DNA of 64,000 bases. Origin: Bilabrum cf. latius. Its lineage: Eukaryota. Under the pieces are notes generated by a model. That model did no database searches and was not told the origin of the DNA. It saw nothing but the letters and a program-made list of their open reading frames with translations. Of the stretch, positions 1 to 64,000 are shown one piece after another. The DNA lies in contig OZ237739.1 of the NCBI GenBank assembly GCA_965178125.1, forward strand, positions 806,001-870,000, read 5' to 3'. The position numbers and the translations under genes are program-made. How positions within the stretch are numbered: the first letter of the stretch is position 1; every line of letters begins with the position of its first letter.

Positions 1-2958
1 CTCAACCTCATTGGCTGGCAGCACGGCCGCACCGCCAGGCCCGGCCCGCCCCCAGGCCGGCAATACGATGCCTGCCTCGGTATCAGTGCCGTACACCTGC
101 GCCATCACCGCCTTGTCTGCCTGCTCGTCACCGGACCCGCTGGGGTCACCCGGCATCTCACCAAGGTCTGTCAGAATGGGCACCGCCAGCCGTGTGCGTC
201 TGGTGCCGTGGTACACCGGTGTGGATGATTCGAAGCTCCATGCCAGCAAGAACGGCAGTTCGGAGGTCGACCCGATCGGCACAGACGTGGCACCGGCTGG
301 CAGTCCGGACAGCACGTCCACCGGCACAAACGGGAAGTTCTGCGACTCGGAAGGCAGGAGTCGCCTCGACACGACGCAATGTGTGCTGCCAGAGCCAGCG
401 ATCAGATTCTGCGAATCGCCCCCGCCAAATACTCCGTCCGCGTTGCCACGACCTCCAGCCAGCAGCATGGTGTCTCTCGACACGACCCGCGTGCCATCCA
501 CCGACCCGTCCGAGGACAGACGAGCCACGTTCCCTCCGTCTGGCCGGGGCGGCAGGAACCCGATACCCGTCCCATCAACCAGCGTCACGGCACCGTCCGC
601 ATCCACACCACAAAACATAAGATCTGAATTTCCCATCCCGGTCCCGGCCCCAAATCCCGCCCAGGTGGGCGACGGGTCGGATGCATCACCGAGAGAATCC
701 AGCTCCACGATGATGATCGCAAACTCAACAGTGCCGTCACCAGCGGGGCCGCCAGCCGATGAGCCGGGCACGCCGGCGTCCTCCAGCTCCTGCTCGGTCA
801 ACCCCAGCGGGCCAGCAACCTCTCTGAGCCTGGACGCCGACATGGTCGCAAACGACAGCCGCACGCCCGCTTCGGCGGACCCTTGCCACGCAGCATCGAT
901 GAAAGCGTCTCTGGTCCGGTTGAGAGCCATGGGCTGCCCGTTGCTGCTCTGGGACGCAACTCGATCTGCGGGCGCTGGAATAGCCGACACCACGAATGCG
1001 TCGTCTGGAAGCCCGGTGATCTCGTTAGCGGATCGTAGCAAGGCGGACACGCTGCGGCCCCTAACATACTGCAGCTCCAGGCCAGTCAGCAGCCCCTCCC
1101 TCTCGTACCACTCCGGGTCACCATCTCTTAGAGCGAGGAACTGCTCCTCGAGGATGGCCCGGAACAGAGGACCCACCTCGGGGCGGCGACTACTGCTGCT
1201 GCCTACATTTGACGACAGAGGGGGAGGTGGGCCCACTTCCGTTTCTGCCAGCCCGCCGACGATCAGATCAACCGAGGCGTCCAACGCGTCGGGGCACCCG
1301 CCGTACAGGCTCACGAGATCTGCCACGCGCCGTGGGCTCGCACCCGCACCGAGCACGGTGCTCCACCTCCGTACCTCGCCTGGAGCAGCGGGGTCTCCGC
1401 CCAGGTTGGCTGCATCGCCACCTCCCCCCACCAATCCAGCAGCAGCCGGGCAGCTGGTGTTGGTGAGCAGCTCCAGCGCTTGCTGGGATAGGCCAGCAGC
1501 CCGGGGCAGCTCCCCTCCGCTACTAGAGGTAGGCAAGGGCCCCGCCTCACCCACGAACGATCTCGCGGGCGGGCCGATCCCGGCCTGGTCAGCGGGATCC
1601 ATGTGTTCCCTGTACAGGCGCCTGGCCTCTCCATAGGAAGCCGCGCCCAGGTCCCTGCTCCTGGCGATCGCGAGTGCGACCGCGTCGCCGATGCCGCTCA
1701 CCTCGAAACTGCGGAACCGGGCCCGGATGGAATCCGCCGCGTACAGGCTCGGAGCTGCCGCTTGCCCCACTACCATGCCCCGCAGCAGGGGTGCCCACAC
1801 GTGCCCGGGCCTGGCCCGCTCGGCCTGCACGCCGGCCGGGTCCCTGACCTGCTCGGAGGGGGCGTCCAGCGCCGCCTCAGCCTCGTCTGCGAGCTCCAGC
1901 GGGCGAAACATCCTGGACACGGTGTCCAGGGGGCCGGCAGGGGATAGGCTGCCGTCTTCCCGGAGGCGAAGAGCGGTACCCGGCGTGCGCATCAGGGCCA
2001 GGGCCTGCAGTGTGACGAGTGCCTCCACCCTGGTGTGCGCCTTCGAGGTCGCGTTGTAGCCAGCGTACGGACGGGGCAGCTTCCTCCCCGTCAGGAGGGG
2101 TAGCCACTCCTCCACCGTGATCCGCTGCACAGTGGCCCGCACGAGGCGCCTGGCCCGCTGGAACAGGGCCTCGTCGGGCCACTCGGCGAGGCCGTCCGGG
2201 GGCGGGAGCAGCAAGGCAAGCCAACGAGCCACTCGGTTGTGCTCGATGACCAGAGCCGAATGCAGGGATGTCACCATGTAATTTTCGTTGGCGCGGCGGT
2301 CGCCGGCCACCAGGAGCATCCCAGGCTGCTGCCCGCTGTCTGCGACCATCGGGGCGCTTGCGACGTTGATTGGCAGCCCAGTAGCCTGGGCCGATCGAAG
2401 CAAACCACCGGTAGACCTGCGCATGAACTGGGCAGCTAGACCCTAATATGATACAGATGCATCCAAGAGGCCACGCTCTGAAACCTCTCCCAAATTCGAT
2501 GTTGCTCGCAGAATTGCCTGCAGGTGACCGCCGGTCTCGAGTGCCACATGGCTAGAGTTGAAATTGAAGATGCCCGCTGTCTGACACGTTTGGCTTATAT
2601 TAAGCTGGTCTGCAGGAAGATTCGTGTCCCTGGCGATGCGAACACAGCCACTGAGCGGCGAAGATGCTGACGGGCGGCTGCTGTTTCCGTTGCCGCTTGC
2701 GTCGGCGAGATCGTGCGCAATTAAATACGACCATGCCACATGCAACTGATTCAGTGAATTATAGCTGGGGCGAAGCGTCCCCTGTCCAAATACTGCTGAA
2801 ATATCACTGGCTGCCGGCTCAACCCGAGGGGGGTTCGGCACGAATTGCACGGACGTTTCTCCTTGCAGTCTACCGAAGGGAGCAAGCTCGCTGGCTGTCA
2901 GTGAGATGTAGCTAAAGAAAAGAGTTAGCGCAGCGGCACGAGCCTCAATTTCTAGCAT
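1..2958 (-). CDS. Secreted/membrane protein with an animal-type heme peroxidase-like domain followed by a DOMON domain (3'-partial; TAG read as Gln)
   Basis: ATG at 2958 with a hydrophobic N-terminus. One in-frame TAG at 2443-2445, then the frame stays open to the window edge. Peroxidase motifs: AGDRRANEN..LHSALVIEHNRVA, DEALFQRARRLV..VQRITVEEWLP, ARSRDLGAASYGEARR, ILEEQFLALRDGDPEWYE. DOMON motifs: WAGFGAGTGMGNSDLMFC ... LLAW..VYHG. Confidence 0.75.
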
Positions 2959-3071
2959 ATCTATGGCCCACTGCTGCAAGATATGTGTACACGCCTGCGT
3001 TGGTGACGTCAAGTGGAGCAACGCCGCGCAATTCGAGTTCCGCCGAGCGCGACGGCGGTTGGCAACGCCAG

Positions 3072-5408
3072 TCAGTACTCGTCCTCGTCTTCGTCCTCGT
3101 CCTCATCCTCGTCGCTAGACTCTATGTCCACCACCATGCTAACACAGCGGTCCACATGCACGGCCATGTCCTGTCCCCTGGGCACGATCTGCTGGCAGAC
3201 TGGACACAGCCGAAGGGCGGCGTCGGGCGCGTCCGCCGGCCCCGCCTCAAACCCTGCCCCCCTCCTGCCGCCGGCCCCTGAGCTGGACATACCCTCCCCT
3301 GGGTCGATCCCACCATCCAGCACCCCTTCGATCTCTGCCGCCTCCTCGAGCGACAGACCCTGCGATGAGGCCCGCTCTACCAGGCTGCCGGCAACACCTG
3401 CGCTTGGCGGCGATTCATTGCTCGGATTCCCGCCTTGTACCGCTTGTTCCTCGCTATCCTAGGGTACCTCTACTTCGTCTTCTTCTTCATCCAGCGGGTC
3501 CTTGGGCCCCCCGCCGCTGGCCCCATTCCCTTCCACTATGGACCCCGCCCCTCGACTGGCCTTCAGTCTCGCTTCGAACTGAGCCAGGAAATCGGCCCGC
3601 CGCGCGTCTCTCACCCTCTGACTGCCTGCACCCGTAGGACCCCCACCACTGGCGCTGCTGCCGCTTGTCGGTCCAACAGAGCCAATCACAGCACCTGCCC
3701 CGCTCGCAGATTCATCGGTCCTGCGTCGCTTCGGACTGTTGCTAGAGCCGCGCCCCAATTGAGGCTCTGCACCGGTACCACCGGTCCTTGCAGCTTTGTT
3801 ATCACCGCTGCTGAAGCTGTCCTCGTCTGAATCGCTCAAGAGCTCGATCGTGGCATGCTTCTTTGGGTTGCCCATTGCATTGCCTCCCGATGATGATGAT
3901 GATGGCTATGATGAAGAAGAAGAGGGCGGCTTCACGGACGGCGGGGAGGATGGCCGTCTCCTCTTGCGCTTCCCTCCTGGCACGGCTTCCGCTATCAGAT
4001 CAGGAGAGGCGGGTAGCCCGGGGATTCCAGACCCCACGATGTGCTGCAGCCGAGGCTAGACAAGCTTCTTCTTCTTCTTCTTCTTATCCTTATTTCTGCC
4101 GGTGCCCGCACTAGAGGGGGAAGAGCTCCCAGCGCGTGGAAGAGCAGGCGGGTCATTCGATGTCAGATCCACCACACCTGCTGCCGTGTGACCTGAGACA
4201 GACGAGCTAGGGCCGGAGGAGGAGCCAGAGGGGCGTGTCGGCAGCGACGGCGGCACAGCAGATGCCGCTGGACCATCAGCGCCCGCACCGCCGCTGCTCG
4301 CCCCCGTGCCCCCGCCCGCAAGGGACCTGCCTTTCCCCAAGAATCGGTCCATGGGCCCGGATTGTGGACCGCTTGTGGATCCAGTGCCTGCGTCTCCGGA
4401 CGACGCAACACCCCCCTCACCCCCACCCTTGCTCTTGCCCGTGCGTTTACCCTTCTTCTTTTTGCCGTACCCCTCTGGCTCCTTGATCTTCACGAACGTT
4501 CCTCCACACTCCTTCTGGTGCCTCGCGAACCACCTGTCGTACGGACCCGGCGGTCTGTTCATGGCGCGCCTGACGTATCCGTAGTAGAACCTCGACCAGC
4601 CGCGGCACGGCCCGTCGCATCGCCAGTGGTGCTGCTGGAACTGGCGCACTTCTTCTCCGAACGTGTGGAACTCCGTCACGTTAGTCCCGAGGATCCTGTT
4701 GCATGCCCTGGCGGCGGCCTTCCACCGCGGGCCGTGCCCCGTGGGCCCGTCACGGTTCCGCACGCCGAACCGCTTGAAGTTCCAGGCGTGCAGGCACTCG
4801 TGGATCAAGGTGTTCACGAAGTCCGACCTGGGGCGCAGGGACAGCAGCGGCTGCGACAGCGCGATGCGGATGTACCCGCCGCCCTGGTAGTAGCAGATGC
4901 CCGCGCACGACGTCATGCGCTTGCTCCAGCACACCTCGCAGCTCGAAAGCACGCCCCCAAACAGCCTACGATTCAGCTCTAAAAAGGTAGCATGCAGGTT
5001 AGGGTTCGGGTCTGACAACTCCAGGGCCGGATCGCACATGTTTGCAACGGGTGAGGCCGGGAGCATCTGCTCCGGGACGGCCTCAAAGAGCGTCAGGCCC
5101 GGCGGCGCCGTGACGGTGCGGAGAGCGTGAGCAACTTGAGCGGATGATAGCACGCCATGCGCAGCTTGGCGCATGCGCTGCCTTTCTCGGGCTACGCCTG
5201 CCGGTGCTGATACCTTCACAATCTCCACGTCATCCTGGTCTTCGCGGAAAGAGCCCTAGCCGGGAATAGACCGCGTGCTACTGCCCGGCAAGCCTGGCTT
5301 CGGGCCTCCACCACCACCCATAGGTCTTTTAGGTCCACCATCACCATTAACCAGCAGCAGCTCTTCTTGCTGCAGAGAAAGAGCAAGCAGTGCGTCTTGT
5401 TCGTTCAT
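3072..5408 (-). CDS. SPRTN: SprT-like metalloprotease Spartan (DNA-protein crosslink repair), with C-terminal UBZ zinc finger
   Basis: Four same-frame ORFs are joined across TAGs at 5256, 4056, 3906 and 3459. N-terminus MNEQDALLALSLQQEE resembles SPRTN. SprT domain WSKRMTSCAG..TLIHECLHAW..GHG, HHWRCDGPC..YYGYVRRAMNRPP. C-terminal CPVCQ..MAVHVDRC (UBZ). Ends in TGA. Confidence 0.9.
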
Positions 5409-5673
5409 CCTGCTTGAAAGACTGCACAATGTGTCTAAAGCAGAATAAGCTCGCTCCACAGTTCGATCATCAACAAAAGGTTCGATAAGGTATACACAGC
5501 TCGAGCTTAGACCTGACCTACTGTAGCTGTGATGCACAGTACGGGACACAATGTCTAAATCAGCCTGTTGCACTGCTCACACCAGCAAAGCTGCGGAGCA
5601 GCTGCCGCCGGTGATTGCGCGGCGCCGGTGATGGCCGAGTTCACCCGTGAAACCAGCGGAATAAACAACAAGC

Positions 5674-8055
5674 ATGGCGGCTGCTCATGCGCAAGGCAGC
5701 CATAACAAGCCAGCCAATAAGACTTCTAGTCATTCCCATCCAAGCCCGACAGGTGGGCAAGAGAAAGGAAATGGAAACAGAGCGGCAAAGGCCACATTGG
5801 CAAAGCAGAAGTCCATGCGCAGCGAGGCCGACGAGCTGTCCAATTGGGACTTCATTGTCCATTTTATGACTACGTTACGCCCCTACTTCTGGCCTGACGG
5901 GGTCTGGAGCAAGGTTTTGGCGTTTTCCTGCTTTATTGCGCTTGGCCTATCCAAAGTGTGCAACCTTGTCGGCCCAATCTTCCTGTCGCTGGCTGTAGAC
6001 CGTCTCGGTGAGAGGGTGTAGAATAATAACTTCGGGACGCTGTCAGACCTTGGCGACTGGCCCTGGGAGTCCCTGTGCATCTACGCTGCAATGTCGTTCG
6101 GTGGCCGAGCATTTCTCGAGCTGTAGCGGTACCTGTACCTTTCGGTGAAAGAAGTTGCCTACAGGGAGGTTGCAACGGCCACATATGACCATATCCTGGG
6201 TCTCAGTGCCTCGTTTTTCGTCAATAAGAAGACGGGTGCTGTGATGCGGTCCTTGGACCGAGGGCTAGCGTCAGCTGCCACCGTGGTGGACTACCTGTTC
6301 CTGCGGCTCGGCCCCACCTTTGTCGAAATGGTGGTCCTCACCATTATTGCAAGCCTTCGGTTCGGCCAGGCCGCCGCCGCGTTGTGCCTCCTGGGTGGCT
6401 TCGTGCTCTACGTAGCGGTGACCTTTTACCTGACCGAGCAGAGGAAGCGCATCCGAGCGAGGATGGTCAAGCAGGACAACGCCGCGACGCAGGTGGCCAT
6501 GGATGCCATCAGCCAGATGGACTTGGTGAAGGCATTCAGTGCCGAACAGTTCGAGCTGCAGCGCTACGCTGACAAGGTCCGGACCTACCAGGCCACCAAC
6601 TACGAGACCCAGGCCACGCTCGCCCTCCTCAACTCGACCCAGAACCTCATCCAGTCCGCCACCATGCTCGGTGTCATGCTCCTGGCCGCGCGCACGGTCA
6701 TCGTGGGGGAGGCATCCGTGGGTGACTTCGTCCTGATGCAGACGTACACGCTGCAGGTGTTCATCCCATTGAGCTTCCTGGGCACCATCTACTCCATGGT
6801 CACCACTGCGTTCGTGGATCTCGGCAACCTCGCGGGGCTCCTGCAGCAGCAGCCAGACGTGCAGGACAAGCCCGGCGCCAAGCCCATCCGGCTGCCTGAG
6901 AGAAATGGGGCCAAGGGCGCGGGGCCGCGCATCGAATTTAAGGACGTGGACTTCGGCTATCCCCTGTACTTTGAGTCCGCGCACGAGACGGGCCCAGGGA
7001 ACAAGGCAGCAGGCGGTTCCAAGGGCAAGGGCGGCGGGGCGGCGGCCAGTGCCGCTGCCTCCAAGACGGTACCAGGCGACGGCGCCGATCTCGAGAAGGG
7101 CCAGGGGAATGGGAAGGGGAAGGGGGAGGGCGCGGTGGAGTCCCACGTGAGGCGCGTGCTGCACGGCGTGTCGTTCACCATCGAGCCCAACACCACCACG
7201 GCCCTCGTGGGCGCCACCGGCTCCGGTAAGAGCTCCATCACCCGGCTGCTGTTCCGGTTTTACGACGTGGACAGCGGGCAGGTGCTCGTCAACGGACAGG
7301 ACGTGCGAGACGTGCAGCAGAAGTCCCTGCGGAGCGCCACCGGGCTGGTGCCCCAGGACACGGCCCTGTTCAACGACACGATCATGTACAACCTGCGGTA
7401 CGGGCGGCCCTCTGCCACCGACGAGGAGGTGATGCAGGCCGCCAAGGCCGCCCAGATCCACGACTTTATCTCTAGCCTTGAGCTGGGTTACAACACTAGG
7501 GTGGGGGAGAGGGGCCTAAAGCTCTCTGGGGGAGAGAAACAGAGGGTGGCCATCGCGCGCATGCTGCTCAAGGACCCTCCCATCGTGGTGCTGGACGAGA
7601 GCACATCTGCGCTGGACTCTGTCACCGAGAGGCGGGTGCAGCAGCAGCTGGACAGCATGGCGGGAGGCAGGACCACCATCGTGGTGGCGCACCGCCTCTC
7701 CACCATCCGGGGCGCGGACCAGATCCTCGTGCTAGACCAGGGCCACGTGGCGGAGCGGGGCACCCACGCTGAGCTGGTGGAAATTGAGGGGGGGCTGTAC
7801 CAGCGGCTGTGGAGCGAGCAGCAGCAGGCAGAGGCAGAGCTCGGGGCGGGGGAGCCCGAGGTGGGCGTCGCTGGCGCGGAGGTGGTGTCGATCGACGTGG
7901 ACGGCGATCAGGGCCAGGGCCAAGGCCAGGCGGGCGAGGCCAAGCCGGAGGCCGCGGCAGCGGGTGAGGTGAGGGCCAGGGGGAGTGGGCCTGCGGGTGC
8001 TAGTGGGGACGCGAGCGCTGCCAGCGATGTTGCTGGCGGAGGGAAGACCGACTGA
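5674..8055 (+). CDS. ABCB6/HMT1/ATM1-type half ABC transporter
   Basis: LRPYFWP N-terminus, transmembrane domain, Walker A GATGSGKS, LSGGEKQR, LDESTSALD. In-frame TAGs at 6019 and 6124 (FLEL*RYLYLSV). Ends in TGA. Confidence 0.9.
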
Positions 8056-8326
8056 GAGGCTCAGCGCTGGGGCCAAGGGACAAGACCCGATCTATTGCTG
8101 CCGTCGTCCCGCCTAGCTGGACGACTCTATGGCGTTAGAGTAGCGGGCAATGTGGTTCACGGCGTGTATGCCTGTACATCTGCAGTTTTGGAACTGCGAT
8201 TCTATTTCTAGACAGCTCTGTGCGCACTGCAAGCAACAACAACCGTCGAGCTCCGTGAGCAACTCGGAGTCAAACTGTTGAACTTCGCCCCATCGCGCGC
8301 CTTGCTGACAACAAAGTGAATTTTTG

Positions 8327-9526
8327 ATGAGCTCAGCACCTCAACACGGTCTGTCGGCTGCTCTTGCAGCGAAACGAGAAGCGACGAAAGCCCAATTTGA
8401 TGACAAGGTAGCAAGATTGACAGCGGGCATCAAGACGAAATCTCTCGAGGACACCTTTGCCGCTGATTCGGGAGAATCTGGGACAGGCAAAGCCCCAGCT
8501 GGGCTTCCAAATAAATATGGCTTGATAACTGCGGCAGAGCTGGCCAAAGATGTTTCTCAGGCTGACGGCGGATCGCAACAGTTGGCCACCCAGACTGCAG
8601 CTAAGGAAGGCTCTACCGCCACTGTTCGCAAAGCCAGGGCCATGAAACGGAAAAGATAGAAATTATCGTTTACACACGGGGCGTCTGATTCTGACAGTGA
8701 AGATAACCCGCTGGCTCTTCGCAAGAAACGAAAGCGCAAGCGCGCCTAGCCTGAAAGCGCAACAGAGTCGTAGAGCACGAAAGCGTCGGCTGGCACGGCA
8801 TCTATTGATACGGCCGGGGGCAGAACCGACGCGCAGCCCAGCAAATATGTTGTAGATAGGTCTTCGGCTTCTACCTCCGCCGCGCATGCGCCCACGCGGG
8901 ACGCATCGTCGGACGTCTCGTTCTTGCTGCAGCACGACGCCGACCGCAAGGCCCAGGAGATCAAGAAGGCCCTGGAGGCTGAGTGGATGGAGCGAGAGAC
9001 GCGATTGAAGCGAAGCAAGATCACAGTGACCTACAGCTACTGGGACGGCAGCGGGCACAGGCGCCAGATCAAGGTGCCTCGAGGGGCGACCATCGGCCGC
9101 TTCCTCGAGTGGGTGAGGCAGGACCTCAGCGCGGAGTTCCCAGAGCTCGCCAAGATATCCGCGGACGGGCTTCTGTACGTGAAGGAAGACCTGATCCTCC
9201 CACATTCGTGCGACTTCCACTCTCTGATAGAGACCAAGGCCAGGGGCAAGAGCGGGCCCCTGTTCGTGTTCGAGGTGGTCGAGGACGTGAGGCTGTCAAC
9301 TGACCACAGGGAGGAAGCAGCGCCCGTGGAGAGCCACCCAGGCAAGGTGGTGGAGCGGAGGTGGTACGAGGCCAACAAGCACGTCTTCCCCGCCAGCAGG
9401 TGGGAGCTCTTTGACGCGCAGCAGGCGCACAGGGACGGCCCTTATACGACCCACGGCGACGAGGTGCGGGGCAAGCGGGCCAAGGAGGGGGCTGGGGCAG
9501 GAGCTGCGAGCGGGGCCACAACATGA
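8327..9526 (+). CDS. FAM50: FAM50/XAP5 (XCT) family nuclear protein
   Basis: Motifs ITVTYSYWDGSGHRR, LLYVKEDLILPH, KARGKSGPLF, ESHPGKVVERRWYEANKHVFPASRWE. The N-terminal half is joined via TAGs at 8657, 8747 and 8771. Ends in TGA. Confidence 0.9.
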
Positions 9527-9645
9527 CGGGGACGTGGTGCATCCGATGCGCGCGCATCGGATGCTAGAAATTGAGTTATTCGGTACTGCATGACAGCTTT
9601 CTTTCTGTCATATTCAAGCGGTTGCAACCCAACGAATGCCATTCG

Positions 9646-11797
9646 TCACATCTCGTCGTCGTCCATTCCGGCGCTGCCCATATCCATGGCATTCGTGTGG
9701 GACTCGTCCTCGTCCTCGTCCTCATCTCCCTCCATCGCCTTGGACCCGCTCGCCGCCCCGCTGCCGTCACCGCTGCTGGCCGCAGCCTGGAAGCTGATCT
9801 TGCTTGGGCCCGAGGACGCCGACTTGAGCTTGAACCCAGCCACCTCGCCCGCGGCGGCCGCCCGATCCGCGGCCGCCTGCTTGCCCTCCTCCCTGGCCTT
9901 GGCCACTGCCTCCACCCTCGCGCTTACCATCGACTTCGACAGCCCGAACCGCAATGGGCTGCACTCGAGCGAGTCCAGGTCAACCAGCACAGCCTCGCCA
10001 GTGCGCCGGAAACTCGGCACCGACACAAAGAGCGACTTGCGAGAAGCGTCCCCGTGTCCCAGCGCGCCGTCGGGCACCTGCGGCGCAGCACCGCTCACCT
10101 CGACTGCGCCGAACCCCGGCTGGCTGCCTGCAAACACAACGTGCGGCTGGGTCTCCGCGTCCTCTGACTCCATCACGAACGGGTCAGTCTGGCTGAACGG
10201 ATAGCTTGCCAGCGTGTCGGGGGCCGTGGGTGCCAGGTGCCTCCACATGCACGTGTTGGCCAGCACGCGGGCCCTGGACAGGCCCTCCCCGGCGCCGAAC
10301 TCCCTCACGCCCTCAGAGGCACCGGTGCTGCTGCTGGTGCTGGCGCTGCTGGAACCCGCCCCTGAGGACGCGGGTGGGACGTCCGCCCCATCGTCGGTCA
10401 TGGGTGCAGAGCCGCTCCCGCCACCCGCAGGCGCGCCCCCAGAGGCAGCCAGCGTGGCGGGCAGCAGCCCCCGGGCCGTGGTGAACCTGCATATGTCGTC
10501 CACAGGCTGTCCCCCGTGCCCCAGCAGCCTCACCCGCCCTATCTCGCACTCGTGCGGGTTAGAGGCCAGCACCACCATCCCCTTGGAGGCGTATCGCAGG
10601 GTGCGCGGGAGGTTAACGGGCATGAGTGGCTGCTGCGGCATGGTGAGGTTGGTGAGGTCATCCTGCCCCGGGACGATGTCCACGGGGCAGGACGCGGCCA
10701 CCTGCGAGAGCCAGAGGTCTGCCTCCTGCATGGGCAGGGCCAGGCGCTGCTGCTCCGCAAGGGACAGCGCCTTGGCCACCAGGGATGCGTCTTCGTCCTC
10801 TCGCACCATGTTCCCTGCCACGATCACCCGGCAGATCTTGGCCGCCCCCGCGATCGCGCCGGGGGGGCCCAGGCAGCCCATGATGAACTCCAGCAGCATC
10901 TGCCTCGGCAAAGGGTCGCAGGCACCGTCTCCGAACCCGAGGTCCGACACGAGAAGCACGCTTCCCCGTCCGGCCCCCGCCCCGCCAGCCGCGCTTGCGC
11001 CACTCCCGCCAGAGCTGCTGGCCGACGACGAGGCAGCGGAAGACGAGGACGAGGACGAGGACGAGGACGGCGCAGCCCCTGTGCCAGCCGCAGGGGAGAG
11101 GCTGCTGACAGCGGGCGGCAGGGACAGGCCGGAGAAGGCGATCGCGCTCACCACCAGGGCGCCCGCCGCGTTCACCGTGCCTCGCACGGCTGCGCCCATC
11201 CCTGTGACCACTGCATCCACGGGGAGACTGAGGCCGCCCGCACCCTCTGACTCGAGGGAGATGCGACCGGAGGTGTCCTCCAGGATGAGGGAGTCGTCCT
11301 CTGAGCAGAACGAGCTGCCGTCTTGCTTGCCGTCAGTCACTGGCGTGACGCCCTGCGGAGAGGAAGCTAAGGTTGGATGCGCGTCTCAACTTTGCACGGG
11401 CGGGGCAGCGCGACGAGCAAGTCAGCAGGCAAGTTTTACTCACGTCAGCACTGAATTCGTCGAGAGCACTCGGCTTCTTGGCCTATTCCTTGTACACTGT
11501 GCCGACCACGACGCGCTCCTGCCCCTGCCGCAAGTCGATCACCCGGTCCAGTATTCTGGCCTCACTTTTACCGGGCTAGGCCGCAGCAATGCGCTTGGCG
11601 GCCTTCATGAGATACGGTCGCAATGCCCGAACCCTCCGCACATAAATGTGATTGTACTGGCGCTCAAATTTCCTTTCTCGAATGACATATCTTCCAAAGC
11701 AAGGTCTGTAGGGCTGCACAAGGCGGTCTACCTTGGAGTCGGTAGAATCCGATTTTGATGAGTCCAAAGGATCAAACGATTTGCCAGGTTTCTCCAT
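9646..11797 (-). CDS. POLD2: DNA polymerase delta small subunit (one intron, 11353-11443)
   Basis: Motifs RQYNHIYVRR, VVGTVYKE*AKKPSAL, DDSLILEDTSGRI, PQQPL, HLAPTAPDTLASYPF..DPF. A GTGAGT..CCGCAG intron restores the frame. TAGs at 11576 and 11483. Confidence 0.92.
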
Positions 11798-12070
11798 AAA
11801 CTCATCAGAAGAGGGTGCACTGCGAGGTGCAAATGTCGGATTGGCACTGAGCGGGCCGTCGTGCAAAATTTTAAGATCGTCGCGCAGCAGTAACCCAACT
11901 AAATACGATCGTATACTATACTTAGTGATATAATGGTCTCACGATCGGAGGGTCTCTAAGGCCATGGTGCAAGCGGGCAAAATAGTGCACTGTTTTGAAT
12001 AATTCAGTTTTCCCTGTCAAACCACACGCAACCACATTGTGACGCGACCGCGCGCGATTGGGTGCTCGGG

Positions 12071-12127
12071 CTCGCCTGCTAAGTGAATGTGTAGTTCGCA
12101 CGCGCAGGTTCAAATCCTGCATCATCT
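12071..12127 (+). pseudogene. tRNA-Ser(GCU)-derived 3' fragment (anticodon arm, long variable arm, T arm; no recognisable D arm or acceptor stem)
   Basis: TCGC-CTGCTAA-GTGA anticodon stem-loop (GCT at 12078-12080), TGTG..CGCA variable arm and GCAGG-TTCAAAT-CCTGC T arm. The upstream sequence cannot pair with the 3' acceptor strand. Confidence 0.6.
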
Positions 12128-12351
12128 TTGGATTCCGGTGTGGTCAACATAGGTACACCATGCACCAAAGATTAGCAGGTTGTCTTTCTAGGGCTACAAT
12201 CCACGCCTCCTTGCAATTCAACACCATCTTTGGACGGCCAACGCAACCATTCAAGCTTTCACACGCATGGGCCGCCGCCAGCACACGCTCGCACCACGAG
12301 GAGACCCATCTCCCCCGCTGCGGGCCGGGCGTGCTGCTCCCTGTAGCCCAG

Positions 12352-14469
12352 TCACTGCCCACCCCTGCCGACCGCTGGCGACCCTATGTCCAGGTCGTCC
12401 AGCGCAGACGGCCTCGATCCCGCACCGTTGCCCAGCGTAGGGGTGGGGAGGAGGCTCCTGGCAAGGGGAGAGTCCTCCGCCAGGCCGGCCTCTCTGGCCT
12501 TACGACTGCTCGCGTCTGACGCGCGGGGGATGCGCTGGGCGCCACCGTCGCTGCCCGCGTACGTGGGCGAATCCGCCCCGCTAATGCCGACTGCCAGCCC
12601 GCTGCCACCCCGCCCGGCGCCAATCCCCTGCATCGAGTAACCAGACACGCTGCCCCGCTCGGCCGCATCCCCAGCACCAAGCAGGCCCTGTTTCTCCGCG
12701 TCCTCCTGCGCCTTCTTCAGCAACACCAGCTGGGCGGCGCTCAGGTTCAGCTTGGGGTGCTCCTCGCACGCATCCACCGCGTTGAGGGCCAGCCCGCTCG
12801 CTGTGCCCGCCACACCCGCCGCGATGAAGAACACCTCCACGCACGTGTACGTCTCCGGACAGCTCGCCTGCAGCCGGCCCACTGCGAGGGGTACGGCCGC
12901 CAGCCCCAGGTTCTGCACCGCAGTGACCAGACCGTATGCCGTGGCGGCGTACTCCTCGGGCACGACCAGCGCGATCGAGGGCCAGAGGGCAGAGGCGTAG
13001 ATGCAGTAGGTGAGACCAAGTGTGACGAGTGGCAGGACGGGGTTCCAATGCGTGAATCCGAGGGCCGTGTGCACGAGGGCAATCATCACGGCGGCCACGA
13101 CGTTGAGGCGCGCCCTCTGCCCCAGGTTGTCGATGGCGGCCCCGAGGAAGGGGGACAGGGAGCCCGCGGTGAGGTAGATGACCAGCATGTACGTGTTGGC
13201 AGTCTCGTCTTCAAGGTCCCACTTGAGCTTGAGGAAGTCGCTGGCGATGTTGTTGAAGGGCAGCACCGCGCAGTAGACGGTCAGGCAGGACAGGGTGAGC
13301 ACCCAGAAGGTCGCGGGGAAGGTGAAGATGGCCCGCAGGTCGATCGTCTCGTCCTCCAGGCCCTCCTTGTCCGGGTCATCGTCATCGCCCATCAGCAGGC
13401 TAGACGCCTCGCTCGTCCGTCGATCCGGTCCCGGGGCCGTGCTAGAGCCCGAGCCAGGCTTGTCGCCGGCTCCGTTGCGGAGCCGCAGCTGGCCCTGCTC
13501 GGTTCCGCTCGCAGCCGCGGCGGCGGCGCCGCGCAGGTTGCGGGATGCCCCGCCGTTGGCGGTCCTCCTGAGCGTCTTCCTGTTCTCCCTGAGCACCTGG
13601 ACGGCCGCCACGTCGATGTAGTAGGCCCATATGGCCGCGCCCAGCGACATGACGCACACCAGCACGCCCGCCCACAGGGCCCACGCCATGTTCAGGTGCT
13701 TGGCCAGGGCAAGCGAGGCCTCGTCGTTGATCACCGACCCGTACCTAGCCAGCGCCAGGTTGACTCCGAGCGCCAGTGCGATCTCCTTTCCCTGAAACCA
13801 CTGCGCGATCATGGCAGACATGCTCACCGACAACGACTCGCCGCCGAGGCCGAACACCACGCGGCCGAACAGCATGATGCCCCAGGCGACGTTGTCGTCC
13901 TCGATTGTGATGCCAACTGCAAAGATGATCTACCCGATCAGGATGAGCAGGGCAAAGATCACGGTTGTCAGCCGCACGCCCCAGAGGTCGCTAAAGTAGC
14001 CTCCCAGCAGGGGAAGCACGACGTTGGGCCACGAATAAACGCTGTACAGCGAGTTGTAGAGCAAATTATACCGCTTCTAGCCTATTCTAGGGATGTAGTA
14101 CGGACCCATCTGCGAGCAGCAATGAACAGATACCGGACAACACAACAGAGTGAGATTGTTCTTGGCGACATCTCCGCGGTCGCCAAATCAAGGCCCTTTG
14201 CTCACCACAACATTGATCGCCGTAGGAATATCATAGCAATAATAGCTGCCAATCAGACCGAGACACAATAGCACCAGAATCTTCCACCGGTCTGTCAAGT
14301 GAGGGCGCTTAGTTGGGAGCGCAGGCTCCGTGCAAACTCCTCCGACCAGCGCGAGCCTGGCTGCCTCAGCATCCTCTGGAGTCCGAATGGAAGAATCTCC
14401 ACCATTTACATGAAAGTGATTCTTGCCATCCAAGACAGTGTACGTCGCTGCATCAGCAGCTTCAACCAT
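12352..14469 (-). CDS. MFSD1: MFSD1-like lysosomal major facilitator transporter (intron 14110-14205)
   Basis: Motifs GSYYCYDIP, LYSVYSWPNVVLPLLGG, LILIG*IIFAVG, GRVVFGLGGESL, WFQGKEIALA, TAYGLVTAVQNLGLA. TAGs at 14077 and 13930. Confidence 0.9.
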
Positions 14470-14704
14470 GCTGCTGGCAGACTCAGCTACAAAAGACAGT
14501 CAGTGACGGCAGTGAACAGCGATACAGCCACCGTCCTCGCAATTAATATACCCTAATTAAGAGCTAAGCAAGGCCGCACACTCCCGCTCTACCTATCTTG
14601 CGTTGTGCAGGTCGCCTGAGGATGTACGGCAAAGGCAATTGGTGGTTGCAACCGGTGGAGCGACCAAAAAGGAAGAAGCGTACGAGTGTTCCCATGGCAT
14701 GCAG

Positions 14705-17620
14705 TCACGTCCCAGACAGCAACCCTTGCCCCTTGCCAGCCACCGAACTTGCCGCAGCCACTGCGTCGGCAACCGAGGCCGACAGAGCGCCGGGCGCCCC
14801 ACCTTGGGCGGACCCCGCCATCCCCGCCATCCCCGCCATCCCCGCCATCCCCGCCATCCCCGCCTCCCTGGCAGCCCCTTCGAGCACAGCTCCAGACACC
14901 AGGGCCGCGCTACCCGTCGCGAACGCGTTCGCCTTGTGCTTGGGCGTAAACGAGAACACCTCGGGCACGGGCCCCAGCAGCATCTCGCTGATCCTGACCC
15001 AGTCCTGGGGCCTGGCGCTGGCCATGAGCGTCTCGAGATCGTCCCTGCCGCGGTAGGCAGGCGGCCTCTGGTTGAGGCCCTGCGTGTGCCCTCTCTCCAG
15101 CAGCCCAGCAGGCACGTACCTGTACAGGAAGGAGAGCCACTCAAGCAGGAAGCGACGCGTCAGGCGCACCCCCTGTGGGTCCGAGCCCCAGTGCTCCAGG
15201 CCATACCTCACAAAATCCTGCAGCATCCGGAATCGATCCTGCGCGCTCACGTCGATCACAGCCTTGGTCTTGATCTCCCTGGGCAGCCATGGCTTGATGA
15301 GCGCCCCCCTCGCCAGCATGGTGGTGCAGCACCCCGACTCCTCCATGCCCCGCCAGTGGTCCTGCCACTGGAACACGTCGCCGTTGCCCAGCACCGGCAG
15401 CTCGGGAACCTCCTCCCCGTCCTCCTCCGCCTCGGCAGCCTGCTCGTCCTCCTGCTCCGCCTCCAGCGCCGACCGGTGGTCGACGTCATCCACGGTGCCC
15501 AGCTTCGCCCTGCGCTCCTCTTTCACCTCCCGCCAAGTTAGCTGCTTGCTGCCCTGCCGAGCCACGCGGGCGATGTAGCTCCAATCGGCCCGCTTGGTGT
15601 ACCGCTGGGCCCTGGTGCGACCATGGACCGTCAGTGCTGCGACCGCACAGGCCCGACGCGACCTCGCCGCGATGGAGTGCGCCTGCCTGTCGTGCTGCTC
15701 GTAGCCCACGCGCACCTTGAGCGTGAGTGGGGTGGACGATATCCTACCGTGCTGCTGCACCAGGGACCGAACCCGGGAGTATTTCTTCATGAGCGTGGCG
15801 CCCACGCCCTTGAGGCACACCATGTCCAGCGGGCAGCCCATGTTGATGTCGATAAAGTCGCACCCAATCGAGGGACGGGTGCCTGCGAGGGGCTGCCACG
15901 CCCGCACAGGGGGAAGCTTGGCGAGGCCGGAGCTGCCGCTGGCCGCAGACGAGGACGAGGACGACGACGACGACGACGATGATGATATTCCTGCCAGCGC
16001 GCTGCCGTCCACGGCAGCTGGTGCAAAGGACCCCAGCGCCGCTGCGGAATCCACCGCCACCTGCTTCATCCTGGCCGCCTCCTGCGCCGCCGCCCGAGAC
16101 GCCAGGGCAGACAGCCCCAGCTCACTCATGGCTTCGATCGAGAAACGGCCGGGCCCGCACTCCCGCTGGCACAGCTCCGAGACCCTTGCCATCGCGTCCG
16201 AGTGTCCCACTGCCAGCTGTGGGCCCCAGAAGCGCTCGCTGGCGTGCCTCCGCAGCAGCTGCCACTCAGCTCCCTGCCCCTCCAGCAGCGGCTGGAACAG
16301 CGCCATCTCGCCGCACGTCACGTCGGCGCCCTGGTCCATCATCACCCGGCGGAAGGGAAGGTTCCCCGTGGTGGTCAAAGGCGCCACGTAGACCTGCCCG
16401 CGGATCGCCTTGCGGAACCTATCCCGCGCCGCGCGCCTCTCCTGCGCGGTGGGAGCTGCCTCCCTCAGCGAATCAGAGGCCCGCGCCCGGCCCTCCCTGC
16501 TGAAGCGAAGCAGGCCCCGGCCCACCTCCAGGTCGGCCGCCCTGCGCTCCTCCTCGGTCATGCGACCGCGCTTCCCGAAGCGACCGCCCCTCCCGCGACC
16601 CCGGCCCCTACCCCTGCCGCTGCCGCGCCCCCGGCCCCTGCCACGCCCCGGGGCGCTGCTGGCCCTCCGCTCCGCTAGCACCAGCCTGCGGGCCTGCTCC
16701 GAAAGGCCTGCCAGGAAGGCGCTGTCGGCTGCAGATGCCGCGGGCGGGGCAGCATCGACAGGAGTTTCGATTGATGCGGCTTGGCTCGCTGTGCCTAGCC
16801 CTGACCCTGCGGCGCGGGCATCGTCGCTGCTTCCTGCTCCGCTGCTCGGCAGCTCCTCAGCGGCGCCGCTAGGATCCACCCGAGAGCGCTTTTCCGGCGG
16901 TTCTTCGCTCATCTGCGTAGTATTAATCTGTGGCTTTTTCTCTTCAGACGATGCAGCCAATTTCTCTTCCTCCAGAGCCATTTCTAGCAGCTTCTCGCGG
17001 TCTGGCTGCAAATCGGATTGCGCTAGCTTGAACGGGTACACCCGCCTACGCATGACCCCAAGCAGTTTCGGATGCAGTGTATGAAACTCTGGCTAGATTG
17101 GCTCCAGCTCGCTTTCTGCGCCGCGACGCGGGAGCTAGGCCTCCGCGTCGTAGCAGGAGCTGAAGCTGCACAGGAGCCCCGACGGGCAGTGCCCGCTGTG
17201 CTCGTAGATGGGACAGGCAAGCTCAACGCGGGGGTCACGCTTTTCTAGAAAAGTCTTGGGGTCGGTGGGTCGCTTGCATTGGCTGGTCTTTCCTCCGCAG
17301 CAGCGCCCCGTCGTCCCTGGAGAAAACGATCCCAAAGCGACATAATTGCAAAGTTGCGGGTCGCGCTTTCGCTGAAGACCAATCGTCTCCCCCTTCCGCT
17401 TCTGCCGCTTGTTCTATTTTCTATCCTCTCTGACTTGCTTGCTCACTTCCTTCTTGTCTTCGCGAGTGGGGGCCCCCGATACATTGGCTGAGGAAGTGCT
17501 GGCTGACGCCGCTGCCAACTTGTCTTGGACGGCCGCATCCACGTCGGCTGAATCCACAATGAACTCCTTTGCAACTGTTACAAATCCGCCTCTATCAGGC
17601 CGCTCAAGTCCAGTCGACAT
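14705..17620 (-). CDS. DUS3: tRNA-dihydrouridine(47) synthase DUS3
   Basis: CCCH-like CPIYEHSGHCPSGLLC, then YVAPLTTTGNLPFRR, DFIDINMGCP, HGRTRAQRYTKRADW, ARGALIKPW, GLEHWGSD. The N-terminus is joined via TAGs at 17414, 17135 and 17093. Ends in TGA. Confidence 0.92.
14813..14864. repeat. 9-bp tandem repeat (CCCCGCCAT)x5 encoding AGM repeats in the DUS3 C-terminal tail
   Basis: Directly visible tandem copies. Confidence 0.9.
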
Positions 17621-17924
17621 GGCGCAATACTGGGGCGAACTGGCGATGTGCGTCGGCGGTGCTGCAACGAGTTGCAGTTGCCCCTTCTCTGCACGCATGC
17701 CATGATGCCAGTGGCAGTGCTGGGCTGACATTCAATCAATTTAGCAATTCCATCTTTTTAGTTCAAGGGTGATACTCACCAGTAAATTGCAGGGCACACC
17801 AGAACCCAACCTCGTCCCCAGTCGTGCGGGCACCCGAGCACGCGCGAGAACGCCTACAGCTGCATCGTCAATGCGCGCCACCGACCCGGACTCCCGTACA
17901 TTCCGTCACGCGTCCTGCCCACTC

Positions 17925-20033
17925 TCAGTTACCCCCGACAATCGACGAAGACGAGCCCCTCTTGAGCATGTCTTGGGCCGCGGAGCCCAGCCGACCCCTC
18001 TTGCTCGAACCGCGCCTCTCTAGCGGGCTCCTACCAGTGCCCCACGTGTTCCCCGACTGCCCCACGCGCTGCCCCGGTGCGAACCCAGCCCCTCCCCCGG
18101 GGCTACCACTGGCCAACGGGCTGCCATCCGTCCCGCTCCTGGCCCTCCCGCCGCTACCTCCCTGCCCAGCGCCGCTGGGCGGGGGCTGGCCCGCGGCAGA
18201 GTGCGAGCGACTCCGGCCCTCCTGCCCATGGGCTGCCAAGCTGGCCACGCGGCTGCCCCCTAGCCGGCTGGTCCCCGCCACACCTCCAAACCTCGACAGA
18301 TCGCCCTCCTCCGAACGGGGTCCCAGCGGGCTCGTGCCCCCGCTCCGGCGGCCGCTCGGCCCGCCACTCACGCCCGTCGGTGTGGAGGGCTCGCCGCCTC
18401 GCTGTCGCCGCAGCGGGCTGCTCATGGACCCTGTGCGCCGCGTCCTGGTCTCTGGCAGCTGCGACCCGCCCGTACCTGCCCCGGGCCCTCCCCCCAGGCT
18501 CCAACCACCTCGCATGGAGTTGGACCGGGCAGGCAGCCCCCGCCTCGAATGGCCCTGGTCCTGGGCCGAACCCTGCGGGGTGCTCTGGCTGCCCCCCCGG
18601 GCAGGGGCGGCCTTGTCAGCTGTCTGCTGGGTAGCGATGGAGGACACGGTGCTGCCCCGCCCGAAGGAGCCCCCCCTGCCGTCCAGGCCGGCCATAAAGG
18701 GCGACCGAGGGCTCGAGTCGGGGGTGGAGGACTCGGGTGCTATGGTCAGCTGGCACCTGCGCGCGAGTGCGAGCAGCCTCCTCCATTCCTTTTCCTCCTG
18801 CTCCTCGTGATTCCGAACCTGCACGCGCTCCATCTCCTGCGCGTCCACCTGCATGAGCATGCGCCGGCACTGCCGCAGCACCCAACGCGTGGCCTCCTCC
18901 TGCTGCACATCAATCTGAGACACGGCCGAGGCGTACCGACCGGCGAGCACCCGCAGCCCCTGCCTCGTCTTGCTGGGCAGCTTGCTCACGCTCGCCTCGG
19001 CCGCAGCCCGCGCGTCCTGTGCCGCGCGGGCCGCCGCAGCCTCGACGTTTCCTCGCTCCAGGGCGCCCGCAGCCTCCACCGAGAGGGCTCCATCTGCGCA
19101 CTCGCCCGCCGCCCCCGGGTCCGCAGAGCCTGTGGGGGATGCCGGGGCCGTAATTTCTAGGGTGGAAGAGCCCTCGGGTCCGAGGGAGGGCTGCAGCACG
19201 GGGGCGGTGTGGATGAGCTGCTCCTGCTTCTCCTTGGAGAGCCACTGCTTGCCCTCGCCCGTAGATGCGCCGCCCGCTGCGGCCCCGTTCAACTTCTTCT
19301 CCTGCTCGGCGGCCTTGCGACGCACTGCCTCCTCCGCCTCGGCAGCAGCCACCTCCGGGGGCATGGGACCCTTGGAGTGGCGCTTGTAGGCAGCGGCGTA
19401 CTCCGCCCTCAGCTTGCGCTTGTACTCGCCCCACTCCACCTCGATGCGACGAACGTTCGTCCGGAACGCGCTCGCCAGTGCCAGCTTCTCCGAGCTGGCC
19501 CACACCTCGCTGTCGTCCCTCCGGCACTGCCTCTCGGCCTCCTCGAAGGTCACGGGGGCGCCCGCGCCGCGCCCCGCCTGGCGCACGCGGCCGAGCGCTG
19601 CGGCTGCTCCCGGCGTTGTCGGCTCCGGCGGGTCTGCGCGGCTGGGCGTGCTGGGCGTCCCGTCGGCGTTCCCCATGGCCTTGGCCTCTTCCTCCACGAG
19701 CTCATGGTGTTCCCTGGCGTCGGTGCGCTCGCTGAGCGCACGGCTCCGGTTGCTCGCCGGCGAGCTCGGAGAGCCGCGGCCGGCTCTCGAGCGCGGCCCC
19801 GTGCTACTCGTTGGGGATGTCGATCGGCTTGGCAGCAGCGTGACGGAGCCGTCCTCCTGGAACTGCAGCCCCGCCTGCCGGGCAAAGCGGTCCAGCTGCC
19901 TGGCGACCCGGTCTCTCTCCTTCCGCTAATCCTGCCAGCATTTGCTCCTCTGCTTGGCGTGCAAGTCTACGATGTACTTGAGTGCTGCCTGGCATTCTCG
20001 GCGAATCTGCGAAACTTGCGAACTGGCGCTCAT
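17925..20033 (-). CDS. Hypothetical coiled-coil protein (5' end uncertain; small upstream exons probably extend to about 21017)
   Basis: A long GC3-rich frame extends through the TAG at 19926 to the ATG at 20033. GTGAG/CAG-bounded coding-like segments lie upstream (20450-21017). Confidence 0.6.
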
Positions 20034-21145
20034 GGAAAGAAAACAGGTCCGACTGGTGAAAAACGCGGGGTACATTGCGGAATCGCTGGTTGTTTGCCGC
20101 TAATCCCATGTTCACGGCATAAATCAATGCAACTATGATGCACTCAAAGGAGTTTGCATTCGACACTGCTGATACTCCGCGCTTCGAAGTTCGCTTCGAC
20201 CGTATGTATGTGCCGATGGCTGCGCAATCGGCACTTTCTGCTCGTGCTTGCAGGAACTCATGTATCGCACCGGTTTGTGCCTCCCGCCGCGATTGTTGGA
20301 CAGTCCAGATCGTTTCAATACAATACCCGCAGAGACGAGACTGAGCACATTGCACGTGGCTGCAGCCGGTCGCGGAAAACCTAGAAGAACCTCCCGAACA
20401 GCCGACGCATGTTAGTTATCAATACAGTGTCAAATGTCTCATACAAGAGCTCACCATTGAATCAATTTTACCAGTAAGCTATCGTCTACTTCGCAAGTCA
20501 CCTTTGCGTCCGGCTTGCTCCTCTAGCTTGATTTGTTGAGTCACTCCAGGCGAGAGCTGCGGTTCAAGCTGCGGTTCGAGGGAAGTGGAGAGCGGACAAA
20601 GAACTGGTTGGCGTGCATGAAACAATACCATAGCGTTATGATTCTGTGGTGTGGGTGAGGCGACATTAATGAGTGCATGGCGCAGCAAACCCCTTATCAG
20701 GCCTGGCACCGCCCGTCAGTCCATTGCCTTCTCACGGGATGGCTTTCAATCTCCCTCTCAACGTCGGCTCGCTACCTTGCGTGCCTAAACTGCTAGTGAG
20801 AATCAAATATCACGATATTGGGGTATAAGTAGTGACCAAAGTGTCGAAATCACGTCATATTGTGCCCAAAACCTGCTCGACCGATCTGGCTCACGCGAAG
20901 CTGCTTGATCTTCTGGTACAACGGCTGTATCCAGTCAGCGTCCCCATGCTTGACTGAAGAGAGAGCTAGTTTACGCGATGATCCAGACCTGTGGACCCCA
21001 GGCGGAGTCGGTGGCATCGATTTCTAGTGGGTCTCACGCCGGCGAAGCCGAACTGTCGCAATGTAACGAAATGTTTTCGTCTCAATCCCGGTTTAATTAC
21101 GTTTTTCCTACAAACACTCGTACGTTCCCGTTCCGGATAGGCTGA

Positions 21146-24100
21146 ATGGAATACAATGACATAGATACTCTTTTTAGCCAAAGACCTGTGGCAGAGATCA
21201 GGGAAGCTCTCTTGGAGACGTAGAAGCGAGCGAAATCCGCAGGCGCACTGCTATCTCGCGCTCTGAGCGAAGGTGCTGACGAGCTCCTTTCATCTCAGAG
21301 ACTAGCGGTAGCGCAGAATTCTGCATTAGATAGGGCAATTTCAGCATTGACCTAGCTCATTGACGTAGCGCAACAGGAAGCAGCTCCAGAGCAGATTGAG
21401 GGATCTTCACGCTCCGATGGTCCCGGCGATGGCAAGGATACTTACCGCTATTCAGTTTATTCGCTTGTCACGGATGCAGAAAGACATATTTGTGCTAGCT
21501 ACGAGCAAAGCCTCCTTCTCTATGGCGCTAGTCCGCGCTTGCTGGCAGCCGCACTGGCATCCAGCTTGATCTATCAGCAAGCCTGGCGGCGTGGTTTGTG
21601 GCCGAGTATCTTGAATCCAGCTCACGAACGAGTGGTAGCAGCATTGTCATCATTACTGGGAAGCACCACCCGCAAGTTTCACCGGGATTGGCTGGCTTCA
21701 GGTCGGACAGAGAGCCTGTGGTGCAGGAAGGCTGCCGACGTCGTGATCCAGCTTGCATCTGTCGCAGCTGTTGACACGATGGGCACGGGAAGTGCGGCTG
21801 GGATCTCTTGCATTGCAAAGCAGTTTCACATGATCGCCGAGTCTGCCATTAGAGCTGCTTCATCGGGCGAGAATGGACGCGGCGAGCAGAGCTCTGCGCC
21901 TTTGGGCGGAGTGCGAGCTGCCTGCGAGGCGTGGCGCGCTGCAGCGGTGCTTCTTGCCGCGCCATGCGTTCAGCTGAACATGCATGATTCGCATTAGGAT
22001 AGTCAGACGCTATTCAGCTGGGCAGTGCTGGAGCTTGAGCAGGCTGCGTGCACCCTACTCGCACAAGGTTGGGAGGCGGGGCATGTGCAGGGGCAAGGGA
22101 AAACGGGCATGCCACAGCCGGTTCGGGAGGTATGCAGCGCTGCCACTGGCGGGAAAACGGGTCAGCCATCTTCTGCTCCAGAGGCTGGGGTTAGTGAATC
22201 AAATGGACCAGGCGATCGCGCAACAACGGCCTTGCTGCAGGTAGCAGCCCAGTGCAGCATTCGCAGGAAGGCAGCCGGGCAGCTGCCGGAGTTCTGCAGG
22301 CAGACAGCCAGGGAGCTCTGCCGAGGGATCCGAGAGGCCGTGTGCAGGTCTATTGAGGACAGACTGCGTGCACTGTGCGTGGGGCAGGGCGTGGCTACGT
22401 GGCAAGGAGGCGCTGCCTAGTAGGGTGTACGCGAGCTGGAAGAGGGTGGAGACCAAAGAGGCGGGCCAAGTGAATCGTGGCCTGCCCTCGATGCAATGGT
22501 TGCGGTGGAGCCTCTGGTCGCACTCGCTGGGGGCAGCAGAGACGCGGCCGGGGTCGGGGTCGAATCATCCAGAGGAGATTTTGAGCGTGCTTTCGCGGAC
22601 TGTGTCGGGGCGCACGCCACGGCCCGCATGAAGTAGGCGCTGACTGCCACTGGATGCACGGTGCGCGCGCATGCAGAGTCCAGGCATGAGCTGACGGCCG
22701 TGGCTGCGCCAGGGGCTGGTCGCAGCGAGTCCAAGCAGCCTGAAGAAGGCGATTCCGAGAAGAGATACGCGGCACAGCACAGCCCAACCGGTTACCTCGT
22801 TCCTGTTGAGCAGCAGGGCAACCCGGTGCCGAGCACGGACGAAGCAGCCGGTGCTGCAGTGGCGTTGCTCGCCTGCGAGAAGGAAGGAAATCCCCGCGGT
22901 TGGATCGCACCCGCGCTGGCAAAGCACGCATCTGCACTGGTGGAGTCGGACATTAGGCGCCTACATTCCCTTATCACGGTGGCAGTTCGGCGCGTCTGCT
23001 ACGGCAGCTCGGTGGATGGTGCAGAAAGACACGACTTCGATGGAACCCAGCACAGAAGCAGTGACGCTCCGAAGAAGGTCACGAAGCGCATCTAGCTTAA
23101 GCTGTGTGGTGCGGCCTTGTCCAGTGGCGCAGGCAGCACCAAGCAGTCTGGGCCTGTACAGGCGGCCGCTACTCGCCGGCTGCCTCGGTGGCAGGCCGCC
23201 CAGTCTGCGGGCCGGCACCTGGCGAAGGTTCTCAGCACTGGTACCAGCACCTTGCATTCACTTCTGCACGTGATCAAGGGCTAGACGGCTGGCGGCGGGG
23301 CGGGAAGCCAGGCAGTGGCGCCTGGGGCCCTTCTAGATGCAGCTGCTGCTCAGCTGCAAGAGGCCGTGAGGACGCGGGTGCGGGCCGTGAAAGGGTGGTC
23401 GGTGGGGGCAGGGGATACTGCCTCAGTCGCGGCGGAGGAGCTGCTAAATCTGTCGGTGGTGTGCTCTCAGGTGGCGGGGTTGGACTGCTGGCAGCTGGCT
23501 GGCGATGCTGCACTGGATGCCTCACCCCCCACTGGTCCAGGCGAGGCGCGGCAGGGGCTGGCGACCGCCGCTGTGAGCGCCGCGTTTGGCTGGGCGGACG
23601 GAGTGGCCGCAGGCCTGGCTGACAGATGGCTTGATCGGGCGAGTGCCCGGGCCTGGCACGCCCCCGATGAGGCGTGGTGCTTCGGGAGGCAGGGCGGGCT
23701 GCCGTGGCTGCTCGTGGAGGAGGGAGGGGGCGTGGGAGATGGCTCAGAGGACGCCGAGGTAGAAGGTGGGGAAGACGAAGAGGGCGGATTCGGCGCGATG
23801 GTGCCCTGTGGAGTGCTGCCCGAGACAGCGGAGCTGCTGCGAGGCGTCCAGCGGGCGGCAAGGGGCCTATACGAGGCGATGGATGCTAGCGAGGCGGCTG
23901 GAGGCACCCGCAGCGGGACGCTGACGAGCACTGGGCAGGGATCCGGCGAGGCCGCAGCGGTGGCAGCGGCTGGTGTACTTGCGCTGCGCGCTGCTGTGGA
24001 CCGCCACGTGGCAGTTCGGATTGAATCGCTGGCGAACCGTGACGGGTGCTTCCAGTCGTCTCGGCGGCAGGCTGCCGCAGATGCAGGCATGGAGTCGGAC

Positions 24101-25195
24101 GCTTTTGGTGCGGTCCCCGCGGGATCGATTCCGGGCGTCCACCCGCCTGCTAGCGACGCTGCCCTTCGGCAACTGGCCTTCGACGCGGGCGTGCTTGGTC
24201 TGGTGCTCGGCGGCGGGAGGGGCCGCTCGGGTGCCGGTGCGGTCGGTGATCTCTGGGCGGGGCAGGGGAGCTGGGAACCCTCCAGGCTGCGGGCGACGGC
24301 TGCCTCCCTCGCTGCGGGCGGTACGGTGGCAGGGGCAGGAGTGAGCGCTGTGATTCGATCCATAGCCAGCGCGACAGGGGCGCACGTGGGCTCTCGGGGG
24401 GTGGCCGGAGCCGGGGCTGCCGCATCACCTGGACCCAGCAAGGGTACTGCCACTGGGGCGTCGGCAGGCGAGGCACTGGTGCGCGCACTGCGAGTCGTGG
24501 CCAGCTTGGAATAGGCATTGCGTCCAGGGAACAACGGGGGCCCGCTGGACGCTGCCCTGGCCTGGGCCGGAGTAGGTGCTGGCGCTTCATCAGATTCAAG
24601 CGACTCGGCAGTTGGGTCGTGCGCCCGCACGGAGGTTGCCCTGGTGGATCTGCTGGACCCTGTGGACTGGTCGCTGGCCGCGGATGCCACGGTGGACTCG
24701 CAGCACGCCTGTGCCGCCTCCGTGCTAGCCCGCAGTGCAATGCAGGTTCCGCTGCTCGGAGCGGCGGGCATGGTGAGGGTGCGGCAGGTGGCGGCGGGCA
24801 GGCACAACAAGAGGTGGGCCGCCGCCAGGACTGTGCCCCGGGCGCTGTTTGGGTCGGGGGTGGGAGGTGCGGCCGCCTAGAGCAGCGCCCCGGCGGTGAC
24901 CGTGCGTGGCCTGGGCGCGTCTAAGCGGGCCCTGCCAGTCGCGGTGGCGGTGGGACTTGCGGAGAGCGGGGCGAGGGATCTCGGCGGGGAGGAAGTCGCT
25001 GGTGGGAATGGATCTGGAGATGCAGGCGCAGGAGGTGCGGAGGAACAGGCGGGCGGGGGCAAGTTAGGGGCCGGCGGATCGTCGTCTGGCGGGCTCGTTG
25101 TGGGGGCGGGCCAGGAGCACCCTGGTGGCAAGCACACGAGCCAGAGCTCCCTCGGCTCCATGTTCGGAGGAATGGCGTCGTCCTTGTTCGGATGA
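21146..25195 (+). CDS. COG1: COG1-like (Vps51/Vps67 family) Golgi tethering subunit, about 1349 aa
   Basis: A single frame across 10 TAGs (21221, 21353, 21995, 22418, 22421, 22634, 23093, 23282, 24512, 24878). N-terminal DTLFSQRPVAEIRE and C-terminal LRQLAFD and LLDPVDW motifs resemble COG1. Ends in TGA. Confidence 0.65.
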
Positions 25196-25361
25196 GCGAT
25201 TTTCCTGTGCTTGGAAAATATAGTATTGTTGTGTCTCTGCTCGTGCGACCACAGCACCTGCGGATCGCAAGCGACCACACAAGAATAAGTTGCAACCGGT
25301 GCGGCGGAACGGACACATGCACTTGCTGCATCGTTCCGAAACACACGACCAGAGCACACCA

Positions 25362-26370
25362 ATGGCTGATTTCTTGTTAAGAGGCGGCGCAAGTGCCAAT
25401 TCTAAGAGCCCAAAGCTCGCTATCAGGGATGAAACTGCTATGGATGAGCGAGGCGGCTCGACCTTCTTGGGTGACGAGAGGTTGGCGCGGATGCCAAAGG
25501 CCGAGTCTGCGCTCATGAAGACGCCAACTGCGGCCGAGACGCAGCACGTGCTTGCAACGAAAGGAAAAGGACATGGCGCCTAGAGTGGTGCTTTCTTCGG
25601 CAAAGCTGGGGAATCTGGCGTTCTGGAAAGCCGGCTGCTTCAGCGGTCAACCGCTGGGCTCGCGCCTGGGATTCCCAGGAGCCACATGTCTGGATACAGC
25701 GGCCATGTTAGAGGAATGAGCGAAGTGTGTGGTAGATCATATTCCAAGTGCTCCGCGATTGCGCTCTCCAAGGATCCCAAAGATTTGGTGCTAGGTGAGA
25801 CCGGTTCGGCCGGTAGAACCCACTCTCTTCGTGAATAGAAGTCGCAAATGTAATGCAACATCGCATGCCAACACATAACTATCCTGTCGAATGCATTCCT
25901 GTCCGTCCGCAGACGACCTGGTCCCGTCGGCCCCCCAAGCGACGGACGAGATTCCTGAGGACGAGCCGCTGGACCCCGAGGTCACCAACTCGTACACCGC
26001 GAGGCTGCTGAGGCATAAGGCTGCAGAAGAGAGCATGCCGGTGGCAGCGCTCATCGGTGCCAAGAAATCGACCAACATCGCCCGCCAGCAGGCCAAGCCC
26101 AGGCATCTGCCGGGATACACCGGCCACATCCCCGGTCTTGCCGAGGCCCCTACTGGCCTGAGCTTCAGCAAGTTCACAGAGCAGAGACTGGAGTCGCTTG
26201 GTCGCACCCGGGGTCCCCCCATCGACGCCAGGCAGGAGCGCCGCAAGCTCGCCCAGGGCAACGGGGCGGGCATGCACTGGAGGGACAGCAGGAAGCCTCA
26301 GCCCCGGCCCAAGCTCGTCATCAAGGACGTCGGGCTGAAGGACATCAAGTTCACGCAGAGCGGGAGCTGA
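25362..26370 (+). CDS. FAM166/CIMIP2-like ciliary microtubule inner protein (intron 25795-25912)
   Basis: Two PGYxGHxP-type repeats (MSGYSGHVRG, LPGYTGHIPG). TAG at 25581. A GTGAGA..CCGCAG intron restores the frame. Confidence 0.6.
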
Positions 26371-26656
26371 GGAATTTGGGTGCAATGCATTGTGAGCGGT
26401 GCCACGCGATAGAATCCTTAAGAAATACAGCTGACACAATCCGACAGACTCAATGTGTGACAGATCAACCACTACTCCCCCCCCCCCCCCACACACACCG
26501 CTGCCCGCACACACAAGTAACACGCATAATCACCCTTCTCGTTCGAGAATTGAACACACCCACATGAGCAATACCACCCACATATGGTGTAGTATGCACA
26601 TGTAATCAACGCCACCAACACCATTGGCCACATCCCAGTCGCCACTGAACGCCACA

Positions 26657-26768
26657 CCCCTGCCCCTGCCCCTGCCCCTGCCCCTGCCCCTGCCCCTGCC
26701 CCTGCCCCTGCCCCTGCCCCTGCCCCTGCCCCTGCCCCTGCCCCTGCCCCTGCCCCTGCCCCTGCCCC
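26657..26768. repeat. Perfect hexamer microsatellite (CCCCTG)n, about 18 copies, between convergent genes
   Basis: Directly visible. Confidence 0.97.
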
Positions 26769-26806
26769 GCTCGATAGGCTGCTCACAGGAGGCAGCGAGG
26801 CACGTG

Positions 26807-28237
26807 TCATCGGCGGCCCTCCACGGAGCCACCAACGCCCACCTGCACCCGCGGAGCATTCCCCGTGGCCTGCGCTTGCCCCAGCCCAGCCACCGTCACT
26901 GGCACAGGGAGCGCAGCCTGCAGCGAGCTGCCTTCGCCTGAGCCAGATGCAGTGCTGCTGCTGCTACTGCTGCTCGCTGCACCAGCGGTCAATCTAGCCG
27001 CTGCACCCGTCGCATCCCCATGGAAGGGGTTGCTGTCCCCCTGTCCCTGTCCCTGTCCCTGTCCCTCCCCGTCCTCTGGCCTCCCCAGGAGGTCCATGGT
27101 CCACTCGTACACGAGGAAGGTGACCGCATTTGAGGGGATGGCTCGTAGCACGGTGGGTCCGATCCCACGGAAGAACGCCATGGGCCCGTGCTACGTGTAG
27201 AGGCGCCTGGCCACCGCCGTTGCGGTCGCTTCGTGGTAGGGGGTGCTCTTGGGGAGCGTCTGGCAAGCTGTCTTGACCACATCCACAGGGTATGTGACAG
27301 TCCAGGTGGCAACTCCTGCGGCCGCCCCTGCTGCCATGAGAACCCAAGGCTGGTCCGTGCCTTCCTTGGCAGCTCGTACCTGCGAGGCCGTGGCGCCCGG
27401 TGCGATCACGGGAGGTCCCGCCATGGACACGTGCAGCCGTCCTAGCATCTCTTTGGCCTTTTCGTAGGCGATAAAGTAGGCAGCGAAGGACGGAATGTCG
27501 CGAAGCACGGTGGCCCACCACCCTCGAAATAGGCCCATTCTCCACCCGTGTGCCTGCACAAGCTCTCTTGCCACCTGTACTGCACCAGGGGTGGGCCCAG
27601 TCCCGTGGTGCACCTGCTGCCGCACCTTGATCAGCTCCATCGGTACCGTGATTGCGCACTGGAGCAACCCGCTCCAGCCCCCAGCAATGGTGAGCTTCAA
27701 CAAATCCTTATTTCCAGCCTTCTCGGCCTCTGTTTTACCCATTGAGGAATCCAACGTGCGGAGCGCATGGCCGTACGAAGCGAACAGGACTGCATTCAAC
27801 GGCGCATTGAACACCAACGGCGCCGCCAATCCTTTAAACAGGGCACTTGGCTGCGATAAGCAAGTAATCGGATGAATGGTTAAGTGATTATCCATAAAGT
27901 ACCGCAAAACGAGCCAAACGGAAAGAAAGCAGCCAGTTTGACTTACACCTTCTTTGACTGTGATCTGTCTCAGGCAGTCTACCGAGCCTCGATACAAGTG
28001 CGATGTACGCTCAGATTGCAACCTAACTTTAACAGTATCTAGAGGCTGCGATTGTGAAATACAATTCCAGTGATGACTACTAGTTGAACGTGTGAGCAAC
28101 CCGAAAAAACTCTCGGCATTTCGAAAGAGACCCAATCGAGACTGCTGCACTCCACTCACTTGCCCGACAACGATCCCCGCGCAACCACCAAATGTCCCAG
28201 CAGTTAGCTCTTTGATGATGTTCATTGCATCATCCAT
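26807..28237 (-). CDS. Mitochondrial carrier (SLC25A29/A20-like) with introns 28046-28159 and 27851-27946
   Basis: Three PX[D/E]XXK signatures (PLDTVK, PMELIK, PVDVVK). The last helix FFRGIGPTVLRAIPSNAVTFLVYE lies beyond the TAG at 27191. Ends in TGA. Confidence 0.9.
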
Positions 28238-28618
28238 GGCCCCCCGGTGGGCGCACTCTCGCAACTACCGAGCGGGGGACAAACGACGGTGCAATCTGGC
28301 TCCGAATCATGGCGAATCCGAGTGCACCTCGAGTTTATTGCTATGTGCGTAGCTAAATGAAGGCTGCCAAGCGGACCCACACATTTCCATTGGAAAGTTC
28401 GAGGGTAAGACTGCATGGTCAGGTATCCACGGTTCATACGGCCGCGTGATTTTCAACAGAGGGCCCGATGGTCACCACGCCGCTGGAAGTGCATGCCGGA
28501 TAACACATGGAGCACATATCTACCAAAATGCATTCTATCTATTCATTAGCGCCGAGCCGAGTCGATCAGCCCGTCAATGCTCGCTGTCCCCTGTGCACTG
28601 CGGGCCCTTTTCTACCCA

Positions 28619-29353
28619 TCACGAGCGACCCTGGTCATCCTCGCCTGATTGGCCCTGCACTCCGGAGCCAAATATTCGGCGAGCCGCAGGGGCTTCCCCC
28701 ACAGTCCCGCTCGCACCACTTCTGCCCTGCTGCTAGGTGCCAGCACTGCCGTCGCCGCTGGAATTGCCGCTTGCCGCAACGGCACGCTCCCAAGCGCCCG
28801 GCAGAGATGCCTCGTTGCCACGATTCGGCCGAGCACGGGTCTCCTCGTCCTTGCTGTTTGCTCTGTACCTCTCGTATAAATCCATGCCGACAAGCAGCAT
28901 GAACAGCGGAATGGTGCTGCCTCGCTGGGCTGCAGGCAGCAGTCGGGTGCTTGCTACGAACGGCAACAATGCAACGCCGCCTGAAATTAAGGCCGCCTCA
29001 TAACTTTTCGAAGTTGGATGGAAGAATCTGAAGTTCTCCATCACACCAAGGCCAATCTAGTACACCCCGAAGAATCCCATGCAAGTGAACCCCTTGCGAA
29101 GAACTCTTCGTACCGCCACCATCCCAGCACGCCGCATATCTGGACTTTCTCTTCGTATTTTGGCAAAATCAGAGAATACCTCGACTGCCCCGACGCTGCT
29201 CCCCATTATAAGCCCACCAAGGAATCCTAGCGCAAGTCTGCGAGACACACCTTCTAGCAAAGACATTGGTTTCACTTTTTCGTGGCGGATTCTTTGCAGT
29301 GCTTTCCATTCATTGTTCTTCAGCTTGTTTGATTCCACGTCCGGTTTTGCCAT
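28619..29353 (-). CDS. Small membrane protein, possibly Tim17/Tim22/Tim23-family-like
   Basis: Glycine-zipper transmembrane segments (GFLGGLIMGSSVG, MGFFGVY*IGLG, ALISGGVA). Joined via TAGs at 29057 and 28733. Ends in TGA. Confidence 0.55.
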
Positions 29354-29491
29354 AGCTGGCCTAAAATGTACAAAACAGTGGTCTGTGTATCGTAGTTTTT
29401 CCGGTTTAGTTTAGGACCCAGAGCTCGCGCTAGCGAGCTATCATTCTGGCAAGTTGGAAGAGACTCGAGTAAATTTTGCTTTGTTGTTTGT

Positions 29492-30133
29492 ATGGCAGCT
29501 GCATCTTCCGAGAAAACGACGGAAATGAGCAGTCCTCCGAAGGCAAAGGACACCGCTATTCCAATTACGCCAGAATTCCTTGCCATACTTGTACCAGACT
29601 CAAAAAGCCAATGGGTTGACTCAATCCGGAAACTCATGGAGTCGTTTCGAAAGCTTTTGTCGTCGAAAGGTGTCGATATCAGCGATTTCTAGGCATTCGA
29701 GGAGGAAATGGAAGGGCTGCCAGGCAAATACTCGGATCTTCACGGCGGGGAGCTGTTTGCGATCCTCCAGGTCCCAAGTAGATCTACTGCAGGAGACGAT
29801 AAGTCAAAGATGGGCGATGTCTGCGAACTTCGTGAATTATCATTGCCCGATGAGGCGATTGGTTGCATTGCATTTCGAAAACATGACGAGGAAACTGCTG
29901 AAATGAAGCGCATGTTCGTTACAGACAAATGCAGAGGCATGGGCCTCGGCTAGTCGATAGGCAAATTCATTATGGATAGAGCAAAACTGGCCGGCTACAA
30001 ACGAATGGTGCTGGACACGCTTGAGCGACTGCCTGGCGCAGTCAAAACTTATGAAAAACTTGGTTTTAGCAGAACCTCCTCTTATGTATACAATCCGATG
30101 AAAGACGCTATTTACATGAAAATTGACTTGTGA
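29492..30133 (+). CDS. GNAT-family N-acetyltransferase of bacterial type
   Basis: Motifs DISDF*AFEEEMEGLPGKY, IGCIAFR..AEMKRMFV..CRGMGLG*, GYKRMVLDTLERLPGAVKTYEKLGF..YNP. TAGs at 29690 and 29951. Ends in TGA. Confidence 0.88.
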
Positions 30134-30503
30134 ATTTACCCCCTGTACATTCATTCATTAGTCTTTGTGTTGTTAAACAAGATTACAAAGGAGCAAATGC
30201 ACGAACTTCTAATGCTTACAAGATCGCGTACATCACAGAGTCTACATGTAAGGCTTGGTTTGAGGGGTCGGCGTTAGGAAAGGTCAGGTATGCTTGGCTT
30301 AGTACCCAAACATTGATGACTAGAGAAATCATCAGCCAGATTGGATTCAAGGAATATTTATTTGGAATTTCAAACTCCTTTGACTTGAATTTGCTCCACC
30401 AAGTTGAAACTTCATGGTCAGACTCAAGTCATACAAGTCCCACTTTACGGATGGGTGCCGAATGATATAATGCTCAATAAGGAATGCATTCGTGCACGCC
30501 GTA

Positions 30504-31004
30504 TAGTACAAAGCAACACGATCCGTTAAGCTATGATATGATGTATGCATAACCATGACTTGAATCTGAACCAAGTATTAACTTGGTGGAGACCACAAAT
30601 GAAAAGGTACGCTCAGTGAATCGCATCTTCAGCCCAAACGGATCATGCATCCCTAATAGCTTGGGTACTTAACAGTATTGAAAAGCCCAAAACCGTAAAC
30701 ACAAGGAGCTTCAAGTGCCTTTGTATGCGCACACTATGAGACCCAATGAGCTATAGGCCAACCGACATGACTTATAACCACGACAATATCCATCTATCGG
30801 TTTCGTATACCACAGCTGTACATGCACACTCTATAATGTTTATCAACGGAGAGGATATCTGGTGTACAAAGCAATTATGTGAAAGCTCGCATTTATTTAT
30901 GTTGGATTGAGTTGATTGATTAAACTACTACACTTATGGGGTTGCAAAATGCAGCGATTCCAGTTCAATCCTTATAGCTTTACGGATCGTGTTGCTTTGT
31001 ACTA
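30504..31004. mobile_element. MITE-like non-autonomous element with 30-bp terminal inverted repeats bounded by TA
   Basis: TAGTACAAAGCAACACGATCCGTTAAGCTA (30504-30533) versus TAGCTTTACGGATCGTGTTGCTTTGTACTA (30975-31004), one mismatch. The interior is AT-rich and non-coding. Confidence 0.6.
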
Positions 31005-31182
31005 GATACTCGCAAGCGATAGATGGTTTGATAATGTCGTGCTTCTTTCGTCCTATCAAATTTGATTTGTATTCATCGGATCAAGCAATTATGTGAAAGC
31101 TCGCATTTATTCATGTTGGATTGAGTTGATTGATTAAACTACTACACTTATGGGTTGCAAAATGCAGCGATTCCAGTTCAAT
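30869..31182. repeat. About 100-bp near-perfect direct repeat (30869-30969 and 31083-31182)
   Basis: AAGCAATTATGTGAAAGCTCGCATTTATT...GCGATTCCAGTTCAAT occurs twice, differing by about one substitution and one indel. Confidence 0.92.
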
Positions 31183-31214
31183 ACTTATGAGTATATCAAA
31201 CACACTCCACTATT

Positions 31215-32753
31215 TCATGACATTGCCCGATCTTCCCAATCTTGAATCCAGAAATCAGATGTGTACGGGGTTCCTCGGTCTGGCCAGTTTGCATTATCTG
31301 GAGGGTGGAACCAATAGTTCAATGCCATATGATACTACCCATCTGAAGAGGAACTCCATACGCAGTGGTACCACCCTGCTGGGATAAACAAGCAGTTGCC
31401 TTTGCTAAGCGTGACAACTCTAAAAGGTACGTTCCTTTCTTTCAACTAGTGCCCATCAATATCGACATCTAAATTGGAGAAATTGTCCGGATCTTGCTTC
31501 TACTCATGTGAACTCTTTTCTCTTAATGACTCGCCAACACCAGGACTCTCATCACCATCTCCATCGCTAGCTTCTGCATCAAGTGCTTCCAAATCTAGTG
31601 CAGCCTCCATGGCACAATCGAGCTCCATTTCAGCCTCCTCTAGCATCTTCTGCTTCGATTCACAGTGAGCTTCACTGAGTTCTGACTCGATCTTTGATAT
31701 TCTTGCTTCTATCTCTCGAATGGCAATTGCTGCAGCCTATGCCTAGCGGGCCTCAGCGGTTGAGCCATCAGCAAATGCTACAGGCTGGCTCTCGTAGCAT
31801 ATTCTGCCGTTCGAATGCATCTTGGAAATTCTTCCAACTGGCTTTAACATCGAACCGTAGCCGGGAGGAATTAGGAGGATGTGCTTTTCTCCTTCTAGTA
31901 AACAATAGATGTTGTCATGGTAGTCATGATGGAGACCGCTGCAAGTTGGCGACACAGATGCTCCCATCCAGATGTTAATATTGGCCGGTATGAGACCACC
32001 AGCAAGTCGTGGTCGAATAGGAAAATCTTCAATTAGCGCATCCACTAGCTGCCCAAACAATGCGGGTCGACCCTCTTCATCCAATGGAATTGATTGCGTA
32101 CTCATGTATAGCCCAAGGCCAGGACCATCTCCCTTGCTATCGTTGCGATGCTTGTCGACAATCTGCTTGATTCCAGACACGACACGTTTGAAGGGTACCT
32201 CAACTTCGATTCCTTTCCCGAATGATCGCTTCGTTGACGTTTCACGAACAACTGGCCTGGATGCCTCCGACGAGGAAGATGGCGATGATGCTACTGCACA
32301 GCCACTGCTACTAGCAGCCGATGCAGCGGAGCTTGCGGATGACCCCGTCGAGCCGGAACCACCCACAGCACCGCCAGTGCCTTGATCCTCTGCAGTGGAA
32401 TCATCAGGCAGAGGGCTCTGAGTCTCAATTTTCACGGCAACATCACCAGCTTTCGACTCCAGATAGTCTAAAGTCCACTTATGGCCTGCAGTAAATGTGG
32501 TATCGTCCAGTAGCCCTCGAATCATAGCTGGCCTCCTGGCAGCAACGAATCGCTTGCAGAATGTTTCGGTGCGAATTGTGGACGCAACCTCCGGGACTTC
32601 AAAAGACTTCGGGGTAAGAGCTTCGCTGGCCTCGGTGTCGCGTGAGATACTGCTGGAAGCTGGCGCACCAGATACTTCCAGTCGCTGCTTCTTGTCTGAT
32701 GGCGCCCCCTCGGATTCCGGCTGCGTCTCAGCTGCTCTTTTCACACCAGCCAT
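31215..32753 (-). CDS. JmjC/cupin-8 2-oxoglutarate/Fe(II) dioxygenase
   Basis: NIWMG..SGLHHDYHDNIYCLLEGEK. The C-terminal LFIPAGWYH..HMALNYWFHPPD (third metal ligand) is reached only through TAGs at 31743, 31737, 31500 and 31446, with another at 31335. Ends in TGA. Confidence 0.88.
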
Positions 32754-33722
32754 TGCTGCGAATAAAAACACGAAAATATATTTCGAAACATGTACTGTGA
32801 AGCCGACCTGTTCATGTTCACTTCGATACTGGTGGCCAACAGCAGTTGGATGCTTGCAAATTCTTCATACACATTTCCGATATATAGAGTTTGTCTTCCG
32901 CGTTGGGTATTCCAACTTCAGACGAACGAGACTATGGTGTAATCATAAGAATAATAGCAGGGAAGTACGGCGACATATTCGCCTAAAATCCCCCGGCGCT
33001 CGCCGCAACGTCGTCGGTGAACAGCAACGTTTAAATCGAACATATCACAACTATTCTGTTGTCCAATCTTAATCTCACTTGTCAAAATGAAGAATAAATT
33101 GGTAAGTGTGTAGTTTTCTGGTCTACTTGGACAGTTTGTGCACAGGTAGGGGGGTACTTGAACCAATGTGCAGAAAATGGTGGATCGCAAGCCAGCCGAC
33201 ATTTCCGGTCTAGCCACAGCCGAGCACGGGGACGAGACATTCGCTGAGCTCGTGCTCCCAGCTAGCTGGCCCCGTTGGGGACAGAACCGGGACATAGGTA
33301 ATTGAGGGAAGGTTCGGCTCGGCTCGATAATTATAACGCCAATTGTTTTGTTCCGCAACCAAGCTTGTCAGTGGAAGGCCGAAAGGCCGCTCGCTGTTGG
33401 ACTGAGACAGCCCCACCCCAAAGGCTACAACCGGTGTCCTGCAGATCATACATTGTCGCACATAATATAATGGAGGCATTTGCAAGCTAATGCAGCTAGG
33501 TGGCCCCAGAGAATCGAATTGAAGTGGCCGGGTCAACAATCGAGCAGGTAGTATGCAACTGAGCAACGCAACAGACCAAACCATACTGTATACGTGTGCT
33601 GCCGAATAGCAGCAGCAAGTGTACAATGGTCACAGCAATTTCAATTGGCTCGTTTGGAAGTATGGGCTTCATGCGGCGCGAACATAAGTGCGGCTGCAAT
33701 GCAAAAAGTGCCGGCATCTCTA

Positions 33723-34291
33723 TCAGGATGGCTGACCCTTCTTGGATCCAGATTTGTTGCCTTTACTCCCCCCTTTCCCTGACCTCGAGCCATCTGATTT
33801 CCCCCCCTTCTTCTATTGCTTCGCTTTCTTGCTCTTGCCCTTGTCGTCGTCGACTTCATCGGAATCATCCTCCCCGAGGTAGTACGCACGGTCGGCGTCT
33901 GGCAGTTCGCTCACGAACTTCCTGTCCTCAGAGGAATACATCGGATAGTCAGGGAGAGACACCTGCGGAATCATATCAGAAAAGCGCGAAACATTGATAT
34001 TCGGCGGCCATGGAACCCGCTTGACAACAGCAAGTATTTACTGCATTATAGTCTTACTAAAAAAGCTATCGCCATCGTTCCTACCCATCCATACAATGTA
34101 ACAACAAAATTGGATTGGACGTATCCGGCCAGGAATGACACTGACTGCGGAAACAGAAATCAACGTGGAGGGCAAATACGGTCTTAAACCATACGGCATC
34201 TAAACTCGACACGCCACGATAATCCCACCGTTCCTACTACAATTATAATCATATATAGCCATTCAGCAAGTTTTTGTCCGGTGAAATCCAT
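33723..34291 (-). CDS. SPCS1: Signal peptidase complex subunit 1 (SPC12); introns 34145-34228 and 33963-34057
   Basis: MDFTGQKLAE N-terminus, two transmembrane segments (..VSFLAGYVQSNF..) and VSLPDYP. One TAG in the basic tail. Ends in TGA. Confidence 0.8.
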
Positions 34292-34447
34292 GTTTGGTCT
34301 TTGTTGCTGGCCAATGGCCATCCAATGGACTTCATCGTGCAATGCAGCTTCAGGAAGACTGTTGCGTGCTATTATCCGATATAACTTGCTTGAAACTGGC
34401 CGCCAACTGCGTTTGGCATCCTGCACTGAGTCCTTACATTTTTCACG

Positions 34448-36287
34448 ATGGCTGGGGCTCCTGTGATGGTTGTTGGTCCATAGACAAAGCGCCAAACTGG
34501 CAGGGAGGCGTAGTTGGGCAACATTGCCGCTGCGAAGGTGAGCTATTCGAAATGCTGCCACGAAATACTGAGCCGCTGCCCGCGTAGCTCAACACTGCTT
34601 TACTGGGCGGCCTTACCATGTACATCTGCAGGCCATTGCTGACGTTGTTCGCTCTAGCTTGGGGCCGAAGAGCATGCTCAAAATGTTGCTCGACCCCATG
34701 GGAGGCATTGTTATCACGAACGATGGAAGGGCAATCCTGCGCGAGCTGGATGTGTCTCATCCCGCTTGTCACAGCATGATTGAATTGTCGCGAGCCTAGG
34801 ACGAAGAAGTAGGCGATGGGACTACCTCTGTTGTGGTTCTTGGTGAGAGCAGCATCGCCTCGCCTGCCGACCTCGAGTCCTTCAACAGTCGGTACTGGCC
34901 CGTATGCGTGCCTTGCAGCACCTGGACTTTTGGTTCTCCTCAACGATGATACATTATCCTTTCTTGCGCAGCTGGCGAGCTGCTGACTGTCGCTGAGCCC
35001 TTCCTGCTGCGAAAAATGCACCCAACAGTGATCTGCAACGCGTACAGCCGGGCGCTCGAGGCCTCCCTCGAGGTGTGCGAGAGCCTTGCCGTGGTCGTGG
35101 ACCCAGAGAACAGGGAACAAATGCGTGACCTGGTTCGGTCGAGCATCGGCACCAAGTTTGTCTCCCGCTACGGCGACCTCATGGCGGACCTCGCCATCGA
35201 CGCGGTGCTGACGGTGAGGCAGGAGGAGGGCGGCCGCACCGAGATCGACCTGAAGAGGTTCGCGCGCGTGGAGCGGATCCCCGGCGGTGAGATGAGCGAG
35301 TGCCGCGTGCTAGACGGCGTGATGGTTAACAAGGATGTGACGAACGCCCGCATGAAGAGGAAGATCGAGAACCCCCGGGTGGTGCTGCTCGACTGCCCGC
35401 TCGAGTACAAAAAGATGGAGAGCGGAGCCCAGCTGGAGCTGACCAAGGAGGAGGACTTCGAGGCCATCCTAAAGATGGAGGAGGATTTCATTCAGAAGGC
35501 ATGCGCGGACATCATCGCGCTCAAGCCCGACGTGATTTTCACGGAAAAGGGCATCGCTGACCTCGCGCAGCACTACTTCGTCAAGCACGGGATCACCGCC
35601 ATCCGCAGGATCCGCAAGATGGACAACGACCGCATCTCGCGTGCCACTGGGGCCACGATCGTGCACCGCACCGACGAGTTGACGGAGGACGACGTAGGCA
35701 CCAAGTGCGGCCTGTTCGAGGTGCGCAAGCTCGGGGACGAATACTTCACTTTCTTGGAGAAGTGCAAGGACCCCAAGGCATGCACGATCATGCTGAGGGG
35801 AGGCTCCAAGGACGTGCTCAACGAGCTGGAGCGCAACCTGCAGGACGCCATGCAGGTGGCCCGCAACATCATCATCGAGCCCAAGCTGCTCCCCGGCGGG
35901 GGTGCCACGGAGATGGCCATCTCCGTCGCGCTGGCAGAGAAGGCGCGCGCCATCAAGGGCGTGGAGCAGTGGCCCTTCAAGGCCGTGGGCGTGGCCCTGG
36001 AGGTCGTGCCCAGGACGCTGGCGCAGAACTGCGGCGCGGACGTGGTGCGCCTCATGACTGAGCTCAGGGCGGCCAAGGCCGGCAAGGGGTCCTCCATGCT
36101 GGGCGTGGACGGGAACAGGGGCGTGCTCGCCGATATGGGGGATCTTGGGGTCTGGGATGCTTTCTCGGTTAAGACGCAGACACTCAAGACCGCCGTGGAG
36201 CAGGCTACCATGCTGCTGCGCATCGATGACATCGTGAGCGGGGGCAAGAAGAAGCAGCAGGGTGGGATGATTGCCCCGGAGGAATGA
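34448..36287 (+). CDS. CCT3: Chaperonin CCT/TRiC gamma subunit; introns 34538-34631 and 34843-34971
   Basis: MAGAPVMVVGP*TKRQTGREA*LGNIAAAK / AIADVVRSSLGPKSMLKMLLDPMGGIVITNDG..SMIELSRA*DEEVGDGTTSVVVL / AGE..., followed by the canonical CCT3 body. Ends in TGA. Confidence 0.97.
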
Positions 36288-36379
36288 ATTTTCCGTGAAC
36301 AAGCCATACAAGCAATGACTAGCCATTCAAAATCTATCAATATCGCTTGGAAAGCACGGCAATTATTTGTATTCCTTGT

Positions 36380-36907
36380 TCAGAACTGCCCCTGACGGCG
36401 TGACCACCCGAGCGCCGACACAACACCTAAAATAATTCCAAGGACCACAAATACCAAAGAAATGCCCGATATTATCTGGTCCAATCGCAGTACGTAAGTC
36501 TGCAGCTGCAAGAAGTACGAATAGGCGATTATCAGCGGCAGAGCAAACAGCACTCCAACGAAGACCGCGTTGGCACTCTCGGTCTTGTTTCCATATGAAC
36601 TAATCCTGCACCGTGCTAACTCCGTAATTCCCGTCGCAAACACCAAAAAAGCCTCCCATCCCAAGCTGCCTCGCGGATCTGGCAAAACGAGGCCTGCGGT
36701 GTAGAGTGGCCACTGTCCTTCAGTCCCTGCTGGTCGGAAAAGGCATCGCGGACGACAAATCGAATCAACATGGTAAGCACATACAACTGTCTCACTTTTA
36801 TACACCATGCCAGCCAGGGTTAGCACGAAAAATATCAACGCGTACCACTGAGACATATACAGGGATATTTCGAACCAAAGGTTGCTTCCCAGAGCGCTTC
36901 GGGCCAT
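36380..36907 (-). CDS. TMEM216/TMEM17-family ciliary transition-zone membrane protein (probable intron 36694-36795)
   Basis: LGSNLWFEISLY, ELARCRISSYGNKTE and LQTYVLRLD are typical of the Transmemb_17 family. Confidence 0.8.
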   Translation of the reverse strand: MARSALGSNLWFEISLYMSQWYALIFFVLTLAGMVYKSETVVCAYHVDSICRPRCLFRPAGTEGQWPLYTAGLVLPDPRGSLGWEAFLVFATGITELARCRISSYGNKTESANAVFVGVLFALPLIIAYSYFLQLQTYVLRLDQIISGISLVFVVLGIILGVVSALGWSRRQGQF

Positions 36908-37088
36908 GTTGGTCACAAGATACTTTACTACCAGAAAGATATCTTGCTAAGTGCAGTCAGGCGGTAGACAATCTCGAGATTCACGTAAATGTGCGATTTC
37001 AACCGCTTTGAAGCACTTCTGAGAATTCATCTTCACCAATGGCTCGGCACATTGCCTCGGTTCGTAGCGACTACAAAGGCTGCTCAGG

Positions 37089-39842
37089 TCATCTGCTGCC
37101 AGGCAAGCACGCTCCATCCACCATGAGCACCCTTACGGAATACGCCGGCACCGTCACATTCGCAGCTGTGGGCAGGCTCTCCCACGAGCGCACCTGCCTG
37201 CCCTTGAGATCCACCAGGCTGACGGAGCAACCAGCGGCTGCATCTGCAGCTAAATGTGCCAATGTGTGCTACGGTTGTTCCTCTACCAGCACACCAGGCG
37301 CTCTCAGGTCGCGGGCCCACGCCCCTGCGGACTCCGCCACCCACACGGTCGCATTTGAGGTCGAGTTGCCGTCGGCGCTGGCCAGCACCACCGCCACGTC
37401 ACCTGAGTCATCCCTGCGGAACGTCCCCACGGAGAGGGCGGGAAATGACCACTCCTTCTGCGTGGCAGTGCCGTTGGAGCCGCGAGCAGGCACGGTGGAT
37501 CGGATCGTGGGGCCATCCACCCGTGGATTCCTCATCGCGCGACCCCTCGCCAAGTAGGCAGCGAACTGGGGCAAGGCCCCGGCGAGAGAGAAGAACGCCC
37601 GGCTCACCTCTTTGGTCCAGGCGGTCTGCCCGTGCAGGGGCCCGGGGTGCACGTCTGCGTCGAATGGCACGGGCAGCAACCCCCTCGCCACCGCGTTGGC
37701 GATCACTTTGGCCCGGACGGGGACACCCGGCCTCGACCCTCCCCCTTGCCCCTGGCCCTGCACGAGCGCAGCAGCCATGGCCGTCACCCTCTCGTGATGC
37801 ACGAAGGAGAACCCCCCGACGGCCCGCCCCATGCCCAGCCCCCAGCCCACCTCCCCGAACTGCCTCGACCAGAACGAAGCGAACCTAGAGGCCATCAGCT
37901 CGCTGCACTGCTCCGAGAGCAGCCCAACGGGCCGCCCCGCCGCGGCTGCCTGTTCCTTAACCTCGTCCACCACGTCTCGGATGCCCTCCCACATCCACCT
38001 GCCGAACCCCGGCGGGTGCCCGTGCGACTCATTGTAGCAGGGGTGCGCCTGCCCCGCGCCGATCTCCTGGTCGAACGAGACCAGAGGCACTCCACCGGTG
38101 GACGACGCGGACGGCGATCCGGAGAACCCGGGCGCGTGCCCCGCGAGAGCATTTCTCAGGTTGCCGTTGACGGACGTGAGTATGTCAACCATTGTCCTGC
38201 TGGCGTTGGCCTGCCCGTGGCACAGCTTGTGCGACAGGCCCCTCCAGGCCTGGCCGCAGTTGGGTACCCCGTAGCAATCCACCTCGAAGAGGGTCCCATT
38301 TCTGGTGGTCACCAGCATGTCGCTCAGCTGGGGCACAAGGCTAGAGTGGTCAAAGGCGGGCCCCCCACCGCTTGCCTCCCTTTTGACCACCCACCAGTAC
38401 CCAGACACGAGGAAGCCAACGCCGTCCCCGTGCCCTCGGAGCGAGTCCACGACGCTCATCCAGTCCTCAGCGGACGGCAATGGGGGCAGGTAGAATATCC
38501 CTGCCCATACACCGTCCTTCTCCCAGCCGTAAGGGATCGTGAACACCGGCGGCCCGCCCTGCATCCCGGTGGCAACGGAAAGGTTGGCCTTGTACTGCTG
38601 CATGTACCCCGGCAACTCCTCCAGATGAGGCCCGAATTTGCTGGGGTTAAAGCCGCCTTCCAGCTAGATCGCTGATATGAGTCCCAGCGCCCCTTGTTTT
38701 AAGAAGCCCGGCACGTCTTGCCTCTGAAGTAGCGTGCTTGTGCCGTTGAGCACGCCAGCGGACTCGGACCAGTCCCTGTACAGCGCTGCTGCGTCTTGCC
38801 AGCTGGGACTCAGCCTGATACCGGCAGCGCTCTTTAGTCCGGTACTATTCGGCTGGATCTAGAGCGGCTCCTGCAGAGTGTCCTGGCCTGCTTCGGGCCC
38901 TTGATACACCGCGAGCCCCACGGCGTACGGCAGGCTCATGCTCTGACCAGGTTCCAAGGGGACTTCCGGCCGCATGTGGGTGAAAGAGAGCAGGGCGGAT
39001 GGAGGCGTCGCATCGGGAACAGAGAGTCCCAGTGCCAGTGCCGCTGACCGTCCTTGACCTACTTGCTACTTGGCCCCCGGCCCGACTGCCAGCGTCATGG
39101 TCTTGACCTCGCCTGCCGTGTCTAGAGAAGCTGCCATGATTCCGCGCTGCCCGCTGTGGTGCGTCATGAACTGCATTGGGCACTGGCCCGGATAGATCCT
39201 TTCGCTGAATTGCAGCTGCGCAACCGAGGCATCAAGCAAGAAACCTCCGTCGCAGCTGGTAAACCCGGCGATCTCAGGGTCGTAGCTAGGCCCTCTAGAC
39301 GGATCTCGACTTGCGGTGACGTTCAAGTTTGATGCAAAGTTGGGCCATTGGATCGATGCGACCCGAATCGTCGCATTGTTATCAACATCTGCCTTGCGGG
39401 AGACTGCGATGGTTCCAGCGACCATGCCAAGCGAGTTGCGCCAGTACTGTACTTGCACTCCGATTCCAGCTGAACCCGGGGGGAAATAACACTTTGCTAA
39501 ATCGGCATTTGTGTACGATATGCTGATCCGGGAGCAGTTCTCAGGTGTTCCAACGACGCATGCTGAAGAGATCTGCCTGAAGCAGTGGGGCTGTACCGCA
39601 GCCATCGTAACATTTTCCGGCCACTATGATAGCATGAGCACAAATTCTCGATCGTATCCATTCTGTGATACTGATATGTGTTGCAGATCGCTGTTGCATG
39701 AGTCGACAACCTGAACTTGTCCTTGAGTGTCAACCGAAAGTGTCGCTGTACATGTCAAGCCGAGGCGGTCGCCGCTCCCAAACTACAGCTGTACCGCGGT
39801 AGCATAGCAAACGAGAGGAATGGTCAGACAGCACAATCGCAT
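37089..39842 (-). CDS. Secreted DUF6259-like putative glycoside hydrolase, about 917 aa
   Basis: Signal-peptide-like MRLCCLTIPLVCYATA. One frame across about 6 TAGs. Motifs IYPGQCPMQFM, WQDAAALYRDW, YGWEKDGVW..YLPP, SFDQEIG..CYNESHGHPPGFG and LSEQCSE recall bacterial DUF6259 proteins. Ends in TGA. Confidence 0.6.
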
Positions 39843-40537
39843 TCTTTCTGTGTCGGGAGAGAGCGATAAATTTGTGTGATTCAAACTACACGCTACGTTG
39901 GTGAGGCCAACGAGTGAAGGCAGCAGGCTGGGGGCCTGTGGGGGACCACACTGATGGCGAAGAATGGGAACTCGGCGGCATAGGCTGAGAACGGGGGGCC
40001 TTTGGCCTGAAAGGGTCGGGGGTCTTGTAGTCCTTTGTTTTTAGGGCTCCTCTGGATCTAGGTGATCACCCAAACCCCCTCGGGGGCGACGGTGCATCTG
40101 GGTGCTTATGGAATCTTTACCCAACAATGTATTTCTGTATTTCTGTACGAGGTCTCTGACATTGAGGTCGCACGTTGGGCGCGGTACCTGCTCGAGGCGC
40201 AGGATCAGATGCGACGCAGCGAAGCGGGAGAGGGGGCGGTCGAGGAGGCCAGGTCAGTCAGGAACGAGCAGGAGCAGCGACTAGGGGTGGGGCGAGGAGG
40301 GACAAGGGCGGAGTAGGGAGGGGTGACGGTTCACCAAGTGGGTGGAGGAATAGTGGAGGAAATGATTGGTGCTAGTGGCGTCATCTGGTTGATACGGTGG
40401 ATTGGCAGGGAGTTCGGCGGCAATCAAGCCGCACGCTATTCGGGCGCTGAGGAGCAGTACTTCCGACTTCAGTGTCTTCGTAGCAACTATCGATCTTTAG
40501 GTGGAAGCTGCGGAGCGTAATTGAGTAGCTTGCTGTG

Positions 40538-43500
40538 TTACTTATGCAGCTACACTGTTCCAACACCGCCCACGGTATCTGCCAGGATCGCCATGTCGGT
40601 GACGGGCTGCGCCGAGTCCATCACCCTTACAGCCACGTCCTCCTGAAACGACACTCGCCTCGTCAGCGCGCCGCTCGAGCGGTGCAGGGTGTCTTCGTCA
40701 GTACCGCCTTCTGCCTCCACGAGCGGCCCAGACCCCGACATATCCGGTCCATCCCACGCTTCCCAATCAGGGTGCGCGGTGAGGTTGCCGCCGCTACTGG
40801 CAGCCACTCCCGATTCAGCGGGGTCTGATGGCGTGCATACATCTACAGCGTGCCCATCCTGGTGCATGCAAGCTGTTTCATGCGTATGAGACCCATCTCT
40901 TGTTTTCTCAATAGCATCTGTGCATCTATCCCGATCCCCAACTTCTCCTCCCTGCACTGCCTCACCAGCAGCGATCCCCAGCACCATCTCCTCTAGTGGT
41001 ACGCCGCCAGTAAGCAGTTCTGCAGACCCGCTCCGCCCGTGCCTTGCGCGGCTCGGTGCCGTAGACGGCCCAAGCTCTGGACTCAAGCGCGGGCTAATCT
41101 GCTGAGGGCGAAGGGATCGGCCAGCCAGAGCTGCGATCGCAGAAGATACGACATCGTCGTCCCCGCGGACGCCCGGTGACCCGACCTCGAAGACGCCCAC
41201 AGCCTGCGCGCTGCTGCGAGGGGCCCTCACAGGGACGGGAACCTGCAAAGATCCCGTGGAGCCGCGCCGCTCCTTGCCCCCCGATCGCGCGCGAGTGAGG
41301 CTGAACGCCTGAGAACCCGTGGGGCCGGTGCCAGGTGCAGCCCCTATCTGCCTGGGCGAGTCCAGCGCAGTTCCATCCGGGCTGGTGCCATCACGGAGCC
41401 TGGTCCAAGCGATCAAAGGCGAGCTGCTGGAGCCGACTCCGCGGGTCAAGTGTGCATCAGGAGCAGGAACTAGAGATCTGGGTGCGAACGCTTGCTGAGA
41501 CAGACTGTCGATACCTGCTGGAGCAGCGGCAGCCTCGATACCGCCGAGCGCCACAGCCCTAGGTACAGCATTCTCGCAGGCAACCATTCCCAAGTTCGAG
41601 ATTTCCTTAGACTTTGCGTAATCGAGCAGGCCGTAGTCGTTCACGTCTGGGCGAACGTACACGAACCTGCCGCCGAATCCATCCTTGCCAGCTCGGTCCA
41701 GCAGCTGCTTGATGTGCATCGTGTGGCTGATGTACGACAGCGAGAGCGAGACGTGCGACGTGCTGGGCAGCTGCACGGGTGGAGCCAGCCCCACTGTCGA
41801 CATGATCCAGCGCATGAGCACCCACCACCCGGAGATGCTGTCACCGTAGTCTGGAAACGAGTGCAGCAGGGGGTTGATCTTGCTCTCAACGTCAACGGCT
41901 ACCACAGACCGGATCTGCGGGCATACCACGCCAATGACGTCCACTGGGAGGTTGTTGCAGTAGCCTCCATCCACCAGCAGGTTCTGCCCGTTCGCGCTCT
42001 TGATTGGGGGCAGCAGCCCAATGATGGTCATCGAAGCCCGCACGTACCGCCACAGCGGGCCCGTGCGGTGCACTTCCATGCGGCTGCGAGTCACGTTAGT
42101 GCTGATGCAAAAGTAGTTGATCCAGAGGTCCTCAATCTGCGAGCCAAAGCCCATGGCATCCTGGATAGCCTCGTTGAAGGAGGCCCCATCAAAATACGAC
42201 AGCAAGGGAAGCGTCGCGCTCTGCAGCAACTAAAGCGGGTCTCCGATGGCGCCTGCCAGTCGGCCCGCAGCCACTTCAACGCCCTCGATGGACTGCGTGA
42301 GGCACCATGCAGCGCCCATGAAGGCGCCCTACGAAGTGCCCCCCACCGCGTCGATCGGAATTCCCTGCCTCTGCAGGGCCTTCATCACGCCCATGTGGGC
42401 CAGGCCACGAGCACCTCCTCCGCCAAGTACGAGCGCCACCGCCTTGCCAGACACTAGTCGCGCGAGCCTCGCGTAATCCGATAGCTCCTCCTCCCTGATG
42501 TGGTGATGATACTGCACCTGCCGCTGTCGGAGCCACTTCCTAGTCTGCTTGGGCACTACCGTGCCTGGAGGATGCAGCAGCACCAGCTCAACGCGGACTC
42601 CCCGGTGCATTGCATCATGTGGTTGCTTGCTGGGACTCTGGCGGCGAGGCGAGCCTGCGGAACCGCTAGCATAGCCTTGGTGCGAGGCACCAGACAAGCC
42701 GGATGATCGCCACAGGGACGACCCCTCCGGTCCCAGGCTGGAAGCCGCAGGCCCGGGGACGTGCAGCACGCTCGCCGCGAGCCGCACACCTTCTGCTGCT
42801 GCCTGTACGGCAGTTCGTCCGATTCGATCCACAGCCCGCCCAAAGTCAGAGTCTGGACCTCGAGCCAGCCTCCCGCTGTCGCTTGTGCCGTGTGCAAGAC
42901 CGTCATCCTCTCCAGCACCTCCGAAGACGCACACTTCTTCCACGGCCGATAGCTGGGCTTCTCGCTCCGCTTTCTCCTCCTCGCCCACGCCCTAACCGAC
43001 GCACAGAACCAAGTCGGCCTGGCTGCAGCACAGGCGCTGCCAGGGAGAGACGTACCCGGGGCCCCTGGCTCGATGGACAGCGTCGTCGGAGTCTGCAACC
43101 AGCAGCACAAACCTGTGGGACTCCTCGGCCTCCCCAATTACCGTGGTAGCTCGAGATCGTCGAACGTGCCAGCTCTCGGCGCGTCGCAGGCTGGGAGGCA
43201 CCCCGAGGGCAGCAGCGCTCGCATCCGGCATGGCGATCCTCGACGTCAGGATACACACCACAGGGTGCCAGTCTCCCACTGTTGGTGCTGCGTTTGCGCC
43301 CTGTGCGTGGAATTCAGCTCCAAATGAATGCGAGTGGGAATTGTACTTGTCTCGCCTGACTGCAAAAGAGGTTGCGTGGGCCAGAGAGCCGCTGGCCCGG
43401 CCCGGTGAATCGGCCGAAGCAGCCAGGCCGTGCTGCTGCCACGGCAGCTGAGACAACCTCTGCCCATGCGAGCCAGAGAATTTTGACCCAAGGCCTACTG

Positions 43501-46500
43501 ACCCCGTGGGAGAAGCATCGTGCCAGGGGCTCTAAGTCGCATCCCTGCCACCGCTCCACGAAAAACCTACTCCCGCCTGTGGTGAAACCCCTCCACCGTG
43601 CAGGACCTGCAGCTAGGCAGCCAGCCGCAGGGCAAACTGCTGCAAATCCACCGCGCCCGGTTGCCTACCAGCAGATACTATGGCAATGGTGCGATTCCGG
43701 CTGCTGCTCAGCTTTGGCAGCTTGTTTACGCCCACCGCTCCAGAGAACAGCATGGAGGAGACTGCAGGTCCCACTCCGAGGATTGAAATCAACGATGACT
43801 CCTCGCCCCGACTGGTTTCTTGCCCCCCGCCGCCCTGTACGGCCATCTAGCTGCTGCCAATCAAACTATCCGGCGTGCCGCGAGAAGCGGTTCGCGGTGC
43901 TACGGGTGCTGCTGCCTCTGCCGACGCCGTCGACTACCCTGAAGACGACGCCATCATTCGCCGTGCTAGCGACCGGGCTGCGTGGGCCAGTGCAAGCGGA
44001 CTCTTATTGACGATTCGCTTGAACGCCGCCACTGACACCATGACCAGCTCGCAGTCTCGTACGCAAACCGCAGTCGAGCTACGCACGGGTACGTTCTACG
44101 GTCCCAGCGGTGCCAGCAGATCCACGCTGCCACGGGCGGCACCAGCTGCATCGGACGACGCAGCAGTGGCTGCTCCAATCTGCGATAGCACGGCCGCTTC
44201 GCCAAATGTGTCACCCCTCTGGGCATCCCACGAGTCTCCGCCTGCGTGGTCCAGGACGGACTTGGAATCGTTTTGCGCCTGCAGCCTCACCCGTCCATTT
44301 ACCACGATAAAGAATGCCATGGCTGGATCTCCGGGACGGAAAAGAACCTGTCCCGACCGCAGCCACAGTCGCTATAGCCCACATGATAGGAATCGCCGCA
44401 GCAGCGGGGTAAGTAGACGAGCAGCCCTGCCGCACACAAGGGCGAGAGCAACCGAATGCACCGATGCGTGCTGGTCCATGAGCGCGATGGATGCCTGATG
44501 CTCCTGCTCGCTCCCATCCTCAGTGTCAGACTCTCGCTTGGCAGTAGTGGCCTGCCCTAGTTCACCGGTGCTAGCCTACCTATCGTCGTTCTCCCAACTG
44601 CGCTTGCGTTGCGGAGGAGCACCATCTGCCATGGTGGACGCGAGCTCCAGCAGCATACGGGGAAACACTGCAACTTCGGTCTGCTTGCATGCCGTCGCGC
44701 TGTGGTCATGCTTCCTTCGAGACAAGCAAGCAACACCACCGACAATGTCGCCGACAGCGCAGAACCGCTGCAGACACCGCCGGGACAACCGAGCTAGCAC
44801 CTGCTCTGGCCCTTCACCAACCCCGATCTGCTCAGACATTGAGCTGCTGAGGCCGCGTGCCTAGTCACTGCCATCGATGTCGTAGCCGAAGCTTTCGTCT
44901 TCCATGGGTTCAGAGAAAGCGGTGGCACGCCCATCGCCTCTAGTAGCACTAGACATGCCCGCGGCCTGGGCCACGAGCTCTGAATGCCGCTGCTCCCAAC
45001 CTTGTGGCGAATGGCCTGACCAGCACAAGACAGACCCACTCACCACGACGTACACACAGTCTGCTGGGTCACCCTCCTGGAATAGTTGGTCCCCGGGCTG
45101 AAGCTAGATTCGTCTCCAAGCTGCTTTCACTACCTGCTCAAAGTTGCCAGGCTCGCTGTCAGGATCAACCCAGCACGCGGCTCTTGCAGGGTCTTGCAAA
45201 CCAACAGAAACGTGCTCCGCAGCACCTTCTGCTGCACCACTTGGCCTTTCAAGTATACCTCCAGTGCTACTACTTGCATTGTTTTCATCCGCGCTGCTGC
45301 TACGCCTTCGACCCGGCGGTCTGACCCCCTGGGGTGCTGCTTGCGTGCCTGCCGGAGCTTCGTCTGGGGCTGCCAAAGCAAGAGATTCACCGCGTTCGGC
45401 TATACTCTCCAGGCCCCATCCTGATAGCCACGCCTGCTTGGAAGGCGGCTCAATGGCGAGTGGGAGCGCCGCCTCGGGGTGCAGGTGTTCCCCCAGCGCG
45501 AACCGAGCAACCTTCCACTGCCTAGCCGTCGTGTGCAGCACGAACGAGACCATCTGACCAGGCCGGTTTCGCAGCAGCCAATGCAGCGTGGTGAAGTCTA
45601 TCTTCAAGATGCTTGACCTGCGTCGAATCACCCGAGCGGACACGCGCCATGTTTCCCCGGGTCCAGCCAGCAGGGCGTTCTCTCCGAGAGTCTGGCCGCT
45701 GCCGAAGATGCACAATGGCTACCTCTGCCCCAATGCTCTACCCATGGCATCGCTGTCCGCTACAGGCTCGTACACACCAACGAGTCCATCAACTACAATA
45801 TACATACCAACCGATTTGGTTTCTCCCGCCCGGAAGAGCCACTACCCTGGCATCAGGTGCAGCTGCTCGCTATGCTGGAAGATGGCTTCGGCCGCAGACG
45901 CACTCAGCCCATGGATTGTGCGCTGTAGTCGCCGCAATAGCCGCTAAACAGTCTTATCTGCTTCGAATCCTGACTACCGCCGCCGAGGTGAGGCGCTTGC
46001 ACCTTCCTCCTACGCTCGCAGCAGCGAGGGGTGCTGGCCGGCACTCGCGGCCTGCCCCGTGCCCGTCTAGCTCACAGACTGAACCCACTACCCTGCTGCA
46101 GCTCCCGCCCCTGTGCCCTCCTCCACCTCTCTGTCGTCTCCGCCATGGCCGCCTACTTCTTCCTCTTCATCCTCCCCATCGCTGTCCGACCCCTGCTCGT
46201 CATCTGAGACAAGATCTTCGTCCTCCCCGTCCTTAACTCCGGTCCCGCCTTCCTTGTCCGCATCTCCGTGCTGGTCACCGCCCGCGTCCCCGTGATCGGA
46301 TTCTGGTAGCAGCAACTTACCCCCGAACTGCCCCGAACGCTTCGATGAGTCGCCTCGCCTGCGATGCTTCGCCGAAACCTCCAAATCGCTACTAGAACTG
46401 GCGTCGCGGTCGAGAGGCGAGCCGTCGCGCGCTGGTCCCTCGGCAACTTGGCTCGGACCGTCAGGACTATCCTCGGTGTGCCGAGCAGGGTACGCATCCA

Positions 46501-46534
46501 AGACATCATCAGGCTACAGTTCGGCGCCATACAT
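40538..46534 (-). CDS. NTE1: Neuropathy target esterase / NTE1 (PNPLA6/7) lysophospholipase: cNMP-binding domains plus patatin, about 2000 aa, intronless
   Basis: All minus-strand ORF fragments from 46534 to 40550 share one frame separated only by TAG. Three cNMP-like segments, then [17 protein letters not shown] and LVDGGY patatin motifs. Ends TAG-CTG-CAT-AAG-TAA. Start uncertain. Confidence 0.88.
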
Positions 46535-47363
46535 GAGCCACCTCTGCGGCAGGGGGACAGTAACGATTCGGAAGCAAAACTCTCTGTGTGAAGCAGTGGG
46601 CTTGTTTGGCTTGCATCATATTCTGCAATTTAGCTTACAGCAAGAAGTCGGACGCGACGTGAATATCGGAATCCAAAATACGCCATCGCTGCAAGGAGAA
46701 TGTATGAGAATCTGCTCTTTCGTAAAACCCAGACCATTCCGCCCAGTCCCGGGACGGAATCAAGCTTGTCGGCAAGAAATAGTCGCGCAGAACGCCGTGG
46801 GATGCCCCGCTATCTACGTTGCCTGCGTTGAAAAGGAATATTTAATGCGCCTATGCAGAATCCATCGCAAGTGCTAGACGCAACGTTGTCAAGGCTGGAC
46901 GCAGTCCACTTGGCCATTTCAAACTTCAAATTCTCACCAATCTCTCGTCAGCGCAACGCCGATCAATAAGGCACCCAAGCCAATCACTGCAGCTCGTGCA
47001 ACATTCTGCCGAGAGGCCGAGGACGAATCCATACCACTAGAATCGATCCAAATTGACGTATGAAATACGGCTAGCCAGCAACTACTTAACAGTAGTACGT
47101 TGAACCACAGAGATGCAAACTAGCAAGCCTAGACTCTGTGGTGCAAGTCTCAAAGTCGAATTTTGACGAACCTTTCAATCCGAGCCAAAGGAACGTTCAT
47201 TGCATCACAAACATCAACTTCAGAACTTGGGTTATATTTCCCGTATTTCACATGATACACTCCCAAATCCTTAAATTCTAAGGTCAAAATGCTAGTGATG
47301 AGCTGTTGAGGGGAATATTTCCATGAATTTCCCACTTTAACTGAGCTAGGCAGGAGCCAAATT

Positions 47364-50300
47364 ATGCAGAGGCAGCATGGGCATGTTCAAGTACGACGGC
47401 CAATGGGCAAGCCTTTCCATGTATTCGCCAAAATTTTAGGATCAAACTGCAACGAAGTTGCCTTGGCAGCATCGCTCTGTGCTAGTAGTCAGGATTCTGC
47501 GTGTCTTGTTCGAGTAGGTGCTCCTGTTGCTGGTGTGCTAGGGTACGAATTTGACACGCCAGTCGGCGGGGCCTCGGGTGCATTCCTTATCCATTGCTAG
47601 AAAGATGTACTTGTTGTGCTGTTGTCAGTTCAGGACGACTTAAATCTCCGATTCAGGGTTGCGGGCCGTGTCAGGACTGGAGATCAAGTGCAAAGGCACA
47701 GCTAGCAGGCGAGCCATCTTCCTGAAGCACGAGTGTGTGCCTGTGAGCTGCTTCCGCCTTCAAGCATAAAATCAAGCGGAGGGGGTGAGACTATGGTCCT
47801 ACAGCTTGTCGGAATCCGCACGGACGGATGCGTGGTGCGCGCGTCCATCACGGGGCCAACCGCGTGCAATGCATACTGGAGGCCATCAGGCATCCTGGGT
47901 AACCAAATAGTAAAGTGCTTGCAAAATGACGCCTCTTGGCACCGCTCATAGTCAGCGGCACTAGCCGCTCGAGAGGCCGAGGCACTTGCGGAGGAAAGAC
48001 GAGGCGCGGGGCTTCCAAGCGACGCGGACCCTACATCAATGCTTCTCCACTCTATGGCGCGTGATGGCGAAGATGAAAACTCTATGGCTGGGTTAGACAT
48101 AGCTGGGAGCCAAATTCTTGATGTGAGTGCTCTGGCGACCCCTGATGCAGCACTGCGCGCAGACGCTTCGAACGAGGATGCGCTGCATGCAGGGCAGCAC
48201 AGGAAGCACGCAGACTGGCAGCGACTTTCTGCCGTGCTGCGGCTGCGTCGCGGGACAGCAGCTCCTCGAGCCCTCATTCCGTCTATTATTGACGAGCTTA
48301 CACGATCACACGGCGGCCCTGCGGCCTCGTGTGCCGAGCCCAGCAGCGTAGGCATTCAGGTTCTGTCGCTGCCGAGGTCCAGCTCGGATGGGTTCGTGCT
48401 CCTGGGAAGGACCCGATCTGCCCTGTTCTGCTTTCGGCTGAAAGCTGGATGCAACGGTGGTGATCTTGGCTCAGGCAAGCTCCAAGCGCTACCAACCGTG
48501 ATCTTAGACGGGGCAACGCACCCGAGCCGGCCATCGTGGTCACTGTCCGGCAGCGGTCCAGAGGGCAGGGATCAGGGCGGAGTGATTCCTCCGACAAAAG
48601 TGTGCCGCATTCTTGCTAAAGTGGATGTAACCGGTGTGCCTGCGTGGATCAAGCACGGGAGCGACATGTCTGGCCGCTTGGCTGAGTTCAAAGGGCGGCT
48701 CCAAGACGGCAGGAGGTACCAGCCCCTGACTGCAGCTTCGAGCGGAATGGAGCGGCAGGACCAGGACGATGCGAACCTCGGCTTAGGTCCAGGCGAAATA
48801 CTGGGGATCCCTCCATCTCTTGAGGCAGTGGAAATGTTTTAGGAATAGCTCGCGCAGTGGAGAGCCGACGGGATGCTTGGCACACCTCCATAGCCGCCAG
48901 ACGGGTATGTGCAGGACGACAAGACACGGCCGCGCGTCACGGAATCTGCAGGGGCTACTCTTGGGAGACACGCATTATCAGATGCAAGATAGGGGCAGAA
49001 GCGAATAGATCCATTGTAGATGCTGTTGGAGGGTGGTGAGTCTGGAGAGGAAAGTGTTGATGAGGCCGCTGACGGTTTCCCTGGTGGTGGCCAGCAAGCC
49101 GACGCTGAGAGCGCCGGCCACGATGGATAGGAGATTCCTACCGGTGCCGCAAGTCGTGCTACTCCTGCAGCAACGGCGGATGTCGGCAGCAACGCAGGGT
49201 CTCGTGCTTCTCGGGATGTGGTTGGCGGCAACATCCAGCCGATCCAGGTGGATGGCGGGTACTCGGAACGATTCGTAGACGCTGCTGCAGTTCGGTATAG
49301 TTCAGTGGGAGGTATCGCTCAACATTTCAATGCAGTTATAGCTGTGACATCTTCCGATGTGATGGTGTACCGCACTTCCGCTGTGCTGGCTGCTCTTGAT
49401 CTCGTTGACCAAGCATCCGGCTCGGCTTGCCTGGACGTGCCTTCTGCTGGCATTGCCAGGGTATAGCACGGCTGCCCTGCCTCTCCACCAGCGATCGCAA
49501 CATGTCTGGAGCCACTCCCGCTGCCCGGTGCGAGCGCAAGGGTAGCTTTGATCTCTCAGCCTTGCAGAACAGGTCTGTTGCTGCAGATCAACGGTTTGGA
49601 GCTGGACACGGCGCAGGCGCACCGCTCCTCACAGCCGGATAGGAATGCACCCCTGTCACCCGCTGACTGGCAAACAGCGCTGCAACTTGCAGCATCGAAT
49701 AGAAATCACGGATCTGCGAGGAGGCGGCGAAAGCGGCGGCCGCTCGACGTGGCTTCCTGCTCGTGTATGCCCAAGCAGACCGTGGCGTCCGTGACTGTGG
49801 TAGACAGAGTCCAGCTGCCGGAGCACAACAGGCTTCGGTAGGTGTTTGCGATTCCAGTGCAAAGCACTGAGCAGTCAGTTCTGTCTGATGCTTGGACTGG
49901 TGCTGCCCTCTTCGCAACAGCAGAGGATGGTACTGCACTCCATGCAGCTGCTGAGGGGCATGGCATCAATTGGCGCCAGCCGAAGCAACCGTAGCCGCAG
50001 GCATCCAGTTGCGTGCCTTACCAGTGGACTTGGTTTCCGGAAGAAACATAGCCGACCCAGCATGTGCGATCGGCACAAGCCCTCATGCAAGGCGCAGACG
50101 ACAGAACGTCAAGTCTAGAAGACAGGCTTCTGCATTCCATCGCGCTGGGTACCGCTCCAAGCATGATTCCGGCAGTACGTGAGGCTTCGAAACACGTTAG
50201 TCAGCTCGCTGCTGTCGCTGGATTGCCTCAAAGTGTCACTGGGCAGATGCAGAGCATGGCAGACTTGCGACGGCTTGCCATGGCGCAACTGCTTCCGGTT

Positions 50301-51536
50301 CGGGGCGCGCGTCAGGTGACAGCATATCGGCCCGAGCCTGGAGCTGCGTCCAGCCAGGGCTCGTCACTATTCGGCGTGCCTATCGTTGCAGCGGGTGAGT
50401 CGGCCCTGAGCTCAGCCGAGATGCGACAGGTCCGTCGGTCCAGGAAGGCTCACACCGTGCTGCACGGTTGGAACGTCAAGGAGCCACAAATCGCAGCTTG
50501 GCCGACCAAGCAGGGCAAAGCCAGCATCAAGATGGCTGATCGCTCGCTGCGATCTAGAAAGCGCAAGGCTGTCAAACCGCGCTCCGATGCCGACTATCTC
50601 ACGATCCGCGCTGCATGGATTGAGGGCGAGGTGCTGGCTGCGGCTCGGTCTGTCGTCAGGAAGGTGTCATCGCAGGATGGAGCTGCACTAGCAATCCCTG
50701 CAGTCCCTGGGTCTTCTGCAGCAGCATCCAACAGGCGGGATTCATACTTGGCGGACAAGCGAGACATTGGTGGAGCAGCTGAAGCTCGCCCGTCGTCAGA
50801 CGATGCTGCAAACAGCGCGACATCTCTACGGCGAGATGGTTCAGACAGCAAGTCTGGAGGCAGCAATGCAACCATTGCGCAGCGGCCAAGTCAGCAAACA
50901 GACTGGCTTGGTCATTTGCTCAATGACGGCAAGAAAGCAGCAGCGCAGAGAAGCTCGACAGTATCGACAAGGCCGCCCTAGAGCCGTCGACAGCTCCTAC
51001 AGCTGGCACACCAAGTCCGCAAGGCCCGGCACAACCAGGGCACTGCCACCATACGCGACGAGTTCTCCATGCGCTCAGAACACGAGCGCTTGCAGAGTGC
51101 AATGGTCGCCGAGTACCGCAAGCTGGACAAGCCCAGAGTTGGCGACCAAGACGCGATGAGATTCAAGTGGATCAAGGCGCAGAAGGCAGCGCGAGCCCGC
51201 CTGCTGGAGAGAGGCACAATCCTGCCCATGGGCATCGCCAACAGCATGGACGAAGTTGACATAAGCGATATCTTAGAGCAGTGGACTGTGCCTGGCAGTT
51301 CCTTAGGTTCCAGCGACGCGCGCACACCATCGCAGTCAACGTCCAAAAGGCGCCGCACCATGGGCCGCTCCAAATTGTCCATCCCGGGAGCACGGTCGGC
51401 TTTGGTGGCGAGCAGGTCATTGCTGAGTAACTCCATGATGGGAGGCTCCCAGGGTCACGCTGGCGGCTCTTCTTCCATGGAAGACGAGTTCTTGCTGTCG
51501 CTATCCCAGGGTCTGCAGCACTCGCTCGAGCAATGA
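47364..51536 (+). CDS. Hypothetical protein, about 1390 aa
   Basis: Seven listed ORFs lie in one frame separated only by TAG, with a terminal TGA at 51534. No family recognised. Confidence 0.7.
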
Positions 51537-51571
51537 GTCCTCCAGAAGCAGCGGTGAGTGCGAGTGAACGC

Positions 51572-53326
51572 TCAATCCCGCTATCTTCGCCGGCGGCGCG
51601 GTGACTGCTTGCTTCTGCTGCTTGCTGCTGGGGCTGCTAGGATGAGCGCCCGCCATGTTGCGTGAGCGTGCGCTGTGTATTGACACAATGCTGCAACCGA
51701 TGCATCATCAAGTTTCGCGCGCAGCCCACTTGCACGGTGATTACCGCTGCAATCAGCTTCCATATTTGCCGCCGTTTCATCTATCCACTGCAATGCCAAC
51801 GCATTTGCAGCGCTTTGATTCTGGCCAGATTTCGCATTTTGGCCTCCGCTTCCAGACCGCGAAGCCACTTTCGCAGCTGTTAGCAGCGCTCGGACATCAT
51901 CATTCGAGGCCCTCTTGGACTGTAGCACCATAAACATTGCCACTCCGTTTTCTATGTCTGACGTGTGGTTGTCGGTCTACACGCGTACAACGCCTGGTAG
52001 CCCGTTGAGTTTGGACAAGCTCGCCTGGCTCAAGCCCTCTGTTGGGAGCTGAATTGCCAAGCACCCCTACACTGCACCCGATGACACATCGCCTGAAATA
52101 TTGCTGTTCCTATCCTCATATGCGGGAACGAATTTGTACTGCACAGCAACTTCTTGCGCGCACGCTCCGTCAGCATATTTGAGCCGAAGCGGTGACCCTG
52201 CCTGCATGTCTCTCTTGGCCGTGGCGAAGATCGTGAGTTCCTTAAGCTTCCTGCCTGGCTCCACGGCACCAACCTGCCGCCCCCAGCCGAGCTTCGGGTC
52301 ATACATCTGCACGAATCCTGCTGGTGGGTCGAAGTACCTTTCGTCCCGCACAGGCACCCTGCCAAGCTGGATGTCACCCTCCTAGATGCCTCCGAGACCG
52401 TGGTCCATTAGGTCCAGCAGTGGCACCATGGCAAGGGATGGAGGAGCTGTGACCCAGTCACACCATAGCGGACGAGTAGTGCTCGCTAACCGCACCTCCC
52501 CATCAGCTATAGCCTCGCCCGTTTCTCTCGCAGGCTCACATTCGCGCCAGGCCGCCACTGCTCGCAGTGCGGATTCTTCCTGGGCAAGGCTTGGACGGTA
52601 GCAGGCCTACTGCGCTTCGATACCAACAGCATTATCACTACCTAATACTGAACTAGGGTCTTCGCACCTTGGGCGCACATTCATGGTCCCCAAATCGAAC
52701 GCTCTAGAGTTGACCATCGAGTAGGCCCAGCGGAATGCCGTCTTGGCTCCTTCCAGCGACCCACAAGCTGCCCTGGCGGTCTGTGTAGAAGCCATCTGTA
52801 AAATAAGCTACTATTGGTCAACGATTACTTGCCACGGCTGCAGTAATTCGATATTTCCCTCCGCAAACTCCATTTGGCCCCCCAACCAGTTCGGCAATGT
52901 TCTAAGGAACCTATCCAGAGGCCTCTGCTCTGAATCCGCATCGTGTTTACACCGTTCAATGGCAAGCATATTAGCAAGTATTCCTTTGCAGAACTGCACT
53001 TGGGAATCAGCTGCTTTGGCTATCTGAACTCGGTCCCCCTGAGCAAGCTGGTCTGCGCAAGTGATCATCAGCCGAGCTGGCACTGCGAACAGTGCGGACC
53101 CCGACCGGACAGCAGTCCTTAATGCAACTTCAAGTTCGCCCGAGGGAGATATTCGGGGATCTAGCTGTGAGACAAAGGCTCCGAACCCTTGAAGCGAACG
53201 ACGCAGCCGCTTCGCAGATTCAATTCGGGCGAGTACCTCATCTGCCCTTGCAAGCAATGCTACCGAAACAGCACCAATCATAACAAATATTGCCATCCTA
53301 TGAATAGGAGCCATGTGACTTCGCAT
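51572..53326 (-). CDS. SET-domain methyltransferase (SETD3/Rubisco-LSMT-like)
   Basis: Motifs LFAVPARLMIT, FLRTLP, FRWAYSMVNSRAF, MVPLLDLMDH, AKRDMQAGSPLRLKY..VQYKFV. Joined via about 7 TAGs, including tandem TAGTAG at 52808-52813. Start Met uncertain. Confidence 0.8.
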
Positions 53327-53430
53327 GAATGTCCCAGAGCGTCGTTCATGAAATAGCAGCGCAGATGACGAGCGCAAAGCTGCATCGGCGAGCATGCATG
53401 CAAAGTGGTTGCCAGATTTAGTTTTGTCAA

Positions 53431-56400
53431 ATGAGCCACACACCAGATGGACTTTTAAGATTCCGGTCAAGCTCCAATGTCAGCTGCCTAGTTAACGTCG
53501 ACTCTGCACACTCCTCCGAAGGATCTGGTCGAGCAAATCGTGGCAGGGCTGCAATCGTCGCGGCTGACGGGGCTGCATCGCCGCTACGACAGGCTGTGGT
53601 TTCTGTTATGTCTTTCTCACGTCTACTCATTCACTTGTAGTGGAGGAAAACTCGCCATCTGGCTTGGAATAGCCACATGTTGCACCTCCCGTGGTTGCAG
53701 CAGGACGATGCACGGATTGTAGCTGTAACAGTGCACCCCGCAGTATCGTGCTTCGCAATTGCGAGATCAAATGGTGATTTAAATTTGGTCCGATTGGATC
53801 GCCTGTTTGAGCTGGCTGAGAAAGCAGCTTCCGCAATAGTGCAGCCTCGGGTGTATGGCACCAACGCAGCCAATCGATCTGCCTTGATCAGAGCGCGCGC
53901 TGGGCGGAGGGGCACGGCTTCTGAAGATCAACACGAATCATCTGGAGCGATTGGGCGGGTTACACGGAAGAAAGGCGATTTGTCGCACCTAGGCCTGCCG
54001 AGGCCAGGCGACAAGCAGTCTGCGTCGCCTGCAACCCTGAAGCGCAGGATCGCCGAGATGCGCAGCGGTCTCACAGGTTCCCGACAATCAAAGTACGATC
54101 CGTATGGGATCGCAAGAGATCATGTTGACGCTGATGGCGCGCAGTCGCGGCAAAAGAGAGCTGCGGTGGGCCCGGTGGGAGGGTCGTATGCCATTGGGAC
54201 AAGCCAGGGCACTGCAGCGAGCATCAAGGCATTTTCGGCGGCGCGAAGAGCCGCCGAAGAAGCTGCGATTGCCTTGCATGGACAGCAAGCCGACCATCGG
54301 CAGGCTCGGCGCGGGAGACTCCGCGGCCCCAACAGGTTGGGCCCAGGCGCAGGCTTAGGGGCTGGAGGTGGCATGCAAGGAGTGGGAGAAGCAGCACCAC
54401 AGCACCGAGTGACGTGGAATCCGCCCCTTGAGGCCCCCGAGCACGTTCCGTTGCGGATCCAGGCAGCGGAGGGCTCGGGCGGGGTTGTGATCCCGACTCG
54501 ACTGGCATGGTGGCTGGTAACACCCTCGTCCGATGGGCGGCTGGACGAGGCGGCTGACGCGCAGGACGTGGAGGACTCACGGGCCAGTGCGGGGATCGGA
54601 AGCGGGTCTTCTCCGTCCAATGGATCTGCAGCCGCGTAGGCAGATGACTCTGCTCGCGGACGGTCGGTTCTCGTGGTGGGTGGGTCGAGCGGGCAGGTGT
54701 GTCTGCTGGACTGCAACGAGGTTTGGCGGAAGGCCATCGCCACAGTCAAGGCGGGCATGGCTGCCACCACGGCATCGGGAGTTGGTGGCGCAGACTCGGG
54801 AGACCATGCCGAGCCGCAGACGCCAGGGGCAGACTGGGGCTTGCAGGTGCTAGGCTTGGTGGGCCTCGGGACGCCTTCCACCTCGTAGCATGACCTGAAG
54901 CAGCAGCCGTCAGCGCTGTCGCTGCCCGGCTCATCCTCCTCGCTGTCGCTTCTTGGAAGCCGCCCTGCCTCCGAAATGGGCTGGAAGTCGTTCACGTGGC
55001 GGCACGCGGCGGCGCGGGCGCTTGACAAGCCCCTGATCGTGTCTCCGGCGTGGAGCGTGGCTGGCAGCGACATTGGGCTAGAGAAGAGTATTGTCGACAT
55101 CCAGCTGCAGGATTACCGAACGTGGACCCTGGTCGGGAGGGTGGAGAATCGCACTGGGGGAGAGGGGGGCGGTGCAGGAGCTCGTCACCAGTACGCGGTG
55201 GACGGCGATGTGGTCGTGCTGGTGACTGTGGCAGGGGGCGAGCAGTGGACCTTGCCGCTGGAACTGTCTGCTTCACGGCTGCAGAGGCTTGAGGAGAACA
55301 GCAGTAGAATAAGGCGCATGTCCACCCCTGCAGAACCGGGGGGCCAGACGGTCGGAGAGAATCAGCAGACTGCGGTTGACCTTGGAGGATCGGATGACGG
55401 CCTTGAGCTGCGGCCAGGCGTGGACCTGCTGGGCATCCGCATGCAAGACATGCAGGCAGCTGCAGAAGCGAGGCAAAGCCAGCAGGACGCTTTCGATCGA
55501 GATGACGGAGACGGTGATCGTGGCTCCTAGATTGGCTCAGTCTTGTCCAGAGGAGGGGACTCTGTGGCCAGCCACCTTCGCAAGGGCAGGTCGATCGCGG
55601 GGGCGCGCTCCGTCGCTGCCTTCGGGCCGCGATCCCGAGGGTAGCTAGGGCGCACTAGTGCATCCACGGATGGACCTGGTGGGGGCTCTTCTGCTAGCGT
55701 GGCTGCTCCGTCTACAGCTCAGCTCACTGGCAGGGGTCGCAAGGTCCGTGCTGCCCGTAGACCTGTCTCAAGCGCTGGTGCTAGGGGCAGCACAGGAGCT
55801 ATGGAACAATCACTCAGTCGAGGGGGAACCAGCTTCCGAGTACCAAAGTTGCCTCCGACCCGAGAAGAGCGGAAGGCTATGCTTACCGCTGGCCTGCTCC
55901 CGCAACCTAGGCTGTATATCGTCCCAGGGTGGGAGGTCCTCTCTGCTCTTGATGCGGCCACAGAGTCGGGGCAGGAAGCTGAGGAAGCCGCCCAGTATGG
56001 TGCCGTGCTAGTGCGCATCGACCAGCTGTGCACGCGGTCCAAGGCTGACAACCACTTTGGAATTCATCGCACAACGGGCGACCTCTATCCGTCCCGCAGA
56101 ACTGGAAGCGGACGGTCCAAACAGACTTCCAAGCAACAGCTAGTGTGCGTTGATCCCACGTCAGCTGTGGTGCGAATCGCAGTCAGCGAAAAACACGGCA
56201 TTGCGGCGCTATCAATCCCATCGGCGGTGGCTGAGGTACCCGACCATCCGCTGGTGCCCAGCTGGATGCAGTCCGGCTTCGAGCCAGGGCAGACCGAAGC
56301 AGCCCAACACGAAGGAGCAGAAGGTTTTGGGACAGACGGAGGACGAAGCAGCCTGCTCGTTAGTCTGCCGGACCACTGCCAGCCGCTTCTCCCTGTCTAC

Positions 56401-58611
56401 CATCGAGATTAGAAGCGGCGGGCATGCGTTGCCGTGCACAGACAGGTGCTTTGGGCACCTCTTGCAACGCGGCTGCACCCACGAAGGCCGGACCTGCTTT
56501 GTGGAGTACCGCTGGGGCGGGTGTCAGCTGGTCGCGTAGTGGCCCAGGACGAGGAGCGCATGGACTGGGCTAGGTGTGTGCTAGAAGTGCTCCAGCAATG
56601 TCGAGAGCTGAGTAGCCTGGCGGCCAGGTCTGGTGTCCTTGCTCTGCAGAGAGAGGCCCTGCAGAGGCTGCACAGCGTAAGCATGCGGAGTGTTGAGGTT
56701 GTGGCAGCGGCCAGCTGTCAGCCGGGCTTGCGCGCTCTCATGGACGTGCCTGCCGTAGGCGTGCTCAGCCTGGCAGGCGTCATGCCCGTCGTGATCGCCA
56801 GCTCCAGCACCTCGGGGCGGCGTGGGGACATCGTGGACGAGGAGGTCATCGCAGTGGGGGGCAGCCAGCGGCCCGTCCGACGTATGATCGATGGAGGAAT
56901 TCAGCTGGATCGAGAACTGTTCGAATCCATGGATTGCTTCGGTGCAGCAACTCGTGCCGATGCTTCAATGCTGGAAGATGCCATCACGAAGGCCTCTCGG
57001 TCGGTTCTGGATCCTTCCGTGCAGATAATCAGGCTACCAGCCAAAGTGGGCACTGTGCGAAGCATCGGGAGCATTCGCGGCCTGCCGGTAGCCCCCGCCT
57101 CCATCCAGGCAGTCAGAGAGTGGTCAAAGGCCCAGGGGTCCAGCACTCCAATGCACGACGCAGGTATTGGGAAAGACGCAGACAAGCCCCCGCAGAGCAG
57201 GCTGCTTGTGCACGCCTCACGCGGGCTGATGCTCCTGGAGAGCAGCAGCCACCCGGACACGGTTTTGGCAGACGTGCATGCTGGCAGGCAGATCGCAGAG
57301 GCAGCCCTGCAGCACCTTGAGGATGTGGAGACCGCTTGGCACGTTGTATTGTGTGGCATCTTGGGGAGAAGCAGCTCTGGCGATTCGTTGCACCTGTTCC
57401 GCATCGTGGGGCTGGAGTGCCTCCGATTCGCGAGAGATTGCAGCGAGGGCCAGAGCTGGGCAACGGATGGACGGGGCGTCGGCTCTATCGCAGCAAGTGC
57501 ATCGAGCGGGAGTCCCGCGGGCGCATCGTATGGATTCGTATTCAAACGGGCTGGCCTCGCCTGGAGTCGCAAGGTGGACGCTGCGGTCGAGCTCGGTATC
57601 CTGGCGATGCTGGCAGCAGCGGAGACAGACGCGTTTCCGGGCGGGCAACTGCCTCCTGATCCGATCGTGGATGTGCTGGAGAGCATCAAGGCTACTAGTG
57701 CCAGCAGCGATGCTGGAGAGGCGAGCCTGGGTGCTGCGCGCAGCATGGCAGGCGAGTCACCCTCACGAGTGTCACACCACCTGCGGATGGTGGGCGTGGC
57801 GCAGCAGCTGGCTCGTGTATCGACTGCCCTCGGCTCGCTCCAGCCGGCCATGGCCCTTCTGGCCGCAGCATCGGGGACTGCCGCCCCCCTAGCATCGCCA
57901 TCTTCTTTCTTCTTGCGTCTGCTTCGGCGGTGGTCTGCATCCCATGCCCCGCCCACAGAGCAGCTCGACGCCGCCAGGGCCCGTCCATCCGAGGGTTTAA
58001 GGGCGCGGCTGCCTGCCCTGCTGCGGGGCATCACCGCGGCCAACGGGTTTCGTATGGGCAACGGAGCGGCAGGCAAGGCAGCCGCTGCTCTAGTGCAAGG
58101 GGCGGGCGCGCTCGCAGAGTACCTGCACCCAATCACTTCCCTCCCCAAGGTGCCTGCGCAGGCAGCAGCATACGAGGTGGCGATGGCGGTGGGCATGAGG
58201 GCAGCGCGGCTAGCCGTGTCGCAGTCCGCCTCCAAGTATCTCAGCAGAGTGGGTTACCCTGAGAGTCTGCCTTTAGTTCTGCAGCGGCTGCTGCTAGAGC
58301 CAGATGCTGCACTGCCGCTGTCTCTTCGCCAGCTGATGCGGCAGGCGGCGCTGCAGCATGTCGGTCTGCTGAGGGCCGGCAGCGAGAGGTTGGGCAGTGG
58401 CGGAGGTGGTTAGATGGATGACTATGAGCAAGCTGGCTGGTGGGAGGTGGTCGAGGCGTGGATCGGCATGTCTGGGGGCCATTCCGCCGCAAGGATCAGT
58501 GCAGCTGTCGCCCGGGCGCGTAGGGGCCTGCGAGCTGCCGACGGAGCTGCAGTGGCGAAAGGGTCCAGCTCGGTGCTACAGGAGATCATCTAGTGTGTTG
58601 CCGATGATTGA
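53431..58611 (+). CDS. Large hypothetical protein, about 1726 aa, with a possible N-terminal beta-propeller
   Basis: Six listed ORFs lie in one frame separated only by TAG, with a terminal TGA at 58609. WD-like strands (VTVHPAVSCFAIARSNGDLNLV; VLVVGGSSGQVCLLD). Confidence 0.7.
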
Positions 58612-58726
58612 ACCAGGAAGACCGTTTATTGTTCTTATATTGCACGCGACAGAGGTATCTATCGCACGTGTCAAGTTCCGCAACTACTAGCCGGCGCCGG
58701 CTGCGGCTGCGCAGCGCCGCTTCAGA

Positions 58727-61202
58727 ATGGATGCCGTTCTAGGCCATACAACAAGCCCAACTTAGCGAATGGACTGGCAGAAAGAATTTCGTGATGACAT
58801 TGAGGATGGTGAGATTGCATGCTTCGCAGCTGTAAGGCAAATCGTCGCTGCAAAGACCGCAATAGATAACTAATACAAGCGATGTGCCCCTTGCAGGAAG
58901 GCTAGGAGACGATGGCCAAGGAGCTGGTAATGACGATGGCACTAATGAACTACATTCAGCATATGCTGCCACAGAAAGCAGCACTCTTGACCTGAGCAGC
59001 GTTCTTGGTGCTGGCGCGGGCCGCGGTGGCAAACAGAAGGGCGGCAAGAAGGGTAAAAAGGGCAAGAAAAAGAAAAAAGACCGGGTTGCAAGCCGAACGG
59101 TGGCTGAAAGCACAATGGAGACTGCTGGTATGGGCTTGTTTGGCTCTGCTGCGCCGGAAAGATCGACACAGGTACTGTTCGCCGCGACTGCGGTGTCTGA
59201 ATCATCGCGAGCTGCCGCTGAAGAGCGCCATCGCGAGGCAACACAGCGCGCTGCTGCCTCCAGTGTGGCTGCAGCTGCAAGTAATGGCGCTGCATCAGAC
59301 CTTGGGGCTGCGTTTGAGGGGCGAGCCGACCCGATGGCAAGCGCAGCCGATGCTCCAGCCACGGCCGCCGAAATGCTGCTTGCTGGTGGGCCTGGCGCCG
59401 TCCTTCGCGGTGGCCCCCAGGGCAGGGTACGACGTGGTGGTCGAGTGGAAATACGAGAGGCCAGAGATGCCTTGCCAGACGTGCCTGAACTTGTCCGCCG
59501 CAGCCTCGCCAGCGCGTCACACCGCACCCCTCTAGCGCTCGTGGTTGCCGGTCATGTGGACGCTGGCAAGAGCACGCTCATCGGCCGCATGCTGTATTCT
59601 CTGGGCCAAGTTGGCGCCGCCACGCTCAGGAAATTCCGCAGGGAAGCGGAACGCGGCGGTAAGGGTTCCTTCGCGCTGGCGTGGGTGATGGACGCGGGAG
59701 GGGACGAGAGGGAGAGGGGCGTGACGGTGGACGTGGGGATGGGCTAGATGAGGATCAAAGGCAGAGATGTTGTTCTTCTCGATGCCCCCGGGCATGCCGA
59801 CTTCGTACCGAACGCCATTGCGGCTGCCGCAACGGCAGATGCTGGCCTGCTGGTGGTCCCTGCCCCTCACGGTGACTTCAAGCGTGCCTTTGCTACTATG
59901 GGGCAGACTCGGGAGCACGCCTGTCTTCTAAGGGGCCTTGGATGCAGGCGTTTGATCGTGGCAGTGAACAAGATGGATGCATGCGAATGGTCCAAGACCA
60001 GGTTTGATGCGGTCGTGGCCCGTGTGACAGACTTTCTCAGCCACGACGCCGGCTGGAACGTGCAGCGCGACGTTGCCTTCGTCCCTGTGAGTGGTTTCCT
60101 AGGCAGCAACGTGGTAGAGCCGCTAGGGCAGGCTTCCTCGCGGCCTGACTTAGGATGGACGGCACCCGCAGCCTCAAAGGAGGCCTCCGTGGGCTCTGCC
60201 GAGAGACCCGAGGACGAGGGGTCCATGGCATCTGGCGGCGACGCTCCCGAGCACGCGGAATCGGTGGCTGCGATGTGGTACGCCACTTACTGCGAGTCCG
60301 TGGTGGCGGAAGGCAAGTCGAGCATACTGACCGGCAGCCTGCCTGGGCCTGACGGCAGACCGCGGGGTCCCACTTTGATCGAGTGCATCGATGCGTTGCC
60401 TTCTCTTCCTACGGAGCTAGTGCTTGACCCGCTCCGGCTAGCTGTCTCTGATGTTCGGAAGGAAAGCAGCGGGGCGGTGTTTGCCACGGGCCGAGTGACG
60501 AGCGGGTGGGTGCAGCAGGGTGACAAACTTCTGGCGCCTCCTGCCGCTGACGATGTGATGGTCAAGGCGGTGAAGCCTCTACAGGTGGTTGCGGATGATT
60601 CGGCCGAAGGTTTTGCAGCCTACATGGAGTCGGACGCTTCCGCTGGTGCGGCTATGGGTGGAGTAAGCGAGGCGGATGCATTGAGAGATGCTGCAGGAGC
60701 CCTGTGGGGCGGCAAGAAGTTCAAGCCTTGCGGACTGGTTGGGCAGTTTGTTGAAGTTCAGCTGGGTGGGACGTCAGCTGTTGGTTTGCGCAAAGGTGAC
60801 GTCCTCAGTTGGGTTGCCAGCCCCGTCCCTGCAGCTGGAGAAATCAAGGCTCTTCTTCGGGTGCTCCCAGCGGCAAAACGAGGACCTCCTCTGGTGGAGG
60901 GTCTGCGCATGTCGCTTCACGCCCACAACTGTGAGACTCTTTGCAGCTTCACGAAGGTTGTGGCATTGGTTGAGCCCGGGGCATGCGTGGAGCACGGCGA
61001 CTTTAAGAAAGGGGGCGCAAAAATGCTGGGGAACAGAGAATGGCTGCAGGTCAGAATACGCCTGAGCAACCAGATCCCCCTCGTTCCTGATGGCGACAAG
61101 GCTGGTGCGGCGCATCCTCTCAGCACCTTCGTGCTTCGGTACAGCAACTTGACCGTAGCGGCAGGTCTAGTCATTCGCACATACGCCGGAGAACCAGTAT
61201 GA
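58727..61202 (+). CDS. HBS1: HBS1-like translational GTPase (ribosome rescue); probable intron 58809-58896
   Basis: [56 protein letters not shown]. The G domain is split by the TAG at 59745. Ends in TGA. Start approximate. Confidence 0.85.
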
Positions 61203-61358
61203 AAGGTTTGCAAGTATCATGGATCGCAAAATAAGGGAGATCGCAGTCAACAATTATTATATTTTATTTGATCCAGTACAAGATCTTGGGCGGCCCAACC
61301 TCCACGACAAATTGTGAGCGCATCGCCTAATGCACACCTGCTCCGATGGCTAAACCAG

Positions 61359-64000
61359 TCACTACCCAACAAGCGTGGATGGCCTCGGCGGTGCGTCAGG
61401 CCTGCTGAACTTGTACAGCGCATACGCTTTCCCGGCATCGATGCAACGGGACACTAGCCACTTCTGGTCGGCTTGGGTTGACCCGTCCCAGGTTGCAGAT
61501 TCATCTACCGCCAAGGAGTGATTGGAGCTCGAGCTGGCCTGGGCTGTCGCACTCAACACGTCTGCCTGAGCGGTGCCGGCACTACTACTATTGCTACTGC
61601 TGGTGCTGCTACTACCGGCGCCGTGACTGGCGCTGCTACTGCTACCACCGATCTGTGCATCTGCTCTTGCGCCAGAAGCTCGAGTTGAAACCGGGCTAGA
61701 GCCCCTGGAACCGCTATCGGCTGGCGCTGTCGGCCTCACACGTGGTGCACTAGATGCAGGGATCTGTACTGTTTCCCCAGGCGGCGCTTGCAGCATCGAT
61801 GCAAGGGCGGGAAGCTATGCGTGAGCCACGTCTTTGGGGGGTAGCCTTGGCGACAACGCATCGAGACGCGGGAGCGTGAGCATGGCCTCGAGTGTCCGAA
61901 ATGGTAATTGAGCTGCTGCTGCGGCCGAAGTCCCTTCGACGCTGCCGCTACAGCTGCCGCCTAAGACGTCGACGTCGCAATCTGTTTCCGTATTGCTCAG
62001 CGATACCTCGCGCAAGTGCACCTAGTCTGCTACGGCGGCCCAATCGCGTACTGGATCACGCAAGCAATCGGGGTCGGACTGCTTGCGTTTCGGTGTCGAA
62101 TGGCTTCCGTGCGACACGCGGGCCGAGCTTGCATCTGGACTAGGAGTGGCGTTGCTCCCGGCAGCCTTGTCGACCCTGGCTCGCTTGGAGTTTGGTGCTG
62201 GAGATTCCGCCGATTCAGAACTGCTCCTGCTGCGCTTGCTGGGCTGAGTACGACCATTGCCTCCCGAAAATACGACCTGCATCAGTCCATCGCCCTGCAC
62301 CTCTTTTCCAACCACCCTGACAACTCTCTGCGGGTTGGTGTCACCGCTACCGGCCCCTTGCTCTTCAATGCCTCCAGCCCGCGCGACACCCAGCGATCGC
62401 AGCAGCACTGCGTCTTCTGCCGCGTCATCGACGACACCTGCAGCCGCACCTGCAGCTTTCATGGCCTCCTCGCTCCTAGGCTTGCCAAAGTTGTTCTTGC
62501 CCGATACCTGCAGCCCCAGGTTGCTGCCCAGCATCAGGGCGTGGGCCTGCTGCACGCGGTGCAGCCGGTCCAGCACTCGGTCCATCACCACGGTGCCGTC
62601 CTCAAACACGGCGTCCTACTCGTCCTCGCCCTCCTCGTACGCCTCGTTGCGGTTAACCACGTCGAAGCCCGAAGGGAACATGGGTCCTGCAAAGGTCTCA
62701 GACCTGCGCGGCATGAGCACCCAGGGAGCCCCAGTGTCGGCGATGAAAACGATCTGGTTCTTCGAGGGGTTCGATTCTACGCACGCAGCATCGCCGCTGT
62801 AGGCAGGCAGTCGTATGCTGTGCATGCTGCCTATTGCTCCTCGCTGGAACAGAAACACCTGGCCTGCCTTCACTCCCGTGTCTCTTGGATCAGGCAATGC
62901 AATCACCCATCGCTGGTCAGGCGACAATGCAGCCTGCGCCAGAGTTGTGCCATCCACGGGGTCAGCGTATGTCTCCTGCGCTTCAAGCTCGCACCCGCTG
63001 GAAGATTCGGCGCTGGTCTCCGTCTTAGCAGCTGCGTCGTCCTGTGCCGTGGATGATGCGCTGGAAGCGCCTCTGCTACTTGCACTGGCCCCAGAGGCTA
63101 CACCTAAGGCCTCAGGCTTCGCGACAATGTCACGCTCGGTGCATGTAAGCACGTGTACACCTGACTTGTTACACAGCAGGGCCACTGGGTCACCCCACTG
63201 GAACACGCTGTCCCGGCCGCTGCCTGCAGGCGCGCCCGATACCTCGCCATGACCAAGAGGCGGTTCCACCTCGCGGAGAGTTGGCGTCCCAGACGATGAA
63301 GCGGTCGGACTTACACCTAGCAGCGCCAGACTGAACCCGGGATCTGCTGGAGGTACTGGGCCTCGAGCTCTGGTCACGCTCACCTCCACCAGCTGGTGGT
63401 CCCGCGTTGCCAGAAGCAGGGTGGCCGAGGGAGGCTGCAGGGCACTGTCGGGATCGCTATCCGCGGCCATGCCTTTTCGGCGCATCCATGCTACGGATGC
63501 CCCGGCTGCGTCGGAGCCAGGTGCCTTGCGATGGGCTGCACTGGCAGGGGCTGTTTCAAAGGCGGCATCGTGCGGCTGCGATGCCCCGAGGCTGCCAAGG
63601 TCCACAGGGACGATTGACGCTCGGGATATCGAGCGGACTGGCGGCTATACAAGGCAACCTGGGCTTCCAACTCCTGCTGCCACTTGCGCCCTTGCAGCGA
63701 TGGCAGTCTTGGCACGTGCCAGCCCGTCAGGTTTGAAATTGATGACATGTGGGGGACCTTTCAGCAAAGTGCAAACAAGCAGGCCTGGTTCTCGTGGGTG
63801 CACGCATATCGACCGGATTCCAGAGGCCACTCTGCGAAGTACGATATTATGAAACAACAAACAGCGCGGCAGAGATTTGATTCTCGGTTCTACATGGCTG
63901 ATTGTCACGGGCGACGTTGCAGCCAAACGAAAGGCCTTACTTTGCGGCCCCTAGCAGCGATCCATCCTCAGGATCAATTGCACCAATAAATCCGTCTCCT
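61359..64000 (-). CDS. RBBP5/Swd1-like WD40 protein (5'-partial)
   Basis: One frame from the window edge across TAGs (63951, 63645, 62616, 62022, 61815, 61362) to a TGA. WD strands, then ETFAGPMFPSGFDVVNRNEAYEEGEDE*D and later DCDVDVL, resembling the RBBP5 acidic segment. Confidence 0.6.

Follow-up and report, generated by a model that had tools for sequence, protein, structure and literature searches.

Probable use of UAG as a glutamine codon in nuclear genes of a stramenopile related to Cafeteria

Reassignments of UAA and UAG are usually coupled (Panek et al. 2017, PMC5304391; McGowan et al. 2024, PMC11687900). In the latter paper, codes that read both codons (UAR) as glutamine are given for many ciliates, Hexamitinae, Ulvophyceae, Streblomastix and Amoeboaphelidium. 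Codes in which UAG alone specifies glutamine are described there for the ciliate Protocruzia tuzeti and two phyllopharyngean lineages, and in PMC5304391 for the fornicate Iotanema spirale, which terminates with UAA and UGA. For Iotanema, the same paper reports a T32G change in eRF1 and postulates a cognate tRNA-Gln(CUA). UAG alone has also been reassigned to other residues, namely to leucine in the rhizarian exLh and to serine in Scotinosphaera (PMC11687900). A first-pass annotation of the DNA studied here had named Iotanema and some ciliates as precedents for UAG as glutamine with UAA kept as a stop, and these sources agree with it.

Here we analyzed a 64-kb stretch of DNA, hereafter the window. 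The reading that we consider very likely as a whole is that the DNA comes from the nucleus of a stramenopile related to Cafeteria, with a GC-rich genome and introns, that UAG is a regular glutamine codon there as well as in at least one relative, and that the code follows the pattern of NCBI table 15, with UGA and, more rarely, UAA terminating genes. This would be a rare kind of codon reassignment, and in a full-text search of open-licence papers and bioRxiv we found no report of a nuclear UAG reassignment in a stramenopile, so that within this literature the first-pass suggestion that the case could be undescribed stands.

In-frame UAG codons in genes and transcripts

In-frame TAG codons were present in all 22 recognizable genes, at about 105 per 17,452 codons. 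Counted from the first ATG, 22 ORF segments (17,452 codons) contained 102 TAGs, to which CCT3 exons 1-2 added three, the SPCS1 tail one and HBS1 exon 1 one. The two TAG-free segments were the final CCT3 and POLD2 exons, and both genes carry TAGs in their other exons. Some TAGs close to 5' ends may lie in UTRs or in unverified exons. We then compared ORFs of at least 800 aa, read stop to stop on both strands. The standard code gave one such ORF, TAG read as sense 11, TAA as sense one and TGA as sense three; the longest TAG-sense ORFs had 2025, 1760, 1408 and 1349 aa. The fusion of ORFs is TAG-specific, despite TGA being the commonest of the three trinucleotides in the window (1564, against 970 TAG and 470 TAA).

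Pfam domains in the fused ORFs span TAGs or sit downstream of them, and conserved domains continue past up to 18 TAGs. Besides An_peroxidase, SprT/SPRTN, XAP5, Mito_carr, GNAT and TMEM17, they identify an ABCB6/ATM1-like half transporter (5665..8055, plus strand; ABC_membrane and ABC_tran, two TAGs in the membrane domain), the DNA polymerase delta subunit POLD2 (9646..11938, minus strand; two exon ORFs, two TAGs in the 5' exon), an MFSD1-like transporter ORF (12352..14187, minus strand; MFS_1, homologues named MFSD1, two TAGs), a DUS3-like dihydrouridine synthase (14705..17731, minus strand; Dus, three TAGs), a Cupin_8/JmjC protein (31215..32864, minus strand; five TAGs) and a DUF6259-domain secreted protein ORF (37089..40040, minus strand; six TAGs). 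An NTE/PNPLA6-7-like lysophospholipase (40538..46615, minus strand) with three cNMP-binding domains and a patatin domain forms a 2025-codon ORF with 21 TAGs, ends at a TAA (40538-40540) and has one 5' intron at about 46544-46638. The last exon of an HBS1-like GTPase (58836..61202, plus strand; GTP_EFTU) contains two TAGs, and an upstream exon at about 58720-58830, which precedes a GTAAGG intron, contains one more. CCT3 (T-complex protein 1 gamma; TCP-1, E 5.5e-125) lies on the plus strand at 34448..36287, has three exons (34448-34537, 34632-34842 and 34972-36287) and stops at TGA. A SPCS1-like gene (33300..34420, minus strand), named from the reading of its spliced translation and not by family search, has three exons by transcript joints, one TAG in a Lys-rich tail and a TGA stop. 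Three long plus-strand ORFs had no Pfam match: 21146..25195 (1349 codons, 10 TAGs), 47310..51536 (1408 codons, 14 TAGs) and 53329..58611 (1760 codons, nine TAGs). The window has 60% GC and conventional GT..AG introns of 72-323 nt. The genes CCT3, POLD2, DUS3, HBS1 and SPCS1 named in the first-pass annotation were thus all found, and its in-frame TAGs throughout the genes occur far above chance by the ORF and Pfam analyses. These results support UAG as a sense codon in the window genes. A database copy of the JmjC protein (P0364) ends directly before the first TAG, where a standard-code gene caller had cut it short.

We compared the TAGs with contigs of four sequencing runs from three studies, the DNA run X1 and the runs X5, X6 and X7, which come from two studies other than that of X1. 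No difference was found at any TAG, in a comparison of assembled contigs, which hide minority variants. Run types were automated guesses, and X5, labelled "probably DNA", includes spliced contigs; X5-X7 contigs are taken as spliced RNA because they are joined across GT..AG introns that X1 retains, and the CCT3 introns were defined by such joints in all three runs. Every TAG covered by spliced contigs was retained, 21 of 21 in NTE and three of three in CCT3. A single transcript contig spans all 21 NTE TAGs and three contigs span those of CCT3; a spliced contig of X5 (record 14) covers 40484-46543 of NTE without any difference. Retention of TAGs in spliced transcripts and in a separate DNA run makes editing, splicing and assembly error unlikely, and of these events, which the first-pass annotation had listed as findings that would refute its reading, we saw no signs. 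That the code is unchanged and the TAGs reflect assembly errors, removal by RNA editing or splicing, or pseudogenes has a vanishingly small probability: it is contradicted by these data, by the persistence of domains after many TAGs and by a second species with in-frame TAGs at different sites.

The residue encoded by UAG

The residue was examined in columns of aligned homologues, for which 66 of 120 listed matches were used for CCT3 after length and redundancy filters, 80 of 120 for MFSD1 and 26 of 120 for NTE. CCT3 codon 22 (TAG at 34511..34513, plus strand) falls in an invariant column with Q in 60/60 filled rows among the matches listed, and aligns with Q of mammalian CCT3 in PDB chains. 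Codon 86 (34797..34799, plus strand), immediately N-terminal to the DEEVGDGTT motif, likewise faces Q in 65/65 filled rows among the matches listed and in yeast, bovine and human PDB chains. Codon 12 (34481..34483, plus strand) lies in a variable column (N 41, T 6, S 4 and Q 3 among the matches listed). At MFSD1 residue 86 (13930..13932, minus strand), the "IGQ" column, Q fills 67/77 rows among the matches listed, and a 75%-identical relative (P0244) has Q there with identical flanks. The glutamine sites that the first-pass annotation had cited in CCT3 and MFSD1 are therefore confirmed among these matches. NTE residue 1429 (42329..42331, minus strand), which occupies position x of the G-x-S-x-G lipase motif in the patatin domain, aligns with Q in 10/10 of the nearest homologues listed (P0004-P0014); the other 16 rows, from animals, fungi and others, have I, M or V. 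Among the nearest NTE homologues listed, Q occurs in 4/10 at residue 748 (44372..44374, minus strand) and in three at residue 1208 (42992..42994, minus strand).

A large number of TAGs occupy variable columns, and individually informative sites are a minority. MFSD1 residue 37 faces K in P0244. In PDB alignments, one of the two TAGs in the ABCB6-like gene is matched by R in human ABCB6 and the other falls in a variable loop, and the column of the HBS1 G-domain TAG is variable, with K, H or T; one POLD2 TAG is matched by M in both yeast Pol31 and human POLD2. All five JmjC TAGs occupy variable positions, and homologues have T, A or hydrophobic residues at some of the NTE and JmjC columns. Of 24 TAG columns, 19 were usable (at least 70% filled); over these, the summed ln-odds were +11.9 for Gln and negative for all other residues (Thr, the best of them, -9.9; Ser -13.7; Glu -15.4; Lys -19.9; Leu -22.0). 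Glutamine was thus the only positive residue, as the first-pass annotation had expected of such a codon tally, which here covers the window genes.

A second tally came from a metagenome contig (L001) of a close relative, syntenic with the window for CCT3, TMEM17, DUF6259 and NTE in order; the two CCT3 genes are 94% identical in protein and 82.6% in nucleotide sequence. Among 2,737 L001 codons, 38 are in-frame TAGs, and the DUF6259 orthologue of L001 is a 990-codon ORF with 23 TAGs. At 44 sites where one species alone has TAG, the partner codon was CAG or CAA in 18; where local identity exceeded 0.67, the partner was Q in 12 of 14. Both species have TAG at one additional site. Opposite the NTE TAGs, L001 has CAG at residue 1429, TAG at 748 and CAA at 1208. 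As a baseline, ordinary Gln codons are conserved between the two species at 0.48, and the rate at which other residues are paired with Q is 0.014-0.042. TAGs at variable columns are therefore expected of a normally evolving glutamine codon. UAG makes up about 12% of glutamine codons in the window and about 29% in L001.

It is extremely unlikely that UAG is a sense codon for another residue, such as Ser, Leu, Glu, Lys or Tyr. There are precedents for serine (Scotinosphaera) and leucine (the rhizarian exLh and some ciliates) in PMC11687900, one TAG in the SPRTN tail is embedded in a run of Ser, and Ser is the second commonest TAG partner in L001 (6/44 sites). However, Ser, the runner-up, trails Gln by 45.8 ln units across the 44 sites, the deep columns score every alternative negatively, and the invariant columns of CCT3 and MFSD1 are all Q among the matches listed. 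A Scotinosphaera-type (Ser) or rhizarian-type (Leu) assignment was rejected by both tallies. These two independent tallies agree and support glutamine, rather than another residue or no consistent one, as the probable meaning of UAG in the window genes.

UGA and, probably, UAA as termination codons

No in-frame TAA was found in 17,452 window codons or in 2,737 L001 codons, whereas the CAA:CAG ratio predicts about 25 and 12, about 37 in total. Because the ORFs were delimited by TAA and TGA, this absence is partly by construction, and we therefore looked for genes split at TAA. Among the ORF-bounding TAAs inspected in the window, none split a real gene; those bounding the ORFs of real genes fell within a 5' UTR or an intron donor (the GTAAGG of HBS1) or formed the NTE terminator. 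Of 21 genes, 20 end with TGA and one with TAA, and CCT3 and DUF6259 terminate with TGA at the same aligned position in both species. The retention of UAA as a stop, as first proposed, is supported by evidence that is indirect but coherent. That both UAA and UAG mean glutamine (table 6 type), with TAA merely rare in a GC-rich genome, would fit the rarity of the TAA trinucleotide, its use as a terminator in 1/21 genes and the joint reassignment of both codons that is usual according to PMC5304391 and PMC11687900. We consider it very unlikely, since in-frame TAA is missing against expectation, no real gene is broken by TAA, NTE terminates at one, and reading TAA alone as sense extends none of the top-10 ORFs.

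A further explanation is an ambiguous code, in which UAG means Gln within genes yet terminates near the 3' end of some mRNAs. Position-dependent stop/sense codes exist for other codons in Condylostoma, Parduczia and Blastocrithidia. In 4/20 genes a TAG lies 1, 3, 4 or 6 codons before the final TGA or TAA (expected 0.70; Poisson P = 0.006), which leaves room for some residual UAG termination, and the L001 NTE has TAGs 6 and 8 codons ahead of its TGA. Contigs end 30-55 nt past the CCT3, JmjC and NTE stops, hinting at short 3' UTRs, a contig end being no proof of a transcript end. However, the last TAGs lie either at most 6 or at least 40 codons from the stop, whereas working TAG terminators predict random distances; this bimodality fits relic TAG stops surviving only beside a close back-up stop. 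In addition, TAG occupies invariant, essential Gln sites of the highly expressed chaperonin CCT3, and no window gene requires a TAG terminator. An ambiguous code is thus unlikely, and UAG as a regular glutamine codon is preferred.

Host lineage, decoding and comparison with known codes

In a CCT3 tree, the window sequence and its 94%-identical relative paired at 100/100, and both fell with Cafeteria roenbergensis in a group of 90/94 support, separate from oomycetes and ochrophytes, a labyrinthulid and animals. This single-gene tree tentatively agrees with the first suggestion of a bicosoecid-like stramenopile; the organism may be a stramenopile, with the bicosoecid Cafeteria as its closest named relative. 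The CCT3s of Cafeteria (P0126) and of the 15 other nearest full-length matches listed have Q or a gap at the TAG sites and are never interrupted, suggesting that the code change is confined to the lineage of the window organism.

The decoder of UAG would be tRNA-Gln(CUA), arising most simply by mutation of a tRNA-Gln(CUG) copy, and eRF1 would have lost or weakened its recognition of UAG while keeping that of UAA and UGA. Decoding must be efficient, as 21 successive UAGs have to be read in one gene. No tRNA gene was found in the 64-kb window or in L001.

Compared with the UAR codes, the window code shares the capture of a stop codon by glutamine, likely through a mutated tRNA-Gln, and differs in that TAA is absent from frames and terminates one gene. 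It resembles exLh and Scotinosphaera in uncoupling UAG from UAA in a non-ciliate nuclear genome, but its UAG is read as Gln instead of Leu or Ser. It matches the UAG-only ciliates (table 15) in reading UAG as Gln without reassigning UAA to Gln; unlike these alveolates, the window organism groups with Cafeteria, at 60% GC and with conventional GT..AG introns. The closest counterpart in the same sources is Iotanema, a non-ciliate flagellate in which the same codon was captured by glutamine and UAA still terminates, by an identical route of inference from in-frame UAGs at conserved Gln columns. Iotanema, however, is an anaerobic metamonad of an unrelated supergroup, whereas the window organism is probably a stramenopile and carries mitochondrial carrier and ABCB-type genes.

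In-frame TAG codons in DNA and in spliced transcripts

The GC content of the 64 kb window was about 0.60 (range 0.47–0.68); positions 28000–36000, where the GNAT, JmjC, SPCS1 and CCT3 5' regions lie, were AT-richer (GC 0.47–0.54 versus 0.57–0.68 elsewhere). Neither a tRNA gene nor an Rfam family was found when the 64 kb window was scanned, and eRF1 is not among its genes. Under the standard code the window contained a single ORF of at least 800 aa, against 11 when TAG was read as sense, the longest of which reached 2025, 1760, 1408 and 1349 aa. Reading TAA as sense left the top-ten ORFs of the window unchanged, and reading TGA as sense gave only three ORFs of at least 800 aa, although TGA is the commonest of the three stop trinucleotides there. 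The long ORFs correspond to eukaryotic genes of ordinary kinds; Pfam searches recognised a haem peroxidase, SPRTN, an ABCB6/ATM1-like transporter, XAP5, POLD2, an MFSD1-like transporter, DUS3, a mitochondrial carrier, GNAT, JmjC/Cupin_8, CCT3, TMEM17, a DUF6259 protein, an NTE-type lysophospholipase and HBS1. Six further long ORFs had no Pfam match, and a small SPCS1-like gene became visible only after intron removal. Two divergent long ORFs, at 51572–53479 (−) and 53329–58611 (+), overlap at their 5' ends by about 150 nt (53329–53479), these coordinates being stop-to-stop limits.

When each of 22 ORF segments was counted from its first ATG, we found that 102 of 17,452 codons were in-frame TAGs, together with 572 CAG and 139 CAA, so that TAG accounted for 0.58% of the codons and about 12.5% of the Gln codons in the window. 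Five extra in-frame TAGs were located in short 5' exons or tails. The total was about 105 over 22 genes, with at least one per gene. These results, together with an ORF fusion specific to the TAG-sense reading, confirmed the claim of the first-pass annotation that in-frame TAGs occur throughout the genes of the window.

We compared the window with the assembled contigs of four sequencing runs. Run X1 showed even depth and retained introns, and it therefore behaves as DNA. The contigs of runs X5, X6 and X7, which come from two further studies, cross GT..AG introns in the mitochondrial carrier, JmjC, SPCS1, CCT3, TMEM17 and NTE genes, indicating that they were derived from spliced transcripts; the RNA nature of these runs is deduced from the spliced contigs, since no run is recorded as RNA and X5 is labelled 'probably DNA'. 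At no TAG did the contigs of X1, X5, X6 and X7 differ from the window, and the differences that were found were confined to a high-copy intergenic element, at 39,951–40,109. A single spliced contig spanning 40,484–46,543 contained all 21 TAGs of the NTE gene (40538–46615, −) with no difference, and the spliced CCT3 mRNA (34448–36287, +; three exons) with its three TAGs was covered by three contigs. Retention of UAG in spliced mRNA, which had been expected from the sequence, was thus observed. Because the TAGs are unchanged in the DNA-like run and in the spliced contigs, assembly error, RNA editing and splicing-out of the TAGs are ruled out as explanations at the level of contigs, which hide minority variants.

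The intergenic element lies between the DUF6259 and NTE genes (39914–40460). Its depth in run X1 was 745–1260 versus about 34 in the flanks (20–40×), and it showed several variant positions and many contig breaks; it is a high-copy dispersed repeat, had no tRNA or Rfam match, and its internal repeats were limited to one 15-nt pair. In addition, transcript contigs from two or three runs end 30–55 nt past the stop codons of CCT3 (36288–36324), JmjC (31168–31214) and NTE (40484–40537), which hints at very short 3' UTRs for these genes, contig ends being no proof of transcript ends.

The residue encoded by TAG

Four proteins (CCT3, MFSD1, NTE and JmjC) were aligned to database homologues with an X at each TAG, after near-duplicates had been removed by a 4-mer filter. 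In the CCT3 alignment (66 rows of 120 listed, lengths 515–600), Q was found in 60 of 60 filled rows at codon 22 and in 65 of 65 at codon 86, and codon 12 was variable (N 41, T 6, S 4, Q 3). The same two Q residues, at codons 22 and 86, are present in the solved yeast, bovine and human CCT3 structures. For MFSD1 (80 rows of 120 listed), residue 86 was Q in 67 of 77 filled rows, and residue 37 was variable, with K in a 75%-identical relative. In the NTE alignment (26 rows of 120 listed), residue 1429 falls on the second x of the lipase motif G-x-S-x-G; the ten nearest homologues all carry Q there, and the sixteen remaining rows carry I, M or V. Residue 748 was Q in the four closest rows and residue 1208 in the three closest, and the remaining TAG columns comprised seven variable ones and four gaps. 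All five TAGs of JmjC fell in variable or gappy columns (149 representatives, self-hit dropped), so this protein is uninformative on the residue. Summed over the 19 of 24 TAG columns that were at least 70% filled, the log-odds were +11.9 for Gln and negative for every non-Gln residue (Thr −9.9, Ser −13.7, Glu −15.4, Leu −22.0). In alignments to PDB chains, the TAG columns were variable or faced R (ABCB6), M (POLD2), K/H/T (HBS1) or G/K/R/T (GNAT); with one to five distant chains per protein, these columns are neutral on Gln, and the GNAT chains do not reach the 'FQ' site named in the first-pass annotation.

A test independent of the deep-homologue tally was provided by L001, a 9.5 kb metagenome contig of a relative species, which was found by scanning metagenome contigs with the last CCT3 exon. 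Its CCT3 shares 94% protein identity and 82.6% DNA identity with that of the window, and its gene order is the same (CCT3, TMEM17, DUF6259 and the 3' two thirds of NTE). This synteny was shown by short-word blastn; default megablast gave no match between L001 and the window. No tRNA was detected when L001 was scanned. Under the standard code the DUF6259 and NTE genes of L001 were broken up, and reading TAG as sense restored ORFs of 990 and 1294 codons with 23 and 15 TAGs, respectively. L001 contained 38 TAG, 69 CAG and 22 CAA in 2,737 codons. In L001:2392–9472 (−), TAG accounted for 1.4% of all codons and for 29% of those for Gln, versus 0.58% and 12.5% in the window, a 2.4-fold difference per codon, and the DUF6259 orthologue of the window had only 6 TAGs versus the 23 of L001.

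Codon-by-codon alignment of the two species revealed 44 sites with TAG in one species only and one site with TAG in both. The partners at the 44 sites were Q 18, S 6, G 4, A 4, R 3, K 3, D 2, and Y, E, T and M once each; where local identity exceeded 0.67, the partner was Q at 12 of 14 sites, the remaining two being K and M. In the same alignments, ordinary Gln was conserved at 0.48, and non-Gln residues paired with Q at 0.014–0.042. Scored with an empirical substitution table, Gln stood 45.8 ln units above Ser, the second-best residue. The single TAG position common to both species, against about two expected under independence, is uninformative on the age of the change.

These comparisons of coding sequence indicate that TAG acts as an additional Gln codon. 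The Gln meaning of UAG put forward in the first-pass annotation was borne out by the invariant Q columns, the clade-specific Q of NTE, the summed log-odds and the L001 alignment, and we regard it as nearly certain. A Ser meaning as in Scotinosphaera and a Leu meaning as in the rhizarian exLh disagreed with the same data, both residues having negative summed log-odds and Ser trailing Gln in the L001 test. The results also showed that UAG is read efficiently as Gln, since leaky read-through would be insufficient for 21 UAGs in a 2025-codon gene and for the invariant Gln sites of an essential chaperonin. By analogy with the changes discussed in PMC5304391, a tRNA-Gln(CUA), which differs from tRNA-Gln(CUG) by a single mutation, would decode UAG and not UAA, glutaminyl-tRNA synthetase would accept the altered anticodon, and eRF1 would have lost its affinity for UAG and kept UAA and UGA. 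The T32G change in the GTS motif of Iotanema eRF1 is described there as an example of such a loss (PMC5304391).

Stop codons and TAGs near gene ends

Among the 21 genes whose 3' end lies in the window, 20 end in TGA and one (NTE) in TAA. The TGA of CCT3 and that of DUF6259 occupy identical aligned end positions in the window and in L001. These gene ends, the conserved TGA positions and the little ORF fusion under a TGA-sense reading show that UGA is a stop.

No TAA was found within any verified coding region of the window or of L001. If TAA were a synonym of TAG used at the A:G preference of CAA:CAG, about 25 in-frame TAAs would be expected in the window (64 kb) and about 12 in L001 (9.5 kb), or about 37 together; the observed zero is partly by construction, as the ORFs were delimited by TAA and TGA, and it holds because no gene was found split at TAA. 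Four TAAs bounding real ORFs on the 5' side were located in 5' UTRs (ABC, TMEM17 and DUF6259) or in the GTAAGG donor of the HBS1 intron. A code with both UAA and UAG as Gln (table 6 pattern) does not fit a window in which the TAA-sense reading fuses no top-ten ORF, no TAA is in frame and no gene is split at TAA. The earlier proposal that UAA is kept as a stop held up against these counts and the TAA end of NTE; UAA probably remains a stop, with less certainty than attaches to UAG as Gln.

In 4 of 20 genes a TAG preceded the closing stop (TGA or TAA) by 1, 3, 4 or 6 codons, compared with 0.70 expected (P = 0.006). The distance from TAG to stop was 4 codons at 40538–40540 (NTE), 3 at 51572–51574, 6 at 58609–58611 and 1 at 61359–61361, and every other last TAG was at least 40 codons from the stop of its gene. 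No gene of the window needs TAG as a terminator. We infer that the 3'-proximal TAGs are former TAG terminators, kept only where a back-up stop lay just downstream; genes lacking a nearby back-up stop would have switched their stop codon. The same four genes are also what would be seen if UAG, Gln inside genes, still terminated translation near the 3' end, an explanation that we consider very improbable.

Position of the organism and comparison with known codes

The best named CCT3 match was Cafeteria roenbergensis (71% identity), followed by Phytophthora, Chrysoparadoxa, Hondaea and Rhizochromulina. A maximum-likelihood CCT3 tree was built from 33 rows picked from the top matches, comprising the recognisably source-named ones and the best unnamed ones. 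The results showed that the query organism and its 94%-identical relative were paired at 100/100 and grouped at 90/94 with Cafeteria and three unnamed lineages, separate from oomycetes plus ochrophytes, a labyrinthulid and animals. This single-gene tree supports the bicosoecid-like stramenopile affinity suggested in the first-pass annotation. TMEM17 has a role in cilia, and its presence suggests that the organism has a cilium.

The CCT3 predictions for Cafeteria and the remaining neighbours are full-length and carry an ordinary Q at both sites, so the code change is confined to the query lineage. Among the other metagenome CCT3 loci (L002–L080), stops occurred within the tblastn matches in 48 of 80; none of the loci is close to the query lineage, and they were left out of the residue comparison. 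At 41–58% identity, these stops mostly look like introns or TAA-rich ciliate-type codes. Two of the loci, L012 and L017 (about 58% identical to the query), have one in-frame TAG each within a long tblastn match, and many further loci are TAA-rich with ciliate-like read-through.

Taken jointly, it is highly probable that UAG encodes Gln and only UAA and UGA are stops in a bicosoecid-related stramenopile. A search of the full texts of open-licence PubMed Central papers and bioRxiv found no UAG reassignment in stramenopiles. We tentatively suggest, as a possibility short of an even chance, that an independent and undescribed UAG-to-Gln reassignment, the first nuclear code change of stramenopiles, defines a small clade of flagellates related to the bicosoecids, comprising two or more species. 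The change may be still settling in view of the relic TAGs before back-up stops, the 2.4-fold difference in TAG use and a possible residual termination at 3'-proximal UAG.

If this is true, the organism would serve as a cultivable and GC-rich model outside the ciliates, allowing the separation of UAG from UAA to be traced between close relatives. Its genome would combine a high GC content with introns of the ordinary type, and Cafeteria, a relative that keeps the standard code, is already cultured; the comparison could address the origin of tRNA-Gln(CUA) and its acceptance by glutaminyl-tRNA synthetase, the eRF1 changes that drop UAG but keep UAA, and the fate of genes formerly ending in UAG. 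Annotation with the standard code cuts short most proteins of this organism. A copy of the JmjC product (31215–32864, −) in a public protein collection (P0364; 336 aa, 100% identical) ends just before the first in-frame TAG; it is cut short by standard-code gene calling, suggesting that the code was unrecognised when the record was made.

Different meanings for UAG and UAA are very rare in nuclear codes; the cases named are one each among the fornicates and the rhizarians, a single green-algal genus and a few lineages of ciliates (PMC11687900, PMC5304391). A stramenopile case would add a new supergroup. The other UAG-only changes given in PMC11687900 are to Leu or Ser. UAG as Gln is known as NCBI table 15, with Iotanema spirale, Protocruzia tuzeti and two phyllopharyngean lineages as the cases named (PMC11687900, PMC5304391). 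The code of the window follows this table 15 pattern, as in Iotanema spirale and Protocruzia tuzeti.

What the first reader, a model, noticed from the sequence alone, without database searches (positions are those of the whole stretch)
3072..61361. UAA and UAG are decoupled; termination is almost entirely by UGA
Of 23 gene ends I could infer, 22 are TGA and one is TAA (NTE1, 40538). None needs TAG. I saw no internal in-frame TAA in exons, despite abundant TAG and ordinary use of CAA. In the common ciliate-type code (table 6) both UAA and UAG mean Gln, so here eRF1 would have to reject UAG while accepting UAA and UGA. The UAA=stop call rests on its absence as a sense codon plus only one terminal example.
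Basis: partly seen in the sequence, partly recalled or inferred. Interest (0 to 1): 0.8.

Follow-up and report, generated by a model that had tools for sequence, protein, structure and literature searches.

The report
UAG means glutamine; UGA ends genes
This GC-rich protist genome reads the stop codon UAG as glutamine, keeps UAA out of its genes and ends almost every gene with UGA, a rare kind of genetic code already described in a few other protists.

Summary
In 23 gene ends (3072-61361), 22 are TGA and one is TAA (NTE, 40538-40540). Across 16,518 in-frame codons there are 101 TAG, 0 TAA and 0 TGA. The other two frames hold 107 TAA.

TAG means glutamine:
- Two TAGs in CCT-gamma fall on columns that are Q in 80 of 80 and 106 of 106 homologues.
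- The MFSD1 TAG aligns to Q in PDB 8r8q.
- In a syntenic metagenome contig from a close relative (L001), 14 of 18 conserved-context partners of TAG are CAG or CAA.

L001 uses the same code: 43 in-frame TAG, 0 TAA, and 4 of 4 gene ends TGA. Spliced transcript contigs carry the TAGs unchanged.

So UAG and UAA are decoupled. This is a table-15-type code, known since 2017 in Iotanema and later in some ciliates. What may be new is the lineage, which groups with Cafeteria in a one-gene tree, and the use of UGA rather than UAA as the main stop.

Three points stay open. UAA as a working stop rests on one gene. The excess of TGA is not clearly beyond what base composition predicts. No tRNA or eRF1 gene could be reached.

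The parts
3072..5576 (-). SprT/Spartan-like gene. Stop TGA at 3072-3074. 4 in-frame TAG.
   Evidence: Pfam SprT-like 1.6e-23 and SPRTN_ZBD 5.1e-21; codon table.
5665..8055 (+). ABC half-transporter gene. Stop TGA at 8053-8055. 2 in-frame TAG.
   Evidence: Pfam ABC_membrane and ABC_tran.
8309..9526 (+). XAP5-domain gene. Stop TGA at 9524-9526. 3 in-frame TAG.
   Evidence: Pfam XAP5 5.1e-42, reaching profile position 150 of 155.
9646..11385 (-). DNA polymerase subunit B gene. Stop TGA at 9646-9648. No TAG.
   Evidence: Pfam DNA_pol_E_B 3.8e-31.
12352..14187 (-). MFSD1-like transporter gene. Stop TGA at 12352-12354. TAG at 13930-13932 aligns to Q of a solved MFSD1 structure.
   Evidence: PDB 8r8q_A, E 2e-57: the query's 'ligX' aligns to 'cigQ'; TAG coordinates.
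14705..17731 (-). Dus3-like dihydrouridine synthase gene. Stop TGA at 14705-14707. 3 in-frame TAG.
   Evidence: Pfam Dus 1.7e-35.
17925..20111 (-). ORF of unknown family (716 codons from its ATG). Stop TGA at 17925-17927.
   Evidence: ORF list; no Pfam hit. The strand was chosen on amino-acid composition. The antisense ORF also ends in TGA.
21146..25195 (+). ORF of unknown family (1349 codons). 10 in-frame TAG. Stop TGA at 25193-25195.
25879..26370 (+). Small ORF with a weak match to ciliary microtubule inner protein 2B. Stop TGA at 26368-26370.
   Evidence: Pfam CMI2B-like E 0.0022, below the curated cut-off.
26807..28306 (-). Mitochondrial carrier gene with two introns (27851-27946 and 28046-28159). 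Stop TGA at 26807-26809.
   Evidence: Pfam Mito_carr 2.7e-57; CT..AC joints in contigs of runs X6-X8.
28619..29410 (-). Expressed ORF of unknown family. 2 in-frame TAG. Stop TGA at 28619-28621.
   Evidence: Transcript contigs 28501-29355 (X6), 28569-29343 (X7) and 28575-29349 (X8).
29333..30133 (+). GNAT acetyltransferase gene. 3 in-frame TAG. Stop TGA at 30131-30133.
   Evidence: Pfam Acetyltransf_1 7.2e-11.
31215..32864 (-). Cupin_8/JmjC gene. 5 in-frame TAG. Stop TGA at 31215-31217. Intron at 32756-33078.
   Evidence: Pfam Cupin_8 9.5e-36, reaching profile position 250 of 252; transcript contigs begin at 31168 or 31231.
33723..34300 (-). Small spliced gene (introns 33961-34055 and 34145-34228). 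Stop TGA at 33723-33725, followed directly by TAG.
   Evidence: CT..AC joints; stop context.
34426..36324 (+). CCT-gamma (TCP-1) gene. Exons 34426-34535, 34630-34841 and 34971-36287. TAG codons at 34481-34483, 34511-34513 and 34797-34799. Stop TGA at 36285-36287.
   Evidence: GT..AG joints in X6, X7 and X8 with 0 other letters. The TAG columns are Q in 80/80 and 106/106 non-gap homologues; the third column is mostly N. The C-terminus 'PEE' is shared with relative P0121.
36380..36900 (-). TMEM17-like gene (intron 36693-36794). Tail CAG GGG CAG TTC TGA. Stop TGA at 36380-36382.
   Evidence: Pfam Transmemb_17 1.8e-15. The L001 orthologue ends TAG GGA TAG TTT TGA and gives the same protein end.
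37089..40040 (-). DUF6259-containing gene. 6 in-frame TAG. Stop TGA at 37089-37091.
   Evidence: Pfam DUF6259 2.4e-11. The L001 orthologue has 23 in-frame TAG and ends in TGA.
40538..46937 (-). NTE/patatin lysophospholipase gene. 21 in-frame TAG, including 42329-42331 in the GTSxG motif. The only TAA terminator, at 40538-40540. 5' introns at 46544-46638 and 46822-46936.
   Evidence: Pfam cNMP_binding, NTE_Ploop and Patatin. Spliced contig X6 covers 40484-46543 with 0 other letters. The GTSxG column is Q in 16 of the 18 closest hits, and in 31 of all 120. L001 has CAG there.
40469..40471 (-). Next in-frame TGA, 22 codons after the NTE TAA. It would be the stop if TAA were read through.
   Evidence: It lies 13 nt beyond the end (40484) of the one transcript contig shown.
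47310..51536 (+). ORF of unknown family (1390 codons from its ATG). 14 in-frame TAG. Stop TGA at 51534-51536.
51572..53479 (-). ORF of unknown family. 7 in-frame TAG, the last one 3 codons before the stop (51581-51583). Stop TGA at 51572-51574.
53329..58611 (+). ORF of unknown family (1760 codons). 9 in-frame TAG, the last one 6 codons before the stop (58591-58593). Stop TGA at 58609-58611.
58836..61202 (+). HBS1-like translational GTPase gene. Stop TGA at 61200-61202, 9 residues after the end of the eEF1A-C-like domain.
   Evidence: Pfam GTP_EFTU 4.7e-40 and GTP-eEF1A_C to residue 779 of 788. Best solved relative is HBS1L, 3.4e-39.
61359..63998 (-). ORF of unknown family, open at its 5' end. 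6 in-frame TAG, the last one (61362-61364) directly before the stop. Stop TGA at 61359-61361.

Best explanation
The window is nuclear DNA of a GC-rich, intron-poor, flagellated protist. A one-gene tree places it in the stramenopiles, near Cafeteria.

Its cytoplasmic translation uses a table-15-type code:
- UAG is decoded as glutamine throughout genes. It makes up about 13% of Gln codons.
- UGA is the routine terminator.
- UAA is not decoded as an amino acid and survives as a rarely used terminator.

What is shown: the meaning of UAG, the exclusion of UAA from reading frames, the stop counts, and the same code in a close relative.

What is inferred from published reasoning on other UAG-only recoders:
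- A tRNA-Gln with anticodon CUA reads UAG. It cannot read UAA, because C34 does not pair with A.
- An eRF1 that has lost recognition of UAG still recognises UGA and, probably, UAA.
- The dominance of UGA is probably at least partly a result of GC-rich composition.
For: TAG is sense:
- The longest ORF rises from 814 to 2025 codons when TAG is read through.
- Pfam domains run across TAG codons.
- There are 101 in-frame TAG in 16,518 codons.

TAG is Gln:
- CCT-gamma TAGs fall on columns that are Q in 80/80 and 106/106 non-gap homologues.
- MFSD1 aligns X to Q in PDB 8r8q.
- Against the syntenic relative L001 (94% identical in CCT-gamma), 14 of 18 conserved-context TAG/non-TAG pairs are CAG (13) or CAA (1), and there is 1 TAG/TAG pair.
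- The NTE GTSxG column is Q in 16 of the 18 closest hits.

The TAGs are in the RNA, so editing is not the explanation. Spliced contigs of three runs from two studies cover CCT-gamma, and one covers NTE, all with 0 other letters.

TAA is not sense:
- 0 in frame against 42 and 65 in the other frames. 23 to 43 would be expected if it were a synonym of TAG.
- 0 in about 2,900 in-frame codons of L001.

Stops: 22 TGA and 1 TAA in the window; 4 of 4 TGA in L001. The TGA stops of CCT-gamma and TMEM17 sit at C-termini conserved between the two species.

TAG next to a stop is still translated: TMEM17 ends CAG GGG CAG TTC TGA in the window and TAG GGA TAG TTT TGA in L001.

Precedent and mechanism: PMC5304391 (abstract, section 9) and PMC11687900 (abstract, sections 10-11).
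Against: - UAA as a stop has one example (NTE). Its C-terminal tail is not conserved with L001, which ends about 60 residues later in TGA. Read-through to the TGA 22 codons downstream is therefore not excluded by homology.
- The transcript hint is a single contig end.
- Distant homologues do not uniformly show Q at TAG columns. In NTE the commonest residues are I (84 of 120, at GTSxG), L, E, D, A and K at various TAG columns.
- One CCT-gamma TAG column is mostly N (56), with Q only 3 times.
- 4 of 18 conserved-context partners in L001 are Ala, Gly or Met codons.
- No tRNA gene was found in the window or in L001, and no eRF1 is available, so the mechanism is untested.
- The TGA excess is not significant against the off-frame coding null (p 0.09 for 23 ends, 0.05 for 27).
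- There is no protein-level evidence.
Confidence: 0.7

Rival explanations
1. UGA is the only efficient terminator. The eRF1 has become UGA-specific, as in organisms that read both UAA and UAG as Gln, but only a CUA-anticodon tRNA exists. UAA is then an unassigned, avoided codon. The NTE 'TAA stop' would be an inefficient stop, or would be read through to the TGA 22 codons downstream. This could be a stage on the way to full UAR=Gln.
For: - Only 1 of 27 gene ends (window plus L001) is TAA. Against the non-coding composition null this is p 1e-4.
- The NTE tail after the last conserved block differs in length and sequence between the window and L001, and L001 ends in TGA.
- An in-frame TGA follows the TAA after 22 codons.
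Against: - The deficit of TAA stops is not significant against the off-frame coding composition (p 0.05 to 0.09).
- The one transcript contig shown ends before the downstream TGA. This is a weak hint only.
- In the published UAG-only recoders, UAA is kept as a stop (PMC5304391 abstract; PMC11687900 sections 10-11).
- An unassigned codon at a gene end should be selected against.
Confidence: 0.15
2. UAG has two meanings: Gln inside genes and stop close to the 3' end, as in context-dependent codes. Some genes would then really end at a TAG a few codons before the TGA.
For: - 4 of 23 genes have a TAG within the last 6 codons, against 0.84 expected (Poisson p 0.011; the threshold was chosen after seeing the data).
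- In L001, NTE has TAG 6 and 8 codons before its stop, and TMEM17 has TAG 2 and 4 codons before its stop.
- 3' UTRs look short. CCT-gamma contigs end 29 to 37 nt after the stop in three runs.
Against: - The TMEM17 C-terminus SRRQGQF is the same in both species. It is encoded CAG..CAG in the window and TAG..TAG in L001, and the neighbouring codons differ only synonymously through to the last residue. So TAG 2 and 4 codons from the stop is translated as Gln.
- A dedicated stop (TGA) is never found in frame, so no positional signal is needed.
- The clustering may instead be left over from former TAG stops.
Confidence: 0.07
3. This is an ordinary ciliate-type code (table 6) in which UAA also means Gln and is merely rare because the genome is GC-rich.
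For: The genome is about 60% GC, and A-ending codons are the minority.
Against: - In-frame CAA, GAA, AAA and TTA are all in normal use (131, 265, 131 and 42). These predict 23 to 43 in-frame TAA; none is seen (P at most 3e-11).
- 107 TAA lie in the other two frames of the same genes.
- There are also 0 in about 2,900 in-frame codons of the less GC-rich relative L001.
Confidence: 0.03
4. The pattern is an artefact: pseudogenes, assembly errors, or RNA editing of UAG to CAG.
For: None found.
Against: - Spliced transcript contigs from two other studies reproduce the TAG-containing exons with 0 differences.
- An independent metagenome contig from a related species shows the same code and the same gene order.
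- TAG sits in invariant Gln columns of an essential chaperonin.
Confidence: 0.01

Closest known systems
UAG-only reassignment to Gln in Iotanema spirale (Fornicata), which is formally the assignment in NCBI translation table 15 (the table number is recalled, not taken from a call)
   Same: UAG encodes Gln while UAA is not a sense codon and UGA is a stop. The predicted mechanism is a tRNA-Gln(CUA) plus an altered eRF1 (PMC5304391, abstract and section 9 read).
   Different: In Iotanema, UAA is the primary terminator; here 22 of 23 ends are UGA. The lineage is different (a metamonad there; a stramenopile-like organism here). That evidence was transcriptome only; here there is genomic DNA, spliced transcript contigs and a second species.
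Phyllopharyngean ciliates Hartmannula sinica and Trochilia petrani (UAG=Gln), with Protocruzia tuzeti as cited there
   Same: UAG alone is reassigned to Gln and is widely used. There, 78 to 84% of genes hold a UAG and it makes up 18.5 to 31.8% of Gln codons. Here, 20 of 23 genes hold one and it makes up about 13% of Gln codons (PMC11687900 section 10).
   Different: Those ciliates end 86.9 to 98.3% of genes in UAA and at most 13.1% in UGA, and the authors argue that UAA is fixed as the stop (PMC11687900 sections 10-11). Here the proportions are reversed. The genome is GC-rich, and the contig holds many genes with spliceosomal introns.
Rhizarian exLh and the TARA phyllopharyngean MAGs (UAG=Leu); Scotinosphaera (UAG=Ser, as cited in PMC11687900 section 11)
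   Same: UAG is decoupled from UAA, and UAA is kept as a stop.
   Different: The amino acid differs. Here the conserved columns and the comparison with the close relative give Gln, not Leu or Ser.
Ciliate/hexamitid/aphelid code (table 6: UAA and UAG = Gln, UGA the only stop)
   Same: UAG means Gln, and UGA ends nearly all genes.
   Different: UAA is never in frame here (0 seen against 23 to 43 expected), so a defining feature of this code is not met.
Context-dependent stop/sense codes (Condylostoma, karyorelicts, Blastocrithidia)
   Same: A canonical stop codon is abundant inside genes. 3' UTRs look short. TAG clusters near gene ends.
   Different: UGA and UAA are never in frame. TAG 2 and 4 codons before a stop is conserved as Gln. 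These papers were seen only as search listings and abstract openings.

Membership tests
UAG-only to Gln nuclear code (table-15 type) | In-frame UAG is common inside conserved genes | tested here: met
   101 in-frame TAG in 16,518 codons; 20 of 23 genes hold one. Pfam domains span them.
UAG-only to Gln nuclear code (table-15 type) | UAG falls at conserved Gln positions | tested here: met
   CCT-gamma columns are Q in 80/80 and 106/106 homologues. MFSD1 aligns to Q. 14 of 18 conserved-context partners in L001 are CAG or CAA. Distant NTE homologues give mixed residues.
UAG-only to Gln nuclear code (table-15 type) | UAA is not used as a sense codon | tested here: met
   0 in frame against 42 and 65 off frame; 23 to 43 expected if it were sense. 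0 in L001 reading frames.
UAG-only to Gln nuclear code (table-15 type) | UAA functions as a terminator | tested here: inconclusive
   1 of 23 ends in the window (NTE) and 0 of 4 in L001. One transcript contig ends between the TAA and the next TGA. The C-terminal tail is not conserved.
UAG-only to Gln nuclear code (table-15 type) | UGA functions as a terminator | tested here: met
   22 of 23 ends and never in frame. The C-termini of CCT-gamma and TMEM17 are conserved up to the TGA in two species.
UAG-only to Gln nuclear code (table-15 type) | A cognate tRNA-Gln with anticodon CUA, and no UUA-anticodon tRNA | not testable with these tools
   ARAGORN finds 0 tRNA genes in the window and in L001. 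No genome is held.
UAG-only to Gln nuclear code (table-15 type) | An eRF1 N-domain altered so that UAG is not recognised | not testable with these tools
   No eRF1 gene is in the window. The GTPase at 58836-61202 is HBS1-like, not a release factor.
Ciliate-type code (table 6, UAR=Gln) | Both UAA and UAG occur in frame at Gln positions | tested here: not met
   TAG does, TAA never does.
Context-dependent stop/sense code | The same codon is sense internally and a stop near the 3' end, with no dedicated stop codon | tested here: not met
   TGA and TAA are never in frame. TAG 2 and 4 codons before the stop corresponds to CAG in the orthologue, with the protein end conserved. This rests on one gene, so a minor dual use is not excluded.

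The most novel reading that the evidence does not exclude
This lineage may terminate essentially only at UGA. Its release factor would have lost UAG and be losing, or have lost, UAA, which is nearly gone from gene ends (1 of 27) yet not captured by any tRNA. That would be a living intermediate between the standard code and the UAR=Gln code, reached by capturing UAG first. It runs against the published argument that UAA is locked in as the stop in UAG-only recoders. The cluster of TAG codons just upstream of stops would be what remains of former TAG terminators.
Probability: 0.15. Interest if true: 0.75.

Novelty: new member of a known kind. Interest (0 to 1): 0.5.

Why it matters
Changes to the nuclear genetic code are rare, and each independent case tests ideas about how stop codons are captured. 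UAG-only reassignment to Gln is already documented. This case differs from the documented ones in three ways:
- It lies in a different, GC-rich lineage.
- UGA, not UAA, is the working stop.
- Genomic DNA, spliced transcripts and a second species with the same code are all available.

UAA is almost unused here, so the lineage can test whether UAA is really locked in as the stop once UAG is reassigned. It can also test what an eRF1 looks like when it must reject UAG in a genome that relies on UGA.

On the practical side, any annotation of this genome under the standard code will truncate most proteins: 20 of the 23 genes here hold an in-frame TAG.

Tried and rejected
- Whole genome: none is held. 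Genome-wide codon counts, a tRNA scan and an eRF1 comparison were therefore impossible.
- tRNA search: 0 genes in the window and in L001.
- Sequencing runs: no RNA holder listed. Three runs that the tool guessed to be RNA nevertheless gave contigs joined across GT..AG introns, and I used those. These are contigs only, so transcript ends are hints at best. For NTE only one contig was shown; 205 further pieces were not listed.
- PDB search with the NTE C-terminal half: it gave only a bacterial patatin, PlpD, with M at the GTSxG position. This says nothing about Gln.
- Distant NTE homologues (120 sequences): Q is the commonest residue at only one of the 21 TAG columns, and that column is mostly gaps. 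Only the closest hits are informative.
- In one search the fourth gene pair (TMEM17 last exon) was given out of frame for L001. It showed 18 of 79 identities and 2 apparent TAA. I discarded that row and redid the gene in frame. Its three L001 TAG codons may have added to the low-conservation or gap classes of the tally, but not to the 18 conserved-context pairs that matter. I did not recompute the tally without that row.
It was fixed.
- A literature search for the accession prefix of the nearest EukProt hit found nothing, and I did not pursue it.
- Reading the HBS1-like GTPase as eRF3 was rejected: its best solved relative is HBS1L.
- A table-6 reading and an artefact or editing reading were rejected (see the rival explanations).

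Full report
WHAT THE WINDOW IS

The window is about 60% GC and holds no tRNA genes. Under the standard stops the longest ORF is 814 codons. With TAG read through, ORFs of 2025, 1760, 1408 and 1349 codons appear. Reading TAA through as well adds almost nothing (2025 to 2048).

Pfam places ordinary eukaryotic genes on these ORFs:
- haem peroxidase
- SprT/Spartan
- an ABC half-transporter
- XAP5
- DNA polymerase subunit B
- an MFS transporter
- Dus3
- a mitochondrial carrier
- GNAT
- Cupin_8/JmjC
- CCT/TCP-1
- DUF6259
- an NTE-type patatin lysophospholipase with cNMP-binding domains
- an HBS1-like GTPase
- TMEM17
- a weak CMI2B-like hit

CHECKING THE OBSERVATION

I delimited 23 gene ends between 3072 and 61361. 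A 24th gene, the peroxidase, runs off the window. Twenty-two genes end in TGA and one, NTE, ends in TAA at 40538-40540.

Counts in reading frames 0/1/2 over 16,518 in-frame codons:
- TAA: 0/42/65
- TGA: 0/251/300
- TAG: 101/152/125

So TAA is excluded from the reading frame as strictly as TGA, while TAG behaves like a sense codon.

CAA is in normal use, at 131 against 548 CAG. Scaling the 101 TAG by the in-frame A/G ratios of the CAR, GAR, AAR and TTR codons predicts 23 to 43 in-frame TAA. None is seen, and the Poisson probability of that is 3e-11 or less.

The ORFs were delimited by TAA and TGA, which builds in some circularity. The TGA-only ORF lengths and the contrast between frames show the exclusion is still real.

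WHAT TAG ENCODES

The strongest evidence comes from CCT-gamma. Its exons are defined by GT..AG joints in contigs of three runs. The spliced reading frame holds three TAG codons. Two fall on alignment columns that are Q in 80 of 80 and 106 of 106 non-gap homologues. The third column is variable, with N 56 and Q 3.

The MFSD1-like gene aligns its TAG to Q of the solved MFSD1 structure 8r8q.

In NTE, the TAG in the GTSxG nucleophile motif is Q in 16 of the 18 closest hits. Across all 120 hits it is I in 84, Q in 31 and M in 5. Most other NTE TAG columns are gapped or dominated by other residues in distant homologues. By itself, that protein is weak evidence.

A SECOND SPECIES WITH THE SAME CODE

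A scan of metagenome contigs with the CCT-gamma exon returned L001, a 9,474-bp contig whose CCT-gamma is 94% identical. It is collinear with window 34968-44439 at 68 to 83% nucleotide identity and is about 55% GC.

Read with TAG as sense, L001 holds orthologues of four window genes. None has an in-frame TAA, and all four end in TGA:
- CCT-gamma
- TMEM17 (5 TAG)
- DUF6259 (989 codons, 23 TAG)
- NTE (at least 1293 codons, 15 TAG)

I then aligned the orthologues codon by codon. Where at least 6 of the 10 flanking residues are identical, a TAG in one species faces:
- CAG 13 times
- CAA once
- TAG once
- another codon 4 times (Ala twice, Gly, Met)

In poorly conserved stretches the partners are mixed, with CAG 5 and others 25, and 7 TAGs face gaps. 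One of the four gene pairs in that call, TMEM17, was entered out of frame. I set it aside and redid it. Together these results make Gln the only tenable reading.

THE TAGS ARE IN THE RNA

The spliced contigs that cover CCT-gamma carry 0 differences from the window. These are records 12, 17 and 23, from runs X6, X7 and X8 of two studies. The same holds for the 6.4-kb spliced contig that covers NTE with all 21 of its TAGs. Editing and assembly error are therefore excluded. The tool lists these runs only as guessed RNA. The GT..AG joints are what identify the contigs as transcript-derived.

IS TAA A STOP?

Exclusion from the frame shows that TAA is not decoded as an amino acid. Positive evidence that it terminates translation is thin:
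- One gene in the window ends in TAA, and none of four does in L001.
- After the last conserved block (RRVSFQE.V.VR.MDS), the NTE tails of the two species differ in sequence and length. L001 runs about 60 residues further and ends in TGA. Homology therefore cannot say whether the window's TAA is read through to the TGA 22 codons downstream at 40469-40471.
- The one NTE transcript contig shown ends at 40484, between the TAA and that TGA. This fits a short 3' UTR of 54 nt and TAA as the stop.
- CCT-gamma contigs likewise end 29 to 37 nt after their TGA in three runs, while the DNA run continues past that point.
- Contig ends are weak hints, and for NTE there is only one.

IS THE TGA EXCESS MEANINGFUL?

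It depends on the null model. If the choice of terminator followed the TAA:TGA ratio seen off-frame in coding DNA (107:551), then 1 or fewer TAA among 23 ends has p = 0.09, or 0.05 for 27 ends with L001 included. Against the non-coding ratio (187:346) it has p = 6e-4, or 1e-4 for 27 ends. I therefore do not claim more than a GC-compatible preference.

A SIDE OBSERVATION AND THE RIVAL IT RAISES

Four of the 23 genes carry a TAG within the last six codons: NTE, unk635, unk1760 and unk879. Only 0.84 are expected (p = 0.011, with the threshold chosen after seeing the data). In L001, NTE and TMEM17 show the same pattern.

This could mean that UAG still terminates near 3' ends. TMEM17 argues against that. 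The window ends CAG GGG CAG TTC TGA and L001 ends TAG GGA TAG TTT TGA. The protein end SRRQGQF is identical, and the neighbouring codons differ only synonymously. Translation therefore continues through TAG two and four codons from the stop. A simpler reading, which I did not test, is that these are former TAG terminators followed by short read-through extensions.

LINEAGE

The closest named CCT-gamma is from Cafeteria roenbergensis, at 71% identity. Oomycetes, a labyrinthulomycete and ochrophytes score 61 to 65%.

In a FastTree of 118 sequences, the window and L001 are sisters (support 1.0) inside a six-member clade with Cafeteria (support 0.93). I dropped three aberrant rows (P0122, P0126, P0141). 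This is one gene on an unrooted tree, so the placement is provisional.

COMPARISON WITH WHAT IS KNOWN

Decoupling of UAG from UAA is published:
- The rhizarian exLh (UAG=Leu) and Iotanema spirale (UAG=Gln) keep UAA as the dominant stop. The predicted mechanism is a CUA-anticodon tRNA plus changes in eRF1, namely T32G in the GTS motif of Iotanema and Ala at L69 in exLh (PMC5304391, abstract and section 9 read).
- Phyllopharyngean ciliates reassigned UAG to Leu once and to Gln twice. Between 86.9 and 98.3% of their genes end in UAA, and at most 13.1% end in UGA. The authors argue that UAA is fixed as the stop.
- The same paper also cites Scotinosphaera (UAG=Ser) and Protocruzia tuzeti (UAG=Gln) (PMC11687900, abstract and sections 10-11 read).

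The code here is therefore of a known kind. It differs in two respects: UGA rather than UAA is the working stop, and the lineage is different.

Seven full-text searches were run in all. Five were aimed at this question: named stramenopile, bicosoecid or Cafeteria, and searches were worded for protists or heterotrophic flagellates. Their listings showed no report of a variant nuclear code in such an organism. One search was the general search for UAG reassignment, and searched an accession prefix. The library lacks most subscription journals, and the data holders may already know of this.

VERDICT

- The decoupling is real, and UAG means Gln.
- UAA is excluded from reading frames, but it is barely attested as a stop.
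- The eRF1 and tRNA mechanism is inferred, not tested.

This is a new member of a known kind, of moderate interest. The boldest reading that the evidence does not exclude is a near-UGA-only terminating lineage caught between the standard code and the UAR=Gln code.

Noticed in passing
window 40550-40552, 51581-51583, 58591-58593, 61362-61364; L001 tails of NTE (stop at 5591) and TMEM17 (stop at 1623): TAG codons cluster in the last 1 to 8 codons before the terminal stop. In the window, 4 of 23 genes have one within 6 codons, against 0.84 expected. This may be what remains of former TAG terminators followed by short read-through extensions.
   Followed up: partly
window 39914-40148: In DNA run X1, contig depth is 1000 to 2000 against about 50 for the flanks. 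Many contigs break here with loose ends. It looks like a dispersed high-copy repeat between the 5' end of the DUF6259 gene and the 3' end of NTE.
   Followed up: no
window 36285-36324, 31168-31217, 40484-40540: 3' UTRs look very short. Transcript contigs end 29 to 37 nt after the CCT-gamma stop (three runs, two studies), 47 nt after the Cupin_8 stop and 54 nt after the NTE stop. Contig ends are only weak hints.
   Followed up: partly
window 26657-26768 and 14813-14868: A perfect hexamer microsatellite, (CCCCTG) x 18.7, lies inside the long C-terminal tail of the mitochondrial carrier ORF, where it reads (GQ)n on the coding strand. A 9-mer repeated 6.3 times lies in the C-terminal part of the Dus3-like ORF. 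The roughly 90-residue tail after the last carrier repeat is unusual.
   Followed up: no
window 28000-36000: A lower-GC island (0.47 to 0.54, against about 0.60 to 0.68 elsewhere) holds the small spliced genes and most of the introns seen.
   Followed up: no
L001 2392-5361 versus window 37089-40040: The relative uses TAG far more in the same gene: 23 against 6 in the DUF6259 orthologue. TAG is 23 of 66 Gln-type codons there. The relative is also less GC-rich, about 55%. TAG usage therefore varies quickly between close species.
   Followed up: partly
window 36380-36900 and 25879-26370: A TMEM17-like transition-zone protein and a weak hit to ciliary microtubule inner protein 2B suggest that the organism is flagellated.
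   Followed up: no
window 34968-44439 versus L001 40-9408: Gene order and orientation (CCT-gamma, TMEM17, DUF6259, NTE) are conserved between the window and the metagenome contig, at 68 to 83% nucleotide identity.
   Followed up: yes

Follow-up and report, generated by a model that had tools for sequence, protein, structure and literature searches.

Evidence for TAG as a glutamine codon in the CCT3 gene and across 64 kb of nuclear DNA from a probable heterotrophic stramenopile

The gene for CCT gamma, CCT3, lies on the + strand of the window, by which we mean the whole 64-kb stretch of DNA that was analysed, and its spliced reading frame holds exactly three stop-type codons, all of them TAG, with no TGA, no TAA and no frameshift. 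Three TAGs unaccompanied by TGA or TAA are not a chance pattern, because in-frame stops are not expected at all in an intact gene. The initial annotation had placed TAG codons at 34481, 34511-34513 and 34797-34799, and all of them share the reading frame of the ATG at 34448 after removal of the two GT..AG introns. The parts of the gene are the following, X7 and X9 being two public sequencing runs that are described further below.

34448..36287, + strand: CCT3 (CCT gamma), whole gene, three exons, 538 sense codons when spliced, ending with TGA at 36285-36287
34448..34537, + strand: exon 1, 30 codons, with the ATG at 34448 and in-frame TAG as codons 12 and 22
34481..34483, + strand: in-frame TAG, codon 12; Asn in 53 of 71 homologues and Gln in 3
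34511..34513, + strand: TAG as codon 22, in frame; all 71 homologues with a residue at this place have Gln
34538..34631, + strand: intron 1, 94 nt, GTGAGC..CAG, phase 0, its removal seen in the X7 and X9 contigs
34632..34842, + strand: exon 2, 211 nt, with in-frame TAG as codon 86; CCT gamma match at E 2.4e-31
34797..34799, + strand: TAG as codon 86, in frame, within SRA-TAG-DEEVGDGTTS; all 75 homologues with a residue at this place have Gln
34843..34971, + strand: intron 2, 129 nt, GTGAGA..CAG, phase 1, its removal seen in the X7 and X9 contigs
34972..36287, + strand: exon 3, no TAG, glutamine encoded by 12 CAG and one CAA, GC3 about 0.89, terminator TGA at 36285-36287

The assignment to CCT gamma is given by the best full-length similarity, which is to gamma and not to other CCT subunits or thermosomes, and PF00118 (the TCP-1/cpn60 family) matches as well. 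In phmmer searches against PDB, exon 3 (34974-36284) matched CCT gamma at E 2.9e-171, while the next eukaryotic CCT subunit, epsilon, scored about 1e-63 and archaeal thermosomes fell between the two at about 1e-86 to 1e-90; for exon 2 the gamma match at 2.4e-31 compares with about 1e-20 for the others. The protein is 58-72% identical to protist and animal orthologues and the invariant motifs are present, including the nucleotide-binding motif region, SRA-TAG-DEEVGDGTTSVVVL, in which every residue matches when TAG is read as Q. It is thus the same full-length protein as other eukaryotic CCT gamma, and departs from them only in the codons used for three residues.

The spliced translation was aligned with eukaryotic orthologues, as the initial annotation had proposed, and columns were counted over 76 homologues, those among the 120 retrieved with a length of 515-600 aa and an initial M. 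At codon 22 this column contained Q in 71 and a gap in 5 sequences, and at codon 86 Q in 75 and a gap in one, so that glutamine is found wherever a homologue has a residue. The alignment to PDB entries agrees: within the exon 2 match TAG86 is aligned to the Q that yeast and mammalian CCT gamma have in SRTQDEEVGDGTT, and TAG22 stands opposite the Q of GRKVQSGNI in an exon 1 match that is weak (E 0.02) because this exon has 30 residues only. The claims that these two codons occupy the Q of the chaperonin motif and the Q of 'GRxAQxGNI' are both borne out. The third TAG is indeed present at 34481, but the part of the claim that made it a glutamine anchor did not hold: homologues have mostly Asn in this column (N 53, T 5, S 4, Q 3, G 3, one each of K, A and E, and 5 gaps), and the PDB alignment also places TAG12 opposite N. 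As judged from these alignments, the clean glutamine anchors are two of the three CCT3 TAGs, codons 22 and 86, and codon 12 is a variable site. Peptides covering codons 22 and 86 include a predicted tryptic peptide that spans A-Q-DEEVGDGTTSVVVLAGELL.

The use of TAG within genes extends over the whole window. Reading through TAG opens frames of 2,025, 1,760, 1,408 and 1,349 codons among others, and Pfam domains were found in 10 of the 18 read-through frames tested: cNMP-binding, NTE P-loop and patatin domains together, SprT/Spartan, ABC membrane with ABC_tran, Dus, DUF6259, GTP_EFTU (HBS1-like), Cupin_8/JmjC, MFS, mitochondrial carrier (Mito_carr) and animal haem peroxidase (An_peroxidase). 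Genes that both contain TAG and could be named by Pfam are CCT3, NTE, ABC, Dus, SprT, HBS1 and MFS. Four genes besides CCT3 are referred to repeatedly below.

5665..8055, + strand: ABCB6/ATM1-like half-transporter gene, two in-frame TAG, ending with TGA
37089..40040, - strand: DUF6259-domain gene, six in-frame TAG, against 23 in the orthologue of the metagenome relative
40538..46615, - strand: NTE/patatin-type phospholipase gene, an open frame of 2,025 codons with 21 in-frame TAG, ending with TAA; its domains are cNMP-binding, NTE P-loop and patatin
58836..61202, + strand: HBS1-like GTPase gene, with a TAG in the G domain (VDVGMG-TAG-MRIKG) where a 95%-identical homologue has Q

When 13 genes were counted from their first ATG (12,930 codons), TAG occurred in frame 87 times beside 426 CAG and 114 CAA, and TAA and TGA did not occur, zeros that are partly built in, since the open reading frames are delimited by those two codons; the argument accordingly lies in the length of the frames and their domain content. 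TAG thereby makes up about 14% of the glutamine codons in the window. The two other frames of the same 13 genes contain TAA 35 and 47 times, TAG 125 and 96 times, and TGA 195 and 246 times. Twelve of the 13 genes terminate with TGA and one, NTE, with TAA, and NCBI translation table 15 translates the genes of the window without breaks.

These counts bear on whether UAA has been reassigned along with UAG (UAR as glutamine, NCBI table 6) and is merely rare in a GC-rich genome. UAA and UAG do usually change jointly (PMC5304391 and PMC11687900, in their accessible text), TGA ends all but one of the 13 genes here, and the C-terminus of the sole TAA-terminated gene is not conserved with the metagenome relative, all of which would suit such a code. 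Against it, about 23 in-frame TAA would be expected in the 64-kb window if TAA stood in the same ratio to CAA as TAG does to CAG, and none was observed beside the 87 TAG, while TAA is common enough in the off frames. Moreover, when TGA is taken as the sole stop, the confident genes cross a TAA at their extreme ends only, where the reading runs into UTR or neighbouring genes, and no confident gene in the 64-kb window is split by TAA. Joint reassignment is therefore very improbable, and since about 23 TAA were expected and none is present, only TAG appears to be reassigned. UAA is probably retained as a terminator, as judged from one gene of the 13, NTE. With high confidence, we take the window for nuclear DNA of a GC-rich, intron-poor eukaryote in which UAG would be glutamine and UGA, probably together with UAA, stop, as in table 15, and CCT3 for a working CCT gamma gene with three ordinary glutamine TAGs.

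The identity of the amino acid can be approached through relatives, independently of the conserved CCT3 columns. A metagenome contig, L001, is syntenic with positions 34968-42217 and carries CCT3 exon 3 (94% amino acid identity), a small gene, the DUF6259 gene and the NTE C-terminus. This contig ends 45 nt upstream of CCT3 exon 3, so that for CCT3 the comparison with the window covers that exon and not the three TAG sites. In-frame TAG is found 23 times in its DUF6259 orthologue and 8 times in its NTE orthologue, which are the two TAG-bearing pairs and are 52-57% identical to their counterparts. The three orthologue pairs together gave 33 sites at which TAG in one genome stood opposite a sense codon of the other; the partner was CAG in 12, S in 5, K in 4, G in 3, R in 3, A in 2 and Y, E, M or P in one each. 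In these alignments 49% of ordinary glutamines are conserved. In well-conserved context, with at least 6 of 11 flanking residues identical, the partner of TAG was CAG in 7 of 9 cases. When likelihoods for TAG were computed with the substitution counts of the alignments themselves, glutamine gave the best log-likelihood (-77.9), about 29 units ahead of the runner-up serine (-107.1), with leucine and glutamate outside the eight best.

Individual homologues point in the same direction. The 95%-identical HBS1 orthologue, P0265, which derives from another public contig, has VDVGMGQMRIKG where the window has VDVGMG-TAG-MRIKG, and thus Q opposite the TAG. In distant homologues the HBS1 TAG and the two ABC TAGs fall in variable columns that are uninformative on the amino acid; one of the ABC TAGs stands opposite an Arg of ABCB6 with a gap adjoining it in the alignment. 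Public gene calls of this CCT3 begin at MHPTV or break at Gln391. Two of these calls, P0123 and P0124, lie on one contig of a close relative and end and restart around the residues that in the window read ERNL-Q391-DAMQV, with P0123 stopping just before Gln391, from which we infer that Gln391 is probably encoded by TAG in that relative. The starts of two further calls, P0121 and P0145, are compatible with an upstream TAG, the site of which they do not locate. As a positive control, 4 of 80 metagenome CCT3 loci (L021, L028, L031 and L058) have TAA at positions 22 and 86, and these four hold many more in-frame TAA and TAG, several of them opposite glutamine, in a ciliate-type pattern. On the strength of sequence comparison, then, TAG is decoded as glutamine, which beats every other amino acid.

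The TAG codons are unevenly placed along the genes. The first fifth of the 13 genes contains 27 TAG at a GC3 of 0.58, and the last two fifths contain 9 and 12 at a GC3 of 0.70-0.72; the relative positions of TAG and CAR differ accordingly (Mann-Whitney p = 0.005, 13 genes). In CCT3 itself GC3 is 0.59 in the first 300 nt and 0.89 thereafter, and the location of all three TAGs within the first 86 codons is proposed to follow from C-to-T pressure being strongest in the GC-poorer 5' parts. One orthologue in the lower-GC relative has TAG at about four times the frequency. The simplest reading of the 5' bias is local C-to-T mutation pressure that turns CAG into TAG, and a translational cause may also have a share in it.

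Such a cause could lie in an ambiguous or leaky code of the Condylostoma or Blastocrithidia type, in which UAG would act as a stop at gene ends and be read inside genes by a near-cognate tRNA-Gln(CUG) or through its context. The scarcity of TAG in the last two gene fifths could then reflect the cost of residual termination, and the NTE frame has a TAG four codons ahead of its TAA. On the other hand, a single gene with as many as 21 TAG, and a total of 87 over 13 genes, require efficient decoding, and CCT3, ABC and HBS1 reach a TGA with homologous C-termini and no TAG close to the end. The 5' bias also parallels both the dip in GC3 (0.58 against about 0.70) and a higher share of CAA, which speaks for a mutational cause. 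We regard a leaky code as very improbable. UAG as an ordinary glutamine codon is the preferred reading, and the decoding of UAG as glutamine should be efficient because one gene tolerates 21 TAG.

Mechanistically, the change may have required three steps. A tRNA-Gln with the anticodon CUA, a single mutation away from CUG, would read UAG but not UAA; eRF1 would have lost the recognition of UAG and retained that of UAA and UGA; and C-to-T mutation pressure would have converted CAG to TAG, mostly in the GC-poorer 5' parts of genes. The first two steps have a parallel in the literature, where the reading of UAG without UAA is held to be possible only with a CUA anticodon and changes in eRF1 are expected (Panek et al. 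2017, PMC5304391, accessible text). The same source states that tRNA-Gln(CUA) is one mutation from tRNA-Gln(CUG) and that the eRF1 of Iotanema has T32G in its GTS motif. In the 64-kb window, ARAGORN and Rfam found no RNA genes, tRNA included, and the eRF1 gene does not lie within it.

Four public runs (X1, X5, X7 and X9), from four different studies, were compared over positions 34300-36400, and over the CCT3 stretch the number of differing letters was zero in all four. X1 and X5 hold the unspliced, genomic form of CCT3. X7 and X9, from two studies, hold one contig each, of 1,676 and 1,670 nt, which cover 34426-36324 and 34426-36318, beginning 22 nt 5' of the ATG and finishing 31-37 nt 3' of the TGA. 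What is absent from both contigs is precisely the pair of predicted introns (94 and 129 nt, GT..AG), and all three TAGs are kept; in extent and structure they resemble contigs derived from mRNA. This spliced form suggests, short of proof, that CCT3 is transcribed and that its TAGs stay unedited, the nature of X7 and X9 being an automated guess only ('RNA?', with X7 flagged 'probably DNA'). The retention of all three TAGs in the spliced form speaks against both an untranscribed pseudogene and RNA editing. The initial annotation had named in advance an untranscribed locus, together with a second CCT3 copy free of TAG, as an outcome that would speak against it; what X7 and X9 contain is a spliced form that keeps its TAGs.

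These observations also weigh on a reading of the three TAGs as real premature stops in a decaying pseudogene, or in a gene suffering RIP-like C-to-T damage that spread from the GC-poor stretch at 28-34 kb. CAG becomes TAG by a single C-to-T change, and the TAGs do lie in the GC-poorer 5' part of CCT3 (GC3 0.59 against 0.89), adjoining a region of 43-52% GC. The gene, in contrast, has an intact frame and intact splice sites, two runs contain it in spliced form, 12 further genes spread over the whole 64 kb use TAG likewise, and this usage recurs in the orthologous locus of the relative, where protein sequences are conserved. The earlier judgement that pseudogenisation is implausible can thus be upheld on the intact frame and splice sites, the spliced form and the window-wide use of TAG, and this reading, dropped on account of TAG being used throughout the window and in the relative, is left with a negligible probability. 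For any in-frame stop one may formally suppose that U-to-C RNA editing, or an error in sequencing, makes a CAG of the TAG ahead of translation. Nothing speaks directly for this here, and it is extremely improbable given zero differing letters among the four runs, which come from four studies and include two with the spliced form. The central proposal of the initial annotation, that TAG stands for glutamine in a functional CCT3, is thus supported by the two invariant glutamine sites, the TAG-keeping spliced form, the 13 genes of the window and the exchange of TAG and CAG between relatives.

The window averages about 60% GC, has few and short GT-AG introns, and encodes proteins with Ala/Gly/Ser-rich inserts. 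Among named organisms the closest CCT3 match is Cafeteria roenbergensis at 71% identity, and other named stramenopiles (Phytophthora, Hondaea, Rhizochromulina and brown algae) follow at 61-65%. A maximum-likelihood tree of CCT3 was computed from 118 rows, comprising the window and 117 of 120 matches, with P0002, P0006 and P0021 omitted as over-long or of low quality. In this tree the window pairs with P0001 on long branches, and the two group with a Cafeteria and P0004 pair and a P0005 and P0041 pair (SH-aLRT 91). The group sits inside a clade of 31 mostly environmental sequences for which Cafeteria is the sole named anchor, in a tree of a single gene. Searches with the ABC transporter and HBS1 gave no lineage signal, the best matches being scattered or about 30% identical. 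The CCT3 placement suggests that the host is probably a heterotrophic stramenopile near the bicosoecids. The reassignment may be of limited extent within this neighbourhood: L002, a relative at 67% identity, has a CCT3 without any in-frame stop, which fits a change restricted to the lineage of the window and L001.

Nuclear codes in which UAG alone has changed are rare, with a handful of cases in a 2024 paper (PMC11687900, accessible text). UAG-only codes with glutamine as the new meaning are known from Iotanema spirale (Fornicata), Protocruzia tuzeti and two phyllopharyngean ciliate lineages (PMC5304391 and PMC11687900, accessible text), and share with the window the reading of UAG as glutamine; they retain UAA as a stop, as the window probably does. 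They differ in the host lineage, since the CCT3 described here is nearest to that of C. roenbergensis, and Iotanema differs further in that UAA is its dominant stop (PMC5304391, accessible text), whereas the main terminator in the window is UGA, in 12 of 13 genes. The accessible text of these two sources lists no stramenopile case. The more widespread change of UAR to glutamine (table 6) is found in many ciliates, in the ulvophyte orders Dasycladales, Cladophorales and Trentepohliales, in hexamitid diplomonads, and in Streblomastix and Amoeboaphelidium (PMC11687900 and PMC5304391, accessible text). With these codes the window has in common the conversion of a stop codon to glutamine, which in ciliate-type loci even includes CCT3 positions 22 and 86, but they use TAA as well, unlike the 12,930 codons counted here. 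UAG has also acquired other meanings, namely Leu in rhizarian exLh, Ser in Scotinosphaera and Glu in an oligohymenophorean ciliate (PMC11687900, accessible text); there, too, UAG alone changes to the meaning concerned, UAA having a different one, and the residue in the window is instead glutamine.

The evidence that this organism has a nuclear code of the table 15 type is solid, and the case is probably the first from a stramenopile. Searches of the open full-text literature, the accessible text of PMC11412368 included, gave no report of a nuclear code variant from stramenopiles, a provisional outcome whose scope leaves subscription-only papers and supplements outside. The fuller proposition, that a heterotrophic stramenopile near the bicosoecids has made an independent and unreported change of UAG to glutamine with UAA kept as a stop, that this is the first nuclear code variant among stramenopiles, and that the lineage is in the middle of its TAG expansion, to judge by the 14% share of TAG among glutamine codons, its higher frequency in one orthologue of the lower-GC relative and its enrichment in the 5' fifth of genes, is put forward tentatively, as a real possibility that falls a little short of an even chance.

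In practical terms, standard gene callers truncate or split the proteins of this lineage at every TAG, and table 15 is needed to annotate its genomes, and the metagenome contigs that match, correctly. Each new lineage with a UAG-only change provides a test of ideas on the usual coupling of UAA with UAG and on the co-evolution of eRF1 and tRNA-Gln. If the full proposition is true, the organism would offer a natural system for the study of codon capture under mutation pressure, possibly with residual competition from eRF1. If the stramenopile placement holds, variant nuclear codes would extend to a major eukaryotic group for which no reported case was found.

TAG sense codons are unevenly distributed within genes. 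Among the 13 genes of the window in which TAG position was counted (3072-61202), they were enriched in the 5' parts (MWU p = 0.005), with 27 in the first fifth (GC3 0.58), 9 in the fourth (GC3 0.72) and 12 in the last (GC3 0.70). CAA was likewise commoner toward the 5' parts of these genes, and the cause of the TAG enrichment could be mutational or translational. TAG usage also seems to rise with AT pressure. In the orthologues carried by L001, a syntenic metagenome contig of a relative, TAG is much commoner than in the window genes: the DUF6259 orthologue (L001:2392-5361, minus strand) has 23 TAG versus 6 in the window gene, the orthologue of the NTE C-terminus (L001:5591-7354, minus strand) has 8, and the GC3 of L001 genes (0.55-0.58) lies below that of their window counterparts (0.65-0.72). 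Within the window, the stretch 28001-34000 has a GC content of 43-52%, clearly below the roughly 60-72% of the remainder; it adjoins the 5' end of CCT3 and contains a Cupin_8/JmjC gene with 5 TAG in 549 codons and a GC3 of 0.45.

The NTE/patatin gene, alone among the 13, has a putative TAA end, with a TAG four codons before it. Its C-terminal part shows no conservation with that of the relative, which leaves the gene's true end uncertain.

40538-40552, minus strand, putative 3' end of the NTE/patatin gene, reading ..GTV-TAG-LHK-TAA

Four very long frames of 879-1,760 codons, each with 6-14 TAG, matched nothing in Pfam and are probably lineage-specific or fast-evolving genes.

21146-25195, plus strand, long TAG-containing frame, no Pfam match
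47310-51536, plus strand, long TAG-containing frame, no Pfam match
53329-58611, plus strand, long TAG-containing frame, no Pfam match
61359-63998, minus strand, long TAG-containing frame, no Pfam match

Metagenome CCT3 loci with differing variant codes (L021, L023, L028, L031, L048, L058 and L065; and L029-L047, L057, L059 and L063) served as controls. TAA and TAG stand mostly opposite Gln in one group of such loci and mostly opposite Glu in a second, bigger group; the loci resemble those of organisms that use ciliate-type UAR=Gln and UAR=Glu codes.

The spliced CCT3 contigs assembled from public runs begin 22 nt 5' of the ATG (34426-34447 upstream) and reach just 31-37 nt past the TGA (36288-36324), which hints at very short UTRs, provided that these contigs are full length. 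Near-identical copies of 34300-36400 (77-100% of sampled words matched) occurred in runs among X1-X9 filed under four organism codes in four studies; the organism may thus be present together with other organisms that were cultured or sampled, or be a contaminant of them. Public gene calls from the organism and its close relatives (P0001, P0122, P0123, P0124 and P0145) are cut short or broken at TAG codons: among those for CCT3, some start at MHPTV inside exon 3 and others are split at Gln391; that for the ABC protein starts at Met191. Annotation of the lineage with the standard or bacterial code is thus incorrect.
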